Origin: Botryllus schlosseri
Lineage: Eukaryota
Length of the DNA: 64,000 nucleotides
Assembly (NCBI GenBank): GCA_051294905.1
Contig: CM119372.1
Span: forward strand, 30,256,001 to 30,320,000
Direction: 5' to 3'
The notes under the pieces were generated by a model. It saw nothing but the letters and a program-made list of their open reading frames with translations. It was not told where the DNA came from and did not search any database. Both the position numbers and the translations under genes were made by a program. This document shows positions 1 to 64,000 of this stretch, piece after piece (position 1 is the first letter of the stretch; each line of letters starts with the position of its first letter).

Positions 1-285
1 CATCTTGCGGATAGCTGCTTTGATGGCGTAATACTCTAGAGGGCGACCTCCTTGTTTCCATGATACCAAAGACGCCACGATTGAACACGCAGAGGCGACT
101 ATATCTCAATTATAGTGAACCGACTCAAATTCAGGGGAAAGTTGCAGATTTCAAAAGGGTTGGCAGTGGTTCTGAATTTTTTTTAGACACGGTTCCCCCC
201 CACCCCATTATGATACTGACAAAATTTCGCTCGTCATATAACAAAATGCAACCAGAATGCCGGCAATCCTAACGGATAGTATGGG

Positions 286-560
286 AGAGAGAGAAAGAGT
301 CTTTATTTTCATCGAACCAAAATACATAACAAACGGCAGTGATGGTGGTACAGAAAATATGCGTGCACAGTATTCGGTATTAGATAGGAATGATCGATAA
401 GACCGTGAAGGTCATCTAGTCTGATCACACCAGCATCAAACAGGTACACTTGACTCAGAACAATCTGGCTGTAAAAAAATGTTTAGTTAGTATGGCATGG
501 AAGGTTATGACTTTTGATGAGAGAATTCTATAATATGAATCCCAGACTCTACACAAAACC
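286..560 (-). mobile_element. CR1-like LINE 3' tail fragment
   Basis: Minus strand reads GACTAGATGACCTTCACGGTC (GACC/GGTC hairpin at 401-413), like the conserved CR1 3' end, then AATAAA and a (TC)n tail. Confidence 0.5.
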
Positions 561-574
561 TGAATCTGATGTAA

Positions 575-681
575 ATCGCGCGAAGCGGGAAAAAAATCAG
601 TTGACCGCAGCTCCGCGCCCCCTTTTTAGGTGCTTTCACGCCCCCACAAAAGGGACACGACCCCCAGTTTGAGAACCACTG
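575..681 (+). mobile_element. hAT MITE family A, right-end fragment
   Basis: Ends GTTTGAGAACCACTG; similar to the elements at 7476-7757 and 11384-11695. Confidence 0.55.
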
Positions 682-1369
682 CTTCTAAGCGTATCGGTCT
701 TGGCAGTGTTTGGGCCATTGCACGTCAAGGCAATATGCCCAGCCCATTCATATCAGCTGATTATGCTCCCTCGATGGAATGCTGTTGCCATCGCCAAAGC
801 CGTTTTAGCTAGTGACAAATAGTGATGTTGGGGACAGGAGAATAGCTTATTATTTTGAAACAACAGCAACAATATGTTAAAACTGTAGTCAATTTCAGTA
901 TTTTCAAATGGTTTTCTTAGATTTCTTCCGAAATCTCAAATCAAGCCTCGTGTTGGTGACCCCTGATTTAGGGGTCCTACCTTTTCCAACACACCACACT
1001 CAGCTCTACCGGTAAATCTGATTACGTGAGCAGAGAGAGGATAAAACATTGCTAGCAATGCAATTCCTGACCATTGACCGATTCAAACATGAATTACATA
1101 AATTCGTCGCGCTCCACGCGATTAGGCGAAATACGGTGACTCACCAAACAGTATACATGAAATAGGGTATAGCTGATATGTAGCGACAAACAGCCCGCTC
1201 ACTGGCTGAGGGGGTCTGGGGTTTGGTTTATCACCCTATTGGGGCCCAAGACCAACGTTGGGGGGGGGGGCTGACGAAGTGCTGTTACGCTCCTGATTGG
1301 AGTCAAGTTGGAGAAATGACTTTTTTTAGTCAACTCACGAAAGTTTAGCTGTAAAAGTTTAATTTCGAG

Positions 1370-1520
1370 GTCGAGCCGATAAGTTGACCTTTTTTTATTA
1401 GTCAACTCGCCGGTGATCCCAGTTTGTGTACCCATTTTTCGGTTCTCAATATTTGGGGGGCGATGATCGGTGTGGAGCTTCAAAAGGGGGCGATGAGTCG
1501 AAAAAGGTTGGGAACCACTG
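1370..1520 (-). mobile_element. hAT MITE end (same family as 6605-7012)
   Basis: Reverse complement of the left part of 6605-7012; ends GTTGGGAACCACTG. Confidence 0.7.
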
Positions 1521-1554
1521 GCCTAGGCGAAGTGAAGAAGAGGAATGCGAGACC

Positions 1555-1814
1555 GACCGAGCGAGATAGTGTAATGGTGATGCGTCCGGCTTCTCGATCG
1601 GTAGGGTCGTGGGTTCGGTCCCCGGCCGGGTCGGACCAAAGACTCGAAAACTGGTATCCGCAGCTATCCTGCTAGACGCTCAGCAATCAAGGATAACATG
1701 GAGGAGAAAAAACGGGGGTGCAGATTAGATGACCTTACTGTAAAGGCCGCCGCATCTCCGTCCTCAAAGCATCTCGATGGTGCGAGCGAAAAAGAAAACC
1801 ATATCTCTCTCTCT
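1555..1814 (+). mobile_element. tRNA-derived SINE (family S1)
   Basis: A-box-like TAGTGTAATGG and B-box-like GGTTCGGTCCC in a tRNA-like head; central ACCAAAGACTCGAAAACTGGTATCC..GCTCAGCAATCAAGG segment resembling conserved animal SINE cores; AGATGACC tail and (TC)n end. Confidence 0.65.
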
Positions 1815-2254
1815 GCAAACTGAATGAAAAGTAAGCAGAGAATGTAAAAGGCAAGCGACCAAATGGTGGTATCGGTGGAAGGCGAGATCGATGTTAGGTG
1901 GTGGTCCGGTAATCCTGCAGTCTGACTAGCATTAATCAGGGATATTTAGAACTTCTACTACATTGATAAAAGTCGACTCCAAGGCACGCAAATGAAATTG
2001 TGAACGGCCTCGCCCAACGATTCGAAATCGGTCGTCTCGATAATTATTCGCACAAATCGGATTATCTAACAGATTATCTTTTATCGACTTTTATCAAAAT
2101 ACACCAACCAAAACTCTGTCAACAAAAGGAGTTCGTGTACCACCTAAAAATAGTACATTGAACACTCTCTCATTCACGAAATTTCATGCTGGTGACGTCA
2201 TATTTTGTGATACGATTGTTGATATACAATGTTCTTTCCAATTCTCTACTAGTT

Positions 2255-2298
2255 GCTGACGATTACCCCTGACGAGTGTCAGCCGAAAATATTCGGGT
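2255..2298 (+). ncRNA. Minimal type I hammerhead ribozyme motif within a dispersed repeat (about 2175-2345)
   Basis: ACCC-CUGACGA-G(UGUCAGC)C-GAAA-AUAU-UC-GGGU: intact core, 4-bp stem I, palindromic stem III loop. Upstream GCUGAC can pair with loop II. Confidence 0.75.
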
Positions 2299-2662
2299 TC
2301 ATTTCAATATGAATATACTATTCAATTGTAGATTAAAATATACAAATTTCCTGGATTAGAATTTGAAGCTTCGGATTTGGATAGGATTAGGACATGGAAA
2401 TTTCAAATCCGCTCATCTCTGGTTTAGAGCACTGTAAACGACTATGGTGGAACTAAATTACTAGGCTACCAAGGTTAGTAATCTATAGTCAAGTGGTGCT
2501 CAATCTCAAAAATTGTCTCGTTTCAGGGTTGTACCTAGGCATGGTGTGCAGGTGAACGTGAGATTCGCGTTCGGCGTCGGTAGGCGAGGTCGATATGTCA
2601 TATTGTGGCTCGGTAATCTTGAGGGCTGACTAGTGTTGATTCAGTAGAAATTGCTGGTATTT

Positions 2663-3053
2663 CTATTTGAATGTGGACAAGACATGCTCGACGACTGTCG
2701 GATCGCGGGCGAGATGCTGTTTACAGGTCCGGCATACGTGATTGAGAGATAGGCCTACGTTTTCTTGAATTCCGTCCTGATCATGTGGTAGTTGTTCTCC
2801 GAGGACGCGCTTTTTTTTTGTAGTTGTGTACTTTGGATTCCGAGGTGAAGTAGTCGTTGAAATTTGTGGGACTGTGACCACAATGGAACTGATACATATA
2901 CTTTGCAGTTTCTAGCTTCCTCATATCTTCTATGTTTAGAACGCCAAATCTTTTGAGTAACGATTTATCAGCTGCACATTCAGGCCCTCTTGCAGCCTTG
3001 GCAATGATACGGAGAATCCGATGTTTTTGTTTTTGCAGTCGTGCAGGCAGCAC
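2663..3053 (-). mobile_element. Non-LTR retrotransposon (CR1/L2-group) ORF2 C-terminal remnant
   Basis: LQKQKHRILRII...LLKRFGVLNIEDMRKLETAKYMYQF...PTNFNDYF...HNY matches the post-RT C-terminal pattern LQKRAIRII..L..L.IL...L..AKFMY....P..F..YF..H.Y. Confidence 0.7.
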
Positions 3054-3244
3054 CCCAGCTAAGAATTCCGTATTGTAACTTTCATTGGACTAATGAGTTG
3101 GAGAGTATAAACAGAACCCTAATCGACAGAGAAGTGACTTCAGATGCTTCCACGCCCCTAAGATTGAGAACCACTGCACTAGAGGGACTTGAGGAGGAAA
3201 TGGCTCTATGGCGAAAGGATCCATTCATAGTTGTGAGAGATAAG

Positions 3245-3448
3245 CAATGTTTCCTCTAAGCTGCTCACGTGCGCAAATGCGCAGTGCTGACACGGTCTTT
3301 GCGCACAGAAAATGTAAGTTGCGCACATAAAATCCGAAGTATTGACCTTTTTTTATTTATTTTTTAGTCGTTACGCACTGTTGTCCAAGGGTCCGCGCAG
3401 TAAGTTGGTGAGTGTGCGCAGACTCGTCAAAAATTAGAGGTAACATTG
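3245..3448. mobile_element. hAT MITE family H
   Basis: TIR CAATGTTTCCTCTAA / TTAGAGGTAACATTG; TSD GAGATAAG/GAGATAAC (7/8). Confidence 0.85.
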
Positions 3449-4006
3449 GAGATAACCCGTTCATAAAAAGTTGGATATTGCTATTCCAGTCATCCAACCG
3501 ATGCTTGCCATGTGCTAGCTCGTTTCCTACGCTCTATGCCAGTCTATAATTTCTCTGGAATCACAACCGTAATCAGCAGATCTGTTACTTTCATCCGCCC
3601 AAGACACCCAAAGTACTACGCGAAACACACGACGCACAATGCGATGTAATGGTCTGATCGGATGATGTCAAAACGACCAAGCACGGCCTGTCGATTTAAA
3701 ATCCACTTCGAACGAATGTCCGCGAAACAGAGTGTGATCTTCATGTTTTGTTGCCTATCTTTCTTCGCATTATTGCTCGCTCTTTTCATTCTCTTTCTTG
3801 TATTTCGTTTTCGACCAGGCCTGTCTCTGGGTTGTTTTGTAAGTACGGCGAGATAAAACTTCACAACAACTCGAAACGAACAATTTAAACAACTATGTAT
3901 CTCTCTCAAATGATTCGTGTTTTGTCCTCAGGTGATGTTCCACTCAGTGGATCTGTCCCTCCGTCGATATGCATCACATCAGTTTATATCGCGCAGTCGC
4001 ATTTAT

Positions 4007-4378
4007 TAGGGTTGCATTTAAACAAGGGCCTTTTTAAAAAAAACTGTGTTTTTCCAGTTGCAGAATTATGCCGTAATTGTGTAAATACTTTGCAAAAAAC
4101 ATGTTGTATGAGCCTACGGACAATTAGGCCTACCACTCGATATAGACGTATACGATATGGGATGGTTGGAACTCTCAAAATAGTCGGTTCAACGGCTATA
4201 GTAAGTAGATCGTCAAAGGAGTTTACCCTGTATTTGCAATTGTCAACGCCAAGCCACTATGACGTCACAATTGAATATTCGTGACGTCATGGCTTTGGGA
4301 AAAAAAACATGTTTTGAACAAGGGCCTTGTTTTAAACATGTTTGTTTTAAATTGATTTTTGTTTTAAATGCAACCCTA
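4007..4378. mobile_element. TIR-bounded MITE
   Basis: TAGGGTTGCATTTAAA at 4007 and its reverse complement ending at 4378; no TSD recognised. Confidence 0.6.
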
Positions 4379-4889
4379 TACTTGTGAATAAGCAATTACA
4401 TACCGAACAGAAAAGAATGCTTGGTCGAACTGTAGGCCTATATTCTCATTCAAGTTAGCAATAGCATCAATGTATCCATGTTACTAAACCAGTGGTTTTT
4501 AATCGGGGTTGCATGAAACTCCAGGGGTTCATAAGTCATCAGTCTCAGTGGTTCCGCTGGAGGGCAAGACATACACTCAACACATACATATGATTCGTGA
4601 CGACACTCGCGTTCCAATTTCTTAATTACAACATAGCTTATATATATTGGACATAGAACTGGCATTTCAGAAGGACGGCGTTTCGATTTCGAGCCCCCGC
4701 CTCTATGCGTAGCCACTGCATACGACGTATACCACCGAAACATTCACTATTCGACTGCTGATTGAGTATAATTACCAGTAACCAAACGATGGCCAAAGGC
4801 TCGCGTATCATCACAAATCATCTGTATGAGTTGAAATATCCAGGGAACCCCTGAGTCTGGCTGACGGAATCCCAGGTGTTCCATGGATC

Positions 4890-5000
4890 ATAGGTTAACA
4901 ACCACTGTTTAGCTTTAGACAGTGAGTAAAATCGCGCAAGGCGTTTTCCCTTAAACATCCATCGCATTTCGGTGTGCAGCAATCCTTTATCTGAACGCAC
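4890..5000 (-). pseudogene. Buster-type hAT transposase remnant
   Basis: GLLHTEMRWMFKGKRLARFYSL matches the LLHTEVRWLS.GK.L.RF..L block. Confidence 0.65.
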
Positions 5001-5414
5001 TCAATCATTCATGTGCTAGATTCTCGGGTTCGTCGAAGGCCTGTAGATTCGCTTACGGGTTCGTCTGGTGATTAAAGGTTAAGAACCAATAATGGTCTCG
5101 TTCTAGAACACTAAACTAGTCATTTCCGAAAACATATGCCGTTACCTTGATACAGGGTCGGTTCCGCTCTGTTATAATGACAATTTCACCTATAAATGTG
5201 ATGGAAACATACTTGCTACTTTACGAAGTCCAAAGTGTAAAAAGTATGTAGTTTTGCGGACTACAATGTGAAGTACCAGTGGAAGTATTCATAAAACATG
5301 ACATGAGTAAAGCAGCGCAAACATACATAACTTACTTGTGTGCTCCAAAAAGTAGGAGTATTAGTATTAATATTACTATTAGAAGAGCATCTTGGAGGTA
5401 CGGAACTTCAATAT

Positions 5415-5560
5415 ACAAATGAATAGTATATTCATATTTAAATGAACCCGAATATTTCAGCTGACACTATCGCCAGGGGTAATCGTCAGCAACTAGTGGA
5501 GAATTGGAAAGGAACATCGTATATGAACATTGAACAATCGTGTCACAAAATATGACGCCA
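5415..5560 (-). repeat. Degenerate copy of the hammerhead-containing repeat
   Basis: Homologous to 2175-2345; core mutated (CUGGCGA, one A lost after GAAA). Confidence 0.75.
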
Positions 5561-5920
5561 TACTTAAAAAATAGTTCTTCTGGTAGGCACGCAAACTTCA
5601 ATCAGTTCCTTGACAACGGGATAATAACTGTAGCGCCGGACAATATCGTGATATCATTTGGTTAACTTTGATACTCAATTCTCGAATTGATTATTATTGA
5701 ACATAACTTTTCGCTATAAGCCTACATTTTACCGGTAGCGCGAACAAGCTACCTAATAATTGGGAATATGGTTAGCTGTAAATTCCATTTCGAGCCGGTG
5801 ATCTGGAAAACATTATGAATTTGAAATCTGCCTTGTCTAATTTTCGTCTGAATAATAAACGCATTGTGCTACGAGAGATTTCATGTCGTGCGATATTATG
5901 ATATTACTTGCGTGCGCGAG

Positions 5921-6436
5921 TAGGGCTGGGCAAAATCGAGTACCTGAGTGATTCGATTCTGAATCACGGAATATGCTTCGAGTCGAGTCGAGTAATCGAG
6001 TATCACTCATTATGACGTCATAACAGAATGTAATACGTCAAAGTTCAAATATGTACCGTTTATGCCCCCACAAAGAATATAATGCCTGTTATCCTTCTCA
6101 TAAATGATACTTTGGTATTTTTCGACCATACCGATTTCATTCCACTTGGTGACAATGTTGTGGGATAATCATTACTTCGTAAATGTGCTACGTCTAGTAA
6201 CATTGGTATCTTTTTACGACATGTTTCGTATGCTACGATACCGCCAATCAAGGTTTCAAGGCTTCAACAGTGGATGATAGTATCAAAACTACAATTCTAG
6301 ATGATAAATTAACTTTCAGTGGCGATAAGCGTATAATTTCAGTACTCGAAAATATCGACTTTTGCTACTCGACTCGAATCATTAAAATTAATACTCGATT
6401 CAGATTCGAGTACTCGAATCATTGTGCCCAGCCCTA
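5921..6436 (+). mobile_element. hAT MITE family B
   Basis: TIR TAGGGCTGGGCA; perfect TSD TGCGCGAG; inverted homolog at 59432-59938. Confidence 0.92.
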
Positions 6437-6604
6437 TGCGCGAGGCCAACTTTGTTTTTGCAATTACTCCAACATCGTATCGAACTCGACGGTTTAAGAT
6501 TTGTCCGATGTATACCCCTAAGTCAGACACTGGCAACATACGGCCCGCGATCCGGATCCGACTCGCGACGGGATTTTGAGCGGCCCGCACCGCAGCGTTT
6601 ATAC

Positions 6605-7012
6605 CAGTGGTTCCCAACCTTTTTTGCCCCATCGCCCCCTTTTCAAGGTCAACAGCGATGCGATCATCGCCCCCCAAATTTTGTATACCGAAAATTGGGC
6701 ATACTAACTGTAGTCACCGGCGGGTTGACTAAAAAAAAAAAAAAGGACAAATTTTCGGCACGATGTCTAATTTTACACACTTTTGTAACTAAATTTTAAA
6801 TTTCAGTGTGGGTTGACTAAAAAAAAAAAAAAAAAAAAAAAAGTCAGCCGATTTGGCGCGTTATCGCCCCCTAACGCCCCTTTCGCTATTTTCGCCCCCC
6901 ATCGCCCCCTTTGTCCATTTTCGCCCCCCTGTCGCCCCCTTCGTCATTTTCGCCCCCCTAGACCGCCAAATCGCCCCCTGGGGGGCGATATCGCCCACGT
7001 TGGGAACCACTG
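6605..7012 (+). mobile_element. hAT MITE with TCGCCCCC subterminal repeats
   Basis: TIR CAGTGGTTCCCAAC; perfect TSD GTTTATAC. Confidence 0.93.
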
Positions 7013-7129
7013 GTTTATACCTTGAAAGTGAAATTCTAATCTGCAAATTGTGACGTTATGATATGCTTGATTGAGCCCAGCGATGGGTTCCGGTATTGTT
7101 CTGATAACAGGCATGCATGTGGTCTGCTG

Positions 7130-7468
7130 AGGGAATACACTTCGAGTTCGGCTTGTAAAGGTGTCTGTCTAAGTAGTCAGTCTTACAGCTAGAAGCTCGG
7201 TGATAATACTACACAAGTATTGACAAATTTCATGCGCAATAGAATGTATCCAAGTTTGCCAACCTGAGAAAGATGGTCATGAGACTGCTCCGTTCGGGTC
7301 TACATGCACTTGCGAGCAAACATTTTCCACCATGAACAATAACAAGACAAGGCTGCGTTTCAATATAACTGATGTTAGCGTGCAGTCTTTAGTAAGGATT
7401 TCTACATACGACATGCAGCCAGAGTTCAAAGAACTTGCTACAACTTGTCGACCACAGATGTCTGATTG
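7130..7468 (+). pseudogene. Buster/SPIN-type hAT transposase C-terminal remnant
   Basis: PFGSTCTCEQTFSTMNNNKTRLRFNITDVSVQSLVRISTYDMQPEFKELATTCRPQMSD* (7290-7468) matches FGSTY.CEQ.FS.M...K...R..LTD......LRI.T...P....L.....Q.SH*. Confidence 0.8.
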
Positions 7469-7475
7469 ACTTTAA

Positions 7476-7757
7476 CAGCTATTCTTAATAATTTCTTTGG
7501 GGGGGCGTGAAAGCATCTGAAGGGGGGCGCGATGAAGCGGTCAACTGAAAAAAAATTACCTCCAATTCACGCGTGTTTCTCTATATATAGACCTAATTTC
7601 ATATTTTTTAATTCTCTCATCAGCAGTCATACTTCCATGCCATTAAACAATCTGTTGGGGTGGCGCCGGTTGGATTTTGTGACATGACGATAAGGGGGGC
7701 GCGAAATTCTTCACTGTCATAAAGGGGGGCGTGTCTAAAAAAGGTTGAGAACCACTG
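7476..7757 (+). mobile_element. hAT MITE family A
   Basis: Right TIR GTTGAGAACCACTG, decayed left TIR, approximate TSD CTTTAA(AC); homologous to 11384-11695. Confidence 0.7.
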
Positions 7758-8464
7758 CTTTAAACTTAAAGTTTATAGGTGGATTAATACGCGATTAATG
7801 TATCGGTTCTGTAATCCGGCCGGCCATGTACTCCATTTCCACATATCCAGCCCGCCGACCGGAGAAGTCGCCCGCCCCTGCCCCAAGTAATGGGCAATTA
7901 TTTGGCAAAAAATTTCCGAGCCTCCGATTCTCCCTTGATATGCCACTGGAAAATTGTGAAAACCTTCAATTATAATAGATATTCACCGTCAATATTCAAT
8001 AATAACTAAATTTACACATTTCTTCATCCAACACCAGTAATTTTCATATTTATTGTTCAAAAATACAGCGCAACGGGAGAGATGAGGCACGGGCGAATAG
8101 TGCGCCTCACCTGCGACAATGCAGTACATGATAAACAGCTCAGAATTCGTAATGGCCGGTATCAATCAAATGCTATTGTCGCACCGATTCCGAAAATCCG
8201 AATATCAACAATCGTAGAGCACAGGAAACACCTCAGTGCCTCACCAGCCATGAACCACATCGCACGTCACTGACTATTTTCACCCCGGAGGTACTTGTAC
8301 TTCCATAACTATCTCCGGAATAATTCAATCAAAGTTGCAGCACAATTGATAATTAAGATGTGAAATAAGTACAAATTTAGAAATTTATCAGAGAGCCATA
8401 TTTTATCGTCAAAAGAGCCATTTATGGCTCGCGAGCCATAGAGGTTCCCGACTCCTGCTTTAGG

Positions 8465-9604
8465 CTATTTTGGTGGCTTTTGGCCCATATCACTCCACGC
8501 TTTCTTCGTGAATAGATTTGACGATTTGATATTTCTTGTTAATGCTCCCCCTATATTCATTCCGGGCAATTGCCCAACCCCTCCTTTCCGTCCAACCGGA
8601 ATAAGCATGATGGTACCGCTGGCGGGCTTGTAGGCGTGCATTTTACTCCCTTTAATAGCCGCTGCGATGTTCTTGGCGACGACATCCACATGCGCCCACG
8701 CCGCAACCGCCGTCTTTTCTTCGTTTATGTCCACAATATCACCGAGTGCGAAGATGTTTTCAGTACCTTCCACGCGTAAGAACTTGTCGACTTTTATCAA
8801 GCCATTGTCATTCACAGCGCTTCCGAGAGCTCCCTTAAACGACTCCGTGTTTGGCGTTCCGCCCGTGCAGCGTATCACCATGTCGCATCTGATCTCCTTT
8901 CCGCTGTCTGTTCTCACAACCTGGTCATTGACACATTTATTCAACTCAATGTCTTGGAGGTTACACACTCTTTCGTTAAGCATGAGTTCTATGCCCTTGC
9001 TCACCACGGTCTTTTTGAGTGACTTTTGCACTTTCTTATTCAGTCTGGTAGAGGCCAAGGTTTCATTCGGATGTATTAGAATAATTTTCTTATCAGGGTA
9101 GTCAGTCTTGAGCTCACCAGCCAACTCCACGCCGACCGGCCCGCCTCCGACACAAACGATAGTTCCTGATTCCTGTATACTAGTGTTAATGCCTGTGTAA
9201 TACTTTTTAGTGTCTTCTTCGGTTGCTTGTGGGTAGTCCATTGATAATTTAGCCGGAAACGAACTGCTGAAGCCAGTGGCAAGTACCAAATGAGAATAAG
9301 TTATTTCTTGGCCATTGTCAAGTGTTACTGAATTTCTACTCATATTAATTTGCGTCACTCGGCCTTTGACAAAACTGTCACCGAATGTAGTCCTCAGTGG
9401 GATCATGAGGCTCGGGACGAATGCCGGTTCCACCGTTCCTCTTAGAGCCCCCATGTTATGAAACATGAAGTCGTAGGGGTTGATGATTTTCATGCTTCCA
9501 GAACGAAGAAACTTCCGGCCGAATGCCGTTCCTCCGTAACCAGCACCTACGATAACAATGCTTGCATTTTCTGAGCGCGGTATACTTGATGCTCCACTAC
9601 CCAT
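8465..9604 (-). CDS. AIFM2: Ferroptosis suppressor protein 1 / AIF-M2-like NAD(P)H:quinone oxidoreductase, paralog A (379 aa, intronless CDS)
   Basis: N-myristoylation start MGSGAS; FAD motif VIVGAGYGG; ATG motif LVLATG; NADH motif VGGGPVGVE; FALGD; C-terminus AYKP..GRKGGVGQ..KS.NLF..W..MGQ.PP like human FSP1. Confidence 0.95.
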   Translation of the reverse strand: MGSGASSIPRSENASIVIVGAGYGGTAFGRKFLRSGSMKIINPYDFMFHNMGALRGTVEPAFVPSLMIPLRTTFGDSFVKGRVTQINMSRNSVTLDNGQEITYSHLVLATGFSSSFPAKLSMDYPQATEEDTKKYYTGINTSIQESGTIVCVGGGPVGVELAGELKTDYPDKKIILIHPNETLASTRLNKKVQKSLKKTVVSKGIELMLNERVCNLQDIELNKCVNDQVVRTDSGKEIRCDMVIRCTGGTPNTESFKGALGSAVNDNGLIKVDKFLRVEGTENIFALGDIVDINEEKTAVAAWAHVDVVAKNIAAAIKGSKMHAYKPASGTIMLIPVGRKGGVGQLPGMNIGGALTRNIKSSNLFTKKAWSDMGQKPPK

Positions 9605-9939
9605 GTTTTGGGAATCGGGGAATGTGAATAATGCTTAAATCTGCAATACCACAATATCTATAGTTGACTATAACTGCGACCAATTGCGGTAAGCCTACTG
9701 CTTGCGGTAAGCTACGGTAGTCTACAAACTGCTTTCAATTCTGACATTGCGAAAGTTGACCATATTCAATTCATAGAACCGTTTATCTGGTTTCTCAACC
9801 TTCTACCGATATCTACCCTATCTCAACTCAACCGTCCACTAGTGATTTGTTTTTGCGGCTATTACGTAACACAGACAAAATGTTTCCAGCCTTCCAGCAT
9901 TTCGAATTTGATTCATTTGAACAATATATCCATATTTAT

Positions 9940-9984
9940 TCCCGAAGCTTTTCGAGCTGACACTCATCAGGGGATTCCGTCAGC
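9940..9984 (-). ncRNA. Minimal type I hammerhead ribozyme motif (variant)
   Basis: UCCC-CUGAUGA-G(UGUCAGCU)C-GAAA-AGCU-UC-GGGA; compensatory changes relative to the 2255 copy. Confidence 0.72.
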
Positions 9985-10644
9985 CAGGGTTACCAAAAAT
10001 TTTCAAAATACATCCTGTCGTGTTGCAGGAAACATTGGTGTCGTGGAAAAAACAACATTGGTTTGCACCGTTAGATAGCAACGGTAGGCAGCTGAAGTCA
10101 GCTGTTTCTTAATTCGATAAGAAACCTGGTCGACCCAATAGGTAGATGGATGTATACAATACATTCCTACTTTCACCAATGATGTATACAATACATTCCT
10201 ACCAATGACACATGACAAGTTTAGTCAAGTTTAGAATTCAATTTATCCCCAGAGAAAATCCTCAGCGCCCGGTGCACCAAGGTGCGTTCAAATTGATTTT
10301 GCGACCTTTTGGATTCAAAGAATTCCATCAAAGATAATGACCGGTGAACATATGTTTTCTATAAACAGTGGTCAAAATTCGACCGTTCCGTTTTCAACCA
10401 GAACGTCAAGTAATGCCAGGCTGTTGTTTATTACCTTCTCCGACGTGAATTGCAATGCTGTATGTAAGTTGTTCAAATTATTGAGGAAACTGTCGCAATC
10501 AGATTCCTAATAGAAAATCACAACTATGTCATCGACGTAGCGACGGTATAAGGGTGGTTCACCACAAAAAGAAAAGAGCTTATCTTCATATAGAACCCCA
10601 CCAATATATTAGCTAAAATCGGCCCCGACTATGACCCCATAGAT

Positions 10645-11980
10645 CAGACCTGGGCAAAGTGCGGCCCGCGAAACCATTCTGGGCGGCCCGCGAAAGGTTG
10701 CTTGGAATTCGTAACATAAAACCTTCTTTTTGAATGTTGACGCGTGGACTAAAATCGTAGGATGCATCCACTGAACAGGAAATTCGTCGACTTTGAAGCC
10801 TGTTCATTAATATACCACGATTACACTGCCTACGTACCTCGCATGCATAATCCAGATTCAAAATAATGGCAATGTAGCAAAGCATGAGTAGCAATTAAAG
10901 TCACAAGAAATAACTCTTTCTGTATATAGATTAGGCCAAACCTTCTTTGTAGTCATTGTGGCATTGCGCATTATACGGCATTGTTACGTGGGCGTTTCCA
11001 AATTCCTAATTCGTAAAACAAGTCAATCAGTGCTCGCGAATGGCGAGTACTATATAATTCATCTCTCATCATGTATATCACCCATAAAGAATAAAATTGC
11101 ATGTCGAAAGAAAGATAGCCGAAAGCTGTAATTCGAAGAAGGTTGGAGCACTAAGTATTTGTATGCTGGAGTTAGGGGTTAACCTGCCTTTGAGTTTTTA
11201 CCGAGCATGTCGCCAAGATTAAGGATTTTAATTATGACTAAATACGAAACACTCGGTCAAGGGAGGGCGTATTTCAGAAAAACTACAAACTTCGCTCAAC
11301 ATCAAAGCTATTAGAGCTGAACACTGCTCTGAAGGCAGCGACCGAGACAATAAACATTGTACTACGCCATATACATTTTAGTGCAGTGGTTCTCGAACTG
11401 GGCGTGAACGCATCTGAAGAGGCGCGCGAAGCTGAGGTTGAAAGAAAAATTTTTTCGCGCTCGCGATTTAATCCGGCATTATGGTGTTATAGTTATGGCT
11501 CTGTGTATATTGTCCCACTTTGATGTTTCAGAATTTTCTCATCATCAGCCATAACCATACATGCCATCAAACCATCCGTGGGAATTGCTAGCATTCTCGT
11601 CGCTCGTTTTATTATTTTGTGATATCTTGATAAGGGGGTCGAAGGTTTTCACTATCATAAAAGGGAAGCGTGCCTAACAAAGGTTGAGAACCACTTTGTA
11701 GTGTCTTAATAGAATAACGTGGAGAGGGGTTTAAATGGAGTCAAAATGTATCATGTTCAACATTGTTTCGAGTCATGACGACAAATAGATAATTTATTAA
11801 TTAACCGCCACTTTCTCATTACGTAACATCAACACATTCACTGAGCAGCATTAATAGCTATGAAATTTATAAATAAAATTTAAACACGCTGTAAAATATA
11901 GCTAAATTTGTTTACTCGGCCCCCCAACGTGATTTGTATTTCTCAATTGGCCCGCAGAGGAAAATAATTGCCCACCCCTG
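10645..11980 (+). mobile_element. Non-autonomous Buster-type hAT element
   Basis: TIRs CAGACCTGGGCAA / TTGCCCACCCCTG; perfect TSD CCATAGAT; decayed N-terminal transposase piece FEEGWSTKYLYAGVRG*P near 11135-11190. Confidence 0.88.
11384..11695 (+). mobile_element. hAT MITE family A nested in 10645-11980
   Basis: TIR CAGTGGTTCTC; TSD TTTTAGTG/TTGTAGTG (7/8). Confidence 0.85.
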
Positions 11981-12776
11981 CCATAGATACACCATCAATC
12001 GGTATATAAATCTGATATTGTTGAAACTAAATTCGACGGATCAAACTACGGCTCTCATTTGATTTAGAGTATTACTATAGTGTAGGACACTGTGGTATAC
12101 GGACATTCGCTACTGATGCGAGTCAGTCGAAAAGATTTTGGTGAATGAATTAACAATATGATGTTATTTTTTCGTGTAATATTCATAAAAGCATTCGAAA
12201 ATATTTGCTCGCCAACTTCACTGTAGTCTACTATAAGCGCAAATCTCGATATCCTCTATCATCCCACCAATAAGAATCGCACACCAATCAAATGCATCAA
12301 AAAGCTACCAGTTTAATTAAGATCCATTACCCCCATTTCACCCCAATTTTTATTCTTAACTCTGACCTGTTAATAGACTGTGTATGCTGAACTCAAGTAT
12401 AACATCAGCCCGTGCCTTATGTTATATCTTCATTCTACTAGTTTTGAACCGATAGATATGCTCTATGCCAGTAGTACGGTACTGGTGTGCTCCCGCAGCC
12501 ACACAAACGCTGACCAGTAGTGTTGTTATAGAGACCTGTAATATAAAGCGAAGACTCATTGTTCTCTGTCTAAGCCACGCTTGACATAGCTATATTGTTG
12601 TGTGTTGGCGTGGCGAATCATGGTGATTCGATAACTGCGATCACGTTACAACACCAGGTCGATAATCTGCCGACTTATAGTACGGTGAACAGAGGAGCAG
12701 TGACAGTAAATAACAATAAATATAATGTGCAGAAGTTTAATACATGCAAATGTTAGATACGATACAAGACAAAGAT

Positions 12777-13060
12777 GTGGCGAGATGGCGTAGTGGAATA
12801 ATCCACAGCTACAACACCAATGGATTGTGGGTTCGAGTCCGATCGAGGTCGACTCCAGATTTCCTACCAAAGTGTTGGAGGTTTGTCTATAGGCTCCTCC
12901 TCGCCATCTCGTCCGCGCAAGCGGTGTCTTCCTAGAAGTGGGCCGTGCTATAAGTCGGCAGTTACAGAATAAAAAGTAAAGTAGATCGGCGTGTTGTAGA
13001 TGACCATTATAGTCGACAAACATTATGAATATCACAAACAACAACCAGACAGAAAATAAA
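12777..13060 (+). mobile_element. tRNA-derived SINE (family S2)
   Basis: A box TGGCGTAGTGG (12786), B box GGTTCGAGTCC (12830), A/C-rich tail; homologs at 53022 and 49672. Confidence 0.85.
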
Positions 13061-14338
13061 TTAGCTAACATTTTCCCGGCAAACAGGGAGGGGATGAAAG
13101 AACAAGAACATAATTGCCAGGGGTGGTCAAATTTGTATGCGAAGTTATTCAAGTAGAAGTATTGACGTGAAATTCTACTCAAGTACGAGTAAAAGTAGTA
13201 TGTTTATTAACTGCTCAAAACTACTTCACGTAGAAGTAGAATTATTGTTGCAAATATCAAAAAAATCATTCCACATCTTTGCTTACTCGAACGTTGCTAC
13301 CAAACTGGTCCTTTCCAGCTGTTTTGCGACAGATAAAGAGAGTATCTGCTCAATTAAATTAAACTCAGGTCAGTCTCTTTTCTACCTCAGAATTGTCAAT
13401 ATATTGATATGATTATAATCACAAAACCAGTCATACCTGTGATGCATATTTCACTGACATTTTCGACCGAGAATTCAGGCAGATATGGCTATGCTTTAGT
13501 TTGAAAGGCTGATGGAGACCACTGGACCACAATTCTTTATATAACTTCCTAACTTGTATGTATCTCCATAGAATTTGCCCCGTCGGAGATTTCAGGTATT
13601 TTTATCATGGAATTTCGCGCGGTCCGAGTATATCATAATATCCGAATATAGGTTGAAATGAAATAATAATTGAGAATATTTACCTTGATTAAATGAGGTG
13701 GGACGGATCATAAATAGTAGGGATGGTGTGAACCTCTGAAAGGTTCAGGTTCGTGTGAACGCGAACCTTTTTGAAAGGTTCTGTGTGAACGCGAACGTGA
13801 ACCTCGTGACGTCATGTGACGTCATATTGCTAATTTAAACCCTATATTTCAATGAAGTGATAGACTATATTAATGTACGCGATATACCTAGCGATGACTC
13901 GTGCCACATAATGCCAAAATGCTGAAGTAGGCCCTACATATTGACGTTTTAAACGTCGCTAAATGTATCAACTGAGGCAATGAAATGATATAATAATCCC
14001 ATAAAATCAATATCTTCCGTCTCTTTGCCAACAATTTCGATGCGGACTTGCCAGCGAATATAAGCTTACGCCTGAACGGTCTAGGCCAGACCGGACAATG
14101 TCTTCGGCGTCTGAGTATTGTTATACGTGGATATTGAGCAGAGTGCTGAACGGGTTTCTATACTTGCTACCGACATTACCCCATTAACAAGTTATACAGC
14201 AGTAGCCAACACCCTAATTGCACGGATTTGCTTATTGTGATACAGTAAACATATGAAGTCATGATTGACCCGTACGCCCGCTAGATTTCTACACCAGAAA
14301 ACGATATCACTCTCACTGATTGGTTGAATAGGCATCAT

Positions 14339-15701
14339 CAGGCCGTGTTATTTTTGGCATATGCCAAAACAGCCAAAAATAACTTATTTTTGGCATTTTT
14401 CGATTTTTATTTTTGGCAGTTTTGGCATCGTCCTCTAAATAGATAGTTTCAGCTTCGAATTAGTCACAAAACCGCTTTATTCGGGCTAGTTTGTCAAATG
14501 ACACCACAAAATGTGCAGCATCCACGTATAATCAGTGCCAATAAACAATAAGAAGAAGAAAAAACCTAACGATTTCATAGGTTAATAATATCAAACGAAA
14601 CCACAAAATGTGCAGTATCCGTCGGAATCGGTGCCAATAAGCAGAAAAAAGAAAGAAAAGCCTAACAACACGCTCAACAGCTCATTGTTACAGCTGTTGA
14701 ATAGACTTCAATCGTTCGCACTGTAACAGTGCTTCCAAACGTGAGTCAGCTAAGGTTCTCCTAAATTCATTTCTCGCCCAGCGAATCTGGGAAATGTCGG
14801 CTTCAACGGTAGCCGTTGAGGGAAAGAATGTTGCCAGTCATCAACAAAAGGTTTTCAGAGCTTCAAAATCTTTGGAGGGCCGAACCGGCTTCCATGCATC
14901 ATGAAAAGAGATCACTTCGCCAGTGCCATCGATCTCATCACGGAAAGAATTTTCTTCCCGATCCTTTTCCAGGAGTTTCCTGTGCTGTCTCTCAACACAT
15001 TCTATTTAGTATAGCCCGACTATCATTTCTCCGTCACTCTACCGATATATTTTCGGAGGACTTCTGTCACTTCAGGTGGCTTTAATATTACCAACTCGCA
15101 AGGAAAAGTCCTGGGAAGGTTAGCTTGTTTAAGTAAGAACATTGACGCAACAAGACTGTCTGGCAAAACGAGCCTATGCAGCTCAGAAATAGCCAGACAG
15201 TTTGTTGCGTCACAATGTTCAACTCGATCACAATGCAAAAATCGTGGTGGATTTGGGGGGTTCCAGTTCCATGAGCAGAATATAATTTATAATTTAATAA
15301 TCAGTACTGCGGCAGCTTCTCATTGATACCTGTTTTATCAAATTTAGCGCTCGACAAGCCGGTCAAAAATGGTCGCAAAATTGCCTTTGGACAAATGGAA
15401 AGTATTACGTAAACCAAATGCTGTCAGCCGTTCAATCTCGCTGTGCCCACACCATTTAGGACACCATGCTTTCACCCCGAATGGGTGGGCTGGACCCAGA
15501 TCAAGAAACCTGCCTTTCACAAACGCTCTTCTCGCTTGTAACGCGGTCCTGTTAACACAACACCATGAACGAAATGCACTATTTGGCAGGCCGTGTTATT
15601 TTTGGCATATGCCAAAAATTGCTTATTTTTGGCATTTTCAAATTTTTATTTTTGGCAGTTTTGGCATCTGGCTCCTGAAATGCCAAAAATAACACGGCCT
15701 G
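14339..15701. mobile_element. Composite hAT-type insert (family E ends)
   Basis: TIR CAGGCCGTGTTATTTTTGGCAT; TSD GGCATCAT/GGCACCAT; the empty site is visible in the family C copy at about 53425. Contains a complete 115-bp mini-element at 15587-15701. Confidence 0.85.
14688..15010 (-). pseudogene. hAT transposase dimerisation-domain remnant
   Basis: FEALKTFC**LATFFPSTATVEADISQIRWARNEFRRTLADSRLEALLQC resembles the hAT C-terminal dimerisation domain; two in-frame stops. Confidence 0.7.
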
Positions 15702-16927
15702 GGCACCATTCGCTGACTACATGCAGTGTATTCACAAACGGAAAGCTTGATATTTCGAGCAAACTTTTGTAACAAGGCAAGTAAAATTTTTGAGATTGTC
15801 AAGGTGCATGCTCGTTTAGTGTTGATTGTTTATGCTGCCAGCGCCATGCATAGAGTGGTTCGCAGTTGAATTGCAATAAATGTGAACCAAAGATTTTAGA
15901 ATGAAGTAAAGGTTTTAATATATGAAAAAGGTTCACAGGGCAGAACCTACCAAGGTTCTGTTGTGAACGCGAACCTCAAAATTTCCGAGGTTCACACACA
16001 GAACGCGAACGTGAACCTCACGTTCACACCATCCCTAATAGATAGATTAATCTATCCTGACTAACCGGTTTTCGTCTGTTTCGAAGCCGTCAACAAGGTT
16101 GCAGAAGAATTTACGATATGGGGTAGCACCATCCGCTGGTACGAGAATGAGATTAACACCAAATCTACAACGGACGCGAATCCCCAGATACCGAGGTCAA
16201 ATGGAATGACTTCGCAGTTGCTCCAATAAGATTAAATATTCTTTAAAACACAGTGTTCGTTGTCAAGTAATTCATAAATAATTTTGATATACATTCCAAG
16301 AACATGTGTTGCCAAGGGATATCATCTCCAGCTGGGCTGTAAGGTGTTTAAAATGAGGCTGATATGACGTCTAAGCAGTGCGGAGCAGTTCCTTCAAGTA
16401 TACCGATGAGAATTTAAGGAAGATTTCAGCTCGGTAATCTCGACGACATTTTCCTGGCCAAACTCTGCAGTCTGCAGTTATTGCCAGCCTTTACAATACA
16501 AATGGGAGAGCCTTATTCACCATTGTCAACCCGGAAATGGTTATGACCTGCGCCGGTGTGATTAATTATCAAGTTCATTGTTGAACGCAGTGATTTAGCA
16601 TTGATTGGTGATCATGATCAGGCATCCATTGTTGCGGGTGATAGATACGTTTATGAGAACTCGACTCAGGAGTTCAATTGCAAATTCTAACCCTGTAGTG
16701 TCATCATTCCCTAAATTTTACAAGTCTTGCGTAAACCATGAGGAAAGAAACAACACGAAAACAATACGCATATTTGAATACGCGATAAAATGCGTCAATT
16801 TCTAATCAGGTTGAACCTCTCGAGCAAAATGTCGAAACGCATGTGCATTGTGCAACGATTAAAGAGCCGCAATCAAAGGCTGATGGAGCTCAACCCTGTC
16901 ATACGCACTCGGGTAGTCCTGCTATAG

Positions 16928-18232
16928 CAGGGGTTCTCAACATTCCTTGCATAACGGGCCGCATCTTAACAGCAAAAACCGCTGCCGGCCGCAGAACATT
17001 ATTACCGTATATTTGTGGAGTACTCTTATATTTAGGCTAATATGGCCTATTTACCAGTCGTATATGGGTATTTAGTACATTTGTATGCATTCTACAGCAT
17101 TAATGGACAGCGTTCGTAAGCTTTCAGTTGCTGTTTCTAGTGAGATTATGTCATCTTCCGACGGAACAAGTAAATCCTTTCATGGAGCGTGCATTGCATT
17201 CGTTCCCATGTCGGTATGTGCAGTGTGCACCTTCAAACCCTTGCACCAGAGAACTGAACTCTCTGTTTCAATGTGTGAGCGAGCAAGTATAAAATTACGG
17301 TAACTTTTTAGTTACAGAGGCCATTGTCACTTTGAGCTCTCAGTGATATGAGAAGAAGTCTCATGTTCGGGGTAATTTCTGAGCAAACCAGTCAACCCTT
17401 CTCCTTTCCTTCCATGGCTGATGCCCTGCACCAATAGTTACAGAAGTCAGCTTTGTCAAGTTGATGTTGTTTGCTAGTCCCCTCCCCTCACGTTTGCCCG
17501 GCCAGCATTACGTCTACAAATATATCCACTCCGATAGAATACTCCAATACAACTAGCGTTGCAATGTCCGTGGATTTTGTCCAATGCTAGGTTAAAGTAG
17601 TCTAGGCGGCAACGTGTTTCAAAACATGCGACAAAAGATCAACTAACATTGCTGTTACTCTTCTTGTCACGGTTGAATCAGACAACTGCAGCTTCGAAAT
17701 TTGTTAGGTGTAGTTGTCCTTGCTGCTAAATTCCGGAAACAGCGGAGATTCGCACAGTATAGTAACGTTTTGTCGAAAACACACCTTTTCTAGCAGATTT
17801 CATGGGTTTAGCTATATACTATACTATATACTATATACTATACTATATACCAAGCAATTTTGAACCATGCGTCTTTAACGTCGTCGGCAATCTCGACAAT
17901 GCCTCAAAATATGGATTGCAGGGCAATGGGCATGAGACCTCTAGCAACGATTTTTTCAAAGATCAAGTGATATGTATAACTCCAGATGGAACTGTCCGAA
18001 GACCTATTCAAAACAATAAGAATCTGAACTCGACCATATATCAAGAAACCAGAACACATTGAAGAATGAGAACAAATCAAACGAAACAGAGACGGTGCGA
18101 TAAGAAAGCTTAAGTAGCTAAATTTAGTAAATTAATATGTAACAATACTGTGCCGGTAGTAATTGCGATCACATTGAAAGATCTCGCGGGCCGCAGAATA
18201 AGCGTCTGCGGGCCGCGGGTTGAGAACCCTTG
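16928..18232 (+). mobile_element. Non-autonomous Buster-type hAT element
   Basis: TIR CAGGGGTTCTCAAC; perfect TSD TGCTATAG; decayed FLADF and LQG transposase-like pieces; internal (TATAC)n tract near 17812-17848. Confidence 0.88.
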
Positions 18233-19399
18233 TGCTATAGATTCAGTAGATCCTGCTTGAATTTTGTCTTCCTGTTCTACATACTGGAGCCGTCTACAAC
18301 AGCCCTTGTCAATACCCTTCAAAACTTCAAATGGTTATCACTCGAGACAGATAGAGACGTTGTCCAGCAAATTGTAGGCTACTCAACATTTTAGTTTCTA
18401 TCGCATATAGACCTATATATGACGCCGGCGAGTTATATAGTTTGCGTATATGTAAACGTTTGTATGCCGACGAATATGGTAATGACCATTATTGGCCAAT
18501 GCTTAGTTGTCACGTCACAAGTGAACTACGTTTTGTCTTAGACTTAGCCGAATAATAACGCCTGAGGGTGGGTTTCAAATAGTCGACTTAGGCCCGTCGT
18601 CGGGCTTAAGCTACACCCCTCAGGCTGAAGTCGGTTTCAAAACTGTGACTTGAGGGGATTTCCCCTCCAGCGTGCGCTTTGTTAAGACAGATATCCAAGC
18701 CAGCTAGGGGGTAGGCTGAAGTCAACAGTGCTGATAACTGTTGTGCTGTTTGTTGAAGGATACTGGCCGTTCTTCTGATGTATAGCTTGGCAAATCAGAT
18801 TAGATCATTTTATATTGATGTCAGGCAGTTTGGAACAATGTTTATATCACAAACGTGACAAGTTGGTATCATATACCGTTATAGTGGGATTTACAGTGGA
18901 ATGCAGCAGGGGTCTTCGTATACTGAACGGATTTCAATTCAAATGGATAGCCAGAGCCCTGAGGCACACAGGACACATCAGCACTTCTTCCATAACCGCA
19001 CCATATAGTATAAAGCAATGTTCCCCATGACCACCATAACCCGCGTTCGCTGGCTCCAATCGATTCGGTTACGAATATGATATGACTATGGTTACGAGAC
19101 ACGGGAAGTGATATTTGGGGTAAGGCGTAAAGGTGCCTAGCGTTGGACTTGCGAATCCCGCTCATTTTGGCAAAGAAAGGTCAGCGATAAGAATCCGCTA
19201 CGGGTAATGATGCTGATCAGTGGTCATGGGGAGCATCAGTTAATATAGTGCATGTATCGAAGAAGCCCCAAGATGAGATTTTAGGTTGCGGCAGATCAAC
19301 AGATCCTTTATTGATAGCCTACATGCTACGTCAACTCATCATTATCGTTTTCTCGACTGGTTACGTCTTTTAACTTAGGCACGTTGACGTTTTGACAGT

Positions 19400-20450
19400 T
19401 TGGCTTTGCTGTGGTTATAGCCAAAAAGTGAACACATGACGCATCACCAGAAAATGGAAAATATGTATCATGCTCATTTTGTTGAGCCTAATCAATGTTG
19501 CACTTGCACGCAACTGTGATTGATTGCAGGGTTCCCCTCAATATTCATTTTCGCTCTACCCCTATGAGCATTGTCATAAATATGTTTAACTGCTACTTTC
19601 TAGAATAGTGCCGACTACATGGAACTTTGATCAATATGTGTCTATTCAACCAGCATTGTATTGATATTCCGTTCACTGCACGCGCACCGAATTTCAGCAT
19701 ACTGGATAAAGATCCAGAAGTTTCGGAAAGAAAAATGACATGACTTTGCATGAAGTTGTTAGTGAATTGCTATAGATGTGAAGCAATGTTCCCTCTAATT
19801 TTTGACGAGTCTGTGCGTACACTCAAGAACTCACTACGAAGACCCTCGGAAAACAGTGCGTAACGACTAAAAAAGGGTCATGACTTCAGATTTTCTGTGT
19901 GCATAAACCGTGTCAGCACTGCGCATTTGCGCATGTATGCAGCTTAAAGGGGCCATTGATGTGAAGTGATATATGCCAATAATATTCAAAGTACAGTACA
20001 TGCTAACGCTTCAGTAATCCAAATGTTTTGAGATATATGTCAATTCAACATTGATTTTCACAGATTTGCTACCCAGTCATAGTATCGACATAGCAGCATG
20101 ATCAGTCCATGTAAAAATTATTATATAGCTGTATAATGTGCCACCAGAGTGAGCTGCAGGCTGTGAAACAAATGATAGCACCATTCTTTTGGAACACAGA
20201 GAAAATCAAACGAGCAGTGATGTGCCAAGCCATCAAATAGGTATTTATCTATCTATCCGTATATGTGAGTGTGAATGCGCATACCAATATCCAGTTCCTT
20301 TTATATTAAGGTTTTTCTGAAAGCACTTTGCTCGAGCTTCATCCAGTTCCTCGCACCATGATACCAACACTGGGCTGTAAGTATGTCATTTCCATTCATA
20401 TTTATACCATGCTTGATAAGTTGTTTTGTGATAGATGCTGACCCATCTGA
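19400..20450 (-). pseudogene. PIF/Harbinger transposase remnant (N-terminal part to first catalytic Asp), split by a MITE
   Basis: GARAVNG...HILIKVP...YSRK resembles GA.DG.HI.I..P...Y.NRK; AHSGGTLYSY resembles LATG.SY. Confidence 0.5.
19784..19958. mobile_element. hAT MITE family H
   Basis: TIR CAATGTTCCCTCTAA; perfect TSD ATGTGAAG; inverted homolog of 3245-3448. Confidence 0.9.
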
Positions 20451-20566
20451 TGTGCCAACTTATGGAGTAGCAGTTGGGAGCTGCATCTGCTAGTTGTTTG
20501 GGCAACATTTCCAACCAGATCAAGGTAAGTTTGCATTAATTACTAGGCCATCAATTGTCTGTTTGT

Positions 20567-20697
20567 TATCTCATTATTATTGCTATTAATTATTATCTCA
20601 TTATTATTGCTATTAATTATTATCTCATTATTATTGCTATTAATTATTATCTCATTATTATTGCTATTAATTATTATCTCATTATTATTGCTATTAA
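20567..20697. repeat. 27-bp minisatellite, about 5 copies
   Basis: Unit TATCTCATTATTATTGCTATTAATTAT at 20567, 20594, 20621, 20648 and 20675. Confidence 0.95.
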
Positions 20698-21199
20698 CAT
20701 TCGTATAGTTTGCTGATGCTATGTATTACAATAGACTATTGAGTTTTGTATGGATAGCAACAGAAAAAAATTGAAAAAATTCGTTCGAAATTTATTAGTT
20801 ATATCTCTACCAACAGCTCACCGAAGTCCAGGCCCGAAGTCAACTATGAAGCAGCGAAGATTTGAAAATCAGTGATAAAGCAGAAGAGAATGAAACAAGT
20901 TGAGCATGGTCTCAACGTTAATAATTATAGAAGATGCTGAACAACATTAATTTGACGCTAGCCGAATCTAGAGTCAAAACATGTCTTTTGTACATTTGAT
21001 TCAATTTTGTTCAGCCGTTCATGTTCGCCTGCTCCAGTTTTCCAAGCCCCTTGCAATAACTTCGCTATCTTGTGTCCAAATTTATAAACTTGAACTTACT
21101 TAAAGCCATAATGCACATTTTACCTCATTTTAACGTGTCACAAGAAATAAAGCACGAGTATGTTTTGGAATGTAATCAAATGTATTGCAAAAATCTCTA

Positions 21200-21800
21200 G
21201 ATCATGCGTTGTCGTGCAGATTTCTCTGTGGGAGTGCGGTCAACGCTTCCAGTTGCAGTATGTCATCAAATTCAGCTCCATCTGCCTTGTCAGCATTGCT
21301 ATGATTGTAAAGGCAGAAGCAGGCTATTGTCATATCGATATTCTGAGGTTCTTCCTTGAATATAGCCAATGCGCGAGATATTTTCTTCAACACAAAGCAC
21401 TGCGCTCTGCCAGAGGGTAACGATATGCATGAAAACAATAGTGAATTTTTTCGGTCAAAGTTCTTGGGCATAATAGTGGCGTGAGTAATAAGTCCTCAGT
21501 GGATATTCAGCATCTCCAAGAGCATAATCTTCATCAATTAATATGCCAAAATGCTGGGCAGTTGTGTCTTCAAAAATCGGTATCACAGCCGCACTATTTC
21601 TTCGAATACTTTGCGATAACGTGCTGATCATTTGCCAGATACTTCCTCGGGGTTCCGTTCTGATCATCCGTCCGTAAATTTCAACAACTCAAGCAATTCC
21701 GTATTCCTTCACTGCATCGCTACCATACTATACGACATCAGCAAGCAACTCAAAACAATAACAACTGGCCTCGGTTTCGTGTTGAACTCGCTACAGCGAC
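21200..21800 (-). pseudogene. PIF/Harbinger (DDE_Tnp_4/HARBI1-like) transposase remnant, C-terminal half
   Basis: LGDAEYPLRTY resembles LGD.AYPL; DMTIACFCLYN resembles I.AC..LHN; frameshifted. Confidence 0.65.
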
Positions 21801-23809
21801 GAAGTAGACAGTAATTACTCGCAACTAACGGCCTTGGCCGAGCGCGGCGCCAAATTGACATTTGAAACCGAATTAAGACCGCCGACGTCTGGCGTCTTGA
21901 GCAAGTCAATCACTGGCCTTAAGCCAGGTCTAAATTAAGACAACTTTTTGAAACCCACCCTGAATCTCACATGTGATTACATGTTGCGGTTGTGGACTTG
22001 CTGTGGCATGTCCTAAGTAGGCCAAAGGTGACAAAAATCTCTGCCAAGTCATGATGTCATTTGATCGCTGATCTTCTTGTATTACCAGTGCATTCTTCGT
22101 TTCCAAGTAAATCCTACACAAATGTGTGTTTGGACTACAACAAATACGTCGCTACGATATATTAGTATAGATTACTAGCCCGCGCAAAGATACAGCAATT
22201 GTTGCATTTGAGCAAACAGCGTATGGACCCGTAGCCAAATAATAACGTTGTGTGTGATAAATGAGCAATTTATTGAGCATTCCCTCAATCATACAGACCT
22301 GTCGCTTGTTCGAGGCTTGGTACGCTTGGAGTTCGTAATATTCAGTGGCGACTGGTAGGCTTCTACTTACATATCGTTTGTATTAATATAGCCTCGAATA
22401 ATGTTCTGCTTAGTTAGAGAGGGGTGGTAACAAATGCACGACTACTTCGATGCAGCGACGATACGACGGTTACGGATATTGAATATTGTTTGGTGGACCT
22501 ATATCTAGATATCCCTCAGTGCTGTACATTATTAACTGTAATTACTACCAGGAATGTTTTTATTACAAAATATCGTACCATTATTCCTTATCTTTATAGT
22601 ACCATGTAATACGCATTTGGGATGGCCGACCATATCTTAGTAGGGCGACATAAAACTGCGAATGTATTTATATGTTCCAAATGCCTCAAACAAAAACCTT
22701 GGCCTAATTACGTTTTATGGTGTGGTAGTATACTACCGACATTTCTTGGCTAAATTGCTTATATCTATATGCAGTGATGTAGCAAGAAGGGATAGGCGCG
22801 AGTACCCCTTAAATATTCCTGACTTGTAGGTTATAACTTCATTCGTTTTCATTACATCGCAATAGATATTCGTTGGGTCACGTCATTGATAAAATAACAC
22901 CTAATTAGAAGCACAATTGGAAGTAGTATAAAATATATTCGCTGGTGTAAGAAGTGAAAGTCGACAAAACTACTTAATACCACCGCATAATAGAGGCACG
23001 TTTTTCTCGTCCTCTCTGCCCTAATCTTAATATATGCACTAATTCAGTAACTCCCTCAGTCATACTCAAAACCGTTTCAATTGATTTTGCAGAGGCAACT
23101 GACAGAGTTTACGTTAACTCTGGGGGGGGGGGGCAAGCGTACAAAGTCTTCTTGCAGGTTGACATACTGCTGTGCGGGTCATTTATCAATTCAATTCCCC
23201 TTTGACGCACCTATTAATTTTGATATATGTAGTCTGAAAACGTATTAGTAAATCGTTTATTAATATTTTAAAACTCCAAACACACCGCGAGTCTGTTGTA
23301 CAATGAATAGATCAATATAAAATAAAGCGATTACAAAACCGTTTACAAAACTATCGGTGCAAAAAATTGCTTATCGATTTTTCTTAAATGATATATATAA
23401 GGCCAACATAGCCAAGTGCAGTAAACGCATAGTTTCAATTTCTCTCGATTACTGGTATCCAATATTTTTCTCAAGGGTGGTTAACACATTAGCTATCAAA
23501 GTAGTAAAGCTATATAAGTATTGTAAATGCATGCGTTGGATTAAAAAATTTAGATAGGTATAGAAGCGGGAAAGTTTAAACTCTAATACGAACACGAATG
23601 TAGCTGTGTTTTATCAGTCCATACAATTGTTTAGGCCCACCAACAGGACTAATATTGTCTGGTGCAGTGGTGTAAAAGAATTTTGTGATCAAGACATATA
23701 GGGTGTTACTACAGCTCTATGTAGATACGAGGAGAAGCTACCATGGTATATCTGCAAACTGCGATTCAAATAAAACGTCCAAAATATGGTAACCCTACTA
23801 TACTTTACT

Positions 23810-24949
23810 CTACTTAGGTGGCTTTTGGCCCATGCTACTCCAAGTTTTACTTGTGAATAGATTTTGCGATTTCAATTGTTTTGTTAATGTCTGTCCGAGA
23901 TTCATGAAGGGCAATTGACCGACTCCACCATTCCGTCCTACAGGAATAAGCATGAGGGTGCTGGTCGCAGGCTTGTAAGCGTGCAATTTGCTCCCTTTCA
24001 TGGAGGCTGCGATGTTCTTAGCCACGATGTCCCTATGTCCCTCCGCAGCTAACACCATTTTTTCTTCATCTATGTCTACTATGTCACCGATAGCGAAGAT
24101 ATTCTCGGCACCTTCCACTCGTAAAAATTTGTCGACTTTTATCAAGCCATTGTCTTTCACCGCACCTCCGAGAGCGTCCTTGAAGGCAGCTGTATTTGGC
24201 CTACCACCGGTGCAGCGTATCACCATGTCGCATTTGATTTCCTTGTCACTCGTTGTTTTCACTACTTGGTCTTTGACGCATTTGTTCAACTCAAGATCTT
24301 GGAGGTTACTTACTCTTTCGTTAAGCATCAGCTCGATGCCCTTGCTCAACATCAACTTTTTGAGTGACTTCTGCACTTTCGAATTCACCCTGGCGGAGGC
24401 TAAGGTCTCATTCGCGTGAATGAGAATTATTTTCTTGTCCGGGTAATCAGTCTTCAATTCGCCGGCCATTTCCACTCCGACCGGTCCGCCTCCCACACAA
24501 ACGATAGTTCGGGATTCTTGAATGGTACTGTTGAGGTTCTTGTAATGTTTCTTGGTCTCTTCCTGAGTAGATTGAGGGTATTCCGGTGACAGTTGAGCTG
24601 GAAACGAGCCGCTAACGCCAGTGGCAAGTACCAAATGAGAATATGTGATTTCTTGGCCATTGTCCAGCGTCACCGAGTTTCTCTCTCTGTTAATTTGCGT
24701 CACTCTGCCTTGGACAAAGTTCTCCCCGAATGTATGTCTCAGTGGGATCATGAGACTCGGGACGAAGTCTGGCTCGACCGCTGCCCTTAGCGCCCCCACC
24801 GCATGGAACATGAAGTCGTAGGGATTGATAATTTTCACGTTTTCAGTGCTAAGAAGCTTCCGGCCGAGTGTGGCACCACCGTATCCCGCACCCACAATGA
24901 CAATGCTGGCATTTTCTGAACGGTGAATATTTGATGCTCCGTTACCCAT
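23810..24949 (-). CDS. AIFM2: Ferroptosis suppressor protein 1 / AIF-M2-like oxidoreductase, paralog B (379 aa, intronless CDS)
   Basis: Same motifs as paralog A (MGNGAS, GAGYGG, LATG, GGGPVGVE, AIGD); colinear without gaps. Confidence 0.95.
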   Translation of the reverse strand: MGNGASNIHRSENASIVIVGAGYGGATLGRKLLSTENVKIINPYDFMFHAVGALRAAVEPDFVPSLMIPLRHTFGENFVQGRVTQINRERNSVTLDNGQEITYSHLVLATGVSGSFPAQLSPEYPQSTQEETKKHYKNLNSTIQESRTIVCVGGGPVGVEMAGELKTDYPDKKIILIHANETLASARVNSKVQKSLKKLMLSKGIELMLNERVSNLQDLELNKCVKDQVVKTTSDKEIKCDMVIRCTGGRPNTAAFKDALGGAVKDNGLIKVDKFLRVEGAENIFAIGDIVDIDEEKMVLAAEGHRDIVAKNIAASMKGSKLHAYKPATSTLMLIPVGRNGGVGQLPFMNLGQTLTKQLKSQNLFTSKTWSSMGQKPPK

Positions 24950-27900
24950 GTCTTGTTAATTAAAAAATAGTTCCTCTAATGCTAGAATCTATAATTCACC
25001 ACCAGAATAATATATGTTACATATTACTACAACCGACATTACACTGATATTTCTGTGCAATTTACAAACTACTCAATGCTCAACGATCATACCAACATTG
25101 GAAATTAAATCGATACTCATTAAAACGTTTCAAATAAACGTTATCACACTAGCTATACATTGAAGGGGTATGTGGCAGGATCTCAAACAGATTCATAAAA
25201 CCGGACAGCACATAGACCCTAAAATAACCGATGACTATAAAAATAATATCGTAGCTCCAAACATTTGCAGACCATCGAAGCAACGATGGTGTAGTACCAT
25301 TGTTAATACTGCGTATCAGCACTAAAATATAATCCGGTCGATTGCAAAAGAAATTTGGCAATCCCACTTCTACTGATCCATTCCAGCATTAGTTTCCGAA
25401 GCCCATGACATATGAAATCAATATAGACCAGGAACGCTGAACTAACCCCGTCACTGGTTGTCTAACTGCTATTACATTTTAAAACTACAACTCCTCAGTA
25501 CCTGAAAGCATATCAGCATTCGAGTCTCCGTAATTATAGTCTATTGACTATATATATATACAGTATATTCTGTATACTCGTCGGTTATTTGCTGCATCAC
25601 GTTCGAATTAGGACAAAGGTCGCCGAATAATGTCTAGTCACGATCCCTGTAGCCTGTAGGAATGCGTCACGATCAACATCTATTAGCTGGTTGCTTCCGA
25701 CATCTTCCGGCGATTTGGTATCATTGCCACCTTTTCCATGTGATTTTATCCAACGAGAATATGCAATTCCTAAGTCACTACGGATTACTGACTTTCGAAG
25801 ATCCGCATATATTCATTCACAACGTTTGAGCGCACACGGTATATATTGCTAACAGCGGATTTTCCATTGGCTCCGAGTTCAATTCAGTCCCAATACAGTT
25901 TTGTAAACATCGTATATCCGAGCCCGATCTAAATCCAGCGCTAAAATCGTCAAATCCTGTATTATTTTCTAATGCGAACCCAAATTCATGTTGGTATCTG
26001 CGAACTCTTCGCCAAGCTTTCAGAACCCTATCAAATATCAGTTCAACTTGATCAACGTGATCGGCGTGTAACCGTGGTAGATATCAGACATGGGGTAATC
26101 GCGATTAGTAATCGTAATCGATTACGACGATTACAGCACTTTCAAGTAATCGTAATCGCAATCGATTACATTCGAAAAAATTCCGAAGTAATCGTAATCG
26201 TAATCGACTACTTCCCATATCTAATCGATTTCTCGGGTCAAGTATACTAAGCACCGGCCGAGAAAGCCGGTATCAGTAGGGAACACGGGATTTGAGATGG
26301 CAGGTGTTGCAGTATATGTTGGTTTGTGTTTCACGTGGGCTGCGATTTGGCCCGGGCGTAAGTATATTTGCACTGTATACGGAACAGATAAACTTAACAC
26401 CCGAGATAGGAGAGAAGGTGCATTGATTGTGAGCTATCTGAAGAAGGATATCCGGGACTTCGTTAGGTCTGGACCAATCACGACATAAGCGCAATACCTC
26501 TTCTCACAAGGGGCGTCAATCAGCCAAAACTGAAACGAGCTATTGCCTAACAAAAACTAGGTAGGCTTCACATTACACTGAATTGCCTCATATTATGGAA
26601 GACAACGGTGAAATTAATCATACCGATCGTTTGCGCGCACATTTGATAATGGAGGGATCATATAAGGTAAGGCGAACAAATTTATAACCGTCATACTAAG
26701 TCTGATTTCACTAATAATAATATTTGTGTGCGTGCATTGTTATCGCAAGCATAAGTCCGCTTTCTCCGCAAGATATTTGCGAGTGATATTAGTGCGTAAT
26801 AATGCGAGAATGTGGGGCACAATAATTTCATTTCGCAGGAGGTCAGCGGTGAATATAATCATCATCATCGTTGATTTATTAGCAATTTTTGTCTGTTCAA
26901 TGCTCCGCGGAAATGTGATACAATGAAAAGATAACATTTTTTGCGCTTCTCGCGATTTACCATGACGTATAGTTACTTGATTTTGCGAAACCCACGAAAA
27001 TATATACGGCAGCCTAATATCGTATGAAACTGTTTTGATGCTTTAATCAGCGAGGGTGCACTGTGCAGCCTGTGGGACCGCGAATATTTTATATGGACCA
27101 GCATTTTTTGCGCTTGGCATTTTCACGTTAAGATACGCACGTTTCGGGCAAAATGCGACTGCTGCGTGTGCTGTATGCGTTGCCAAATGATTGGCGGCGA
27201 TAAAGCATCGAAATATAATAACCACCGCATGTTGGCCTAAACTTTCGACATTGAAATGACCGAAGCGGAGCTTGAGCCGCACGTCCCATATGAGATCCAC
27301 ACAAATAATGAGTCCCGTGTCGAAATGCGAATTTGAAATTGGGTTGGTCTCACGAAAGGATATATTATTTTGGTTTCGCCTGATACGTGTAAGCAATTCT
27401 CATGTGTCTGGAGCTTTGCCGCTATACCGCGATCTTTGGAGCTTTGCAGACAAATCTAGTGTCAGACCAATAGTAACATCAAACCAACTTGCATGGTATA
27501 GGGGTTGAGACATTTTTTATCATCAGGCCTTTTCTTCATAACATCTTTGATTGGCCTGTCGCTTATTGGCTATGGTACCGAACACAGTAGCCTTGGAAAC
27601 GATCAAGGTAACCACTGAAGATCGACCATTACGCGACTAAATTTAAAGGATGCACAATTGCACAATGCACATATTACGTACATTAGACGGCCTGTCCAGT
27701 GCGGTAAGGACCAAAATTTATACCTTTCACGGCCAATACTGTAAGAATCACTGGCGCAAACCAATGCCGTTACCAGCTGCAGATAGGTGGGCCGTGTGAT
27801 TCCTTACTTGAAACATTGAATATGACAAAATAAAATGGTTGGCACGCAAGTTGGTAATATTTTACATTTTTAGATATTTTGGCATGCTGCATACGAAAGG

Positions 27901-29999
27901 TTGCCGGCACCAGGACTGGTGTTTATTTAGTGGTGATTGCTTGTGTTTCGACTTGGGTGCGGGCATGCTCGTCGGGTGTCGGATGGCCGGCGGGATGCTA
28001 TTCCGCACGTCAGGTCCGGCATGCTTGATGGAGCGATGATCTTTTCGGTCGACCATGTGATGTTTGGGCGGCGTGCTGGACGCGCGTGTGTTGTGCTTGT
28101 GCGCTTTTGATTCCGAGGTGAAGGGGACATTGACGTGTTTGGGACGGCAGTGACCGCAGTGGAAGAATAACTATGAGTGTGAGCAATATGAGCCGATGGA
28201 ATTTATCGGCCATAACGAATATTGCTCACCAACTTGTGCAAATTCTAGAATAACGGCGAGACTTGAAAATATTGGGGTACATTAGCACAGAAATCACGCA
28301 AGCAATAATCGCGTGTCGATAATTTTTTGTTTTCTAGTTTGCTCGCTACTAGCGATTGTTATAAATAATTGATGAATATTCCGTTCGCGGTGAGGATCGT
28401 AAGCTTCGTCGTGCTGCAAAACTGTAATATCCGAATTCCTCAATATGCGCTGCAGGATGGGCTGTTATTTTGCGCTTGCTACTGTCGGATCGCTATAAGT
28501 AATTAATGAATATACTGCTCACAGTGATGATCGTGATTTTCGTTGTATTTGAGGCCTTTACACGGAGTACGAATTATATAATTCCTAAATTGCTGGGGGA
28601 TATTAATTCTACGATTATTACCGGCCCATATAATAGTACAACAAGAGAAGAATCAAGCTCGGTTAATAACTAGATACAGTGCATATCCACAAACAGGGGA
28701 ATTATTATGGCGTCTTTACGCCAAATACGACTCATGTTGCACTATACCATGGTGTCATGCGCACTAAAACCACATGGGGCCTAGGATCTGATATGTAAGT
28801 TTGTATAAATGCAAACTACTCACCAGTGCCCAATAACATAAGTCAATAATGCCCAAAATAGGTTTCTACCAGGGCGATATTATTCCATCAATGGAATGAG
28901 GCTTGAATTTCAGGGATCCAGACGCTTGATAAACGGGTCATAGCAGCGTCGGACATGCGATCCGCAGAATGATTTAATCCAATGCGTGAAGCAAGTTTGA
29001 GTATTATAAAATGTTTAACGCGAAACAATAACTTCATATTGTTAATTTATTCGCTAAAAGCTTTTCGACCTTCAGTGTTCCTCACAAAGCATGTTACGAT
29101 TGGCTGAAACTATATTACGATGTAGGAAAAAATCACTGCCTTGTATCTTTTGTCAGGGCCGTTGTTTTAGCGGAAGCAATAACTATATTTCCCTGGCAAA
29201 TCGTCGTATTGTGTGCAGGTTCTGTTGTTTGCGCGTAAACCTATAATATATTGGGGCTCGAGAAAGTAGCCAGAACCTTACGCTAGACCGGGTGTTGGCA
29301 ATTATTCTCCATCATGGGTCAAATCTGAAGCGGCAAAAACGGTGGTGGGCCGCAACAAAAGTCCAGACTATGGTCCGCGGCGTGAAGTTTCATCTCTAAA
29401 TTGAAAACAGAATTATATTGTTAACAAATGTCGCGAAGTGAATACTTAAATATTGGGCTGCGTCCGCAGCTCTGTGTGGCTTGGTAAAGTAGCCTTGCTC
29501 TTTTGCTAGCTGCGGTCGTAGGCGCGCATCAGCCGCGAGTATGTATTCACTGCATGATTTGTTATCATAATGCCAACTCAAATTATATTCATTGAGCTCT
29601 GAAATCTGCTCCATGCCCACTACACACCACCGCAGCTTTCGTTGCTTATCTTAACATTGTTTGTGGACGAGGACTGATCCACTAGATTACGGATTTGGAT
29701 ACATATGACTTCTCAAATTGAAAACCATTCTTACAATGCGTAATGTTACAATGCCAACCAGAAGGTTTTAATTGAACTATGTGGAAAGAGTGAATTCTTG
29801 TGTCTACAAGGCTGCTCAAACTTCGAAAAATACATTGCCTTTATTTTGAGTCTTAATTACGCGTCCCAAGTACGAGGACAGCATAATCTTGGCATAATAA
29901 TGAACATGCTCCAAGGTGAACTAGTTTCCTGTTTAATTAACAGTCTTTGATTTAGTCATACATAAATTCAGCCATGTCTGAGCCATCCCTGCGGTTTCC

Positions 30000-32900
30000 G
30001 CAAGGGTATTGGTGGACAGATGTCGTTGTCCGAACAGATGTTATTTTTCCCATGTTCTACTCCTAAGGGACCAGGATCATTACCATCTGTTAGGTGAGGT
30101 AATTACTTGCAGAATCAAGAATGGGGGATGTGCGTCAAAAGCTAAATATGATCTTTAATAAACACGGTGAATCCGGTAGGCCTTTTCCGAAGCGTAAACG
30201 TACCTTCTAAAAGCCTTTCCGTACACACCATCGTCTACGGGACATCCGGTTGGGTGACCGCGCTCATACAGTTGATCCCCTATAGCATATAGGGTAATGG
30301 TAGACTAACTAGAGAAATTTTCGGACAGTTTTCTGCCTGTCTAGTAATCGCGCCATTAAAGGTTTCCGTTCACTTCTTACTTGCCGTCCGACAGTCGACG
30401 AGCATGTCCGTTGTCCGCGTTCAGGTCAAAGTACAAGCAATTAAATACAGTCCATGCTCAAGATTACCGGACCACGACTGACCTATTCAATCGATCTCGC
30501 TTCCCATGACCTATTTATAGTCGCTTTCCCTTCTATACCATCTTACTTACCTTTATTCAGTGTGCATGCCTCCTCACTACATCGTCTAGGCCGAGGTGGG
30601 TGTCTGATTCCCAAACCACTTCGACATATTCCTATCTTTCCAATATAGCGCATTTTTTATGATGCATTGGACTGACGGAGTTGCTGGTAAACCAATTATG
30701 ATAACCAGAGGTGGTCAATAACGAACCTTTTCCTCTTTTGGTGGAATTTGGAGTGGCTTTTGCCTGCTCATACTATTTCAGTTTTATGGGCAGGAATAAG
30801 CGTGCAATGACTACTTTTTTTGGTCACCACTCCTATTTCTACTTGAGTAGAAGGCTCGACGCTACTTCTACTTGACCATACCACGAAAGACCTCGGAGTT
30901 GTATAGGCTGACCTCAAAAGAATCACACAATGCCGAAAAGCCGTCATTATAAGGAATTCAGCAAGCAATACTAAAATGAACACCTTTGGTGACGTCACAT
31001 TACACATGCTGCTCCTCGTGAACCATGCGTCAAAACCCTGACAAGGTATCTGTTAAAACAATGTGAATTACGCGTATGATATGATAGCCAATTTAATAAC
31101 CCGAAGGTAGTTGGAAAACTCTGGGCGGCAAACAATATTGACAGATGTGTTGGTTCTACTTTCATGTGATATGTTGTTGCTTGCAAATGGCGGATCTCGA
31201 GTTATAATAAATGGCGGGTGCAATGGGTTTAATTTGCAGGGTACTTTGCGACTCAAATAGCGAAAACTGCTTTAAAAGAAATGTTTGGGAACGGAATTAT
31301 TGCTACTTGATGTCAAAAAAAACAAAACAAAACTCATTAGATAGTCCGAGCTCAGTGTTTTAATTACATTAATACCGCTAAGAGCCTTTTAGAGGAGCTT
31401 TCAAATGCCAGTGAGTGATTAATAATTCAGATGCGGCCTAAGGTTAATGTGGATAATGTGTTGAGATTTTTTTCCAAATGACAGGTATGATTAATAATTC
31501 AAAAGCTAGCCAAAACTCGTGACAGATTCCCATTAATGGCCGTTGGTAAGACATCCATTACCAATAAATTATTCATAGGAAATCCAAAAATAAAACTAGA
31601 AAGCCTTGCCCTTATACAAAAAAAAAGGAATAATTGATTTAACATCTGCTTTGAAAAACTCTATATAAGACCACCGACAGTGGCGTTGTCAAAACAGTAC
31701 GCTAGAGTATCTACGAGGGCAGGATTAAAGACAGCTATACGGGCTTACTTATTGTGTTAGGGCGAAGCTATGCCCGATATTAGAATGATATTCTGAAGAC
31801 TAAACTGTAAGTCCATACGGATGTGCTGAAGGGGGGCCTTTGTTGTATAGGACATGCTGTTAGTGGGACTGGGCACAATGATTCTGGTACTCGAGTCTGT
31901 CTTCAAGTATTGAAACTGAAAGTTATTTTATCAAGGAGTATCACGGTTTCAACAGTACATTTTGCCGTGACATCACAATGAGTGATATTCAAACGCTCGT
32001 TCGACTTGAGCATAATGCATGATTCGGAGTTAAATCACTCAGGTGCTCAATCTTGCCCAGCCTTAGCTAGTAGCTATTAGTGGGGATAACGAATAAATAA
32101 ATGGGATAGCTGGTATCTATATCTTACGATCGGGATAGTCTAGCAAAGTAATAGGTGGGGCCATGCACGATGGGAACTATACTTTACATATCTTATCTGT
32201 GGTTTGGAAGAAACGTCACTCTCTTTAATACAATTAATGAAGGCGTTCACGAACAATTGGATTTTATTTACACGCCACGTACGAAAACAAAACACTGGCG
32301 TTTGGCACAACAAAATATTACTCAAGTTGGCCAGGACTAAAATACCAGGAAAAAATGCCCCGTCACATCGCTCGGGATGGTGAGATCGGGCAAATGCGTT
32401 CGGGATTCAGAAGTCCCGTCTTGCGAGGCCTGGAGTGTGCAAGGGTGCGTGATAGTCCTCCGGACGGGTTGATTTTCCTCACAAAGCCCATTGGTGGTCA
32501 AAACTTTTCATCGGTGTTGAAATCAAGGGTTTATTTTAATTCTCAGATTGGGGTCGCGTCCAGCTGGAGATGTTGACCCAGCAGAAGTTATGTCCCATTT
32601 TGAGATAGCTAAATATCAGTGATACCCTTTCAACTAAAATGCTGGCCCAATCATATGGGATTAATCCTTGGGGCTATGGGCACAGCGATTTTGGTACTCG
32701 ATCTGAATTTAGCATTAATTTTGGTGATTCGGGCCGAGTATTAAAATGGTACGCTTTTCGCCACTGGGTGTTCGATTAATTTGTTTATGTGCGCAGGGCG
32801 AATTGCTTTAAATGCTTATTGGCTGGTAAAGTCCATGATATATTTTCTGTGAAACCCTGTGAAACTGTCAAAAGTAGCACCTAGAAATCAATATCTGATT

Positions 32901-35900
32901 AGAGGTTATACCTAGGGTAAATGCCGGAGTAATCAGCTCATAAGACGTAGTATAGGGTGAAATCACAGGTTCAATGGAGTTTCTTTATCCAGCAAGTTTC
33001 CCGGTAACCTTCGATAATGTCTATGCGTTGGACAGGTAGTGTTTTACGGTGTCTGAGAGTTGTAAGTGTTTCCCAAACTACGGTTGCAGGTAGCACTGAA
33101 TGCATAGGAATTTTTTAGCCAAGCATATGTAGTAGCAAGGTCATCAGCGCTCTGCGTTCGGATACCGTATTAATAGTATCTAAACCATTTCATGATGGCA
33201 GGTTAATGTGCTTTGGGAGCGCAATTTTCATAATAAAGAACTGAACCTATAACAAGTTCGTTACAGTCGATACCTCCACAGATGATTATAATTTACTTGG
33301 CACTTACTCGGAAATTCCTTTCCGGCTATTATTGAAGTGGCATTGCATTTCTGCACTGTTACCGGAAGAAAGCAGTGTAAGTCAAACATAATTGCAATGA
33401 TAATCCATTATAATATTCGTCTTTTTTGTGTAAGAATCATGTTCTCGTTACAATTTTAGCTGTTACACTGGGGATCTGTATTGACGCAACAGATGCTGGT
33501 GAATACTGACCCCTTGTGGATTAGATTTATGAGTATGTCTAAGCAGGATGTTAACTGATTTGGTTTATGTTTCCGTTTTTATATAACACTGTTCAGCCGT
33601 GGGCTCTGTAAAGAGTGTTGGATTGAGAGTCAATTGTCAGCAAATAATTGAAGAAGCAGACTAGTGCATATGATAACTGGGTATTGTTTCTAGTCTAAGA
33701 TGTCATTCTACGTAACAAATAGGGATGGTGTGAACGTGAGGTTCACGTTCGCGTTCTGTGTGTGAACCTCGGAAATTTAGAGGTTCGCGTTCACAACAGA
33801 ACCTTGGTAGGTTCTGCACTGTGAACCTTTTTGGTGAATTGTAATTTGCACTTCATTATAAGATCTTTGGTTCAAATTTATTGCATTTCAACTGCGGTTC
33901 ACTCTATGCGTGGCGCTGGCAGCATAAAAAATCAACTCTAAACGAGCATGCACTTTGGCAACCTTAAAAGTTTTAGTTTTTTTTTGTTAAAAAAACTTTC
34001 TCGAAATATCCAGCTGCCGTTTGCGAATATTTAGTGACTCTCTGCTGTGAGCTTGACCCGCAATCACACAACATCACAAGCGATGTACGTAGTCAGCGAA
34101 TGATGCTTATGCAACCAATCAATGACTTTGATATCGTTTTCTGATGTAAAAAATCGAGCGGGCGTACGGGGTCAATCTTTACTTCATATCTTTACTGTAT
34201 CATTAAAACCAAATCCGTGCGATTGCGGTGTTGGCTACTGCTGTATAACTTGTTGTTTGCGGTATCGGTAGCGAGTATAGAAACCTGTTTTACACTCTGC
34301 GCAATATCACTGTTGGCAATAATCAGACTCCGAAGTCCTAACACATTGTCCGGTCTGGCTAAGACCGTTATGGCGTAAGCTTATATTCCCTGGTAAGCCC
34401 TCGTCGAAATTATTGGCAAAGCGACGGAATGTATTGATTTCATGCGATTATTATATCCTTTGATTACCGCGGTTGATACATTTAGCGACGTTTAGAACGC
34501 CAATATGTACTTCAGCAATGTGACAATATGTGGCCCGAGTCTTCGCTAGGTATCGTGTACAACTGTACAAGTGTACATTAATATAGGCTATCACTTCATT
34601 GAAATACAGGGTTGAAATTAGCAATATGACGTCACGTGACGTCACGAGGTTCACGTTCGTGTTCACACAGAACCTTTCGAAAAGGTTCGCGTTCACACGA
34701 ACCTGAACCTTTCAGAGGTTCACACCATCCCTAGTAACAAAGTCGAATTTCACACTGCTTGACCATTATGTTGGGTTTCTGATAGATTGGCATAATTAGT
34801 ATTTATGATAGAGCTAAGATAACATTTAATTATTAGAAAATGCCTGTATTTATTGGTAATATATTCATTGAAAATTTCACATTAATTTGTCCTTTTTTTC
34901 ACATTGGAGCATTAAAAAACCCATCTGCTTCTGATAGAACTAATTCAAATTTTGTTTGCCATAGCTGAAAGGCAGCTTACGATATCTGCGCCAAATTGAT
35001 TGTGGGCATTACGCACATGCATGCTCATTGTTCACTTACGACAGGAATTATTCTCACATGGCCCTACTCAACATTAGATGCTATGGCCATAATCCTCTGA
35101 CCACGAAAATCTGTGATGACAAGACCACTGTGAACTTGGGAAAGTAGCTTATTATGACTGAAATTACTGTCTTCTGAGGCTATAAAGTCTGATGTATGTA
35201 TATGGCTCGTGTTGTAAGTTGCAAAATAAAATGTACTTGTATAATTCCATATAGGCAAACACTAACTCATTATGATATACGGCATGTAGTCATGCAGTAT
35301 AGAAGTAATACAATCCTTATTTCGACTACGATACGGTGGCAGGATGACCATTGGGCACTATATATTGTGTCTGAAACTGGCTATACGTGGCTTGGGAAGG
35401 ATAAAACAAACCTTTAGCAGAAGTAGTGATTTGACTGGCAGCATTGAAGTCGGTGTGTAGTGCGGGGTACTGATGAAGTACAAGTTGCCTCATGCGTAAT
35501 GCTGGCGGCTGCTATGTTCTGAGTTATGTTTACATCAAGATTGCTAGACATGTCCACCGCGAGACATGCTCCAGATCCAGATTTAGAATATCCGTGTGAC
35601 ATTTAGGGAACTGACCGGTCTAAAGAAAAAGCACCATCTTGTAGGTATATTACTCATCGCGTTAGCGAAACTATAATTGATTGAATTTACTATTTTATTT
35701 TAATATTGATTGATATTTGATTTTAATTCTCGTTCTAGTAATTCATTTTGAAAAATTCACACGGGTCCAGCGGGTCGCTATACCTATGAATGTTGAATCA
35801 TAGACAATACTAAATGTGTTTACTGTTCAATGAACGACACTATTAGCTATGGCAGAATTGCAGGTTCACTAAATAATCTTTTATTACCGGTGTAGCTCTA

Positions 35901-37200
35901 TTCCAAGGCACCAAACCTAATCTTATTAGTAAGCAATGATCAGTGAGCCAGTAGGATCACCGTAACGGGGTTAGCCAACCTAGCTATTTCTCAAGAATGA
36001 TAAACAGTATTTTGTATCGCGATAAGAATAGCTATTTCTAACTGCTGGTATAAGTTGTACAAAGTTTGAATAGATGTAATACTTCGGTACTTCTTCCCGT
36101 CAAGGCAAGTTTCAAAACGGGTAGTTCTGCAATGCGGTCTTGCCAACTCCTGAATGATAAATTTACATTCCCTATTTTAGGTAACCAATTAAAGTTTAAT
36201 AGACACCGATTGGTTTACAGGTGGCACAGAGCATAGAAGATTGTGGTTGTCCAAAATTACAATGACTTAGATGCTAGATCTGATGGCGAAAAAACACCCA
36301 AGGGGGTTCCGTAGCGGAACAGTTTCTAGTCTTTCTGGATAGTTTGGTATAATGTTGGCATAAGATTAGGTATAGCACTACGCCATTTTAGTAAAAAATT
36401 GCACAAGTAATATTGCATAACATAGTCATCAGTAATTTCTTGAATAAATTTTCGTCGATTGAAACTGTGAATCTGTCATTTTTGCATTAGTCTAATGGTG
36501 CATCTCGCAATTTCAAGAGTGGCCGATACTAAGTAATTGCCTGTTGAGTCATGTAAAATCTCGATTAAGTACATGTATCTTTATCTGACCTTGTGGTATT
36601 AACGCATCCACATCATTGGTACATTAATTGAAATTGTCCAGGCCAGTATACCAGACAGATTTATAAGTTTTGAGGCATCTACCACAGAACGATGCGAAAT
36701 AGTTAAGCCACTGTAGAGACTGTGAGGTTGAAATTTACCTGAATTTTTTTTTGCCGATCAAGTAGACCGTCATAAGGATTCAGCCCAATCCAAGCAACGT
36801 CTCAGCAACAGTGATATATGCTGGTATCACACACTCGGTGAACTTTGGATAATATAACCACTTGACAATCCCGGCTGTTTGAAAATCTGCAACCATTCAG
36901 CATTGATTAATTCCTGAGGAAGGTTAAATTTACGCTGAAACTGAGTCACGGTGATTGATTGCTTCATACCAATACCGGGGTTTATATTATCAATGGTATC
37001 ACCAACCATGACTTACCCGGCTTGAGGTTTCGAAAATCAAGTCCGGCCACTTTTTTCAGCTGCGTTGAAACTCACTCCTAATTGGTAAATATAGAGCCAT
37101 TTTCTTTGCCTGAATGCCAGTAGATGCAAGCTCAAGCTGAATAGACGTCCATACTGTGGTATCTATCTGGATTAAACCGTAACAAGACCGGTATAGGCTT
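30000..37200 (-). mobile_element. Probable highly decayed Ty3/Gypsy-like pol region
   Basis: Weak fragments in RT-RH-IN order on the minus strand: CRSLN near 35800; PIWNYTSTFYF...LLSQ...RIMAIAS (RNase H-like, 35064-35258); DFTSQ*AFK near 32830. Many stops; boundaries approximate. Confidence 0.33.
33720..34733 (-). mobile_element. hAT MITE family C (uninterrupted 1014 bp)
   Basis: TIR TAGGGATGGTGTGAAC; perfect TSD GTAACAAA. Confidence 0.94.
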
Positions 37201-39315
37201 AAAAAGAAAATGTATTGACAAACTCCCACTCATCAACAATTTATAACCCTTCTGATCAGCATGCTGTAGCCTGTTGACAACTGCCTTGTCAGTTTTCTGC
37301 ACTATTATAAGAGTAATTTGCAGATTAGGTCTTAAATTCTAAACAATAAGGTGGGCTCATCTCATTTTTAGTAAATTATTCAGTGTTACTGGTGAAGTTA
37401 CCTATTTGCAGAAGGTATTTCTGCCAACATTTGCTCAGGCTCTGTGTTTTCGAGGGGGGAGAGAGTATTTTATTTTAACTCAGTCTGGACTAGGTAGCAG
37501 ACAATACAGCAATAATGGCGATACAGAGTACACTTCACGATATTTGTTATGATAAGACTATGCTCATGCGGATTACTGAGCCTTTGACAGTGGAAAAACA
37601 ATATTTTAAGCATATGATGTTCCACCGATGGTCATAAATTACACGTCTTTGCATTTAAGCTAAAAATATGCTTAACAATATTCAGAACTGACGAAAGATT
37701 GCAGATAACTGGATAATTTTGCTAATTTCTGAGTATTTTTGTTTCGTTATGATTGGTAGTCAGTTTATTTCAATTGTAGATCATAAATCACTCAATAGTA
37801 TGGGCCCAAACTCCAAAAACTAAAGCAATGAGGTCTGGATATTCAAGTATTACGAGTTTTGAAATCACCAGAGTACTTTGTTGAACCCTAGTGGCCTTCT
37901 GAGTTGTGGGCATATAGGCATTAGGGCCAAATCTAACTTGGCTGAGTATAGTTCAATTACGTGAGGCCATTTTTGAAGACATGACATGTACAAATAATAG
38001 ATAGTGACTGTTTTGGTTGAAAACCTTCCACTAAGATAATATTGAGTGTGTGTGTGTGTGAGAGAGAGAGAGATGAGAACCGAAATGGTGGCATTTATCA
38101 ACTATTTTCTAGACCCACTATGAATAATTACCAGTAGAAGTAAACGGATGTGAAGACCAACTCCAAACAATGACCACCTATGTTGTAAGAGAACCGCCGT
38201 GCGTTTATTATAAAAAGGTATGGTAATCATCTTTAAAAAATACTTTATTTCTTTATTTGTTCATTTATCTATAGAAACTTGTTCGATATGATGAAGTTTT
38301 TTTGAAGCATTTCTTTTTATGGTATAAATATATTTCTTGAGCTTGGGCATAGAGCCGATATTACGGTGTTCGCTGCTTGGGGGTATAGTGCCTGGTATCG
38401 GCCAGCGGAACCGTCTATTGCGCGACCCAATAGTAACCCTTTTTCATTAAAACCGTAGAACATCTTAAGAATCACCTATGAAAATGAATTCTTACCTTGT
38501 TGGACAGCATCCAACCGCAAAGTGATGTGAAATTGTAATTATGTATATAAGGTATATATTTGTGTGAGTCGTACGTTTGTCCCTACCTTATGGGGTTGGT
38601 AATGTAGTAATGAGGTATATATGAAGTAGGTTGTGAGGAAATCTCATTTTTTGACACCCATGGTTACGCGAGTAGACGCTGCATTTCAACCACGATAGGA
38701 AGGAAGGAGGGACAAATATATCGTCGCAAAACAATGTATATAAAGTATAAGTGTTACAGTATGTATATATAAGCACCCACGAAAAAAATTGATAAAAGAA
38801 TTTGAAAAAAATTAAACACTTGCGGCGGATGAAACATACAATAAGGAAATTTGCCATGTATAAATATAGTAATATATAAAACGAATATATTATGATAAAA
38901 TGACCCTATGGGTTAACAAATTGTTATCTAACATAACTTAGATAGGATATGAAGTTGGAGTCGGACTTGGGATTGGATTTGGGCTCGGAATCGAATTCAG
39001 AGCCCGACGTGAATCATGTGATCTGAAAACTTTTCGTGTATAAATTTATGATTAATTTACACCAATTATGAAATATTAGTAGTGATAACATGTGTCCACG
39101 ATTACGCTGCAAGGAATTCGAGATCGAGCACTCAGTCTGGGTACCACAAAAATATATGTCTCTCGATCAAGGACTGAAATCGCTGAGATCACTAAGATTC
39201 CTGATGATGACACATACGTTATCAGGAGTATCAGAGTATCTGTGTGACATTGGCCGATGAGTCTAATTTAAGCTCCGCCATTGGAAACAATGATATGACT
39301 TCGCCACTGGTGACA

Positions 39316-40099
39316 GCACAGGACTGGAAATGCTAGATTATCCAGAGAAGCCTGGAAGACTAAATTAATAGGCACAGGACTGGAAATGATAGATTATCCA
39401 GAGAAGCCTGGAAGACTAAATTAATAGGCACAGGACTGAAAATGATAGATTATCCAGAGAAGCCTGGAAGACTAAATTAATAGGCACAGGACTGGAAATG
39501 ATAGATTATCCAGAGAAGCCTGGAAGACTAAATTAATAGGCACAGGACTGGAAATGCTAGATTATCCAGAGAAGCCTGGAAGACTAAATTAATAGGCACA
39601 GGACTGGAAATGATAGATTATCCAGAGAAGCCTGGAAGACTAAATTAATAGGCACAGGACTGGAAATGCTAGATTATCCAGAGAAGCCTGGAAGACTAAA
39701 TTAAAAGGCACAGGACTGGAAATGCTAGATTATCCAGAGAAGCCTGGAAGAATAAATTAATAGGCACAGGACTGGAAATGCTAGATTATCCAGAGAAGCC
39801 TGGAAGACTAAATTAATAGGCACAGGACTGGAAATGCTAGATTATCCAGAGAAGCCTGGAAGACTAAATTAATAGGCACAGGACTGGAAATGCTAGATTA
39901 TCCAGAGAAGCCTGGAAGACTAAATTAATAGGCACAGGACTGGAAATGCTAGATTATCCAGAGAAGCCTGGAAGACTAAATTAATAGGGACAGGACTGGA
40001 ATGCTAGATTAACCAGAGAAGCCTGGAAGACTAAGTTAATGGGCACGGGACTAAAAATGCTAGATTTTTCAGAGAAGCCTAGAAAACTAAATTGATAGG
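39316..40099. repeat. 56-bp tandem array, 14 copies
   Basis: Unit GCACAGGACTGGAAATGCTAGATTATCCAGAGAAGCCTGGAAGACTAAATTAATAG at exact 56-bp spacing from 39316; last two copies decayed. Confidence 0.97.
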
Positions 40100-40714
40100 G
40101 CTGACTGATAAAGTTTTAGGGTACACTCAATGATTATAGGCATCCCTATCTGGTTTAAATAAACTATGTTTATTAAAGAAATAATATATAACCTTAATAA
40201 ATAGATATATATGATAGCCTATATGTGTGGTAATAATGATGTATATACAATCGGAATATAATAGTATGGTAATTAGGTTAGAAAAGACCCTAGAACACAT
40301 AGGAAAGTGTACTACAAATAATATGATCTGAAAAATGGCAAATAAATTGGCCCCATCCACACATTTGTTTTCCGAAACAGATGTGTCGATGATCAAGAAC
40401 CACGTTAGTCATAGGTCCGCCCTGTCGACACATTCGTTTTACGAAGCGGGTGTGTCCACCGTTTGTTATATCGATATCTGTACATGATTTGGGACAATAT
40501 CATTTTAACGAGTTAATTTTTGTGCTATAGACGTAGGCATAAATTGCGTCATGAAGTACAAGTGTACATTCTCATTTTCGAAATTATAAGACAGATCAAA
40601 TACGATATCAAGATATTCTACACACCCGTGTAGTTAAGCTATCGTATTAAGCGATGACGGACATATTAATTCATTCCGCACGAGTTTGTCGAAAGCCGGC
40701 TCCGTCAAGCACTA

Positions 40715-41047
40715 ATGTACCGAGAGGACAACGAGTTATACAAGAAGATGGAATCACCACTCCACGATATCGCGATTCTCCTGGACAAAACGGCACCTAT
40801 ATTCCACCTTGCAATCGCCGAAATAGAAACGCAAATACGCGTCGCTCGAACCAGATTGTCAGAGGAAGATGCTAAGAGGATACAGTTGGACAACATAAGA
40901 TTTAGCAGAAGACACATAGAAAGGAGCCACCAGCAGACGATGAAATATTCATTTCACTGTGAACGATGTCGTACAAGACCCTTTGATACTACTCGATATA
41001 GTGCCAGTCGATTCAAATACACAGACTGCGCAACAGTCAAAGAGTAG
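40715..41047 (+). CDS. Helical 110-aa ORF, possibly the frameshifted N-terminal part of the RING gene
   Basis: Open frame with coiled-coil-like IAEIETQIRVARTRLSEEDAKR; overlaps the RING ORF, which lies in the +1 frame. Confidence 0.4.
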   Translation: MYREDNELYKKMESPLHDIAILLDKTAPIFHLAIAEIETQIRVARTRLSEEDAKRIQLDNIRFSRRHIERSHQQTMKYSFHCERCRTRPFDTTRYSASRFKYTDCATVKE

Positions 41048-41306
41048 GCTGGGCAACTCTGTTTATGCTAGAAACAGAATGGGGACGCCATCAATATTAG
41101 AAATAGCATATGTTGAAGAAATTGCTGAGAATCTGATGGTCATACAAGAAACCATACTTTGCAAACAATACAAAAATAATAGGAGCGAAATTACCCTGAT
41201 CCCCTGTGGACATCTGGGTCTGTGTCAAGAATGTTCGTCCGATGCTGAGCGCTGCATATTCTGCTATGGGAAAATATCGCAAAAGATCAAAGTGTATGGA
41301 GCTTGA
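40959..41306 (+). pseudogene. C-terminal IAP/Mdm2/neuralized-type C3HC4 RING, second Cys replaced by Tyr
   Basis: CKQY-x9-PCGH-x2-LC-x2-C-x6-C-x2-C..I..KIKVY*; TAC is one base from TGC. Confidence 0.75.
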
Positions 41307-42204
41307 CGGTGCAGGCAAGACTTACGTATTTCTGTCTATTGGACTGGCAACAAGGTAGTACTGTGTAATGACGCTTTAGTTCGCTTTAATATGTTCAAAT
41401 ACTGTAATCGCTATGTTCTTGATAATTACTATCAGGTTGCATTAAATGGCGCTAACATTTTCATGCCCTGAACATAGTTTAGAGTTAATGGACATTTATT
41501 ATGTGAATAGTAAGTTGTCGCTGCATAATTGCATTTGTAGTTGACTGAGGGTGAGGTCATATTACTACGTATTGAATCATTGCGTGATGTACTGGTATGT
41601 GTATATTGTTGTTCACACACATATTTGGGTCGCCGATTAATCGAGTGGTACATGATTAATATATATTTGTTTGTTTTGTGTTAACCGTATTGATGTAAAC
41701 TATTAATAATAGTGCATGACGATAGCAGGGTTTGACTAAGTGAGACTTGTGACTAACTACCATATATGTAAATAGCTGGGCCCTGTAGGGATAACTAGGG
41801 TGTATGTGTAAACGACATTAAATTAGGAAATTACTTGTCCTTGACACGTTGTTTAATGTCACAAGTTACTAAAATAAATACCCCACCCTACAATAACGTC
41901 ACAGATTCTCTACAAAGTCAAACCTGTTACAATGAGTGTTTATAATATTCTCTGTTGTACCGTCTCGTACAGTAAGGCGTTATAACCGACCACGCCGTAT
42001 GTTAGTGTCGGGACCCTTCACCCTAACGGGATAGAAGTTTAGGATTCGTGGTAAATCAGATCTATGGTCTGTGAGACACGGTACATACGAATGAATAAAA
42101 AGCTTAAAACACCAGTACCATCGAACCCAGAGATATAGTAGATTGTGATCAAAATACTATTGTTATTGAGTGTTGTGTAATGACACAATATTTCATGAAT
42201 GAAT

Positions 42205-42314
42205 TTTTCGGCAGGATAGGCCGTCACATGAATTATATGTGTAAACCAACCTTGGAGCTGCTTTTCGGCAGGACAGGCCGTCGCATGAATTATATGCGTA
42301 AACAAACCTTGGAG
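42205..42314. repeat. Two-copy 57-bp direct repeat
   Basis: TTTTCGGCAGGAYAGGCCGTCRCATGAATTATATGYGTAAACMAACCTTGGAG at 42205 and 42262. Confidence 0.9.
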
Positions 42315-42699
42315 TATTGAGAATGTTTAATAATCGTGCATGTTGATGAATAGGTTCAGATAAAACTTGTAATATAATTGAAGCGTGTTTACCAATTTGA
42401 TCGGGTTTAACACATAGAGACCTCATTCATCTTTGCATGATTAATTGATTGGAGTATTTGGTTGTATTAAGATTTAGCTTACTAGTTATACCAGTGTAGT
42501 TTTAAGTTCTGGACCTGGAGGTCATTGTCTGATTGGATCCAGCTGCTGCTACCCTTACCACTGCTTCGATCACCATTTGTGGATGCTACAAGGTCACAAC
42601 ATCAACACAGATAGGGAAAACCAACACTGTGAAGTAAAATCGAACCAAGTGTGGACTCTCGCAGTAACAAGCGTTGCTGGAGCTGCACTATAAACGTAC

Positions 42700-42720
42700 T
42701 GGAGGCACCAAGCTGGGATT
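42700..42720 (+). promoter_or_regulatory. Primer-binding site complementary to the tRNA-Thr(AGU) 3' end
   Basis: TGGAGGCACC(AA)GCTGGGATT versus the recalled reverse complement of vertebrate tRNA-Thr-AGT plus CCA, TGGAGGCACCGCTGGGATT; 2-nt bulge; 440 nt before gag. Confidence 0.7.
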
Positions 42721-42751
42721 ATTACTTCCGGTGTAGCACGTTGACCTATAA

Positions 42752-42961
42752 ATGTGTTCAAAGACGACCATCGTTAAAACTGCATTGGTCGTGGCCCTGA
42801 TTGCGTCTGTAATTTCATTGTTAGTTACGTTGTCACCAGTATATCTACATTTGGTACCGGGGTTTTCTTCAACTACAGTTCCGATTGGAAACGGAAGACC
42901 TAACAACGGAGTTACAACATCGTCCCCAACTCTTATTGGCTCGCAAAACATATCTGCATGA
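42752..42961 (+). CDS. ORF0: N-terminal signal/anchor plus Ser/Thr-rich tail (69 aa; the frame stays open 52 more codons after TGA)
   Basis: Hydrophobic ALVVALIASVISLLVTL; frame reopens to TAA at 43118-43120. Confidence 0.4.
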   Translation: MCSKTTIVKTALVVALIASVISLLVTLSPVYLHLVPGFSSTTVPIGNGRPNNGVTTSSPTLIGSQNISA

Positions 42962-43141
42962 CGCCAATTTATCATTACTAAAGACTCGCTTTCTAAACTT
43001 TTGGAGTTCGAGACTAACGACCACAACTCATCACTCGGAACAACACCGCGGCCTACCTTGGACGACCCGACCATCTCCAGCGTAAAGCAGGCCCTCGAAA
43101 ACTCTACTACGGGTCTATAAATCAAATCTATTACTATTGCC

Positions 43142-46087
43142 ATGCGAAGAATCTTGAAACTATTTAAAAAGAAGAAACCAACGGAGGCATCGGCGGAGCT
43201 AAAGCAGGGAATCCGACTGCTTAAATATACCCAAAAGCGTCACGAAGATTTGCGAGACCACGAGAGGCAATACGCTAAAGATGTGGCCGACCAGACAAGA
43301 GTCCTACAGGAGGTCAAAACGACCCTGCCTGAGGCAGTGAAGGAGCTGGAAAAAGCAAGAAAAGACGTCCGGCGGGCTCAAGCTGACCTGAAGGCCGTTT
43401 GTGACGCCACTTCAAAAATTACTAGAAAGGTTTCCCCTGACGTATTAAACGAGATCTTGCAGACTGAATTCGAGCTGGGTAAAGCCTATACGCAGGTGGT
43501 AGGAGAGAAACCGCCTCCTCCTTCCGCCCTGGCTGTCGTACCCTCAGCGCCTCTCCCGGCCTATGATCCACCAGCTATCCGTATGGTCAGGGAGACTCAA
43601 CCTATGCCCACCTTCACCGTGAAAAAGGGGCTGCATTGTCATACAGTAACGGCGGTCTACCCTACGCACCCAGACGCGAAGGCTGATGCCCCATCTCGAC
43701 CGACACCGGTTGCCCGTTCACTGATGGCTCCAATCTTTAGAACAAAAGGGAATATGCACCCGGCGATGAAGACCAAAGATGCTGCTAACACGCCCATGGC
43801 ATATTGGACACCTACGGGAGTGGCGACAGGAGGACCGATGAGACTGGAACGCGAAACAGACTCTGAATTGGACAGTAAACATCTGCCCTCATTCCGGAAA
43901 CTGGTGTCGAGATCTCGAGATGCGAAGGGTCAGCGGCGGGACATTGACAAGTTGGGTGATGCTGGGACACGAAGTAGTCGGGCAAGAAAGTCGCCGAGCG
44001 ACGCTGAGCACGTCATTTTCCGTGGAGAAGGGGAGGAGTATGATGAACGAGACTCGGAGGGTCAACCAGAAGATTCTGATTCTGAAAGTGCGACGACATC
44101 CCGACTGCAGAGGCTTGTACAGCAAATGGAATCCACACAGGACACCCTCCGGGAAGCTACTCGAAATGCTTTCCTTGGAGATAGTGGCGCTTCCCGAGAA
44201 ATTCTCCGTGGTCCTGAGTATTACGATGCGGGCTATCTTCCAAATGGCCGGGGGAATCCTGGAATGCCGCGTTTCGCATCTACTCCAGATGACAGTGATG
44301 ATGGCCGCCCAATTCAGCCGCTCTCGCGACAGATGGAGGTAATAGTAAACCCAACGCTAACTGCACCTGTTAGATTTCAGTCCGAAAAGGAAACGATACA
44401 GTTGATAATGGATCCGGGGGACATGCCTCTTCTCAAATGGATGGAGAACACAATGAGGCGAATTCACCACGGTGAAGGTAATACTGATGCTGATATAATA
44501 TTGATGAATGCAATGCAAAAGAAATTGAAGAATGCGGGGCGTTACAAACAAGCTGATCAACTTGGAAACTTCTTCAACACAAACTCAGGAAACGCCAGCT
44601 GGGAATCCGTTATGAGGTCGCTATCACTTTCCAACCCGCAAGGAATTGTGAACAATGAAAGAATTCTCAACGATTTCCGAAGAAATTATCATTGGGAAGA
44701 TGAACCCCTTCCTCTACTTAACAGCGCCCTGAAACCACTAGAGATAGACATGGACGATCTAGTTTTGGATAATCCGGACGGGCTGCGACTCTTCCGCAAT
44801 TTGAGACAGCAGCTGCCGGAAGCACTCAGGTTGATTATTCGAGGGTGGGAAGAACACACCTGGCGGAAAGTCGCAGAAGAACTACAACTGTTCTGGAATT
44901 CGGAATTCCAAGATGAACAGGAATCGAGTCCGACGTCTCAGAGAACCCGAAGAACGCAGAAGAACGAGTCGCCCTTGCCGCCTGTACATATCTATAATGT
45001 ACAGCCAGCTGGGCCTGTGGTACATAGCTATCCGACTCACCCTAACGGAGATGGACAACGGGAAATACCTCTACAGCCTACTTCCTCGTCATCACATCTT
45101 CCGCCGGAATTCGACGCAACGCCACCTCGACCTCCCAGAATCATCCCTTTACAGCCTATCAAGAATATAGGACAGGTTACACAACTACGCCGAAATCCTG
45201 TTCGCAACGCAAGATTAAACCGGCCCCCTACTAACGTATCGAGTGGTATCGAGCCAGGCAGACGAGCGCAAACTACTAGGAAAATGCTGGAACGAAAACA
45301 GAATGTACAAGGCGCCTCTGCCGGACCCGATACCCAACCTCTACATATTTCAGGGTCAGCACAATCCGGTCAACAACCAGGAACTTCAAGCCAAAGAAGC
45401 CCACGAACGGAAGGAACACAAGATTCTGGAGTGGGACCAGATAATACGCAAATCACTCCGTCAAACAGTCAGGAGGCTCGCCACATCGCGGAAAGCCAAG
45501 GTGAGAGGTACAATTTCCTTAGAAATGGTAATATATTTGCCCCATTAGGTTTGTATTTGAATCCTTCCCAGGGCCAGGCCCTTTCGGTATGTTATTATTG
45601 TAAGGCTCCCGGACACCAATCCCGGAATTGCATTGCCAAGTTTATCCTTTGGCTAAACAATGAGGTACTCTCTAGAGATAGCGAATTGGGGTGGGCAATC
45701 CGTAAACGGGTCCGACCGGTACCGCAGCGTATTAAGGAATCCGCTGAACGCAACTGGCGTCCGTTCCTTACTACCCATGGATTATTGACGATTTCAGACC
45801 TTGATCGGTATCTCATATCCCATGGTTCTCCCCCGTTGGCAGAAAGAACGAATCTATGTGAGGCCTATTATGATAGTATACCTAAAAACAGAGATAGAAC
45901 CCACTGGCACGATAGGGGCCAATGGGGTCCCAGGGGGCCACCCGCGAATCCAATTCCTAATAACGGCCAAGTAAACTGGATTGCGCCTTCATATAGACAA
46001 GAGCCGCGCCAATATGCCACCTCTTTCTGGACAGATGAGGAATTAGAACAAGGCTTACGCGTTTCAAAAAACGGTTGGGGGCGCTGA
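43142..46087 (+). CDS. gag: Gag-like polyprotein (981 aa)
   Basis: Basic N-terminus and coiled coil; PSAP at aa 134-137; helical Trp-containing capsid-like block at about aa 420-590; CYYCKAPGHQSRNC (CX2CX4HX4C) at 45590-45631. Confidence 0.85.
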   Translation: MRRILKLFKKKKPTEASAELKQGIRLLKYTQKRHEDLRDHERQYAKDVADQTRVLQEVKTTLPEAVKELEKARKDVRRAQADLKAVCDATSKITRKVSPDVLNEILQTEFELGKAYTQVVGEKPPPPSALAVVPSAPLPAYDPPAIRMVRETQPMPTFTVKKGLHCHTVTAVYPTHPDAKADAPSRPTPVARSLMAPIFRTKGNMHPAMKTKDAANTPMAYWTPTGVATGGPMRLERETDSELDSKHLPSFRKLVSRSRDAKGQRRDIDKLGDAGTRSSRARKSPSDAEHVIFRGEGEEYDERDSEGQPEDSDSESATTSRLQRLVQQMESTQDTLREATRNAFLGDSGASREILRGPEYYDAGYLPNGRGNPGMPRFASTPDDSDDGRPIQPLSRQMEVIVNPTLTAPVRFQSEKETIQLIMDPGDMPLLKWMENTMRRIHHGEGNTDADIILMNAMQKKLKNAGRYKQADQLGNFFNTNSGNASWESVMRSLSLSNPQGIVNNERILNDFRRNYHWEDEPLPLLNSALKPLEIDMDDLVLDNPDGLRLFRNLRQQLPEALRLIIRGWEEHTWRKVAEELQLFWNSEFQDEQESSPTSQRTRRTQKNESPLPPVHIYNVQPAGPVVHSYPTHPNGDGQREIPLQPTSSSSHLPPEFDATPPRPPRIIPLQPIKNIGQVTQLRRNPVRNARLNRPPTNVSSGIEPGRRAQTTRKMLERKQNVQGASAGPDTQPLHISGSAQSGQQPGTSSQRSPRTEGTQDSGVGPDNTQITPSNSQEARHIAESQGERYNFLRNGNIFAPLGLYLNPSQGQALSVCYYCKAPGHQSRNCIAKFILWLNNEVLSRDSELGWAIRKRVRPVPQRIKESAERNWRPFLTTHGLLTISDLDRYLISHGSPPLAERTNLCEAYYDSIPKNRDRTHWHDRGQWGPRGPPANPIPNNGQVNWIAPSYRQEPRQYATSFWTDEELEQGLRVSKNGWGR

Positions 46088-46108
46088 TTGATCCGGTAAA
46101 TCAGCTCC
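46066..46108 (+). promoter_or_regulatory. -1 programmed ribosomal frameshift signal
   Basis: A_AAA_AAC (46066-46072) in gag phase; after a 5-nt spacer, hairpin GGGG(C)GCUGAUU-loop-AAUCAGCUCCC; the -1 frame is open into ORF2. Confidence 0.85.
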
Positions 46109-48612
46109 CTGACACAATATTACCCCAACATGTTAAAACTGTACATAATGCCTCGTTACCTTTGTTTACATTCCTTGATTCACCGGACAACCCCCTACAA
46201 CCGTATTTCGCAGAATTATTCGGTGGGCAACTTTTATACCTAGTGGATACAAACACAGACACTAAATTTCTAGCCGATACTGGCAGTATCCCCAATTTGA
46301 TTATGAAAAGCGTAGTAAAAAATAAATATCCGAGAAGCTGGGCTGAACGACAGCCACTTGATATGAAATTGCGCGGAATAGGAGGCTCGTCCCGAGTCGA
46401 CTCTCTAGTAATAGTACCTCTTGACGGATTGCAAGTTCCATTTGCAACTGGTAAAGGAGTTCCTCTTAATATAGTGGGGCTAAAATGGATTGACAAAGTA
46501 CAACAATTACCGAGTATAGATACTGAATTTAAAACTCCATCTACTGTTAATGAAGAATTGTCATTGGCAACACTACATAGTATGGCTTTACGCGATAAAA
46601 AGGAAGGAACCAGAATTGAAAACAGTCCTTGCAAAACTGTGACCAAGGATGGGTTGGTGAAAGCTGCAGAACAGACAAGCGTCGAGACGGCAAGGGCCGC
46701 TGATGCTGGCGTCGAAGTGGCAAGGGCCGCTGACGCATACGTTGGGTCGGTAAACACCGCTGACGTTACAATAGAAAATAGAGACTCTTTAGGTGCCGAG
46801 CAAGGAAGGCCTGCTGACACCTGCCAAAATCGCGCCGAGCGAGGAAGTCCCGCTGACGCAAATGGAGTGCAAACTAATGAAGGAGGCTCCAATGATGAAG
46901 GCAAGATGAGCGTCGAGTTGGCAAGGGCCGCTGACGCAAACGTTGGGTCGGTTAACACCGCTGGCGTTACAATAAATCAAAGAGACTCTTTAGGTGCCGA
47001 GCCAGGAAGTCCTGCTGACACCAGTCTAATTCGTGCCGAGCGAGGAAGTCCCGCTGACGCGAATGGGGGTCAAACTAATCAAGAAGACCCCGAGGATGTA
47101 GGCAAAGCTGCTTGTCCAGATGACGGTAAGGCATCAGTGCGGAATGATCCCACCACAACCGCCGTCATGCCTACTTCACTCAATAATAGTTCCAACGCAG
47201 CTACTACTCATTATCCGGATATGAGTCCGGATGTGGCTAAAGAGGAGTCTGGAGATTTTAGGATGCAAGTCTCTCCAGAACAAGGGCCCCCGTCGGATCA
47301 AAGCTCCGGCGGCGTGACGTTAGGCGTGGGCACGCGCCGAGATCAGAGGTTAACACGAATAGGTAGGGAAGTCCCGCTGACGGAAAAAACCCTCGCCCTC
47401 TCCCCACCAACACCAGAACCCCGATTACCGCATAAGCCAAACAGAAAGGTAAACGGTCCGGTAAACACGTACGTCTTACAAGAGGGAACCAGTCCAGAGG
47501 TAAAAACTGAAGTTGAGCTCCTGTGCGCACAATCAGTAGAGCTAGCAAAATGGCCATATAAGCCCCTTGATTCAGCTACGCCAGAAAATACCATTATTGC
47601 CGACAACGTATGGCCAGAGGTCTATAAACCTTTTGCGACTGAGCGGGAAGATCTGCCATGCCATCTTAGCGCGCCCCAATCTATGAAGTACCAGTGCGAC
47701 AGGGAACTAGAATACCCATCAACTAAGCCATTTGTCTCTGGTCCCTCTAATTTGAAAGGGGGAAGCCATACCAAGGATTTACAAGAAGCTGTAACCGTGT
47801 GGTCAGCAAATATGGTGTCATGCGTGATGAAGCCAATAACGGAGAAGTACCAGCAGCACATAAAAGAACATGGCTGGGCTGATAGGAAAAATACAACAGC
47901 TATGGAGGTCTACATTTCTCTCGGAACAATGCAAGTATTCACGTCTGATGGATTGTCCAGATCATATTGGGTAGAAATGGCGGTAGGAGATGACGATCCC
48001 CGTGCTGCTAATCCGAAAAGGAAAGAAGTAACCCATATTTTGTGTGAATCTCAACAAGAAAGGGTGCAACGAACATTGATGTACCATTACAGGCATGCAG
48101 AGTGCCAAGACTCGACAAATGGATACCACCAATGGGAAAGCATCCATGCGATTGTACAAGGCAAACTGAAATTAAATTTTGAAATGACCGAAATAAAAGA
48201 CGTCTTGATAAGTTGCGATAGGGCTGTAGTCACAAGCTACGGTCTGGCCGCGCCACACCGACATACGAAAGGGTCGACTCCCCCCTACAAGGAGCACGGA
48301 GGTGACGGTATGCTATGTCACATGGCGACTGAATTGAACGCAAAAGTTTTCATGAATGAGGAGATCAAAAGGATGAACAGAAAGTTTGTTCATCCTAGCA
48401 AGTCAAAGACGACAAAGATGCTAGGCCGGAAGATTGTTATCAGCGTGAATGCGGCGTATCTGAAGACTGAAGGGGTGAAATTGCTACAATCTCCAAATCC
48501 CGATGTTGTGATTGTGTTGAACTTTGAGGAATTTGGCTGCACAATGAATTCAAACGGACAAAATCTAAACCCAGTAATTAGATATATGCTGAATCAGCAG
48601 GAGTGCATTTAA
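46075..48612 (+). CDS. Frameshift ORF2: retropepsin, repetitive linker, unknown domain and Tpt1/KptA-like 2'-phosphotransferase
   Basis: FLADTGS (DTG at 46276), flap GIGG, NIVGLKWI. C-terminal 190 aa has YRH, DRA, HRHT, LCHMAT, RMNRKFVHPS and VISVNAAYLKTEGVKLLQSPN. No YxDD or DDE motif. Confidence 0.8.
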   Translation: MGALIDPVNQLPDTILPQHVKTVHNASLPLFTFLDSPDNPLQPYFAELFGGQLLYLVDTNTDTKFLADTGSIPNLIMKSVVKNKYPRSWAERQPLDMKLRGIGGSSRVDSLVIVPLDGLQVPFATGKGVPLNIVGLKWIDKVQQLPSIDTEFKTPSTVNEELSLATLHSMALRDKKEGTRIENSPCKTVTKDGLVKAAEQTSVETARAADAGVEVARAADAYVGSVNTADVTIENRDSLGAEQGRPADTCQNRAERGSPADANGVQTNEGGSNDEGKMSVELARAADANVGSVNTAGVTINQRDSLGAEPGSPADTSLIRAERGSPADANGGQTNQEDPEDVGKAACPDDGKASVRNDPTTTAVMPTSLNNSSNAATTHYPDMSPDVAKEESGDFRMQVSPEQGPPSDQSSGGVTLGVGTRRDQRLTRIGREVPLTEKTLALSPPTPEPRLPHKPNRKVNGPVNTYVLQEGTSPEVKTEVELLCAQSVELAKWPYKPLDSATPENTIIADNVWPEVYKPFATEREDLPCHLSAPQSMKYQCDRELEYPSTKPFVSGPSNLKGGSHTKDLQEAVTVWSANMVSCVMKPITEKYQQHIKEHGWADRKNTTAMEVYISLGTMQVFTSDGLSRSYWVEMAVGDDDPRAANPKRKEVTHILCESQQERVQRTLMYHYRHAECQDSTNGYHQWESIHAIVQGKLKLNFEMTEIKDVLISCDRAVVTSYGLAAPHRHTKGSTPPYKEHGGDGMLCHMATELNAKVFMNEEIKRMNRKFVHPSKSKTTKMLGRKIVISVNAAYLKTEGVKLLQSPNPDVVIVLNFEEFGCTMNSNGQNLNPVIRYMLNQQECI

Positions 48613-49671
48613 TACGAGAGAATAATTGATGAGGAAAAAAAGGATTCAAGTTAGAGTGCTTCACATGAAAGAAATCGATTTTTTCATGGGGAAACATGAA
48701 ATGGGACGTGTTGCACATGTTCCGGGAAATCAGGTGTATAGTATATGTGTTCCGATTTCTCTGTGAAAGAACGATTACTTTTTATTTTTGCAAGGACTGT
48801 GACATAAACTGAACATTCGTGAACAAGGAAGAGATATTATACCAGGCTCGTGAGAGCGCAAACGTCTGATTTTCAAACGCCATAGCTCATTATTACGTCA
48901 GAAGCAGCATATTAGCTTTGCGCGTCATTGCGTAAGAAGTGTCCACGTCCACAGTAAATAGATATTCGATGTACGTACGTCGTACATTAGTGTCACTGTA
49001 AGAACACCCGCCGTGCTGTATATCAGGTTATCAACACGTTCCACACGCCACTACCTCGCAGCAGTATAATTTATCTCCGCTCTGCCTATAGTTTAAAATA
49101 GTAACTTATGAGTTGATGCTTGGTTAGTGGTTATGCTTATGCTTAGTTAAACGCAATTTGACCGTAGCTGCTTGGCGAGCAGTAGGCCTATCTAGTACGT
49201 ACGTACACCGGACAGAGATTTGAAATTTTGTACTCGTCAAATAAATCATTACGATTTCCATAACGAAGCAGTAAAAATCAACAGCTGGTGATATATATAT
49301 CAGAACCGACCCGTTTTTGCCGTTTCTCGTAACGACAGCTTGCCGTACAATATATGTATTAAGTTGGAGGCAGAATTTTATGTTCCCTTCGTCTTATTCT
49401 CATATGAGTCTACTTGAAAGGGCGCCAATCGTTATTTCACAATTCTTTACTCAACATTGGGACCTGCCGCCATGGCCATAGGCTTATATATCATGTTAGC
49501 ATGGATTGTAGCTGGAATCAGGACAAAAACAGCAATTCGTCCCCCGGCCTTTGGCCCCCATTAGGTGGTAATCGCAAGTTGAAGACTCAATTTCGTCAAT
49601 AATTGCATTATATTACTATTAATTTTTAATCCTTTCACAGCCCGCGATGGTTAGATTTCCCTGTAGAGTTT

Positions 49672-49782
49672 GTAATCTTGGTGTTTGTCGACTACAACGG
49701 TCAGTTACACAAGACCGATTTCCTGCATTCTGCACCCAATGGCGTTGCAGCCGTGGATTATACCACTGTGCTATCTCGCCAC
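49672..49782 (-). mobile_element. Internally deleted SINE S2 copy
   Basis: Reverse complement gives GTGGCGAGATAGCACAGTGGTATAATCC joined directly to the GTAGTCGACAAACACC tail. Confidence 0.75.
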
Positions 49783-52521
49783 ACAATTACCTACATGTAG
49801 AGCTGGGGGCACGTAATTCATAATTATAACCTCTGGTATCTTGTTATAATTACTTTAGTGTATGTTGTTAATTCGTGACCTCCGGTTTGTTATATAATCC
49901 AACACTGTAGTGGCTCAAGCGTAGCAGACTAAAAATAAATTTCGTGATACGCACAAACAAATTGTCATGTCTTTATATCTGACTGCATGTCTAGCAACTC
50001 AAGTTGTAAATTACCAGGGTCAGTGGCCACATTAACTACAAAAGGACTTGAAAACATTTTCATCATGGGCAAAAAAGCATTCTTTCCGTCAATGCGGCCG
50101 TTGAACTTAACAATCAAGTCAAATGATCTATTGGTTTGATGGTCAGATAGCGTTGTAAAACGTGTTGTAGGACCACCTGCACTTAATTAAGTCTGATGAT
50201 GAGCAGACTTAAATTTGAGTGACGATCCAAACGCATTTGAGTGTGAGCATACTTTTTGACGTGAGTTGAGTAACGAAATCGTTGCAGAGTAGAGAATCGC
50301 TACTCGACAGCAAAGAAATTGGTCTCCACCCTTAATTATGAACTCCAGATTCCAAGCCAAGCTAGTGTAATTTTTGAATATCAATTTTTTTGTTTCTTCT
50401 AAATTGATTTTATAATATTTTTGTTGGATTTTCCAACGTCAATGGGGGCCGCAAGTAGGCTAGCTCTGAGCCGCGGTTGGGAATCACTGATCTAGAGAGG
50501 ATTTTCCAGTTAATTAGATCTCTCGAAAACACTCTATAACTTATGTTGGTTTACGAAACACTTTTTGAGCCCCCTTCGAGCTCGCTCCCCACCCTATTGG
50601 GAAATTTGGGGCGCGGCAATTATGACCCTGGCAAGAATGCAAATCATTGGGCGCGATAAATTGACCTCTATAAAAATGGTCAATGGGTACATTATGACGT
50701 AACAAGAAATTGACCATCTCTTTTAAAGGAAGTTTGTTATCTCATTAGGCCTCTTCAGCGCAATCCATATATTGTCTTCCAACATAGCTTCTAAGATGCA
50801 AAATAAATGTAATCGTGAGTAATCGTGATTACTTTTCCAATGTAATCGTAATCGTAATCGACTACTTCCTGATTTTGCTGTAATCGTAATCGTAATCGTA
50901 ATTGCGTCATTCAGAAGTGATCGTAATCGCAATCGATTACAATCATGAAGTAATCACCCCATGTCTGGTAGATATTCCTCTGATTGAAAACATGGTACCG
51001 GTGGCTTTGCCTCCACCTAAATATTAGGACTAGTGTGTCGGTGACTCGTCATAATACAACGTCTACGCTACTATTATTGGAATATGGGAATGAATCGTGC
51101 AAATTGTATGTGCTTGTCTTGTATGTCCAGCAACCAGCAAGCTATTTTTGATGGAGGTATTATTTTCAAAAGATTTTATCACTCAACCAATTAATTTCAC
51201 TGCACTCGAGTAGTAATTCACGGCATTGCTTTTACTTTAGTGGCAACGAGGACTAGAAGAGGCTAGTAGAAAATGTATCGCAATGCCCCGTTCCCACGGG
51301 GAGATTATTCCGTCGCTATTTAGTTCCACAGCGATGTCGATATAGTAAATCAGAATAGCAAGTCCTGGTTGTCCGAATGTTATACACCAAATTCCGTAAT
51401 GTTCATTTAGTAGTAAATAGAAGGACAAGCGGACGAAATAGTTTTAGAGACGGCCGAGAGGCAATATTATATACATCACGAGCAGGCACCACACACCTAA
51501 CGGATACATACAACGTCACAATTACTATGCGCCCAAGGGCATAACTCTTTTCGATTGCCTGTAATAGGCGACCATATAAATATGCCGGTCACTTGCTGGA
51601 TCATACTCGAATTGGAACAAAGGTCATCAAAATATGGCGAGTCATGCAGAATTCGTCGTCATGCAAAATTAGTGGACTGTTCTCGACTAGACGTTTTCAT
51701 AATACGTTTTCAGTCGACAGTCGATTTGTGACTGTTGTTATGATACATCGTGTGCATTGCGAAATCGGAACCACTTACTTCTGAAATGTCAATACTGTCT
51801 CAAATGTTTATAAGCTCAAAAGTAATTAACCAATTGATATCACGCTGTTGCGTTCCGGCCTAACAATACGATAACACATTCCAAGGTGCAGCCTCGTATT
51901 TCTGGAGTGGAATCTGAAAGGAAACAGCAGAAGCCACACTGATTTGCAATAAATAATCATTATCATGTTTTTCGTTTTGTGTGACATTTAGTGGTTTTCT
52001 GCTTTTAATACTGTGTCGATGCCCGGTTCATTTTCTGTACCAGTAATCCATAGTAAAGTGTGTGTAGTTAGATATTGTGGTAATTTCTGTTTTTGTGACT
52101 CGCGAAAATTTGTGGATTGTAGGCTTGTAGATTAGCGTAAGTGTTCCGTAGCCCGTAGGTTACCATAAAGGTTATAATCACTGTCATTGGCCCAGACAAC
52201 TAGACAGGTTAAGCAATGCGTAATAATGGTCTTGCTACAAATGCCACATCGATGCATGGCTGTGATAGATGTCATAACTTCTAACGAATCTCGAGTAGGC
52301 GATAATATAAATGCGTCAGTTATTTGCTTCATCGTGTTCGAATTAGGACAAAGGTTACCGTAACATGTTGAGTCACGTTGGTCGTTGGAATGCGTCGTCG
52401 TGTAACATTAGCAGAGTGTTCTCGTGCTTCGTGCGGTAAGGCGTTGTGGATTTGGCATTTTTCAAGTGATTTTGGATTTGGTATTTTTGTTTCATTGATT
52501 ATTATAGGTCAGTGATTAATT

Positions 52522-53826
52522 TAGGGATGGTGTGAACCTCTGAAAGGTTCTGGTTCGTGTGAACGCGAACCTTTTCGAAAGGTTCTGTGTGAACGCGAAC
52601 GTGAACCTCATGACGTCACGTGACGTCATATTGCTAATTTCAACCCTTCATTTCAATTATGTAATTGCCTACATTATGTATATGTATTGTACAATATATG
52701 TACTGTACAGTGTACACGATACCTAGCGACGACTCGGGCCACATAATGGCACAGTGCTGAAGTAGGCTACATATTGACGTTTTAAACGTCGCCAAATGTA
52801 TCAAATGAGGCAATCAAATGATATATTAATTCCATAAAATCAAGATCTTCCGTCGCTTTGCCAACAATTTCGACGAGGACTTGCCAGGGAATATAAGCTT
52901 ACGCCTCAACGGTCTCGGCCAGACCGAACAATGTATTCGGCGCCTGCGTATTGCTACATGGATATTGAGCAGAGTGTAAAACGGGTTTCTATACTTGCTA
53001 CCGATATTGCCACACTATCAATAGCGCAGTGGTATAATCCGCGGATGCAACGCCAATGGGTTCGGGTTCGAGTCCGACCGAGGTCGACTTCCGAATTCCG
53101 ATACCTAAGTGTTGGAGGTTTACCTAGGCTCCTCCTCGCCACCTCATCCGCGTCCGTGGGCCGTGCTATAAATCGACAGATACGGAAAATAAGAAGAATA
53201 TCGGCCTGGTGTAAATGACCATAGTAGTCGACAAACACCATGAATACCCCAAAACAAACAAACAAAACCACACTATCAAGTTATACAACAGTAGCAACAT
53301 CCCAATCGCACGGATTTGGGATTTGGTGTTTATGATACAGTTTACATATTAAATCACGATTGACCCCGTACGCCTGCTAGATTTTTACATCAGAAAACGA
53401 TATCAATCTCATTGATTGGTTTAATAAGCATCATTCGCTGACTACATGCAGTGTATTTCGCTCTTGATGTTATGCGATTGAGGTTTAAGCTCACAGCAAA
53501 GAGTCACTAAATATTCACAGACGGAAAGCTGTATATTTCGAGCAAGCTTTGCAACAACGGAAGTAAAATTTCTCAGATTGTCAAGGTACATATGCTCGTT
53601 TAGTCGATAGTCGATTGCTTATGCTGCCAGCGCCATGCATAGAGTGGCCCGCAGTTGAAATGCAATAAATTTAAACCAAAGATGCTATAATGAAGGGAAA
53701 ATTGCAATATATGAAAAAGGTTCACAGTGCAGAACCTACCAAGGTTCTGTTGTGAACGCGAACCTCAAAATTTCCGAGGTTCACACACAGAACGCGAACA
53801 TGAACCTCGCGTTCACACCATCCCTA
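52522..53826 (+). mobile_element. hAT MITE family C with nested SINE
   Basis: TIR TAGGGATGGTGTGAAC; degenerate TSD GTGATTA. Confidence 0.9.
53022..53267 (+). mobile_element. tRNA-derived SINE S2
   Basis: A box TAGCGCAGTGG, B box GGTTCGAGTCC, (AAAC)n tail; 12-bp TSD CCACACTATCAA at 53010 and 53268. Confidence 0.92.
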
Positions 53827-54026
53827 GTGATTATTAACCTTCGTTAACCAGTGGAATCCTACCAGTGGTTCTCGATCGGGGTGCCGCGGCCGTGTCAATT
53901 GGGCTGCTCAGGGGTGTCGAGAGAAAATGTGGTAAACAAGGTCATCGTACAGCAAAAATTGAAATAGTCCTTGATTTGAGCACAGCCAACTCGCCCACAT
54001 ATAGTAGCATGCGAGAGGGTGATAAC

Positions 54027-55688
54027 TAGGGCAAGTTTTTGTTGCACTAAAATCGGCAGAAAGTTGCATTTAATTTTGACAAAAGTTGCAGTAAAAAGTT
54101 GCATTCATAATTTTTGTTGAATTAGTAGGATGTGAGATAGGCTACTCGAAAGGTTCTCTCGTATAACCTAGCTCCTGCAGTGCTCTCAAATTTGTCACTT
54201 TTCCATTTCACGGACATTCTGGCGAGACCGCCAGAAATTATATGTTTTCCCGTACACAGCAAGAAAATTACGCAATGCAGGAGTAATTTCACCAAAAAAA
54301 GCCAAACAGCGTAGCGATAACCCCCTCCCCCTAAAACAAGTCAAATAACTCACCCCAAACCCCGTCTGCAAACTGTACCCAAGGTGTTGCTGAAAAATCA
54401 TTCTTGGCGACTTTAACAAAATCAATAGCCTAAATATGGGGACCCAGTGAAAATGTAATTTTTGGCAGTCTGGCTTAGGCGTCCCTGGAATGGGAAACTA
54501 TCCCAAATTTAAACGACAGAATTACTAAAGAGATCTATTTAAATATTGTTCGGACAATGTCGTGCTTTGGCAGGGGTAGCTGAACTTTTTGCTTGCAAGC
54601 CATTGGGTCATATATAACACAGTGAGATGCAGCTAACCCATCATATAGCTCTTTTTTTATCCAAATCAAAGAGAATAGAACCATACTAGAACTAGTTTAT
54701 AGCATTTTGTAAATCACTCCTTTAAATTTTGACGCAATATTCGATAAAAGTTGCAGTAAAATTTGGTTTGAAAAAAAAAAGTTCCAAAAAGTTGCACTAT
54801 AAAATCCCTCCAAACAGCTTAAAACATCATTCTACCTAGATTCTGAGTATCTAAACTTGCCCTAGTGTTTTGCAACTTTTGCAACTTTTTTTACCGCTTC
54901 CAACAGCTTCCTAAGCTGTTTGGCGGGATTTTATAGTGCAACTTTTTCATACCAATTTTCACTGCAACTTTTATCAAATATTGCGTCAAAATGTAAGGGA
55001 ATGATTTAAAAACACGCTCTAAACTATTTCTAGTATGGTTCCATTCTCTTTGATTTGCATAACAAAGAGCTACATATTGGGTTAGCTGCATCTGACTGTA
55101 TTATCTGTGACACATTGGCTTGCGCGCAAGAAGTTCTACTACCTCTACCAAGCATGACCATGTCCGAACAATATGTAGATAGATTGCTTTACTAATTCTG
55201 TCGTTTAAAGTTGAGATAGTTTCCCATTTCATGAACGCCCAGGCGAGACCGCCGAAAACTACATTTCACTGGGTCAACTTGTTCAGACTATTGATTTTGT
55301 TAAAGTCGCCAAGAATGAGTTTTTCTGCAACGCCTTCGGACAAATTGGCAGACTTAGGAGTTTGGGGTGAATTATTTGACTTGTTTTAAGGGGAGGGCGT
55401 TGTCGCTACGCTGTTTGGCTCTTTTGGAGAAAATTATTCCTGCATTGCGTAATTTTCTAGCTGTGTATCGGGGAAAATATAATTTTGGCGGTTTTACCAG
55501 AATGTCCGTGTGATGGCGAAGTAACAAATTTGACAGCTCTGCAGGAACTAGGTTGTGCAACAGAACCTTTCGAGTAACTCATACCCTACTAATTCAACAA
55601 AAATTATAAATGCAACTGCTTACTGCAATTTATGTCGAAATTAAGTACAACTTTCTCGCGATTTTAGTGCAACAAAAAATTTGCCCGA
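54027..55688. mobile_element. Inverted dimer of an approximately 840-bp hAT MITE (family F)
   Basis: 54027-54864 is complete (TIR TAGGGCAAGTTT); 54865-55688 is a diverged inverted copy; outer TSD GTGATAAC is perfect. Confidence 0.85.
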
Positions 55689-56483
55689 GTGATAACTAAA
55701 CGAAAGCTCATCACCCGAGAAATTAGACCGTGATGCTGAGGTCTGGCCGAAAGTGTTGATGTTTTTTCTAGTCACCACCATCACAACTTCGGGCTGAATA
55801 CTGAACAGTGACATGACGTAGGTTAATGACCCTTGTTCTTTGATAAGTCCTCATCCTGCCAAATATTGCACTCCGGGTAATCGTTGATTTTTTAGAGTTC
55901 GTGAAGTTCTCACATCTAAGGTCAATTTATTTTTGCACTATTGTGATTCCTGAAATGATAATTTATCGAACGGCACACTTTTACACACAACCCGTTGGTG
56001 TTGCAGTGATGCAACGAAACACTAGGCACTCGCCTGCCAGGGCACTCGAAGTGCTACATTGCCGCGAAGAGAAGGTGCCGCGAGGTCAAAGAGACCGACA
56101 ACCACTGCATTGCGCTAAGCAAGCCTTGGGGAACCCCAAGTCTTCGCTGAGGCACAATACAAACATCTTTACCACATTAAACATATAAGCTTAACTACAC
56201 ATCTAATGCACACTGTACAGCAGTGGTTCTCAACCTTTGTGAGTTTGCGGACCGGTAAAATTTCAAAACAAATTTTGCGAAGCGGTAAACCTTCCTAACC
56301 CCAATTATTATTACGACAGATTCAATTGATGGTTTTCCAGCGCCAAGTCTTAATATGGATAGTTCGGATTCTTTTGAACTAAATTAAACTTTGCTATATG
56401 TTAGCCTTTGTGATACCGTCAAACGTCGTTAAAGCGCGGTGTCGAATTTTGCTTACAGTGTTCTTGGCTTACACATATATATA

Positions 56484-57107
56484 CAGGGTTGCCATACCGT
56501 CCTTATTTCTAAGATTTATCCTTATTTTGAAGGGCCACGTCTTAGAAAACTCAACTGTCCTTACTTTTAAATGTCCTTCTTTTCGACTTGCGTCCTTATT
56601 TTGTCTTATTTTCAACAACTACAGAACTTTGATCGTTTTCCTGTGGTGGCCTATCTGTGTTGCAATATCTGCAATTGTGACATTAACCTGGAGGCCATAG
56701 GGAAGACGGCTATTTCAACTTATATTGATACCACGAAACAAAAAAGTGTATCATTGATTAATTGATTAAATATTCCCCGACTCCCACATCACAAAGAAGT
56801 TTGCTTTGGCCAGGACCAAGACTACAAGCATTGTTACTGGAGTTCTTGCTCCATACGCCCAAAAAACGATTTTGTCTGAACTTGGTGTAGAGCCTTTTTC
56901 CATCATGGTTGACGCGTCTAATCACAACGAGGTGAGCGAGTTTGGTGTATCACCCTATGGGGGGCCCAAGACCCTTTTTCAGCGAAAAGTATGGAAAATG
57001 ATATGCCACGGCTGATATGAGTACAAAGTATGTACAAAAAATCTTTTTATTGCCAATCTAATTTTTCGACTGTCCTTATTTTTGGGTCCATGTCGATGGC
57101 AACCCTG
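56484..57107 (+). mobile_element. hAT deletion derivative with transposase fragment
   Basis: TIR CAGGGTTGCCAT; TSD TATATATA; ARTKTTSIVTGVLAP...PFSIMVDASNH (first catalytic Asp region) at 56809-56930. Confidence 0.88.
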
Positions 57108-57137
57108 TATATATACCTGGTGTTATAGGACTTACAG

Positions 57138-58280
57138 CAGGGGTCACCAACACGCGGCCCGCGAGGTCGTATTTTGCGACCCGCAATCTGATTTTGTAAT
57201 TTCGGAAGAACGCTTAGTGAAGCATTTTGTAATGCTGAAATTGATTTCAGTTGAAACATATTGTCATGAAACCGAATATTTTCGGCTGACACTCGTCAGG
57301 GGTAATCGTCAGCAACTAGTTGAGAATTGAAAAGAACATTGTCTATCAACAATCACATCACAAAATATATCTTCACCAGCATGAAATGATATCTCAAATA
57401 CGAGAGCGTTCAATGTACATTTCGTACATTTCGTGCTGCTATTTTTTTAGGCCTACGTCTGGGTGAATCCAATATCGCACCACTATACTGACAATCCTGA
57501 TGGGATGTCAAGAAATAACATCATGCAACAAAGAGGACTAATAACAATTGGCCCAGCCAAAGATGCAGCACAGCAATAATAACTTCCCTAAATTTTCGAA
57601 GACACCCCATGCATCAACTCTACCGGTGAATTTGATCACATTGACTGACAAAGGATAAATTTTTGATAGTAATATGCGAAACTATACTTGTACTATGACG
57701 AAATTCACTCAGGAATATGAAATTTTTTTCGCGCTTCACGCGACTAGACAGCGAGTACATGCGCTTATTCATAACATGACTGCTAACGTTTTTGGTGTGC
57801 ATGGTAAGCCGATACCAGTAAATGGATTAGTCCGGATTTTACCGGCAATGAACATGGGCAGTATGCCGTGGGTATTTGGCCTCCATTTAGTTCATTACGA
57901 CTATGCACTAGAATGCAGCCGTAGCCAACGTAAGTAGTCGAATTGCGGCCGTGAATAACAAAAAGGTTGGCCACATCTGCTTTAGTTGCTGTCGAGTGTT
58001 GACGGGTATCGTGCGCAGCTCATAATTCAAAATAGAATGAAAGTGATGATCATGATTTTTTTGTTGTAGGCTATTTGTATTTAAAATATTATTTGTTTTG
58101 CAGTAACTATGCCAGTCGCCCATGTTAGAGAGAACAGCGTTGTACTGACGTAGAGTTATCAAAACGTGGCTGTTAAACTACGCGTTTCCTATTTTATCTC
58201 GACATTGAAGTCATGCGGCCCACGGCCGCTACGAATTTTGAAAGAGTGGTCCGCGACCCGTTTTGAGTTGGCAACCCCTG
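57138..58280 (+). mobile_element. Non-autonomous Buster-type hAT element
   Basis: TIR CAGGGGT(C/T)(A/G)CCAAC; TSD ACTTACAG/ACTTATAG. Confidence 0.85.
57270..57313 (-). ncRNA. Minimal hammerhead motif, nested in the hAT element
   Basis: Core identical to the 2255 copy; stem I has one mismatch (ACCC/GGUU). Confidence 0.65.
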
Positions 58281-59431
58281 ACTTATAGGGTAGTTGGAAA
58301 CGCAGTTTCATTCAACGCTTACGGCATTGTGACGTATATGTTACAACCAAAGTAGACCATGAACACTATATTACTACATCATGCCGAAAAATAGTTACCT
58401 AATTTCTAAATCTATTTATAATCTGATGTTTCATTGTTCTAATAAACAGACAAGCGCCGAGCTCCTTTCATTTTGCAATTTAAATATACAAATTGTAATT
58501 TATGTAGCAGACTGGCGGTTGAGTATAGTTTCTACTAGTTCACGAAATGAACTATGCATCGACAGAGTGTTCCTGAAAACAAAATGAAAACAAAATGAAT
58601 ATTTATCGCAAATCAGTGTGACTTCTGCCTCTCCCTTTTAGAGACTAGTTTGAGAGGCGTCACCTTAGAAAGTGTCATCGTACTGTTCGGTGCAAACGCA
58701 ACAGCCAGTTGCCAATTTCCTGAATCCAATTGAGCTAATACATATAGGAGATAGAATATGCATTTCAGAACGACGGAGTTTCGATTTCAAGCCTCAGCCA
58801 CCCCGGCATACGCCGTTGGACGCGACGCATCATCAACACCACAGTCACAATTCGATTACTGATCGCGCATAATTCCTATAATTCAAGATTGAATCGGTCA
58901 AAATGATCTGGAATTGCATATATATTGGTATAAATATTTTATCCTGTCCCTGATCACGTAATCAGGTTTACCGGTAGAACTGAGTGTGGTGTCATGAAAA
59001 ATGTAGTGCCCGTAAATAATAATTAAACATATCCGGCGGACCCGTTGGTATAATGACTTCGGTACATGATGTTATTTCGTGACCTCCTGTCTTCTAAATG
59101 TCAAAGATAATAAAATCGCCCAAACATTCTAAACTAGAAGACGCACACGATTTCAAATAGGTATTTCTGTACTGGCAAATCATTTATCTCTGCGGGATGG
59201 CATTTGTCTTGCAGGGTTCAGATTGCCAGGATAGGAACATTCGGCGCCAGCCATTTAGGGACCTATTGACAATTCACCATATATGCAATATCGAAGTTTT
59301 CGGTCAGCATAAGGGCAGTCATTTTAGGCCAAGGTTTTCTCGCTGCCGATCGTTCTGGCACACTTCTCGGAGTGGCATGTTACATGGACTAAAACTTAGT
59401 ATGTTTTGGGGCGTCGTGACGCGGTAACGAC

Positions 59432-59938
59432 TAGGGCTGGGCACAATGATTCGAGTACTCGAATCTGAATCGAGTATTAATTTCAATGATTCGAGTCGAG
59501 TAGCAAAAGACGATTTTTTCAAGTACTGAAATTAAACGCTCCTCGCAACTGAAAGTTAATTTACGAACGAGAATTATAGTTTTGATACTATTTTCCAGTG
59601 AGGAAGCCTTGAAACCTTGATTGGCCGTCTTGCAGCATACGAGACATAGTACGAAGCTACGAACGTTACTGGAATTAACACATTTCCGAAGTCATGATCA
59701 TCCCACAACATTGTCAACAAGTGCAATGAAATCGGTATGGTCGTAAAAATACCCAAGTAAGTATATTTAAGGTGACGGATAACAGGCGTTACATTCTTTG
59801 TGGTGGCATAAAAGTACATGTTTGAACTTTGACATAGAACAATCTGCTGTGACGTCATTATAAGTGATACTCGAATACTCGAAGCGTAATACGTGATTCA
59901 GAATCGAATCACTCAGGTACTCGATTTTGCCAGCCTCA
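59432..59938 (-). mobile_element. hAT MITE family B
   Basis: TIR TAGGGCTGGGCA; perfect TSD GTAACGAC. Confidence 0.9.
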
Positions 59939-62900
59939 GTAACGACCGACGTCTAAATGCTCATTTTTATAAATCATGCGCATTTTTTTCTTGGGGGAAG
60001 GGCACCCGATAAACAAGATATTTGACACCATTAAATCGCGCATAGCGCGAAAATGTTTTGAAAAAGTAGCATAAATTATAAGAAAAATGCTCTATAATTT
60101 ATATTAATTCACGATTCACTTTTGGGCCCCCGTCCGAGCTTGCCCCACCACCCCCCTCCATTTGGAGGGTTTGGAATGTGGCAGATACGGTCCTGCTCAT
60201 CAGTATAGCGAACGTCAATAATATGGTGAATCAAATTCGAAATTGAGGATATATTTAGTTCGTGTGACGTCATAATGCCAAGACAAACATCTATTTAAAA
60301 GTATGGTGCGATAGTAACGGCACAAAACGAATACATATTCGGTTTAAAAAAACGAATACATATTCGGTATTAAAAAAACGAAAAGTAACAACACACAACA
60401 TCAATGAAATATTCCGAGCGCGTAGAGGCGTTCCTTCTGTCGACAGTAGACCGGCTTTCGGAACTTTATGATCATAGATTACATGTACTTCTACTACTAC
60501 ACTACATTAGGGTTGCCAAACGTCCGGATTTTCTGGACAAGTCCGGAATTTCACTGTTCCGATCGCGTCCTGGAGGAAATTCTATAATACCCTGGAATGC
60601 CCAGAATTTTGAAGGCTTTAAGTAGGCTGAAAATTGTTTCGTAGATCAACATAAAAAATATTATTTTTAATCAGATGTATGCTACTTGAAATTTTTATTT
60701 GAGCTGCGGGCGATTTAGTCTAATATATGTTAATTTCAACATGGGGATCACCACCCTCGTAAAAATGAAACCAAAAATAAATGAAACTGACCATCATATA
60801 CTGAAAAAAGTCTAATTGTAATCGCAATTATAAGAGAACGGTGTCTTCCTAGAATCGGTTAAGGCCGTTAGGATGCTTTAGTCAAAGACAGTGGTTCCAA
60901 ACCCGGGGGCCGTTCGCGTTTATTCTTGGGATCGCGAAGATGTTGAACGCTATCAGCTTCCAAAATAGGCAGTGAGCACTGAGCAGGTAGGTCTGGGCAA
61001 GCTGACCCTTTTTAGTAATCAGCTTATCAAATTTTGAGCAACCACATAACTGCGCCGACCTAACAGTTTAGGGGGACAGTCAAACACACGACGATTTTAT
61101 CCGGCCCGTGAAGAAATCTGTTTCCGACCCTAGCAATCACCAAAGCTCACATTAGAGATGGCCCAATTCAGGACCTATGTTCCACAGTCGACCTATATAC
61201 TGTCGATAGGCAAAGCTTTAGTGTGTCGTCATATTGATAGACAATGTACCTCATTGTTTTACCCGCTAGTTCGCGCTAAAGAGTGTCCGGAATTTGAGAT
61301 ACAAAATATGGTAACCCTACTCTACATACGTAATGGCTCTATAGTGTGGATTCGTGATGACTTCATAGTGAAGAGTGTATAATTCAGGAAATTCAATGCG
61401 CCCTTATATTTTCGAATTTTGCATTGATTTCATATCATTTTTTTGAAGCAGCCTGAATCCGGTACACAACGATCGATCCAACATAATGGCTGATTCAAAT
61501 TTATTGAAATATATTATAAACGTGGTAATTTAGATGACGCTTTGTAATATTCCAAGAAATACTTAGGCACGATATTCACCAACAACTGTAAATTTCATGT
61601 AAAATCGATTTCAACTCATTTCCCTCGAAATTCCCAGCAGTCACAAATTGGAATAATTTATATTCTATGTCTGTATAATTGGAAAATCATAACGTACTAC
61701 AAGTTGATTGAGATGTCGGCTCTCCATACAAAGTCGAAAAATTGTGTAATGAGAAATGCTAAAACTTTTAATGGACATGCAAAACATATGGCGGAAAATC
61801 TAAACATCGACACTTCCTTTGGTCACGCATTGTAATATTCCTAGATAAAACAATTCACGGCATTCATCATCGATTGGAAATACCCTCTGAATATAGATTT
61901 CAACATTTTTAGGTGAGCTGACTTCGGGCCTAATCTATCGCACGTTTTACCAAACACCAGCCATAGACCAAGATGGCGGCGCCCACGAGCGAAAATGAAA
62001 ATCGTTAATTGCCAGCATGCAGTTACAAATCAGAATAATGTGCTGTCTGTCTTTAGCGACTCGTTAACGTGGTGGAGAAAAGCGATCGAAATGGTGGTTC
62101 TCCAGACAATGTTGAACAACTGACGGAACTGTCTGCAACATTAAAGAAGGAGACAGTTGGGTTGCAATTCTCCACGGATATAAGTTGACTGAGTACTGAC
62201 CTTGTATAGGATACGATCCGAAGCAGTAGCATGTGACACTTTTGCATGTGGATTAAGGTTAGAGGTCACAGGGGTCGCCAACTCAAAATGGCCGGGTAGC
62301 GGGCCACTTCCGAACACGATAGACGCCGTGTGCCTGAAGATTTTAATGTCGTCACGTAATAGTTGGCATCTGATTATTTCTCAGCAAAGGTGGAAAGCCA
62401 CTACATCAATGTATCGTGTGTTTGCCCAGCACAAGTGGTACACCTTGTTTAAATGAATAACTTCTTTAACTAATACAACTCCATCAAATATCTGTTTCGT
62501 TTACAGCATGATGTATAACGTATATTATGTACTATGTAGTAGGCCACGCACTCGATATCTGGCCTCGTTTTGCTGCGACTGAACGGTGAACGCTGATAGG
62601 TCGTCGGTGCGCTAGTGTCAAGACCGCTGCGAGATGCTCTGTTGGGTCGCGGGCGTAAGGCAGATCCATCGTATTGGCTGCAACTTGCTCATTAGTCATT
62701 CATTACTATTGTGTCAGGGCAAGATGAATTCAGTCTCATCGGCCTAACGTGATTTACGAGTACGCTATTAGTATAATGTCAAAGCCATCTTATAGCGAAG
62801 AATGGTGGTATTGAGCATGGAGGAATAAACAGTTTGAAATTTGCAGGATATCTGCTTCTTATGTTTCTTTATTCGCTTTTCAATCGATCATGCATAACCT

Positions 62901-62946
62901 TGAAAGTTATTTAGGCTTGAAACCTACATGACAGCATTTCGCTCTC

Positions 62947-63434
62947 AGCATAGTGTCCTATATGGCGTGGACAGTGGACACAGCGAGACTGAACGGCTCA
63001 CTGCATTTGGGTTACGTTATACTTTCCATTTGACCGGAGGCAACTTTACGGCCATTTTTGCCCAGCTTACCGAGCGCTATATTCGATGAAACGGGTATCA
63101 ATGAAAAGCTGCTGCTGTGCTGATTACGAAAATATAAATTTTTTTCTGTTCATGGTCCTGGAACCCCCAAAATCAGCCTTTAAATTTGCATTGTGATCGA
63201 CTTTTGGCATTGTGACGCAGCTATTTTGTCTGGCAAAACGAGAGTGAAGCTAAGAAGAAAGAGCCAGACAGTACTGTTGCGTCACCATGCCAAACTCGAT
63301 CACAATGCAAATTTCGAGGATTATTTTGGGGGTTCCAGGATCAGATGAGCAGAATAAAACTTATATTACGTAATCAGAACAGCAGCAGCTTTCCGTTGAT
63401 ACCCGTTTTATCGAATTTTACGCTCGGCAAGCTG
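62947..63434. repeat. Long imperfect inverted repeat (fold-back MITE)
   Basis: Arms about 63062-63232 and 63262-63434; one arm also occurs at about 15150-15470. Confidence 0.7.
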
Positions 63435-63544
63435 GTAACTCTGAAAATTTAATTTCCCGCGGTCTCGTCCGGACGTGTGTGAAATGGGAAAGGACCTCCA
63501 ATGTAAACGACATATCAATCAAGTGATCTATTTACATATAGTAC

Positions 63545-63840
63545 AGGCACTGCCGTGCTTGGCCGGAGCAGTTGAACTTCTAGCTCGCAAGCCATTGCGT
63601 CATAGTAAACATTGAGATGCAGCTAATCCTGCACATAGCTCTTTGAGCATGTCAAAGAGAGAACCATACTGAAATAGTTGTATAGCATGTCTTTTAAATC
63701 ACCCCTTCACATTTTGCGCAATACCTGATAGAAGTTGCACTAAGTAGCTATACATGAAAAAAGAGAAAAAGTTGCATTATAAAATCCCGGCAGACAGTTT
63801 AAATCATAATGTTATTTAGCCTATATTCTGAGTATTTAGG
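63545..63840 (+). mobile_element. Family F MITE fragment
   Basis: Colinear with about 54565-54850. Confidence 0.7.
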
Positions 63841-64000
63841 AAGCTCATCATCACTTTCATTTTATTTGAACTATAAGCTGCGCACGATATCTGACAACAC
63901 TCTTCAGCAACTAAGGCAGGGATGGCCAACTGTTTTGCTATTCACGACCGCATTTCATTTACTTGTGTAGCCTATGGCTGCATACCAGTGCCTAGTCGTA

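What the first reader, a model, noticed from the sequence alone, without database searches (positions are those of the whole stretch)
26085..50967. One hAT TIR pair with an identical 8-bp TSD brackets 24.9 kb, including the Gag-Pro-Tpt1 unit
Seen: CAGACATGGGGT termini in inverted orientation, GTAATC subterminal arrays at both ends, and GTAGATAT directly outside each end (fits the Ac-type nTnnnnAn target). No partner end lies near either terminus, and I saw no flank homology suggesting tandem duplication. Inference: either a giant cargo-carrying transposon mobilised in trans, or a small MITE inflated by nested insertions. No transposase was found inside.
Basis: partly seen in the sequence, partly recalled or inferred. 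Interest (0 to 1): 0.78.

Follow-up and report, generated by a model that had tools for sequence, protein, structure and literature searches.

The report
Oversized non-autonomous hAT transposon copy
The two matching ends with the same 8-base flank are real and belong to an abundant hAT transposon family that is normally about 1.6 kb, so this 24.9-kb copy is an oversized member, probably swollen by later insertions, and of a kind already known from maize.

Summary
Observation confirmed. CAGACATGGGGT occurs twice in the window, inverted, at 26085 and 50967. Each copy sits next to a GTAATC array found nowhere else, and GTAGATAT lies directly outside both.

The family is real. One metagenome scan gave at least 120 loci from a related host. 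Of 54 two-ended copies, 46 have 8-bp flanks matching at 7/8 or better, with an nTnnnnAn target logo. One copy (L049) carries hAT transposase domains just inside the same terminus. Distinct two-ended copies have a median of 1.67 kb and a maximum of 4.6 kb. The larger ones are a 1.58-kb foldback core plus foreign blocks, two of which contain reverse-transcriptase pieces.

The window copy keeps only the arms (about 143 and 180 bp). It has no family core and no transposase. Three parts of its 24.5-kb interior can be identified:
- a 1,014-bp hAT MITE with its own 8-bp duplication;
- an intact gag/protease/Tpt1-like derivative of a retroelement, lacking reverse transcriptase and RNase H;
- a fragment of another MITE.

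About 17.8 kb remains unclassified.

I favour in-place inflation (0.52) over movement as one 24.9-kb unit (0.30). Settling it needs the same species' genome. This is a new member of a known kind, of modest interest.

The parts
26077..26084 (.). Left target-site duplication, GTAGATAT
   Evidence: Directly outside the left terminus and identical to 50968-50975. T at position 2 and A at position 7 fit the family logo.
26085..26227 (+). Left arm: 12-bp terminal inverted repeat (26085-26096) plus a subterminal array of 11 GTAATC/GATTAC hexamers
   Evidence: It matches family copies at 77-93% up to 26227 and the family profile at positions 1-115 / 1459-1577. Alignment A5 shows the homology stopping near 26230.
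31956..32062 (-). 107-bp fragment of the MITE family that has full copies at 5921-6436 and 59432-59935
   Evidence: Self-BLAST, 77% identity to 5924-6032. The full copy at 5921-6436 has the 8-bp duplication TGCGCGAG.
33720..34733 (-). Nested 1,014-bp hAT-type MITE ('R1'), inverted repeat TAGGGATGGTGTGAAC, with its own 8-bp duplication GTAACAAA (33712-33719 and 34734-34741)
   Evidence: Other copies are at 13718-16037 (itself interrupted) and 52522-53826, 83-89% identical.
39316..40099 (.). Tandem array, 56 bp x 14, 96% matches
40670..41306 (+). Two adjacent open frames, a coiled-coil-like piece and a C-terminal RING finger whose second cysteine is replaced. Probably a decayed gene copy.
   Evidence: zf-C3HC4_3 at E = 5.5e-9 on 40959-41306. 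Translations. The two frames were searched apart and not joined.
43142..46087 (+). ORF1, 981 codons, gag-like, with one CCHC zinc knuckle
   Evidence: It is homologous to the gag ORFs of related retroelements in L124 and L125 (tblastn E = 8e-33 and 5e-19).
46075..48612 (+). ORF2, 845 codons, in the -1 frame relative to ORF1: aspartic protease (ADTGS motif), a low-complexity middle with a 201-bp tandem duplication, and a Tpt1/KptA-like C-terminus. The reverse transcriptase and RNase H of full-length relatives are absent.
   Evidence: Full-length relatives P0125-P0127 are protease-RT-RNaseH-Tpt1 proteins. About 410 residues of their pol have no counterpart here.
50788..50967 (-). Right arm: 12-bp terminal inverted repeat (50956-50967) plus a subterminal array of 12 hexamers
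   Evidence: (profile positions 1427-1577), and alignment A6.
50968..50975 (.). Right target-site duplication, GTAGATAT

Best explanation
A short, arms-only, non-autonomous hAT element inserted at GTAGATAT about 1.1 kb from an FSP1-like gene. A hAT transposase supplied in trans cut the target with an 8-bp stagger, which produced the duplication. The DNA between the arms then grew in place to 24.5 kb through later insertions. These include at least a 1-kb hAT MITE, a retroelement derivative that has gag, protease and a Tpt1-like domain but no reverse transcriptase, and further material I cannot classify.

Shown: the ends, the duplication, family membership, the nested MITE, and the retroelement origin of the two long ORFs. 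Inferred: the order of events, and that the unresolved 17.8 kb also arrived by insertion.
For: (1) The ends belong to a mobile hAT family. At least 120 loci carry the terminus. Of 54 two-ended copies, 24 have perfect and 22 have 7/8 8-bp duplications. The target logo is nTnnnnAn. hAT transposase domains lie inside a copy with the same terminus.
(2) Family precedent for inflation. Among 45 distinct two-ended copies the median is 1,673 bp and the maximum 4,592 bp. Eleven hold a foreign block of at least 500 bp set into an otherwise continuous 1.58-kb core. The blocks in L122 and L013 contain RVT_1 pieces. A further RVT_1 piece lies in the interior of one of the unpaired copies L019 or L069; the pooled scan does not say which.
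(3) Arms of 100-160 bp around unrelated DNA exist as two-ended copies: L123 (785 bp) and L062/L073 (1,006 bp, 7/8 duplication). A progenitor of a few hundred bp is therefore realistic.
(4) Independent insertions are visible inside the window copy: R1 with its own perfect 8-bp duplication, and the RT-less retroelement derivative. A second copy of that derivative in a related species (L126, 89% identical) spans the same RT-less junction, has dN/dS 0.98 and carries an in-frame stop. That marks a multi-copy element moved in trans, and the window copy, with 1,826 open codons, is young.
(5) In maize, Ds elements reach 12.7 kb in exactly this way (PMC3260210).
Against: - Only about 6.6 kb of the 24.5 kb can be assigned to mobile elements.
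- No LTR pair, and no other inverted-repeat-plus-duplication pair, was found in the interior.
- No reverse transcriptase, integrase or transposase remnant was found there.
- The family core (profile positions 150-1427) is absent, so continuity of an interrupted element cannot be shown.
- The foreign block is about 8 times the largest seen in the two-ended relatives, although contig length there limits what could be seen.
- A decayed RING-finger frame, a satellite and an old MITE fragment look like ordinary intergenic DNA. They sit awkwardly beside a perfect 8/8 duplication and 12/12 inverted repeat. That dating argument is weak, because R1 shows the same contrast.
Confidence: 0.52

Rival explanations
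1. The whole 24.9 kb moved as one unit. A hAT transposase acting in trans used the two outer arms and inserted everything between them at GTAGATAT. This would be a giant non-autonomous element: either a copy that had already been inflated elsewhere, or host DNA caught between two one-ended fragments of the family.
For: - Perfect 8/8 duplication, perfect 12/12 inverted repeat, and full hexamer arrays on both arms, so the structure is competent for mobilisation.
- The interior looks like ordinary non-coding DNA of this region: similar G+C, a MITE, an old MITE fragment, a satellite and a decayed RING frame. Most of it has no recognisable element boundaries.
- Size alone is no bar in this superfamily: maize Ac/Ds pairs have moved up to 100 kb (PMC3260210).
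- One related contig (L019) shows two family ends facing away from each other with the same 8-mer outside both. That is a footprint expected from transposition using ends of separate elements.
Against: - No internal family termini exist, as a pair of complete elements would leave.
- No second copy and no donor is known.
- In the sampled relatives every large copy that could be read end to end is a family core plus an inserted block.
- Natural large Ds elements are mostly explained by nested insertions.
- The young retroelement derivative would force the transposition to be very recent.
Confidence: 0.3
2. A short foldback copy was broken between its arms, and the break was repaired with a large piece of unrelated DNA by templated or end-joining repair rather than by transposition. 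Later insertions then added to it.
For: - The family core is a near-complete palindrome: the profile hits both strands over the full length.
- Symmetric central deletions exist, such as the 462-bp copies with arms of 230 and 231 bp.
- Several relatives are interrupted close to the centre of symmetry: L122 at about 745/770, and the half-copies L014, L032 and L065 starting at 780.
- The window's arms are of roughly equal length in profile coordinates, about 149 and 150.
Against: No junction microhomology or filler signature was identified. A repair insertion of about 24 kb would be unusual (my own knowledge, not tested). The near-symmetry may only reflect where conservation of the arms ends.
Confidence: 0.13
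3. Two unrelated solo ends that share a flanking 8-mer by chance, or an assembly join.
For: Solo or unpaired ends are common in the related contigs.
Against: The probability of identical 8-mers is about 1e-4 to 1.5e-5. Orientation and position of the flanks are exactly those of one insertion. There are no N runs in the window.
Confidence: 0.03

Closest known systems
Maize Ds and Ds-like elements enlarged by nested insertions (for example Ds2-13, 12.7 kb; Ds-l4 elements with filler DNA) - PMC3260210
   Same: hAT superfamily. Short inverted repeats, subterminal repeats and 8-bp duplications. Non-autonomous copies share only the ends with the autonomous element. Modal length is 1-1.4 kb, and a minority is enlarged by retrotransposons or other transposons (compared).
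   Different: The host is an animal, probably a tunicate. The inverted repeat and the GTAATC hexamers are unrelated to Ac. The family core is a long foldback. At 24.9 kb this copy is about twice the largest Ds cited, and most of its interior is not yet assigned to elements.
Ac/Ds macrotransposons and alternative transposition in maize (cited in PMC3260210 and PMC9910405)
   Same: Outer ends of the same family flank tens of kb and carry one 8-bp duplication. L019 in the related species shows a reversed-ends-like footprint.
   Different: A macrotransposon made of two complete elements keeps the inner termini. None is present here. No transposition of this unit has been observed.
Teratorn of medaka (a piggyBac transposon fused to a herpesvirus; PMC10175614)
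   Same: A cut-and-paste transposon whose ends enclose a virus-like or retroelement-like module.
   Different: Teratorn is 180 kb, multi-copy, carries its own transposase, and the fusion is shown by repeated copies. Here there is a single copy, no transposase, and the retroelement module is more simply a later insertion. I saw only the title and abstract of that paper.

Membership tests
hAT superfamily, non-autonomous member | 8-bp target-site duplication | tested here: met
   The window has 8/8 identical flanks. In the family, 24 of 54 two-ended copies are perfect and 22 are 7/8.
hAT superfamily, non-autonomous member | Target preference nTnnnnAn (Ac-type; the assignment of this logo to Ac-type hATs is from memory) | tested here: met
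   Across 35 distinct sites, T at position 2 is 69% and A at position 7 is 66%. GTAGATAT fits.
hAT superfamily, non-autonomous member | A transposase with the hAT C-terminal dimerisation domain associated with the same termini | tested here: met
   Met for the family, not for the window copy. L049 has the terminus at 3560, then DUF4371 (4633-5142, E = 1.1e-17) and Dimer_Tnp_hAT (5715-6296, E = 2e-9) on the same strand. The pieces were searched apart and not joined. The right end is missing from that contig. The window has no transposase.
hAT superfamily, non-autonomous member | Short terminal inverted repeats of the (T/C)A(A/G)NG type (motif recalled from memory) | tested here: inconclusive
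   The inverted repeat is 12 bp and perfect. CAGAC matches four of the five motif positions, with C where G is expected.
hAT superfamily, non-autonomous member | Clusters of short subterminal repeats (presumed transposase binding sites) | tested here: met
   Each arm has 11-12 GTAATC/GATTAC hexamers, found nowhere else in the window and conserved across family copies (alignments A5 and A6). Binding was not tested.
Small element inflated by nested insertions | The interior resolves into insertions with their own boundaries and duplications | tested here: inconclusive
   R1 does so (33720-34733, 8-bp duplication). The retroelement derivative is identified but its ends are not. About 17.8 kb is unresolved.
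Small element inflated by nested insertions | The host element's own sequence continues across the insertions | tested here: not met
   Only the arms match. Profile positions 150-1427 are absent from the window. This test does not apply if the progenitor was an arms-only derivative like L123 or L062.
Macrotransposon (two elements plus the DNA between them) | Inner termini of the two component elements are retained | tested here: not met
   There is no further terminus at up to 1 mismatch and no further arm found by the profile.
Giant cargo transposon (moves as a unit) | The same ends enclose the same interior at other loci with different duplications, or an empty site exists in other haplotypes | not testable with these tools
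   The window's species is not in the protein or contig collections. The 120 loci come from a related species: they lack R1 and any interior match.
Gene-capturing transposon (Pack-type) | Host gene fragments with introns, copied from a parent gene | tested here: inconclusive
   The only non-element Pfam hit in the interior is a decayed RING-finger frame. No parent gene could be sought.

The most novel reading that the evidence does not exclude
The 24.9-kb unit is a mobilisable hAT vehicle. In that reading, a cut-and-paste transposon's ends carry, as a unit, an intact capsid-like (gag), protease and Tpt1-like module from a rare retroelement lineage. That would be a DNA-transposon/retroelement chimera spreading a reverse-transcriptase-less module by transposase rather than by reverse transcription.
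Probability: 0.08. Interest if true: 0.7.

Novelty: new member of a known kind. Interest (0 to 1): 0.3.

Why it matters
The finding documents an abundant foldback-type hAT family in what is probably a tunicate lineage. The family has a clear target logo, a candidate transposase-bearing copy, and one copy fifteen times the usual size.

If that copy moved as a unit, it would be a natural animal example of hAT-mediated movement of tens of kb. Until now this is known mainly from maize genetics and engineered vectors. If it was inflated in place, which I think more likely, it is an ordinary nesting site. Its main use is then as an annotation warning: the gag/protease/Tpt1 unit should be treated as a separate retroelement insertion, not as transposon cargo.

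Tried and rejected
**Searches for the same species or for other copies**
- Exact look-up of the flanking FSP1-like protein, to find other haplotypes or an empty site: not on record.
- Word search with ORF2: no hits. The exhaustive search was therefore used.
- Viral-contig scans for the terminus pattern and for ORF2 relatives: nothing.
- Matching unpaired family ends across contigs by their outer 8-mers, to find other giant copies: only L019, which is in reversed order.
- Literature look-up of the sample identifiers: nothing.

**Searches for structure inside the interior**
- A breakpoint duplication between the two arms: the output was dominated by array self-matches. The only non-array repeat was an 11-mer with no terminal structure.
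- LTRs around the gag/protease/Tpt1 unit: none.
- A first relaxed inverted-repeat-plus-duplication scan timed out. The rerun found only R1, plus one doubtful 7-bp/11-of-13 pair at 31306-35539.
- A 28-nt imperfect inverted repeat at 27960/30383: no duplication, left unassigned.
- Rfam and tRNA scans for SINE-like parts: nothing.
- PDB sequence searches of ORF1 and ORF2: nothing significant.

**Argument rejected**
- Dating the insertion from perfect duplications against the divergence of nested repeats. R1 itself is 83-89% identical to its sister copies yet has a perfect duplication and inverted repeats, so copy divergence does not measure time since insertion.
Full report
**1. The observation**

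The 12-mer CAGACATGGGGT occurs exactly twice in the window, at 26085-26096 on the plus strand and 50956-50967 on the minus strand. This holds even with one mismatch allowed; the chance expectation is 0.18. GTAGATAT lies immediately outside each copy, at 26077-26084 and 50968-50975.

Arrays of GTAATCG repeats are confined to the 120-160 bp next to the two termini: 12 hits against 0.02 expected. Each arm has 11-12 hexamers. A scan of the whole window for a perfect 10-mer inverted repeat with identical flanks recovers this pair among five hAT-style elements with exact 8-bp duplications.

Past the 12-bp inverted repeat the arms are not simple mirror images. Most hexamers, and a 35-nt unit, have the same orientation at both ends.

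No other end of this family exists in the window. The flanks share only a weak 64-176-bp similarity that is not a duplication of the site. The window has no N.

**2. The family**

One metagenome scan used the terminus plus a conserved subterminal word. One further copy sits in a 1.6-kb contig labelled as a Kluyvera MAG, which I take to be eukaryotic contamination.

In these loci I found 54 two-ended copies. Twenty-four have perfect 8-bp duplications and 22 have 7/8. Thirty-five distinct sites give T at position 2 (69%) and A at position 7 (66%). GTAGATAT fits this logo.

After removing the same site seen in several samples, 45 two-ended copies have a median length of 1,673 bp and a maximum of 4,592 bp. 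A profile built from 25 copies of 1.3-1.7 kb shows a conserved 1,577-position core. The core is a near-complete foldback, because the profile hits both strands over the full length. Median pairwise identity is 80%.

Eleven copies hold a foreign block of at least 500 bp set into this core. The blocks of L122 and L013 contain reverse-transcriptase pieces.

Derivatives that keep only 100-160-bp arms around unrelated DNA also exist: L123 at 785 bp, and L062/L073 at 1,006 bp. So do unpaired arms-only ends with several kb of non-family DNA: L019, L049, L069 and L008. One reverse-transcriptase piece lies in the interior of L019 or L069; the pooled scan does not say which.

**3. Superfamily**

L049 carries the terminus at 3560 with only about 75 bp of recognisable arm. 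One to 2.7 kb further in, on the same strand, it has open pieces matching DUF4371 (E = 1.1e-17) and the hAT dimerisation domain (E = 2e-9). The right end of that copy is not in the contig.

Together with the 8-bp duplications and the target logo, this places the family in the hAT superfamily. The first five bases, CAGAC, match four of five positions of the hAT terminal motif as I recall it.

**4. What the window copy contains**

Only 26085-26227 and about 50788-50967 match the family, by BLAST at 77-93%, by the profile, and in alignments A5 and A6. Nothing in the window matches the core, profile positions 150-1427, even with all filters off.

Pfam scans of 73 stop-to-stop pieces of the interior gave one hit, a RING finger at 40944-41303. 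The 148 pieces outside the bracket gave only two FSP1-like genes. No transposase is present.

The interior holds the following:
- a 1,014-bp hAT MITE (R1, 33720-34733) with its own perfect 8-bp duplication, and sister copies in both flanks;
- a 107-bp fragment of a second MITE family (31956-32062);
- a 56-bp x 14 satellite;
- the decayed RING-finger frames, searched as two separate frames and not joined;
- two long ORFs, 43142-46087 and 46075-48612.

The rest, about 17.8 kb, has no Pfam, Rfam or tRNA hit. It has no internal LTR or inverted-repeat pair with a duplication. It has no nucleotide or translated match to the 0.9 Mb of related loci.

**5. The two long ORFs**

The word search found nothing for ORF2, so I used the exhaustive search. 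It found only 31 relatives among 1.84 billion representatives.

The full-length relatives are protease / reverse transcriptase / RNase H / Tpt1-like polyproteins. In L125 the polyprotein is preceded by a gag ORF and followed by an ORF with an alphavirus-E1-like domain.

The window's ORF1 and ORF2 align to their gag and to the protease and Tpt1-like parts of their pol. About 410 residues that include the reverse transcriptase and RNase H have no counterpart.

A 1-kb contig from a related species (L126, sample SRR25569784) is 89% identical to 47660-48510 and spans the same junction. It has dN/dS 0.98 and an in-frame stop.

The unit is therefore a multi-copy, neutrally decaying, non-autonomous retroelement derivative. 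The window copy, with 1,826 open codons, is a recent arrival. ORF1 and ORF2 were always searched apart.

**6. Host**

The flanking gene at 23810-24949 is an FSP1/AIFM2-like oxidoreductase. Its best named relative is from Styela clava at 53% identity, so the host is probably a tunicate. This is an inference.

The species itself is not in the collections. Sample SRR25569784 holds an 89-90% identical ortholog of the neighbouring paralog. The metagenome loci lack R1 entirely, so they come from a related species, not the same one. No contig looked human.

**7. Weighing the explanations**

Chance or misassembly is very unlikely. The probability of identical flanks is about 1e-4 or less.

In-place inflation of an arms-only copy is favoured, at 0.52. 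It is the demonstrated way this family's large copies arise. Two independent mobile insertions are visible inside the window copy. It is also the usual explanation for long Ds elements in maize.

Movement of the whole 24.9 kb as a unit (0.30) is not excluded. The ends are perfect and complete, and most of the interior looks like plain intergenic DNA without element boundaries. The superfamily can move such sizes, and L019 hints at transposition using ends of separate elements in this family. Against it, there are no inner termini and no second copy is known.

Repair-mediated insertion at the centre of a fragile foldback (0.13) is suggested by the palindromic core and by symmetric deletion derivatives. 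It lacks direct evidence.

**8. Novelty**

Both mechanisms are known for hAT elements, so this is a new member of a known kind. The more unusual item is the retroelement lineage with a Tpt1-like domain, which is a separate finding.

Noticed in passing
window 43142-48612; L124; L125:721-12904; L126: The gag/protease/Tpt1 unit belongs to a rare retroelement lineage, with 31 relatives among 1.84 billion representatives. Full-length members encode protease-RT-RNaseH-Tpt1/KptA-like polyproteins. No integrase domain was reported for them. In L125 the polyprotein is followed by an ORF with an alphavirus-E1-like (class II fusion) domain. The window copy lacks RT and RNase H but both its ORFs are open. 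The copy in SRR25569784 shares that junction and decays neutrally (dN/dS 0.98).
   Followed up: partly
L019:7764-7937 and 13516-13612: Two family ends face away from each other, 5.57 kb apart, each with GTTGCGAA on its outer side. This is the footprint expected from reversed-ends (alternative) transposition, or from a tandemly repeated unit carrying the element. Chance is unlikely, at about 1.5e-5 per pair.
   Followed up: partly
L123 (NZ_JBKDZH010000047.1, 1,641 bp, labelled MAG: Kluyvera sp.): A bacterial MAG contig carries a two-ended 785-bp copy of this eukaryotic hAT family. It is almost certainly host-DNA contamination of the bin.
   Followed up: no
window 8465-9604 and 23810-24949 (both minus strand): Two uninterrupted 379-codon FSP1/AIFM2-like genes lie 15 kb apart and are 79% identical in DNA. 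A related species has an 89-90% identical ortholog of the first (L001) and a third paralog at 64-67% protein identity (L002).
   Followed up: partly
window 5921-6436, 6605-7012, 56484-57107; also 54025-55690: Three further small hAT-style MITEs have exact 8-bp duplications: 516 bp (TAGGGCTGGGCA), 408 bp (CAGTGGTTCCCAAC) and 624 bp (CAGGGTTGCCAT). There is also a 1.7-kb foldback. The region is MITE-rich and has no transposase.
   Followed up: partly
L022, L057, L059 (462 bp) against the 1.58-kb core: The family core is a near-perfect long palindrome. The 462-bp copies are symmetric central deletions (arms of 230 and 231 bp), as expected from hairpin or cruciform processing.
   Followed up: partly
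window 9667-12352 against L001:417-527: Upstream of the first FSP1-like gene the window has about 2.7 kb that the related species' contig lacks. The flanking non-coding DNA is about 77% identical between them.
   Followed up: no
window 25579-25747, 51583-51646, 52314-52473: A short repeat (68-83% identity) occurs once in the left flank and twice in the right flank of the big element, always on the same strand. Its nature is unknown.
   Followed up: no
window 13718-16037: The left-flank copy of R1 is itself split by an insertion of about 1.4 kb (14339-15728). The right-flank copy carries an extra block of about 250 bp (53021-53267). Nesting is therefore common in this region.
   Followed up: partly

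What the first reader, a model, noticed from the sequence alone, without database searches (positions are those of the whole stretch)
42700..48612. Gag-Pro retroelement-like unit with a Tpt1-like enzyme where RT/RNaseH/integrase should be
Seen: PBS, ORF0, intact 981-aa Gag with CCHC knuckle, -1 frameshift, retropepsin, then about 750 aa with no RT (YxDD) or integrase (HHCC, DDE) motif and a clean stop at 48612. No further long ORF follows. Both long ORFs are stop-free while neighbouring elements are decayed. Established: PEG10 is a domesticated Gag-(-1)-Pro gene without functional RT/IN. Inference: either a non-autonomous element that supplies capsid, protease and an RNA-end enzyme and borrows Pol in trans, or a convergently domesticated PEG10-like capsid gene. 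I do not know of this architecture being described.
Basis: partly seen in the sequence, partly recalled or inferred. Interest (0 to 1): 0.93.

Follow-up and report, generated by a model that had tools for sequence, protein, structure and literature searches.

The report
RT-deleted retroelement copy with Tpt1-bearing Pol
This is a copy, still open in both reading frames, of an unusual marine-invertebrate retroelement; the copy has lost its reverse transcriptase by internal deletion, and the family, which seems undescribed, ends its Pol in an RNA 2'-phosphotransferase (Tpt1) domain where an integrase normally sits.

Summary
The observation largely holds. ORF1 (43142-46087, 981 aa, CCHC knuckle) and a -1 frame ending at 48612 are real and stop-free. 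The overlap carries a slippery heptamer and a hairpin that are conserved, with compensatory changes, in six related loci. The -1 frame encodes a retropepsin (DTG motif, Foldseek match) and a C-terminal Tpt1/KptA domain (family profile versus solved Tpt1, E 1.6e-18) with its catalytic Arg-His-Arg-Arg positions kept.

The interpretation needs correcting. Tpt1 does not replace RT. Three full-length relatives at 25-35% identity encode PR-RT-RNaseH-Tpt1 in one ORF. A relative at about 47% identity continues into RT exactly where this copy stops. The window copy keeps RT and RNase H stubs and lacks about 330-390 residues through two in-frame deletions.

What is unusual is the family. Its RT is Ty3-like, yet no LTRs and no integrase were found in any locus, and Tpt1 ends Pol. 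One lineage adds an endonuclease domain and an alphavirus-E1-like ORF. I found no description of this in the literature searched.

A capsid fold, the PBS and ORF0 could not be verified. Whether this copy is dead, mobilised in trans or domesticated cannot be decided from one window.

The parts
43142..46087 (+). ORF1, Gag-like protein (981 aa): N-terminal coiled coil, central conserved helical domain, C-terminal conserved domain with one CCHC knuckle
   Evidence: Open frame. Homologs P0001 (53% identity) and P0002 (48%) cover 99% of it, with conserved blocks separated by variable linkers. It is homologous to the ORFs lying just upstream of pol in L001, L002 and L003. A capsid fold is not shown.
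43178..43501 (+). Predicted long helices / coiled coil at the Gag N-terminus (residues about 13-120)
   Evidence: Secondary structure of the model, where pLDDT is 55-75 in the first part only. The block is conserved in P0001 and P0002.
44354..44941 (+). Central conserved all-helical Gag domain (residues about 405-600), the candidate capsid-like domain
   Evidence: This is the most conserved block among the window ORF1, P0001 and P0002. It matches the L002 and L001 Gag ORFs. About 8 helices are predicted, but at low confidence. No match to any Gag/CA family.
45587..45631 (+). CCHC zinc knuckle (nucleocapsid-like)
   Evidence: Pfam zf-CCHC E 5e-4, found in 6 of 7 Gag homologs. The family profile gives weak matches to retroviral nucleocapsid chains.
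46066..46072 (+). Slippery heptamer A_AAA_AAC in the zero-frame register, inside the 49-nt ORF1/ORF2 overlap (46039-46087)
   Evidence: In six loci a heptamer ending in A_AAC lies exactly 20 nt upstream of an invariant CCGGU.
46074..46113 (+). Frameshift-stimulating hairpin. The family consensus 9-bp stem is 46079-46087 paired with 46101-46109; the 13-nt loop holds the invariant CCGGU.
   Evidence: Local fold -20.2 kcal/mol, z -2.85, 0 of 200 shuffles as stable. On six loci, 96% of cells are paired and 5 of 9 pairs show compensatory change. 0 of 500 shuffles reach this, and slid controls give 33-65% paired.
46039..48612 (+). pol (-1 frame), a broken gene: PR, expanded disordered linker, RT and RNase H stubs, Tpt1. 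Breaks: 2 in-frame internal deletions removing most of the RT core and thumb and most of RNase H (about 330-390 residues relative to full-length relatives); 1 small in-frame gap at the end of the Tpt1 domain; 0 stops; 0 frameshifts.
46192..46569 (+). Retropepsin-like aspartic protease domain (DTG active-site motif)
   Evidence: Motifs conserved in 11 sequences. The family profile hits only HIV-1 protease chains, and weakly (E 0.012). pLDDT is above 90. Foldseek matches HIV-1, FIV, EIAV, HTLV and XMRV proteases (E about 1e-4, target TM 0.57, 96 of 99 residues).
46709..47105 (+). In-frame tandem duplication (2 x 201 nt = 67 codons, 86% identical) inside a predicted-disordered linker of about 290 aa between PR and the RT stub
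   Evidence: Linker pLDDT is about 33. Differences between the two copies fall 8/8/11 by codon position, and 17 differing codons are nonsynonymous against 5 synonymous, so the stretch evolves roughly neutrally. In relatives this linker is about 20-110 aa.
48055..48519 (+). Tpt1/KptA-type RNA 2'-phosphotransferase domain with the Arg-His, Arg and Arg catalytic positions present
   Evidence: Family alignment A1. Profile versus solved structures: E 1.6e-18 over residues 4-174 of a 180-residue Tpt1/KptA. Foldseek E 3.5e-7. Pfam PTS_2-RNA is above its cut-off in relatives P0007, P0008, P0012, P0015 and P0003. The window copy alone scores 16.4 bits.

Best explanation
The unit (about 42.5-48.7 kb; coding part 43142-48612) is an internally deleted copy of a Ty3-like gag-pol retroelement family found in tunicates and other marine eukaryotes. 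Its reading frames are intact.

In the family, Pol is made by -1 ribosomal frameshifting at a heptamer ending in A_AAC, six nucleotides before a conserved hairpin. Pol reads PR-RT-RNaseH-Tpt1. The Tpt1 domain sits where integrase sits in Ty3/gypsy elements. No integrase and no LTRs are detectable in any locus examined.

The window copy has lost the RT catalytic core and most of RNase H through two in-frame deletions, and it carries an expanded disordered linker. It can therefore still encode a Gag-like protein and a Gag-Pol fusion with protease and a Tpt1 domain that looks catalytically complete. It cannot copy its own RNA.

Shown: the ORFs, motifs, folds, homologies and deletions, and the conserved frameshift cassette.

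Inferred: that frameshifting and proteolysis actually occur, and that the copy is either a recent dead derivative or a non-autonomous passenger depending on RT from intact relatives.

Inferred for the family: the Tpt1 domain acts with NAD+ on a nucleic-acid phosphate of the element. It would either remove a 2'-phosphate left at an RNA ligation junction, so that the RNA can serve as a template, or ADP-ribosylate a 5'-phosphate end of RNA or cDNA. Both are known Tpt1/KptA activities. The data do not say which one applies.
For: - ORFs and stop counts.
- Relatives P0007, P0009 and P0034 have RVT_1 + RT_RNaseH_2 + PTS_2-RNA in a single ORF, each preceded by a Gag ORF homologous to ORF1.
- Window ORF2 matches them in the PR, N-terminal RT, a small RT-core piece, the RNase H end and Tpt1 only. 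It has no [YF]xDD motif, whereas the relatives have YIDD or YMDD.
- P0005/L004 (about 47% identity) continues into RT.
- Tpt1 membership. Protease.
- RT-RH of P0007 is nearest to Ty3 RT and a caulimovirus RT among solved structures (E 1e-22).
- Frameshift cassette conserved with covariation in six loci.
- No flanking direct or inverted repeats around the unit or in L001, L003 or L007. No rve or tyrosine-recombinase Pfam match in any called gene of the loci.
- The family is multicopy elsewhere: two copies 99.9% identical in L002, and 15 members above 90% identity on 15 contigs.
- Likely host: the neighbouring FSP1/AIFM2-like gene is closest to Styela clava (52% identity). One family member is a Styela clava protein.
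Against: - Both deletions are in frame and neither ORF has a stop. That is also what selection on an RT-less product would give. By chance, two deletions are both in frame about 1 time in 9.
- The RT-bearing relatives are distant (47% identity or less), so the RT-less state could be old and lineage-wide rather than a recent accident.
- No other copy from the source genome could be examined. Copy number, age, termini and target-site duplications are therefore unknown.
- The capsid nature of ORF1 rests on position and the CCHC knuckle only.
- 'No LTR' is a negative result from seven loci and one window.
Confidence: 0.75

Rival explanations
1. A propagating non-autonomous lineage. The RT-less structure arose before insertion. 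Copies like this one make Gag, protease and Tpt1 and are copied by the RT of autonomous relatives in the same genome. This is a special case of the best explanation, not a contradiction of it.
For: Both ORFs are intact and both deletions are in frame. The frameshift cassette is intact. The Tpt1 catalytic positions are kept. The two copies of the 67-codon duplication have diverged by 14% with the frame still open, which suggests the linker expansion predates this insertion.
Against: No second copy with the same deletions was found in any database reachable here. The window Tpt1 domain scores lower than its relatives and lacks the last conserved motif, which could mean relaxed constraint. The expected number of stops from the divergence in the linker is only about 1, so its openness carries little weight (inference).
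Confidence: 0.3
2. A PEG10-like domesticated host gene: a Gag-(-1)-Pro(-Tpt1) gene kept by the host after loss of RT.
For: The architecture (Gag with CCHC, -1 frameshift, protease, no RT core) has the same form as PEG10. The ORFs are intact while the surrounding DNA is full of stops. No terminal repeats flank it.
Against: RT and RNase H stubs remain. The linker evolves neutrally. Relatives behave as multicopy mobile elements. Lack of LTRs is a family trait, not a sign of domestication. No ortholog or synteny information exists. The exact protein is absent from the public gene collection.
Confidence: 0.08
3. A genuinely RT-free autonomous design in which Tpt1 substitutes for RT/RNase H/integrase.
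For: Only the bare absence of RT and IN motifs in ORF2.
Against: Relatives have RT-RH upstream of the same Tpt1 domain. Stubs of RT and RNase H remain in the window copy. Tpt1 chemistry (phosphate transfer to NAD+) cannot make DNA (established knowledge of the family).
Confidence: 0.01
4. An assembly artefact: the RT/RH region was collapsed or skipped during assembly and the real locus is full length.
For: None directly. Deletions inside repeated elements are a known assembly failure (general knowledge).
Against: There is no N or gap in the window. Two separate deletions both keep the frame. No other family copy in the window could seed a chimeric join.
Confidence: 0.04

Closest known systems
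Ty3/gypsy LTR retrotransposons (Metaviridae)
   Same: Gag with a CCHC knuckle. Pol is reached by -1 frameshifting. Domain order is PR-RT-RNase H in full-length relatives. The RT-RH of the relative P0007 is closest to Ty3 RT among solved structures (E 1e-22). Pfam RT_RNaseH_2 matches.
   Different: No LTRs in the window or in seven related loci. No integrase anywhere. Pol ends in a Tpt1 domain. This copy also lacks the RT core and RNase H.
PEG10 and other domesticated Ty3/gypsy gag-pro genes
   Same: Gag-like ORF with CCHC, a -1 frameshift into a retropepsin, and no working RT.
   Different: Stubs of RT and RNase H and a Tpt1 domain follow the protease. Relatives are multicopy elements. Conservation at a syntenic locus and purifying selection were not testable. 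PEG10 itself did not come back as a hit in any search.
Caulimoviridae and their endogenous copies (pararetroviruses)
   Same: Reverse-transcribing elements with a CCHC capsid protein and PR-RT-RH, without integrase and without LTRs. A caulimovirus RT scores as well as Ty3 against P0007. Head-to-tail copies as in L002 are also typical of endogenous pararetroviruses (general knowledge).
   Different: They are plant viruses with a movement protein, and none is known to carry Tpt1. Here the hosts are marine animals, and the extra ORFs are different (an E1-like glycoprotein in L002, a CUB protein in L001 and L007). No phylogeny was made.
Cellular and viral Tpt1/KptA RNA 2'-phosphotransferases
   Same: The whole domain aligns (E 1.6e-18). 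The fold matches. The Arg-His, Arg and Arg positions and the GH(S/T), LYH(G/M)T and RxxxH motifs are shared. Free-standing Tpt1 genes exist in a baculovirus and in giant viruses.
   Different: Here the domain is fused to the C-terminus of a retroelement Pol. It is preceded by a family-specific segment that begins at the RNase H end motif. The best matches are short archaeal and bacterial enzymes rather than the longer eukaryotic one.
Internally deleted, non-autonomous derivatives of retroelements and defective proviruses
   Same: The regulatory signals and some genes are kept, the polymerase is lost by internal deletion, and the copy depends on intact relatives.
   Different: No evidence here that the deleted form has been copied. 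The usual markers (LTRs, target-site duplication, sister copies) are missing or untestable.

Membership tests
Tpt1/KptA RNA 2'-phosphotransferase (Pfam PF01885) | Significant sequence similarity over the whole domain | tested here: met
   Family profile A1 versus solved Tpt1/KptA: E 1.6e-18 over residues 4-174 of 180. Pfam is above its cut-off in five relatives. The window copy alone is below the cut-off (16.4 against 26 bits).
Tpt1/KptA RNA 2'-phosphotransferase (Pfam PF01885) | Two-lobed Tpt1 fold | tested here: met
   Foldseek top hits are Tpt1/KptA structures (E 3.5e-7, about 170 aligned columns). Model pLDDT is 67-93 in this domain.
Tpt1/KptA RNA 2'-phosphotransferase (Pfam PF01885) | Catalytic Arg-His-Arg-Arg tetrad. 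Its assignment to the alignment columns rests on established knowledge of Tpt1. | tested here: met
   All four positions are present in the window copy. Across the family they are invariant (the third position, Arg) or nearly so: one relative has Gln at the first Arg.
Tpt1/KptA RNA 2'-phosphotransferase (Pfam PF01885) | NAD+-dependent removal of a 2'-phosphate, or ADP-ribosylation of a 5'-phosphate | not testable with these tools
   Biochemical property; sequence evidence only.
Retropepsin (peptidase family A2) | D-T/S-G active-site motif in a hydrophobic context, a flap, and a C-terminal hhG motif | tested here: met
   FLADTGS, GxGG and NIxG are conserved in 11 sequences.
Retropepsin (peptidase family A2) | Retropepsin fold | tested here: met
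   pLDDT above 90. Foldseek matches many retroviral proteases (E about 1e-4, target TM 0.57, 96 of 99 residues).
Retropepsin (peptidase family A2) | Match to a curated sequence model (RVP and related) | tested here: not met
   No Pfam protease family at E 0.01 or better for the window ORF2 or ten relatives. The family profile versus the PDB gives only weak HIV-1 protease hits (E 0.012).
Ty3/gypsy LTR retrotransposon | Long terminal repeats flanking the internal region | tested here: not met
   No flank-to-flank repeat around the unit, and none in L001, L003 or L007. L002 is ambiguous because its copies lie head to tail.
Ty3/gypsy LTR retrotransposon | Pol with PR-RT-RNase H-integrase | tested here: not met
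   PR-RT-RH is present in relatives. No integrase (rve) was found in any Pol or neighbouring called gene. The window copy also lacks the RT core and RNase H.
Ty3/gypsy LTR retrotransposon | Gag with a capsid fold and a nucleocapsid | tested here: inconclusive
   The CCHC knuckle is present. The capsid fold is untested because the model was poor (mean pLDDT 34.5). No Gag/CA family matched.
Ty3/gypsy LTR retrotransposon | tRNA primer-binding site and polypurine tract next to the LTRs | not testable with these tools
   There are no LTRs to anchor them and no tRNA genes in the window or the loci.
PEG10-like domesticated gag-pro gene | Gag-(-1 frameshift)-protease without functional RT | tested here: met
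PEG10-like domesticated gag-pro gene | Single syntenic ortholog kept under purifying selection across species | not testable with these tools
   The source genome and its relatives are not searchable here. The exact protein is not on record. DNA of the nearest relatives was unavailable.
Tyrosine-recombinase retroelements (DIRS/Ngaro) | Tyrosine recombinase ORF; inverted or split terminal repeats | tested here: not met
   No recombinase family in any called gene or downstream ORF. No inverted repeats in L001-L003 or around the unit.
Non-LTR (APE-type) retrotransposons | Endonuclease/exonuclease/phosphatase domain together with a LINE-type RT | tested here: not met
   A complete Exo_endo_phos domain follows Tpt1 only in the L002 lineage (E 1.9e-18). 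The RT there is Ty3-like. The window copy has no such domain.

The most novel reading that the evidence does not exclude
The window copy is a defective member of a previously undescribed lineage of reverse-transcribing elements in tunicates and other marine eukaryotes. The lineage has a Ty3-like Gag-PR-RT-RNase H but no LTRs and no integrase, and an NAD+-dependent Tpt1 domain is a constant C-terminal part of Pol. Some lineages add an endonuclease domain and an alphavirus-E1-like class II glycoprotein, or three further conserved ORFs. This would imply a replication or integration route that depends on 2'-phosphate removal or ADP-ribosyl capping of nucleic-acid ends, which is not known for any retroelement.
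Probability: 0.45. Interest if true: 0.85.

Novelty: new variant of a known kind. Interest (0 to 1): 0.68.

Why it matters
As a single locus this is an ordinary event: a retroelement copy that lost its polymerase by deletion. It matters as an entry point to the family.

- A Ty3-like Pol that ends in a catalytically complete Tpt1 domain, with no integrase and no LTRs, does not fit the current retroelement classes.
- It raises a concrete question: which phosphate on the element's RNA or cDNA needs an NAD+-dependent phosphotransferase?
- The family also supplies a compact, phylogenetically supported -1 frameshift cassette.
- In one lineage it links a Ty3-like Pol to an alphavirus-E1-like glycoprotein and an endonuclease domain. 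This bears on how retroelements acquire envelope and integration modules.

Tried and rejected
- Structure of ORF1 from a 3-sequence alignment: mean pLDDT 34.5, unusable, so the capsid fold stays untested.
I did not send them by another route and re-ran with permitted rows only.
- Pfam and PDB profile searches for a Gag/CA family: only the zinc knuckle matched.
- Self-cleaving ribozymes, which would fit a Tpt1-dependent RNA-ligation cycle: no Rfam family in the window at 41.5-50.5 kb at E 1 or better, and none in L001-L004 at gathering score. That idea has no support.
- PBS: no tRNA genes to compare with.
- More copies:
  - metagenome and viral contig scans gave only L005, a 98% identical copy of L003;
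  - the word-indexed search with the RNase H-Tpt1 part of P0007 found only itself;
  - exact look-ups of ORF1 and of the Styela protein found nothing;
  - DNA of the nearest relatives (Logan runs) was not available.
- Remnants of the endonuclease domain or of envelope-like ORFs downstream of 48612: none.
- Other family fragments in the window: none.
- Literature: no paper linking Tpt1/KptA to a retroelement Pol. A 2026 survey of envelope-carrying Ty3/gypsy elements in metazoans does not mention it.
- Termini of full-length relatives: the 3' end of the L007-type element could be placed only roughly and shows no poly(A) or repeat signature.


Full report
**1. What is in the sequence**

The two long frames exist as described. 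ORF1 is 43142-46087 (981 aa). A second frame ends at 48612 (845 aa from the first listed start codon). Nothing of 80 aa or more follows on the + strand up to 51 kb. Both frames have zero stops, while the other two + frames of the same spans have 38-69. G+C rises from about 0.38 to 0.47-0.49 across the unit and falls again after 48.7 kb. The window contains no N.

ORF2 is in the -1 frame relative to ORF1. Its frame is open from 46039, which gives a 49-nt overlap holding A_AAA_AAC in zero-frame register at 46066-46072.

**2. Gag-like ORF1**

Pfam finds only a CCHC zinc knuckle, at residues 816-830 (E 5e-4). Only two full-length homologs exist in 5.8 billion clustered proteins. P0001 (53% identity) and P0002 (48%) both come from one sequencing run. 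They share three well-conserved blocks separated by variable linkers: an N-terminal coiled coil, a central helical domain, and a C-terminal domain with the knuckle. The ORFs that lie just upstream of pol in three distant relatives are homologous to the central and C-terminal blocks.

The 'Gag' label therefore rests on position, on the knuckle (6 of 7 homologs) and on weak nucleocapsid matches. A capsid fold is not shown. The AlphaFold model was unusable (mean pLDDT 34.5), and no Gag/CA family matched.

**3. The frameshift signal is real and conserved**

In the window the heptamer is followed by a stable hairpin (-20.2 kcal/mol, z -2.85).

The same cassette is present at the gag/pol junction of L001, L002, L004, L006 and L007. 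In each, a heptamer ending in A_AAC lies exactly 20 nt upstream of an invariant CCGGU. The consensus 9-bp stem starts 6 nt after the heptamer. On it, 96% of cells pair and 5 of 9 pairs show compensatory changes. No shuffle out of 500 reaches these values, and sliding the partners by one to three columns drops pairing to 33-65%.

Across these loci the proteins are only 25-47% identical, so this is good comparative evidence for programmed -1 frameshifting.

**4. Protease**

The N-terminal part of ORF2 carries FLADTGS, a GxGG flap and an NIxG motif, all conserved in 11 sequences. No Pfam protease model matches. The family profile finds only HIV-1 protease chains, and weakly (E 0.012). The domain is nevertheless modelled at pLDDT above 90. 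Foldseek returns dozens of retroviral proteases (E about 1e-4, target TM 0.57, 96 of 99 residues).

**5. Tpt1 domain**

The window copy alone is a sub-threshold Pfam hit (16.4 bits against a cut-off of 26; PDB E 0.65). An exhaustive HMMER search of 1.84 billion representatives found 31 relatives.

- The C-terminal domains align well.
- Their profile matches solved Tpt1/KptA enzymes over essentially the whole chain (E 1.6e-18).
- The top Foldseek hits for the ORF2 model are Tpt1/KptA (E 3.5e-7).
- The columns that align with the Tpt1 Arg-His, Arg and Arg catalytic residues are conserved across the family and present in the window copy. The assignment of the tetrad rests on established knowledge of Tpt1.
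- The last conserved motif of the domain is not recognisable in the window copy, which has one small in-frame gap there.

**6. Why there is no RT: deletion, not design**

Three full-length relatives carry RVT_1, RT_RNaseH_2 and PTS_2-RNA in a single ORF, with YIDD or YMDD motifs. They are P0007 (locus L003), P0009 (L001) and P0034 (L002), mutually 33-37% identical and 25-35% identical to ORF2 across their matched stretches.

Window ORF2 matches them in five places only: the protease; a piece of about 110 aa that in the relatives lies just N-terminal of the Pfam RT match; a piece of about 40 aa of the RT core (E 7.7e-7 against the L004 RT); the C-terminal RNase H motif; and Tpt1. A closer relative, P0005/L004 (about 47% identity), runs on into RT where the window copy stops matching.

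The break count for pol is:
- two in-frame internal deletions, together about 330-390 residues;
- one small in-frame gap at the Tpt1 end;
- no stops;
- no frameshifts.

The local match bounds printed bracket them and are not repeated here.

The linker between the protease and the RT stub is expanded to about 290 predicted-disordered residues, against about 20-110 in relatives. It contains a 67-codon in-frame tandem duplication whose two copies are 86% identical. Their differences are spread 8/8/11 over the codon positions, and 17 differing codons are nonsynonymous against 5 synonymous, so the stretch evolves close to neutrally.

**7. What the family is**

- *RT type.* The RT-RH of P0007 is nearest to Ty3 RT and to a caulimovirus RT among solved structures (both E about 1e-22).
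- *Missing parts.* No locus shows LTRs or inverted terminal repeats. None has an integrase or recombinase match in Pol or in neighbouring genes.
- *L002.* It holds two copies 99.9% identical, head to tail with a 9.28-kb period, one of them truncated at the 5' side. Its Pol continues after Tpt1 into a complete endonuclease/exonuclease/phosphatase domain (E 1.9e-18). The next ORF matches the alphavirus E1 glycoprotein model over most of its length (E 5e-19).
- *L001 and L007.* Both have three collinear, conserved ORFs downstream of pol, one of them with CUB domains. The L007 element spans at least 13 kb without LTRs.
- *Copy number.* One subfamily has 15 members above 90% identity on 15 large contigs.

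The family is therefore mobile or virus-like, diverse and rare in public data.

- *Hosts.* One member is a Styela clava protein. The FSP1/AIFM2-like gene next to the unit is closest to Styela clava (52%), then Ptychodera (42%) and Ciona (37%). The window is probably from a tunicate.
- *Window copy.* It has none of the downstream ORFs and no endonuclease remnant. Its stop at 48612 falls where Pol ends in the L001 and L003 lineages.

**8. Mechanism**

*Shown:* coding capacity for a Gag-like protein and, through the conserved frameshift cassette, a Gag-Pol fusion with an apparently intact protease and Tpt1 domain but no polymerase.

*Inferred:* the copy cannot replicate on its own. It is either a recently deleted dead copy or a passenger that relies on RT-bearing relatives. 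Nothing in one window can separate these.

*Family-level role of Tpt1 (inference only).* Tpt1/KptA enzymes use NAD+ either to remove an internal RNA 2'-phosphate left by the 5'-phosphate RNA-ligase pathway, or to ADP-ribosylate 5'-phosphate ends of RNA and DNA. This is established knowledge, and several of the matching solved structures are DNA and ADP-ribose complexes.

In an element without integrase and LTRs, either activity could act on the template RNA or on cDNA ends. I lean slightly to the first, which would make a ligated RNA readable by RT. A search for self-cleaving ribozymes, which would create such junctions, found none. The step therefore remains open.

**9. Comparison and novelty**

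The unit works like a defective Ty3-type gag-pol element, but it fails the membership tests for LTR retrotransposons (no LTRs, no integrase). It has the same form as PEG10, without any evidence of domestication. In lacking integrase and LTRs the family resembles pararetroviruses, but its hosts and extra genes differ.

I found no paper linking Tpt1 to a retroelement Pol. A 2026 survey of envelope-carrying Ty3/gypsy elements across metazoans, tunicates included, does not mention it. This is absence from a partial library, not proof of novelty.

**10. Verdict**

The 'new architecture' reading is wrong for this copy and half right for the family. Interest is moderate to high because of the family, not the locus.

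- The consensus lines printed by the alignment tools were not used.
It was re-run only with permitted rows.

Noticed in passing
window 46079-46109; L001 9971-10028; L002 19272-19329; L004 1593-1650; L006 and L007 9983-10040: The 13-nt loop of the frameshift hairpin holds an invariant CCGGU in all six loci. The proline codon inside it is CCG in 6 of 6, although the proteins are only 25-47% identical. This suggests an RNA-level constraint on a palindromic CCGG loop, perhaps a loop-loop contact or a long-range pairing.
   Followed up: partly
L002 10001-13369 and 13320-16007: In one relative, Pol continues after Tpt1 into a complete endonuclease/exonuclease/phosphatase domain (E 1.9e-18). The next ORF (895 aa) matches the alphavirus E1 glycoprotein model over positions 98-491 of 504 (E 5e-19). 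This would be a class II fusion-protein-like gene in a Ty3-like element.
   Followed up: partly
L001 13037-18051; L007 13566-16907: Three collinear ORFs downstream of pol are conserved between two samples (E 1.6e-8, 6e-24 and 4e-82): a CUB-domain protein, then proteins of 432 aa and 751 aa without family matches. They are therefore part of that lineage's element. The L007 element spans at least 13 kb without LTRs.
   Followed up: partly
window 8465-9604 (-) and 23810-24949 (-): Two intronless 379-aa genes for FSP1/AIFM2-like pyridine-nucleotide-disulphide oxidoreductases lie 15.3 kb apart, about 76% identical over the first 300 nt compared. The closest named ortholog is from Styela clava (52%).
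   Followed up: partly
window 39204-40119: A tandem array of a 56-nt unit, about 14-16 copies, 96% matching, lies 3 kb upstream of the unit.
   Followed up: no
window 40959-41306 (+): An open frame with a C-terminal RING finger (zf-C3HC4_3, E 5.5e-9), probably the last exon of a host gene, lies on the same strand about 1.8 kb upstream of ORF1.
   Followed up: no
window 13718-16037 and 52522-53826: A dispersed repeat in three collinear pieces, 91-92% identical, about 38.8 kb apart and with indels between the pieces. It is unrelated to the unit and not identified.
   Followed up: no
window 46101-46958 (-): A 285-aa antisense open frame lies over the low-complexity linker of pol. It probably reflects the stop-poor composition of that stretch rather than a gene.
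   Followed up: no
Logan runs SRR25569773, SRR25569783 and SRR25569784 (no DNA held): All the closest relatives of the unit come from these runs: Gag at 48-53% identity and Tpt1 fragments at 76-83%. At least three diverged lineages are present, one of them with a 567-aa ORF continuing after the protease-bearing ORF (which also holds the start of RT). One Gag contig has a 110-aa ORF overlapping the Gag start.
   Followed up: partly
window 42205-42314: A 57-nt unit repeated 1.9 times (92% matching) lies just upstream of the rise in G+C that marks the unit. Its relation to the element's 5' end is unknown.
   Followed up: no

Follow-up and report, generated by a model that had tools for sequence, protein, structure and literature searches.

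A Tpt1/KptA-type domain at the C-terminus of the Pol-like ORF of a Ty3/gypsy-related retroelement in Botryllus schlosseri

Analysis of a 64,000-nucleotide stretch of Botryllus schlosseri contig CM119372.1 (hereafter the window) indicated that the Pol-like ORF2 of a retroelement ends in a Tpt1/KptA domain. It is very probable that the copy belongs to a family with the order protease-reverse transcriptase (RT)-RNase H-Tpt1, and that it has itself become RT-less, with a Tpt1 domain of doubtful activity. The element represents a small, deeply branching Ty3/gypsy-related lineage, so far seen elsewhere only in Styela clava and in other assemblies and read sets. Full-text searches aimed at a link between Tpt1 and retroelements found no description of this element family, nor of any such link.

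Identity and putative catalytic residues of the C-terminal domain

The forward strand between positions 48052 and 48519 encodes a domain of the Tpt1/KptA family, the NAD+-dependent RNA 2'-phosphotransferases. An earlier note, made from the sequence alone, had placed a Tpt1/KptA-like domain at 48055-48535 (aa 661-820), C-terminal in the frameshifted ORF2, and both profile and fold matches agreed with that reading. The features concerned are as follows.

48052-48519, forward strand: Tpt1/KptA-type RNA 2'-phosphotransferase domain (ORF2 aa 660-815), with a predicted N-terminal RNA lobe and a predicted C-terminal NAD+ lobe
48091-48096, forward strand: codons of R673-H674, putative tetrad members 1 and 2, aligned with the RH dipeptide of Tpt1 structures
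48220-48222, forward strand: codon of R716, putative tetrad member 3, equivalent to Arg62 of Pyrococcus horikoshii Tpt1 (PhoTpt1) by alignment to Tpt1 structures
48319-48327, forward strand: H749-M-A, equivalent in the family alignment to the H-x-T motif of NAD binding; the window copy has Ala in place of Thr
48379-48381, forward strand: codon of R769, putative tetrad member 4, equivalent to PhoTpt1 Arg115 by alignment to Tpt1 structures

The profile search that the earlier note had proposed came out in its favour, in the window domain and in its relatives. When the window domain alone was searched against the 18,950 models of NCBIfam, three matched, every one of them an RNA 2'-phosphotransferase, among them NF002013 (E=2.2e-7, model positions 5-165 of 183). 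The corresponding Pfam model, PF01885 (PTS_2-RNA), gave 38.2 bits on the Styela clava relative, above its gathering score of 26, and that score was reached by seven of the ten relatives recovered in an exhaustive search of 1.84 billion protein representatives (26.6-43 bits). A profile built from the ten relatives matched 12 distinct Tpt1/KptA sequences of the PDB over almost their full length, with E-values of 8e-15 to 2e-6 (best match E=8.4e-15, residues 5-162 of 177).

The Tpt1/KptA fold consists of two lobes, a winged-helix RNA lobe and an ADP-ribosyltransferase-like NAD+ lobe, with the catalytic tetrad facing one cleft. An AF2 model of the domain was of moderate quality (core pLDDT 64-87, mean pLDDT 58.8). 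When this model was compared with the PDB using Foldseek, the best 21 matches were all Tpt1/KptA proteins (E from 1.7e-7, probability 1.00, TM 0.3-0.44, 161-195 aligned columns). A chance resemblance, in which motifs picked out by eye would reflect no homology, could draw on the weak single-sequence scores of the window domain: PF01885 gave only 16.4 bits (E=0.0098), under the gathering score, and the top five phmmer matches in the PDB were all Tpt1/KptA proteins, yet with E-values of merely 0.1-0.2. All significant matches, whether by profile or by fold, were however Tpt1/KptA proteins, and we regard coincidence as extremely improbable.

Arg14, His15, Arg62 and Arg115 form the catalytic tetrad of Pyrococcus horikoshii Tpt1 (PMC10622864). 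Residues R673, H674, R716 and R769 align with these four, giving an apparently complete Arg-His-Arg-Arg tetrad as had been claimed before, and the residue numbers (R673, H674, R716, H749 and R769, counted from the TTG of ORF2) proved to be exactly those given earlier. The spacings of 33 residues between R716 and H749 and of 20 between H749 and R769 are the same in the Pyrococcus enzyme (Arg62, His95 and Arg115). The arginine of the 'K.R' motif, R716, had been taken as the third tetrad member in preference to that of 'IRA.QGHS', which was the correct choice because Tyr74 of the YGHS motif in PhoTpt1 follows Arg62 by 12 residues.

Conservation of these positions was assessed in 13 family sequences, which apart from the close relative of the window copy are 22-35% identical to it, counting at each column only the sequences that cover it. 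Arginine occupied the R673 column in 11 of 12 sequences (one had Gln), the R716 column in 13 of 13 and the R769 column in 11 of 11, while histidine was found in 12 of 12 at both H674 and H749. The threonine of the H-x-T motif was present in 10 of the 11 covering sequences, the exception being the window (Ala). In Tpt1 this motif, H-G-T, contacts the 2'-OH of the NAD+ adenosine (PMC6333775); its glycine is replaced throughout the family by Met, Leu or Trp.

Gag-Pol organisation, relatives and origin of the domain

The domain lies at the end of a two-frame unit, of which the remaining parts are listed below.

43142-46087, forward strand: ORF1, Gag-like, 981 aa, from the ORF list and its translation
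45587-45631, forward strand: CCHC zinc knuckle of ORF1 (aa 816-830); zf-CCHC E=5e-4, 20.4 bits, just missing the gathering score of 20.8
46066-46072, forward strand: heptamer A AAA AAC for -1 programmed frameshifting, read from the sequence and in register with the ORF1 frame
46074-46113, forward strand: stem-loop, candidate frameshift stimulator; MFE -20.2 kcal/mol, z = -2.2 against shuffles
46075-48612, forward strand: ORF2, Pol-like, 845 aa (845 codons from a TTG), uninterrupted, in the -1 frame relative to ORF1
46132-46572, forward strand: retropepsin-like protease region with a D-T-G-S motif (D-T-G at 46276-46284), from motif and position
46679-47105, forward strand: coding tandem repeats with 30-nt and ~200-nt units, from a repeat search; an Ala/Asp/Gly-rich low-complexity insert downstream of the protease and ahead of the remaining ORF2

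ORF1 begins with a coiled-coil-like N-terminal region and continues through a conserved all-helical central domain (aa ~400-600), a Pro-rich linker and the zinc knuckle to a conserved C-terminal domain. Its homologs are P0001 and P0002 (both from Logan) and P0003 (Styela clava LOC144432391), with 62, 57 and 37% identity, respectively. The central domain, modelled as helical, found no capsid match in the PDB by sequence or by fold, so ORF1 is called 'Gag' on account of its zinc knuckle, its position and the frameshift. In both the window and the Styela relative, the -1 frame is open from the heptamer into ORF2. The latter carries G GGA AAC, likewise in register, at the corresponding site (12562-12568 of its locus, L001), together with a counterpart stem-loop (-21.3 kcal/mol, z = -2.1), and the 3' arm CAGCUCCC is common to both stem-loops. 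A scan of the window with Rfam at gathering thresholds gave no match, so that none of the known ribozyme, tRNA-like or frameshift families was detected.

Within ORF2, the protease region was 52% identical to the N-terminus of Styela ORF2 (BLASTP, E=2e-44). It had no match in Pfam or the PDB, and its assignment is therefore by motif and position only. Comparison of the two ORF2 proteins by BLASTP gave three collinear conserved blocks, between which two in-frame internal deletions have removed from the window copy most of the RT, catalytic box included, and all of the RNase H. Consistent with this, Pfam detected neither RVT_1 nor RNase H in window ORF2 and found both in the Styela relative. The window sequence contains no Ns.

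Intact members of the family consist of a Gag-like ORF1 followed, via a -1 ribosomal frameshift, by protease-RT-RNase H-Tpt1, an order found in Styela clava and three assemblies. RVT_1, RT_RNaseH_2 and PTS_2-RNA were detected on a single ORF in L001 (Styela), P0009 and P0007 and, with weak scores, also in P0014 and P0015. The Tpt1 domain thus occupies the position held by integrase in ordinary Ty3/gypsy elements. No integrase (rve) was found by Pfam in window ORF2 or in any close RT relative, and the next-nearest Pols, with RT identities of at most 27%, all carry one. Direct repeats that could represent LTRs were likewise not found flanking the ORFs in the window (7 kb per side) or in L001, L002, L004 and L005, in searches that reached 7-10 kb on each flank and used seed repeats as well as word-7 blastn.

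When residues 600-845 of ORF2 served as query, a word-indexed search for homologs returned nothing, the relatives being unannotated or on short contigs; nor did the domain alignment recover any relatives from JGI metagenome contigs or IMG/VR. Four long loci contain an additional large ORF close to the element, located on one or the other side of gag-pol, and this might point to permuted or composite units; that of L001 (2408-4930) received no identity from the PDB or Pfam. An IS1595-type DDE transposase was also considered as a stand-in integrase. It occurs upstream in L001 and L003 but not in the window, L004 or L005; as its block in L003 adjoins a truncated pol remnant, it looks like a separate transposon and is, tentatively, not counted as part of the element.

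The presence of a Tpt1 domain might also be explained by recent capture of a host TRPT1 gene, or by accidental read-through into a neighbouring host exon. Animals do possess a TRPT1 gene (PMC3400036), and an isolated Styela clava member, P0011, was named 'probable RNA 2'-phosphotransferase' by the NCBI pipeline. P0011, however, resembles the domain of the element and not a TRPT1 ortholog. Moreover, the domain follows RNase H in frame and at the same place in relatives that are just 22-35% identical, the family profile reached archaeal and bacterial Tpt1 proteins at E-values of 1e-11 to 8e-15 but not mouse or human TRPT1 at E<=1, and these two ranked last among the Tpt1 matches of the Foldseek search. 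Capture or read-through of this kind is therefore very unlikely.

Constraint and possible decay of the window copy

The window Tpt1 domain agrees with the family at only 24 of 40 family-conserved columns (60%), against 79-94% in most members. Relative to its closest relative, P0004, from which it has diverged by about 28% at the amino-acid level, identity was 27/39 at family-conserved columns and 86/116 elsewhere, and the domain is thus no more conserved where the family is than where it is not. The Tpt1 domain of the window copy therefore looks to be under relaxed constraint. The alignments suggest that the enzyme is probably active at the level of the family; for the window copy, given this weak conservation and the loss of the H-x-T threonine, activity is doubtful.

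It is a real, if less than even, prospect that the locus is simply a dead remnant, that is, a decaying non-autonomous deletion derivative in which the Tpt1 domain is an inactive fossil and the tetrad has been kept merely through lack of time. The deletion of RT and RNase H, the retention of no more than 60% of family-conserved columns, the Thr to Ala change and the even spread of divergence from P0004 would all be expected of such a copy, as would a Pfam score below that of every full relative. Set against this, ORF1 and ORF2 run for 1,826 codons with neither a stop nor a frameshift despite the amino-acid divergence of the domain, H730, H749, H773 and all four tetrad residues are intact, and so is the frameshift signal.

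The same preservation could instead reflect domestication as a host gene, a co-opted, PEG10-like Gag-protease-Tpt1 gene whose Tpt1 domain serves the host. The locus lacks LTRs, integrase, RT and RNase H, and has nonetheless preserved ORFs of 981 and 845 codons together with an in-register slippery site and its stem-loop, while the other frames of the same stretch contain 63-106 stops. A similar loss of RT-RNase H was seen in a related copy from another read set, which indicates that the RT-less form has persisted. That related copy, however, is divided between two gene calls, and several diverged ORF1 paralogs were present within one sample, which fits a repeat family better than a single-copy gene. 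In the Tpt1 domain of this lineage, moreover, family-conserved columns are no better conserved than the rest, and the H-x-T threonine has been lost. Domestication is considered unlikely.

Proposed function and comparison with known systems

A retroelement Pol carries protease, RT, RNase H and integrase, and now and then a dUTPase, a chromodomain or other extras. In intact elements of the present family, the Tpt1 domain would be made solely within the Gag-Pol frameshift product and would travel with the RT. A 2'-phosphate is the lesion left by 5'-phosphate (Trl1/plant-type) RNA ligation, and it hampers reverse transcription. The domain may use NAD+ to strip an internal or terminal 2'-phosphate from the template or primer RNA of the element; alternatively, NAD+ might serve to cap a 5'-phosphate end with ADP-ribose. 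Capping of 5'-phosphate ends by Tpt1 is described in two reports (PMC6182162, PMC12678800), and a 5'-phosphate RNA ligase pathway is present in a non-vertebrate chordate (PMC3400036). Window ORF2 lacks a functional RT and RNase H, so any role in assisting RT concerns the intact family members and not the window locus alone.

A bolder reading, which we put forward as speculative and improbable, is that these integrase-less, LTR-less elements are a tunicate kind of retroelement whose reverse transcription needs an RNA marked by a 2'-phosphate, the mark being erased by the Pol-borne Tpt1. An example would be a template or primer that a 5'-phosphate (Trl1/plant-type) RNA ligase has joined or circularised, with erasure allowing RT to pass. 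If true, Tpt1 would be a replication enzyme replacing the integrase/LTR strategy and not an accessory. The lack of integrase and LTRs in all intact members and the conserved tetrad are compatible with this, as are the additional large ORFs near gag-pol.

In papers on Tpt1, a role for the enzyme beyond fungal and plant tRNA splicing appears as an old puzzle. A Tpt1 active site kept by selection and fused to RT suggests a natural setting in which RNA 2'-phosphates or 5'-phosphate ends matter for the copying of RNA into DNA, and its members offer natural sequences for a search for the Tpt1 substrate. A Ty3/gypsy-like polymerase moreover persists here with neither integrase nor LTRs, which prompts the question whether such elements propagate and by what means.

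Several known systems share part of this organisation. Pararetrovirus-type polymerases likewise combine protease, RT and RNase H in the absence of integrase and can leave integrated copies that have no LTRs, and the RNase H region gave a weak match to PDB entry 8R0S, 'Enzymatic polyprotein' (E=1.3e-4). Beyond that match, nothing else suggests an episomal virus, and we know of no pararetrovirus-type agent with a Tpt1 domain. PEG10-type domesticated genes have retained Gag, protease and a -1 frameshift. The window locus is similar in having a Gag-like ORF1, a canonical X XXY YYZ slippery site and a protease-bearing ORF2 and in lacking RT, integrase and LTRs, and the Styela relative even has a G GGA AAC site. 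No sequence relationship to PEG10-type genes was detected, however; ORF1 of the window is three times longer, its ORF2 ends in Tpt1, and relatives with an intact RT exist.

Among mobile elements, the resemblance is to Ty3/gypsy (Metaviridae; yeast Ty3, 7Q5B, 4OL8). Intact relatives possess a Ty3-type RT and RNase H (RVT_1, RT_RNaseH_2), and the RNase H part of the family profile reached Ty3 RT/RNase H structures at an E-value of about 1e-8. A Gag-like ORF with a CCHC knuckle, a D-T-G protease motif and the predicted expression of Gag-Pol by frameshifting are further points of likeness. RT identity to ordinary Ty3/gypsy members is nevertheless at most 27%, and whereas these have LTRs and an integrase downstream of RNase H, the present family has neither and carries Tpt1 at the integrase position.

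The domain itself is of the same family as cellular Tpt1/KptA/TRPT1, represented by the enzymes of Pyrococcus horikoshii (8TFI), Thermococcus (KptA, 9LD3/9LD4), Clostridium thermocellum (6E3A) and Runella (7KW8), as indicated by the relatives' profile (E=8e-15) and the predicted fold. It shares with them the tetrad Arg-His-Arg-Arg, the identical Arg62-His95-Arg115 spacing and a similar size of about 160-180 residues spanning both lobes, whereas its identity to the solved Tpt1 proteins is just about 15-22%. The cellular H-G-T motif corresponds to H-M-T in the element family and to H-M-A in the window copy, and the lysine found in cellular Tpt1 two residues before the third tetrad arginine is not kept, being replaced by Cys, Ser, Asn or Gly. 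Finally, cellular Tpt1 is a free-standing enzyme, whereas the domain of the element forms the C-terminal part of a Pol that a retroelement produces through frameshifting.

Open frames and the Tpt1/KptA-like domain

Two long, overlapping open frames were found on the plus strand, together with a slippery heptamer:

43142-46087, + strand: ORF1, 981 aa
46066-46072, + strand: slippery heptamer A AAA AAC, in register, 13 nt before the ORF1 stop codon
46075-48612, + strand: ORF2, 845 aa from the first TTG, in the -1 frame relative to ORF1

The remaining four frames of this 5.5 kb contain 63-106 stops, and the sequence is free of Ns. Window positions 48055-48535, where a Tpt1/KptA-like domain had been read by eye, correspond to ORF2 aa 661-820, and the residue numbers assigned in that reading (R673, H674, R716, H749, R769) proved exact when counted from 46075. 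The opposite strand holds a 151-codon ORF (42688-43143) whose end coincides with the start codon of ORF1; it had no Pfam match and is probably a chance ORF.

With the window's own sequence, PF01885 (PTS_2-RNA) was the sole Pfam match, its 16.4 bits (E=0.0098) falling short of the gathering score of 26, and the top five phmmer matches in the PDB were Tpt1/KptA proteins, though at E values of only 0.1-0.2. In NCBIfam, NF002013 'RNA 2'-phosphotransferase' was matched with E=2.2e-7 (positions 5-165 of the 183 in the model), the remaining matches being two more RNA 2'-phosphotransferase models and nothing else. It was the relatives that settled the identity of the domain as Tpt1/KptA. At a Styela clava locus (L001), the ORF1 homolog P0003 (LOC144432391) is accompanied in the next frame by a 1044-aa ORF2, whose C-terminus is 32% identical to window aa 601-813 (E=1e-34) and lies above the Pfam PTS_2-RNA gathering score (38.2 bits, E=2e-9). 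When 1.84 billion representative proteins were searched exhaustively with the window domain (HMMER), just 10 relatives came up, seven of which reached the PF01885 gathering score, each on its own. Against the PDB, a profile of the family sequences matched 12 distinct Tpt1/KptA sequences nearly end to end (E 8.4e-15 to 1.8e-6). An AlphaFold2 model made from the family alignment was moderately confident in its core (pLDDT 64-87; mean 58.8 including flanks), and its best 21 Foldseek matches in the PDB were all Tpt1/KptA (E from 1.7e-7, probability 1.00, 161-195 aligned columns). The TM-scores of the Tpt1/KptA matches were low (0.3-0.44), which we assume to reflect the moderate model and a mobile two-lobe architecture. 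By profile and by predicted structure, the domain assignment of the earlier note was upheld.

Catalytic tetrad and state of the window copy

The catalytic tetrad is Arg14-His15-Arg62-Arg115 in Pyrococcus horikoshii Tpt1 (PhoTpt1; PMC10622864) and Arg18-His19-Arg68-Arg121 in the Clostridium enzyme (PMC6333775). In HMMER alignments, in which the chain numbering of PhoTpt1 (PDB 8TFI) agrees with the paper (Tyr74 at YGHS), the four catalytic positions are occupied by R673-H674, R716 and R769, bearing out the complete Arg-His-Arg-Arg tetrad proposed earlier. R716, in the 'K.R' motif and 12 residues N-terminal to YGHS, had been the right choice for the third Arg, and the spacings 716-749-769 equal 62-95-115 of PhoTpt1. 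Across 13 family sequences (22-35% identical to the window, the close relative P0004 apart), the tetrad columns hold 11 R and one Q, 12/12 H, 13/13 R and 11/11 R, and the NAD-lobe His (H749) is kept in 12/12; this is the pattern that purifying selection on an active site would give.

Compared with its Styela relative, the window ORF2 has lost most of the RT, including the catalytic box, and all of the RNase H through two internal in-frame deletions. P0008/P0004, a related copy of 76-83% identity from a different read set, has undergone a similar RT-RNase H loss and is divided between two gene calls. The window Tpt1 domain agrees with 24 of the 40 columns conserved by the rest of the family (P0004, 65%; most other members, 79-94%), alone in the family it has Ala for Thr in the H-x-T NAD motif, and its identity to P0004 at family-conserved columns (27/39) does not exceed that at the other columns (86/116). 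Because of these three observations, the alignments point to relaxed constraint on Tpt1 after RT loss. The copy might be held to be simply decaying, but ORF1 and ORF2 contain no stops or frameshifts and 1,826 codons remain open. Given the tetrad kept across the family, the relaxed window domain and these open codons, the family enzyme is probably active, and activity of the window copy's enzyme is doubtful.

Frameshift, architecture and neighbouring sequences

A stem-loop lies 3' of A AAA AAC (-20.2 kcal/mol, z = -2.2), and the Styela relative carries, at the same place and in register, G GGA AAC, together with a stem-loop sharing the 3' arm. ORF1 carries a CCHC knuckle (20.4 bits, slightly below the gathering score of 20.8) and a conserved, all-helical central domain. 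As the latter matched no PDB capsid by sequence or by fold, the 'Gag' label rests on position, knuckle and frameshift. At a further locus, L002 (38-4508; ENA ERZ781364), a Gag-like ORF, a short middle ORF and an RT-RNase H-Tpt1 ORF occupy three successive -1 frames, a layout suggesting either two frameshift sites (gag-pro-pol) or damage.

The N-terminal block of ORF2, 52% identical to Styela ORF2, holds a D-T-G-S protease motif and is followed by a coding tandem-repeat insert and the terminal Tpt1 domain. In the relatives (L001, P0009/L002, P0007, P0014/L004 and P0015/L005) the order is protease motif, RVT_1, RT_RNaseH_2 and PTS_2-RNA, and an integrase domain is absent from all five. The RNase H part of the family profile matched Ty3 RT/RNase H structures. 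When the Styela RT-RNase H was used as query, the three closest proteins (42-48% identical) were all without rve, and the following matches, at most 27% identical, were ordinary Ty3/gypsy Pols with rve. Searches of the window, L001, L002, L004 and L005 for LTRs or other flanking repeats were negative, word-7 blastn included.

A stretch of about 10-11 kb is collinear between the paralogous loci L004 (7242-18650) and L005 (7316-18500; both ENA ERZ21736675), with a nucleotide identity of 70-81%; in it, gag and pol(-Tpt1) are followed on the same strand by a CUB-domain ORF and by another two or three large ORFs (430-750 aa, no known domains). Owing to this collinearity beyond gag-pol, the full-length unit of the lineage may be much larger than gag-pol. 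In Styela clava (L001, 378-4930) and in another assembly (L003, 120-4151), gag-pol is preceded by a homolog of these large ORFs (25-35% identical), which sits behind an IS1595/ISXO2-type DDE transposase gene (transposases 42-44% identical between loci); in L003 the block adjoins a pol remnant that is interrupted and 5'-truncated. The block could be an independent DNA transposon with one gene in common with the retroelement; alternatively, it could belong to a permuted or composite unit.

Upstream of ORF1, the window has a tandem array of a 56-nt unit at a distance of 3 kb (39204-40119; about 16 copies, inner copies 96-98% alike) and a separate 53-nt doublet at 0.8 kb (42205-42314). In L001, L004 and L005, too, there are tandem arrays at 2-3.5 kb from the coding blocks; the arrays of the four loci share no sequence similarity. 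Further window ORFs were:

8465-9604 and 23810-24949, - strand: pyridine nucleotide-disulphide oxidoreductase ORFs (Pyr_redox_2, E 1e-36 to 1e-38)
40959-41306, + strand: short ORF with a C3HC4 RING finger (zf-C3HC4_3, E=5.5e-9)

The first two, intronless, of 379 codons each and 15 kb apart, look like a tandem gene duplication; the third is probably a host gene exon.

Possible role, origin and relation to known elements

Tpt1 transfers RNA 2'-phosphate to NAD+. In an alternative reaction it ADP-ribosylates 5'-phosphate ends of RNA or DNA (PMC6182162 and PMC12678800). Reverse transcription is impaired where an RNA ligation junction carries a 2'-phosphate, which Tpt1 is used to remove (PMC8782182); at least one invertebrate chordate possesses a 5'-phosphate-type RNA ligation pathway (PMC3400036). 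Since the domain would be synthesised only as the tail of the frameshift product, intact members would make it in small amounts, covalently linked to protease-RT-RNase H. There, on the favoured reading, it would strip template or primer RNA of the 2'-phosphates that 5'-phosphate-type RNA ligation leaves behind, a specific role to which we give a fairly low probability; capping of the 5'-phosphate ends of replication intermediates would be less likely still.

The domain might have been captured recently from host TRPT1. However, the family profile scored best with archaeal and bacterial Tpt1 and gave no sequence match to mouse or human TRPT1 at E<=1, Foldseek ranked these two last among the Tpt1 matches, and P0011, the one member to which NCBI gives the name 'probable RNA 2'-phosphotransferase [Styela clava]', behaved the same way; recent capture therefore appears unlikely.

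In the literature, of which coverage was incomplete, no paper was found on Tpt1, KptA, TRPT1 or PF01885 fused to a retroelement or reverse transcriptase, and a 2026 survey of metazoan Ty3/gypsy elements, tunicates included, makes no mention of a Tpt1 fusion. It was concluded that the lineage is Ty3/gypsy-related by its polymerase, with Tpt1 in the integrase position. There is a small chance that it is a new kind of element altogether. Set against LTR retrotransposons, the Tpt1 lineage lacks two defining features, and its retroelement Pol carries a new enzymatic module.
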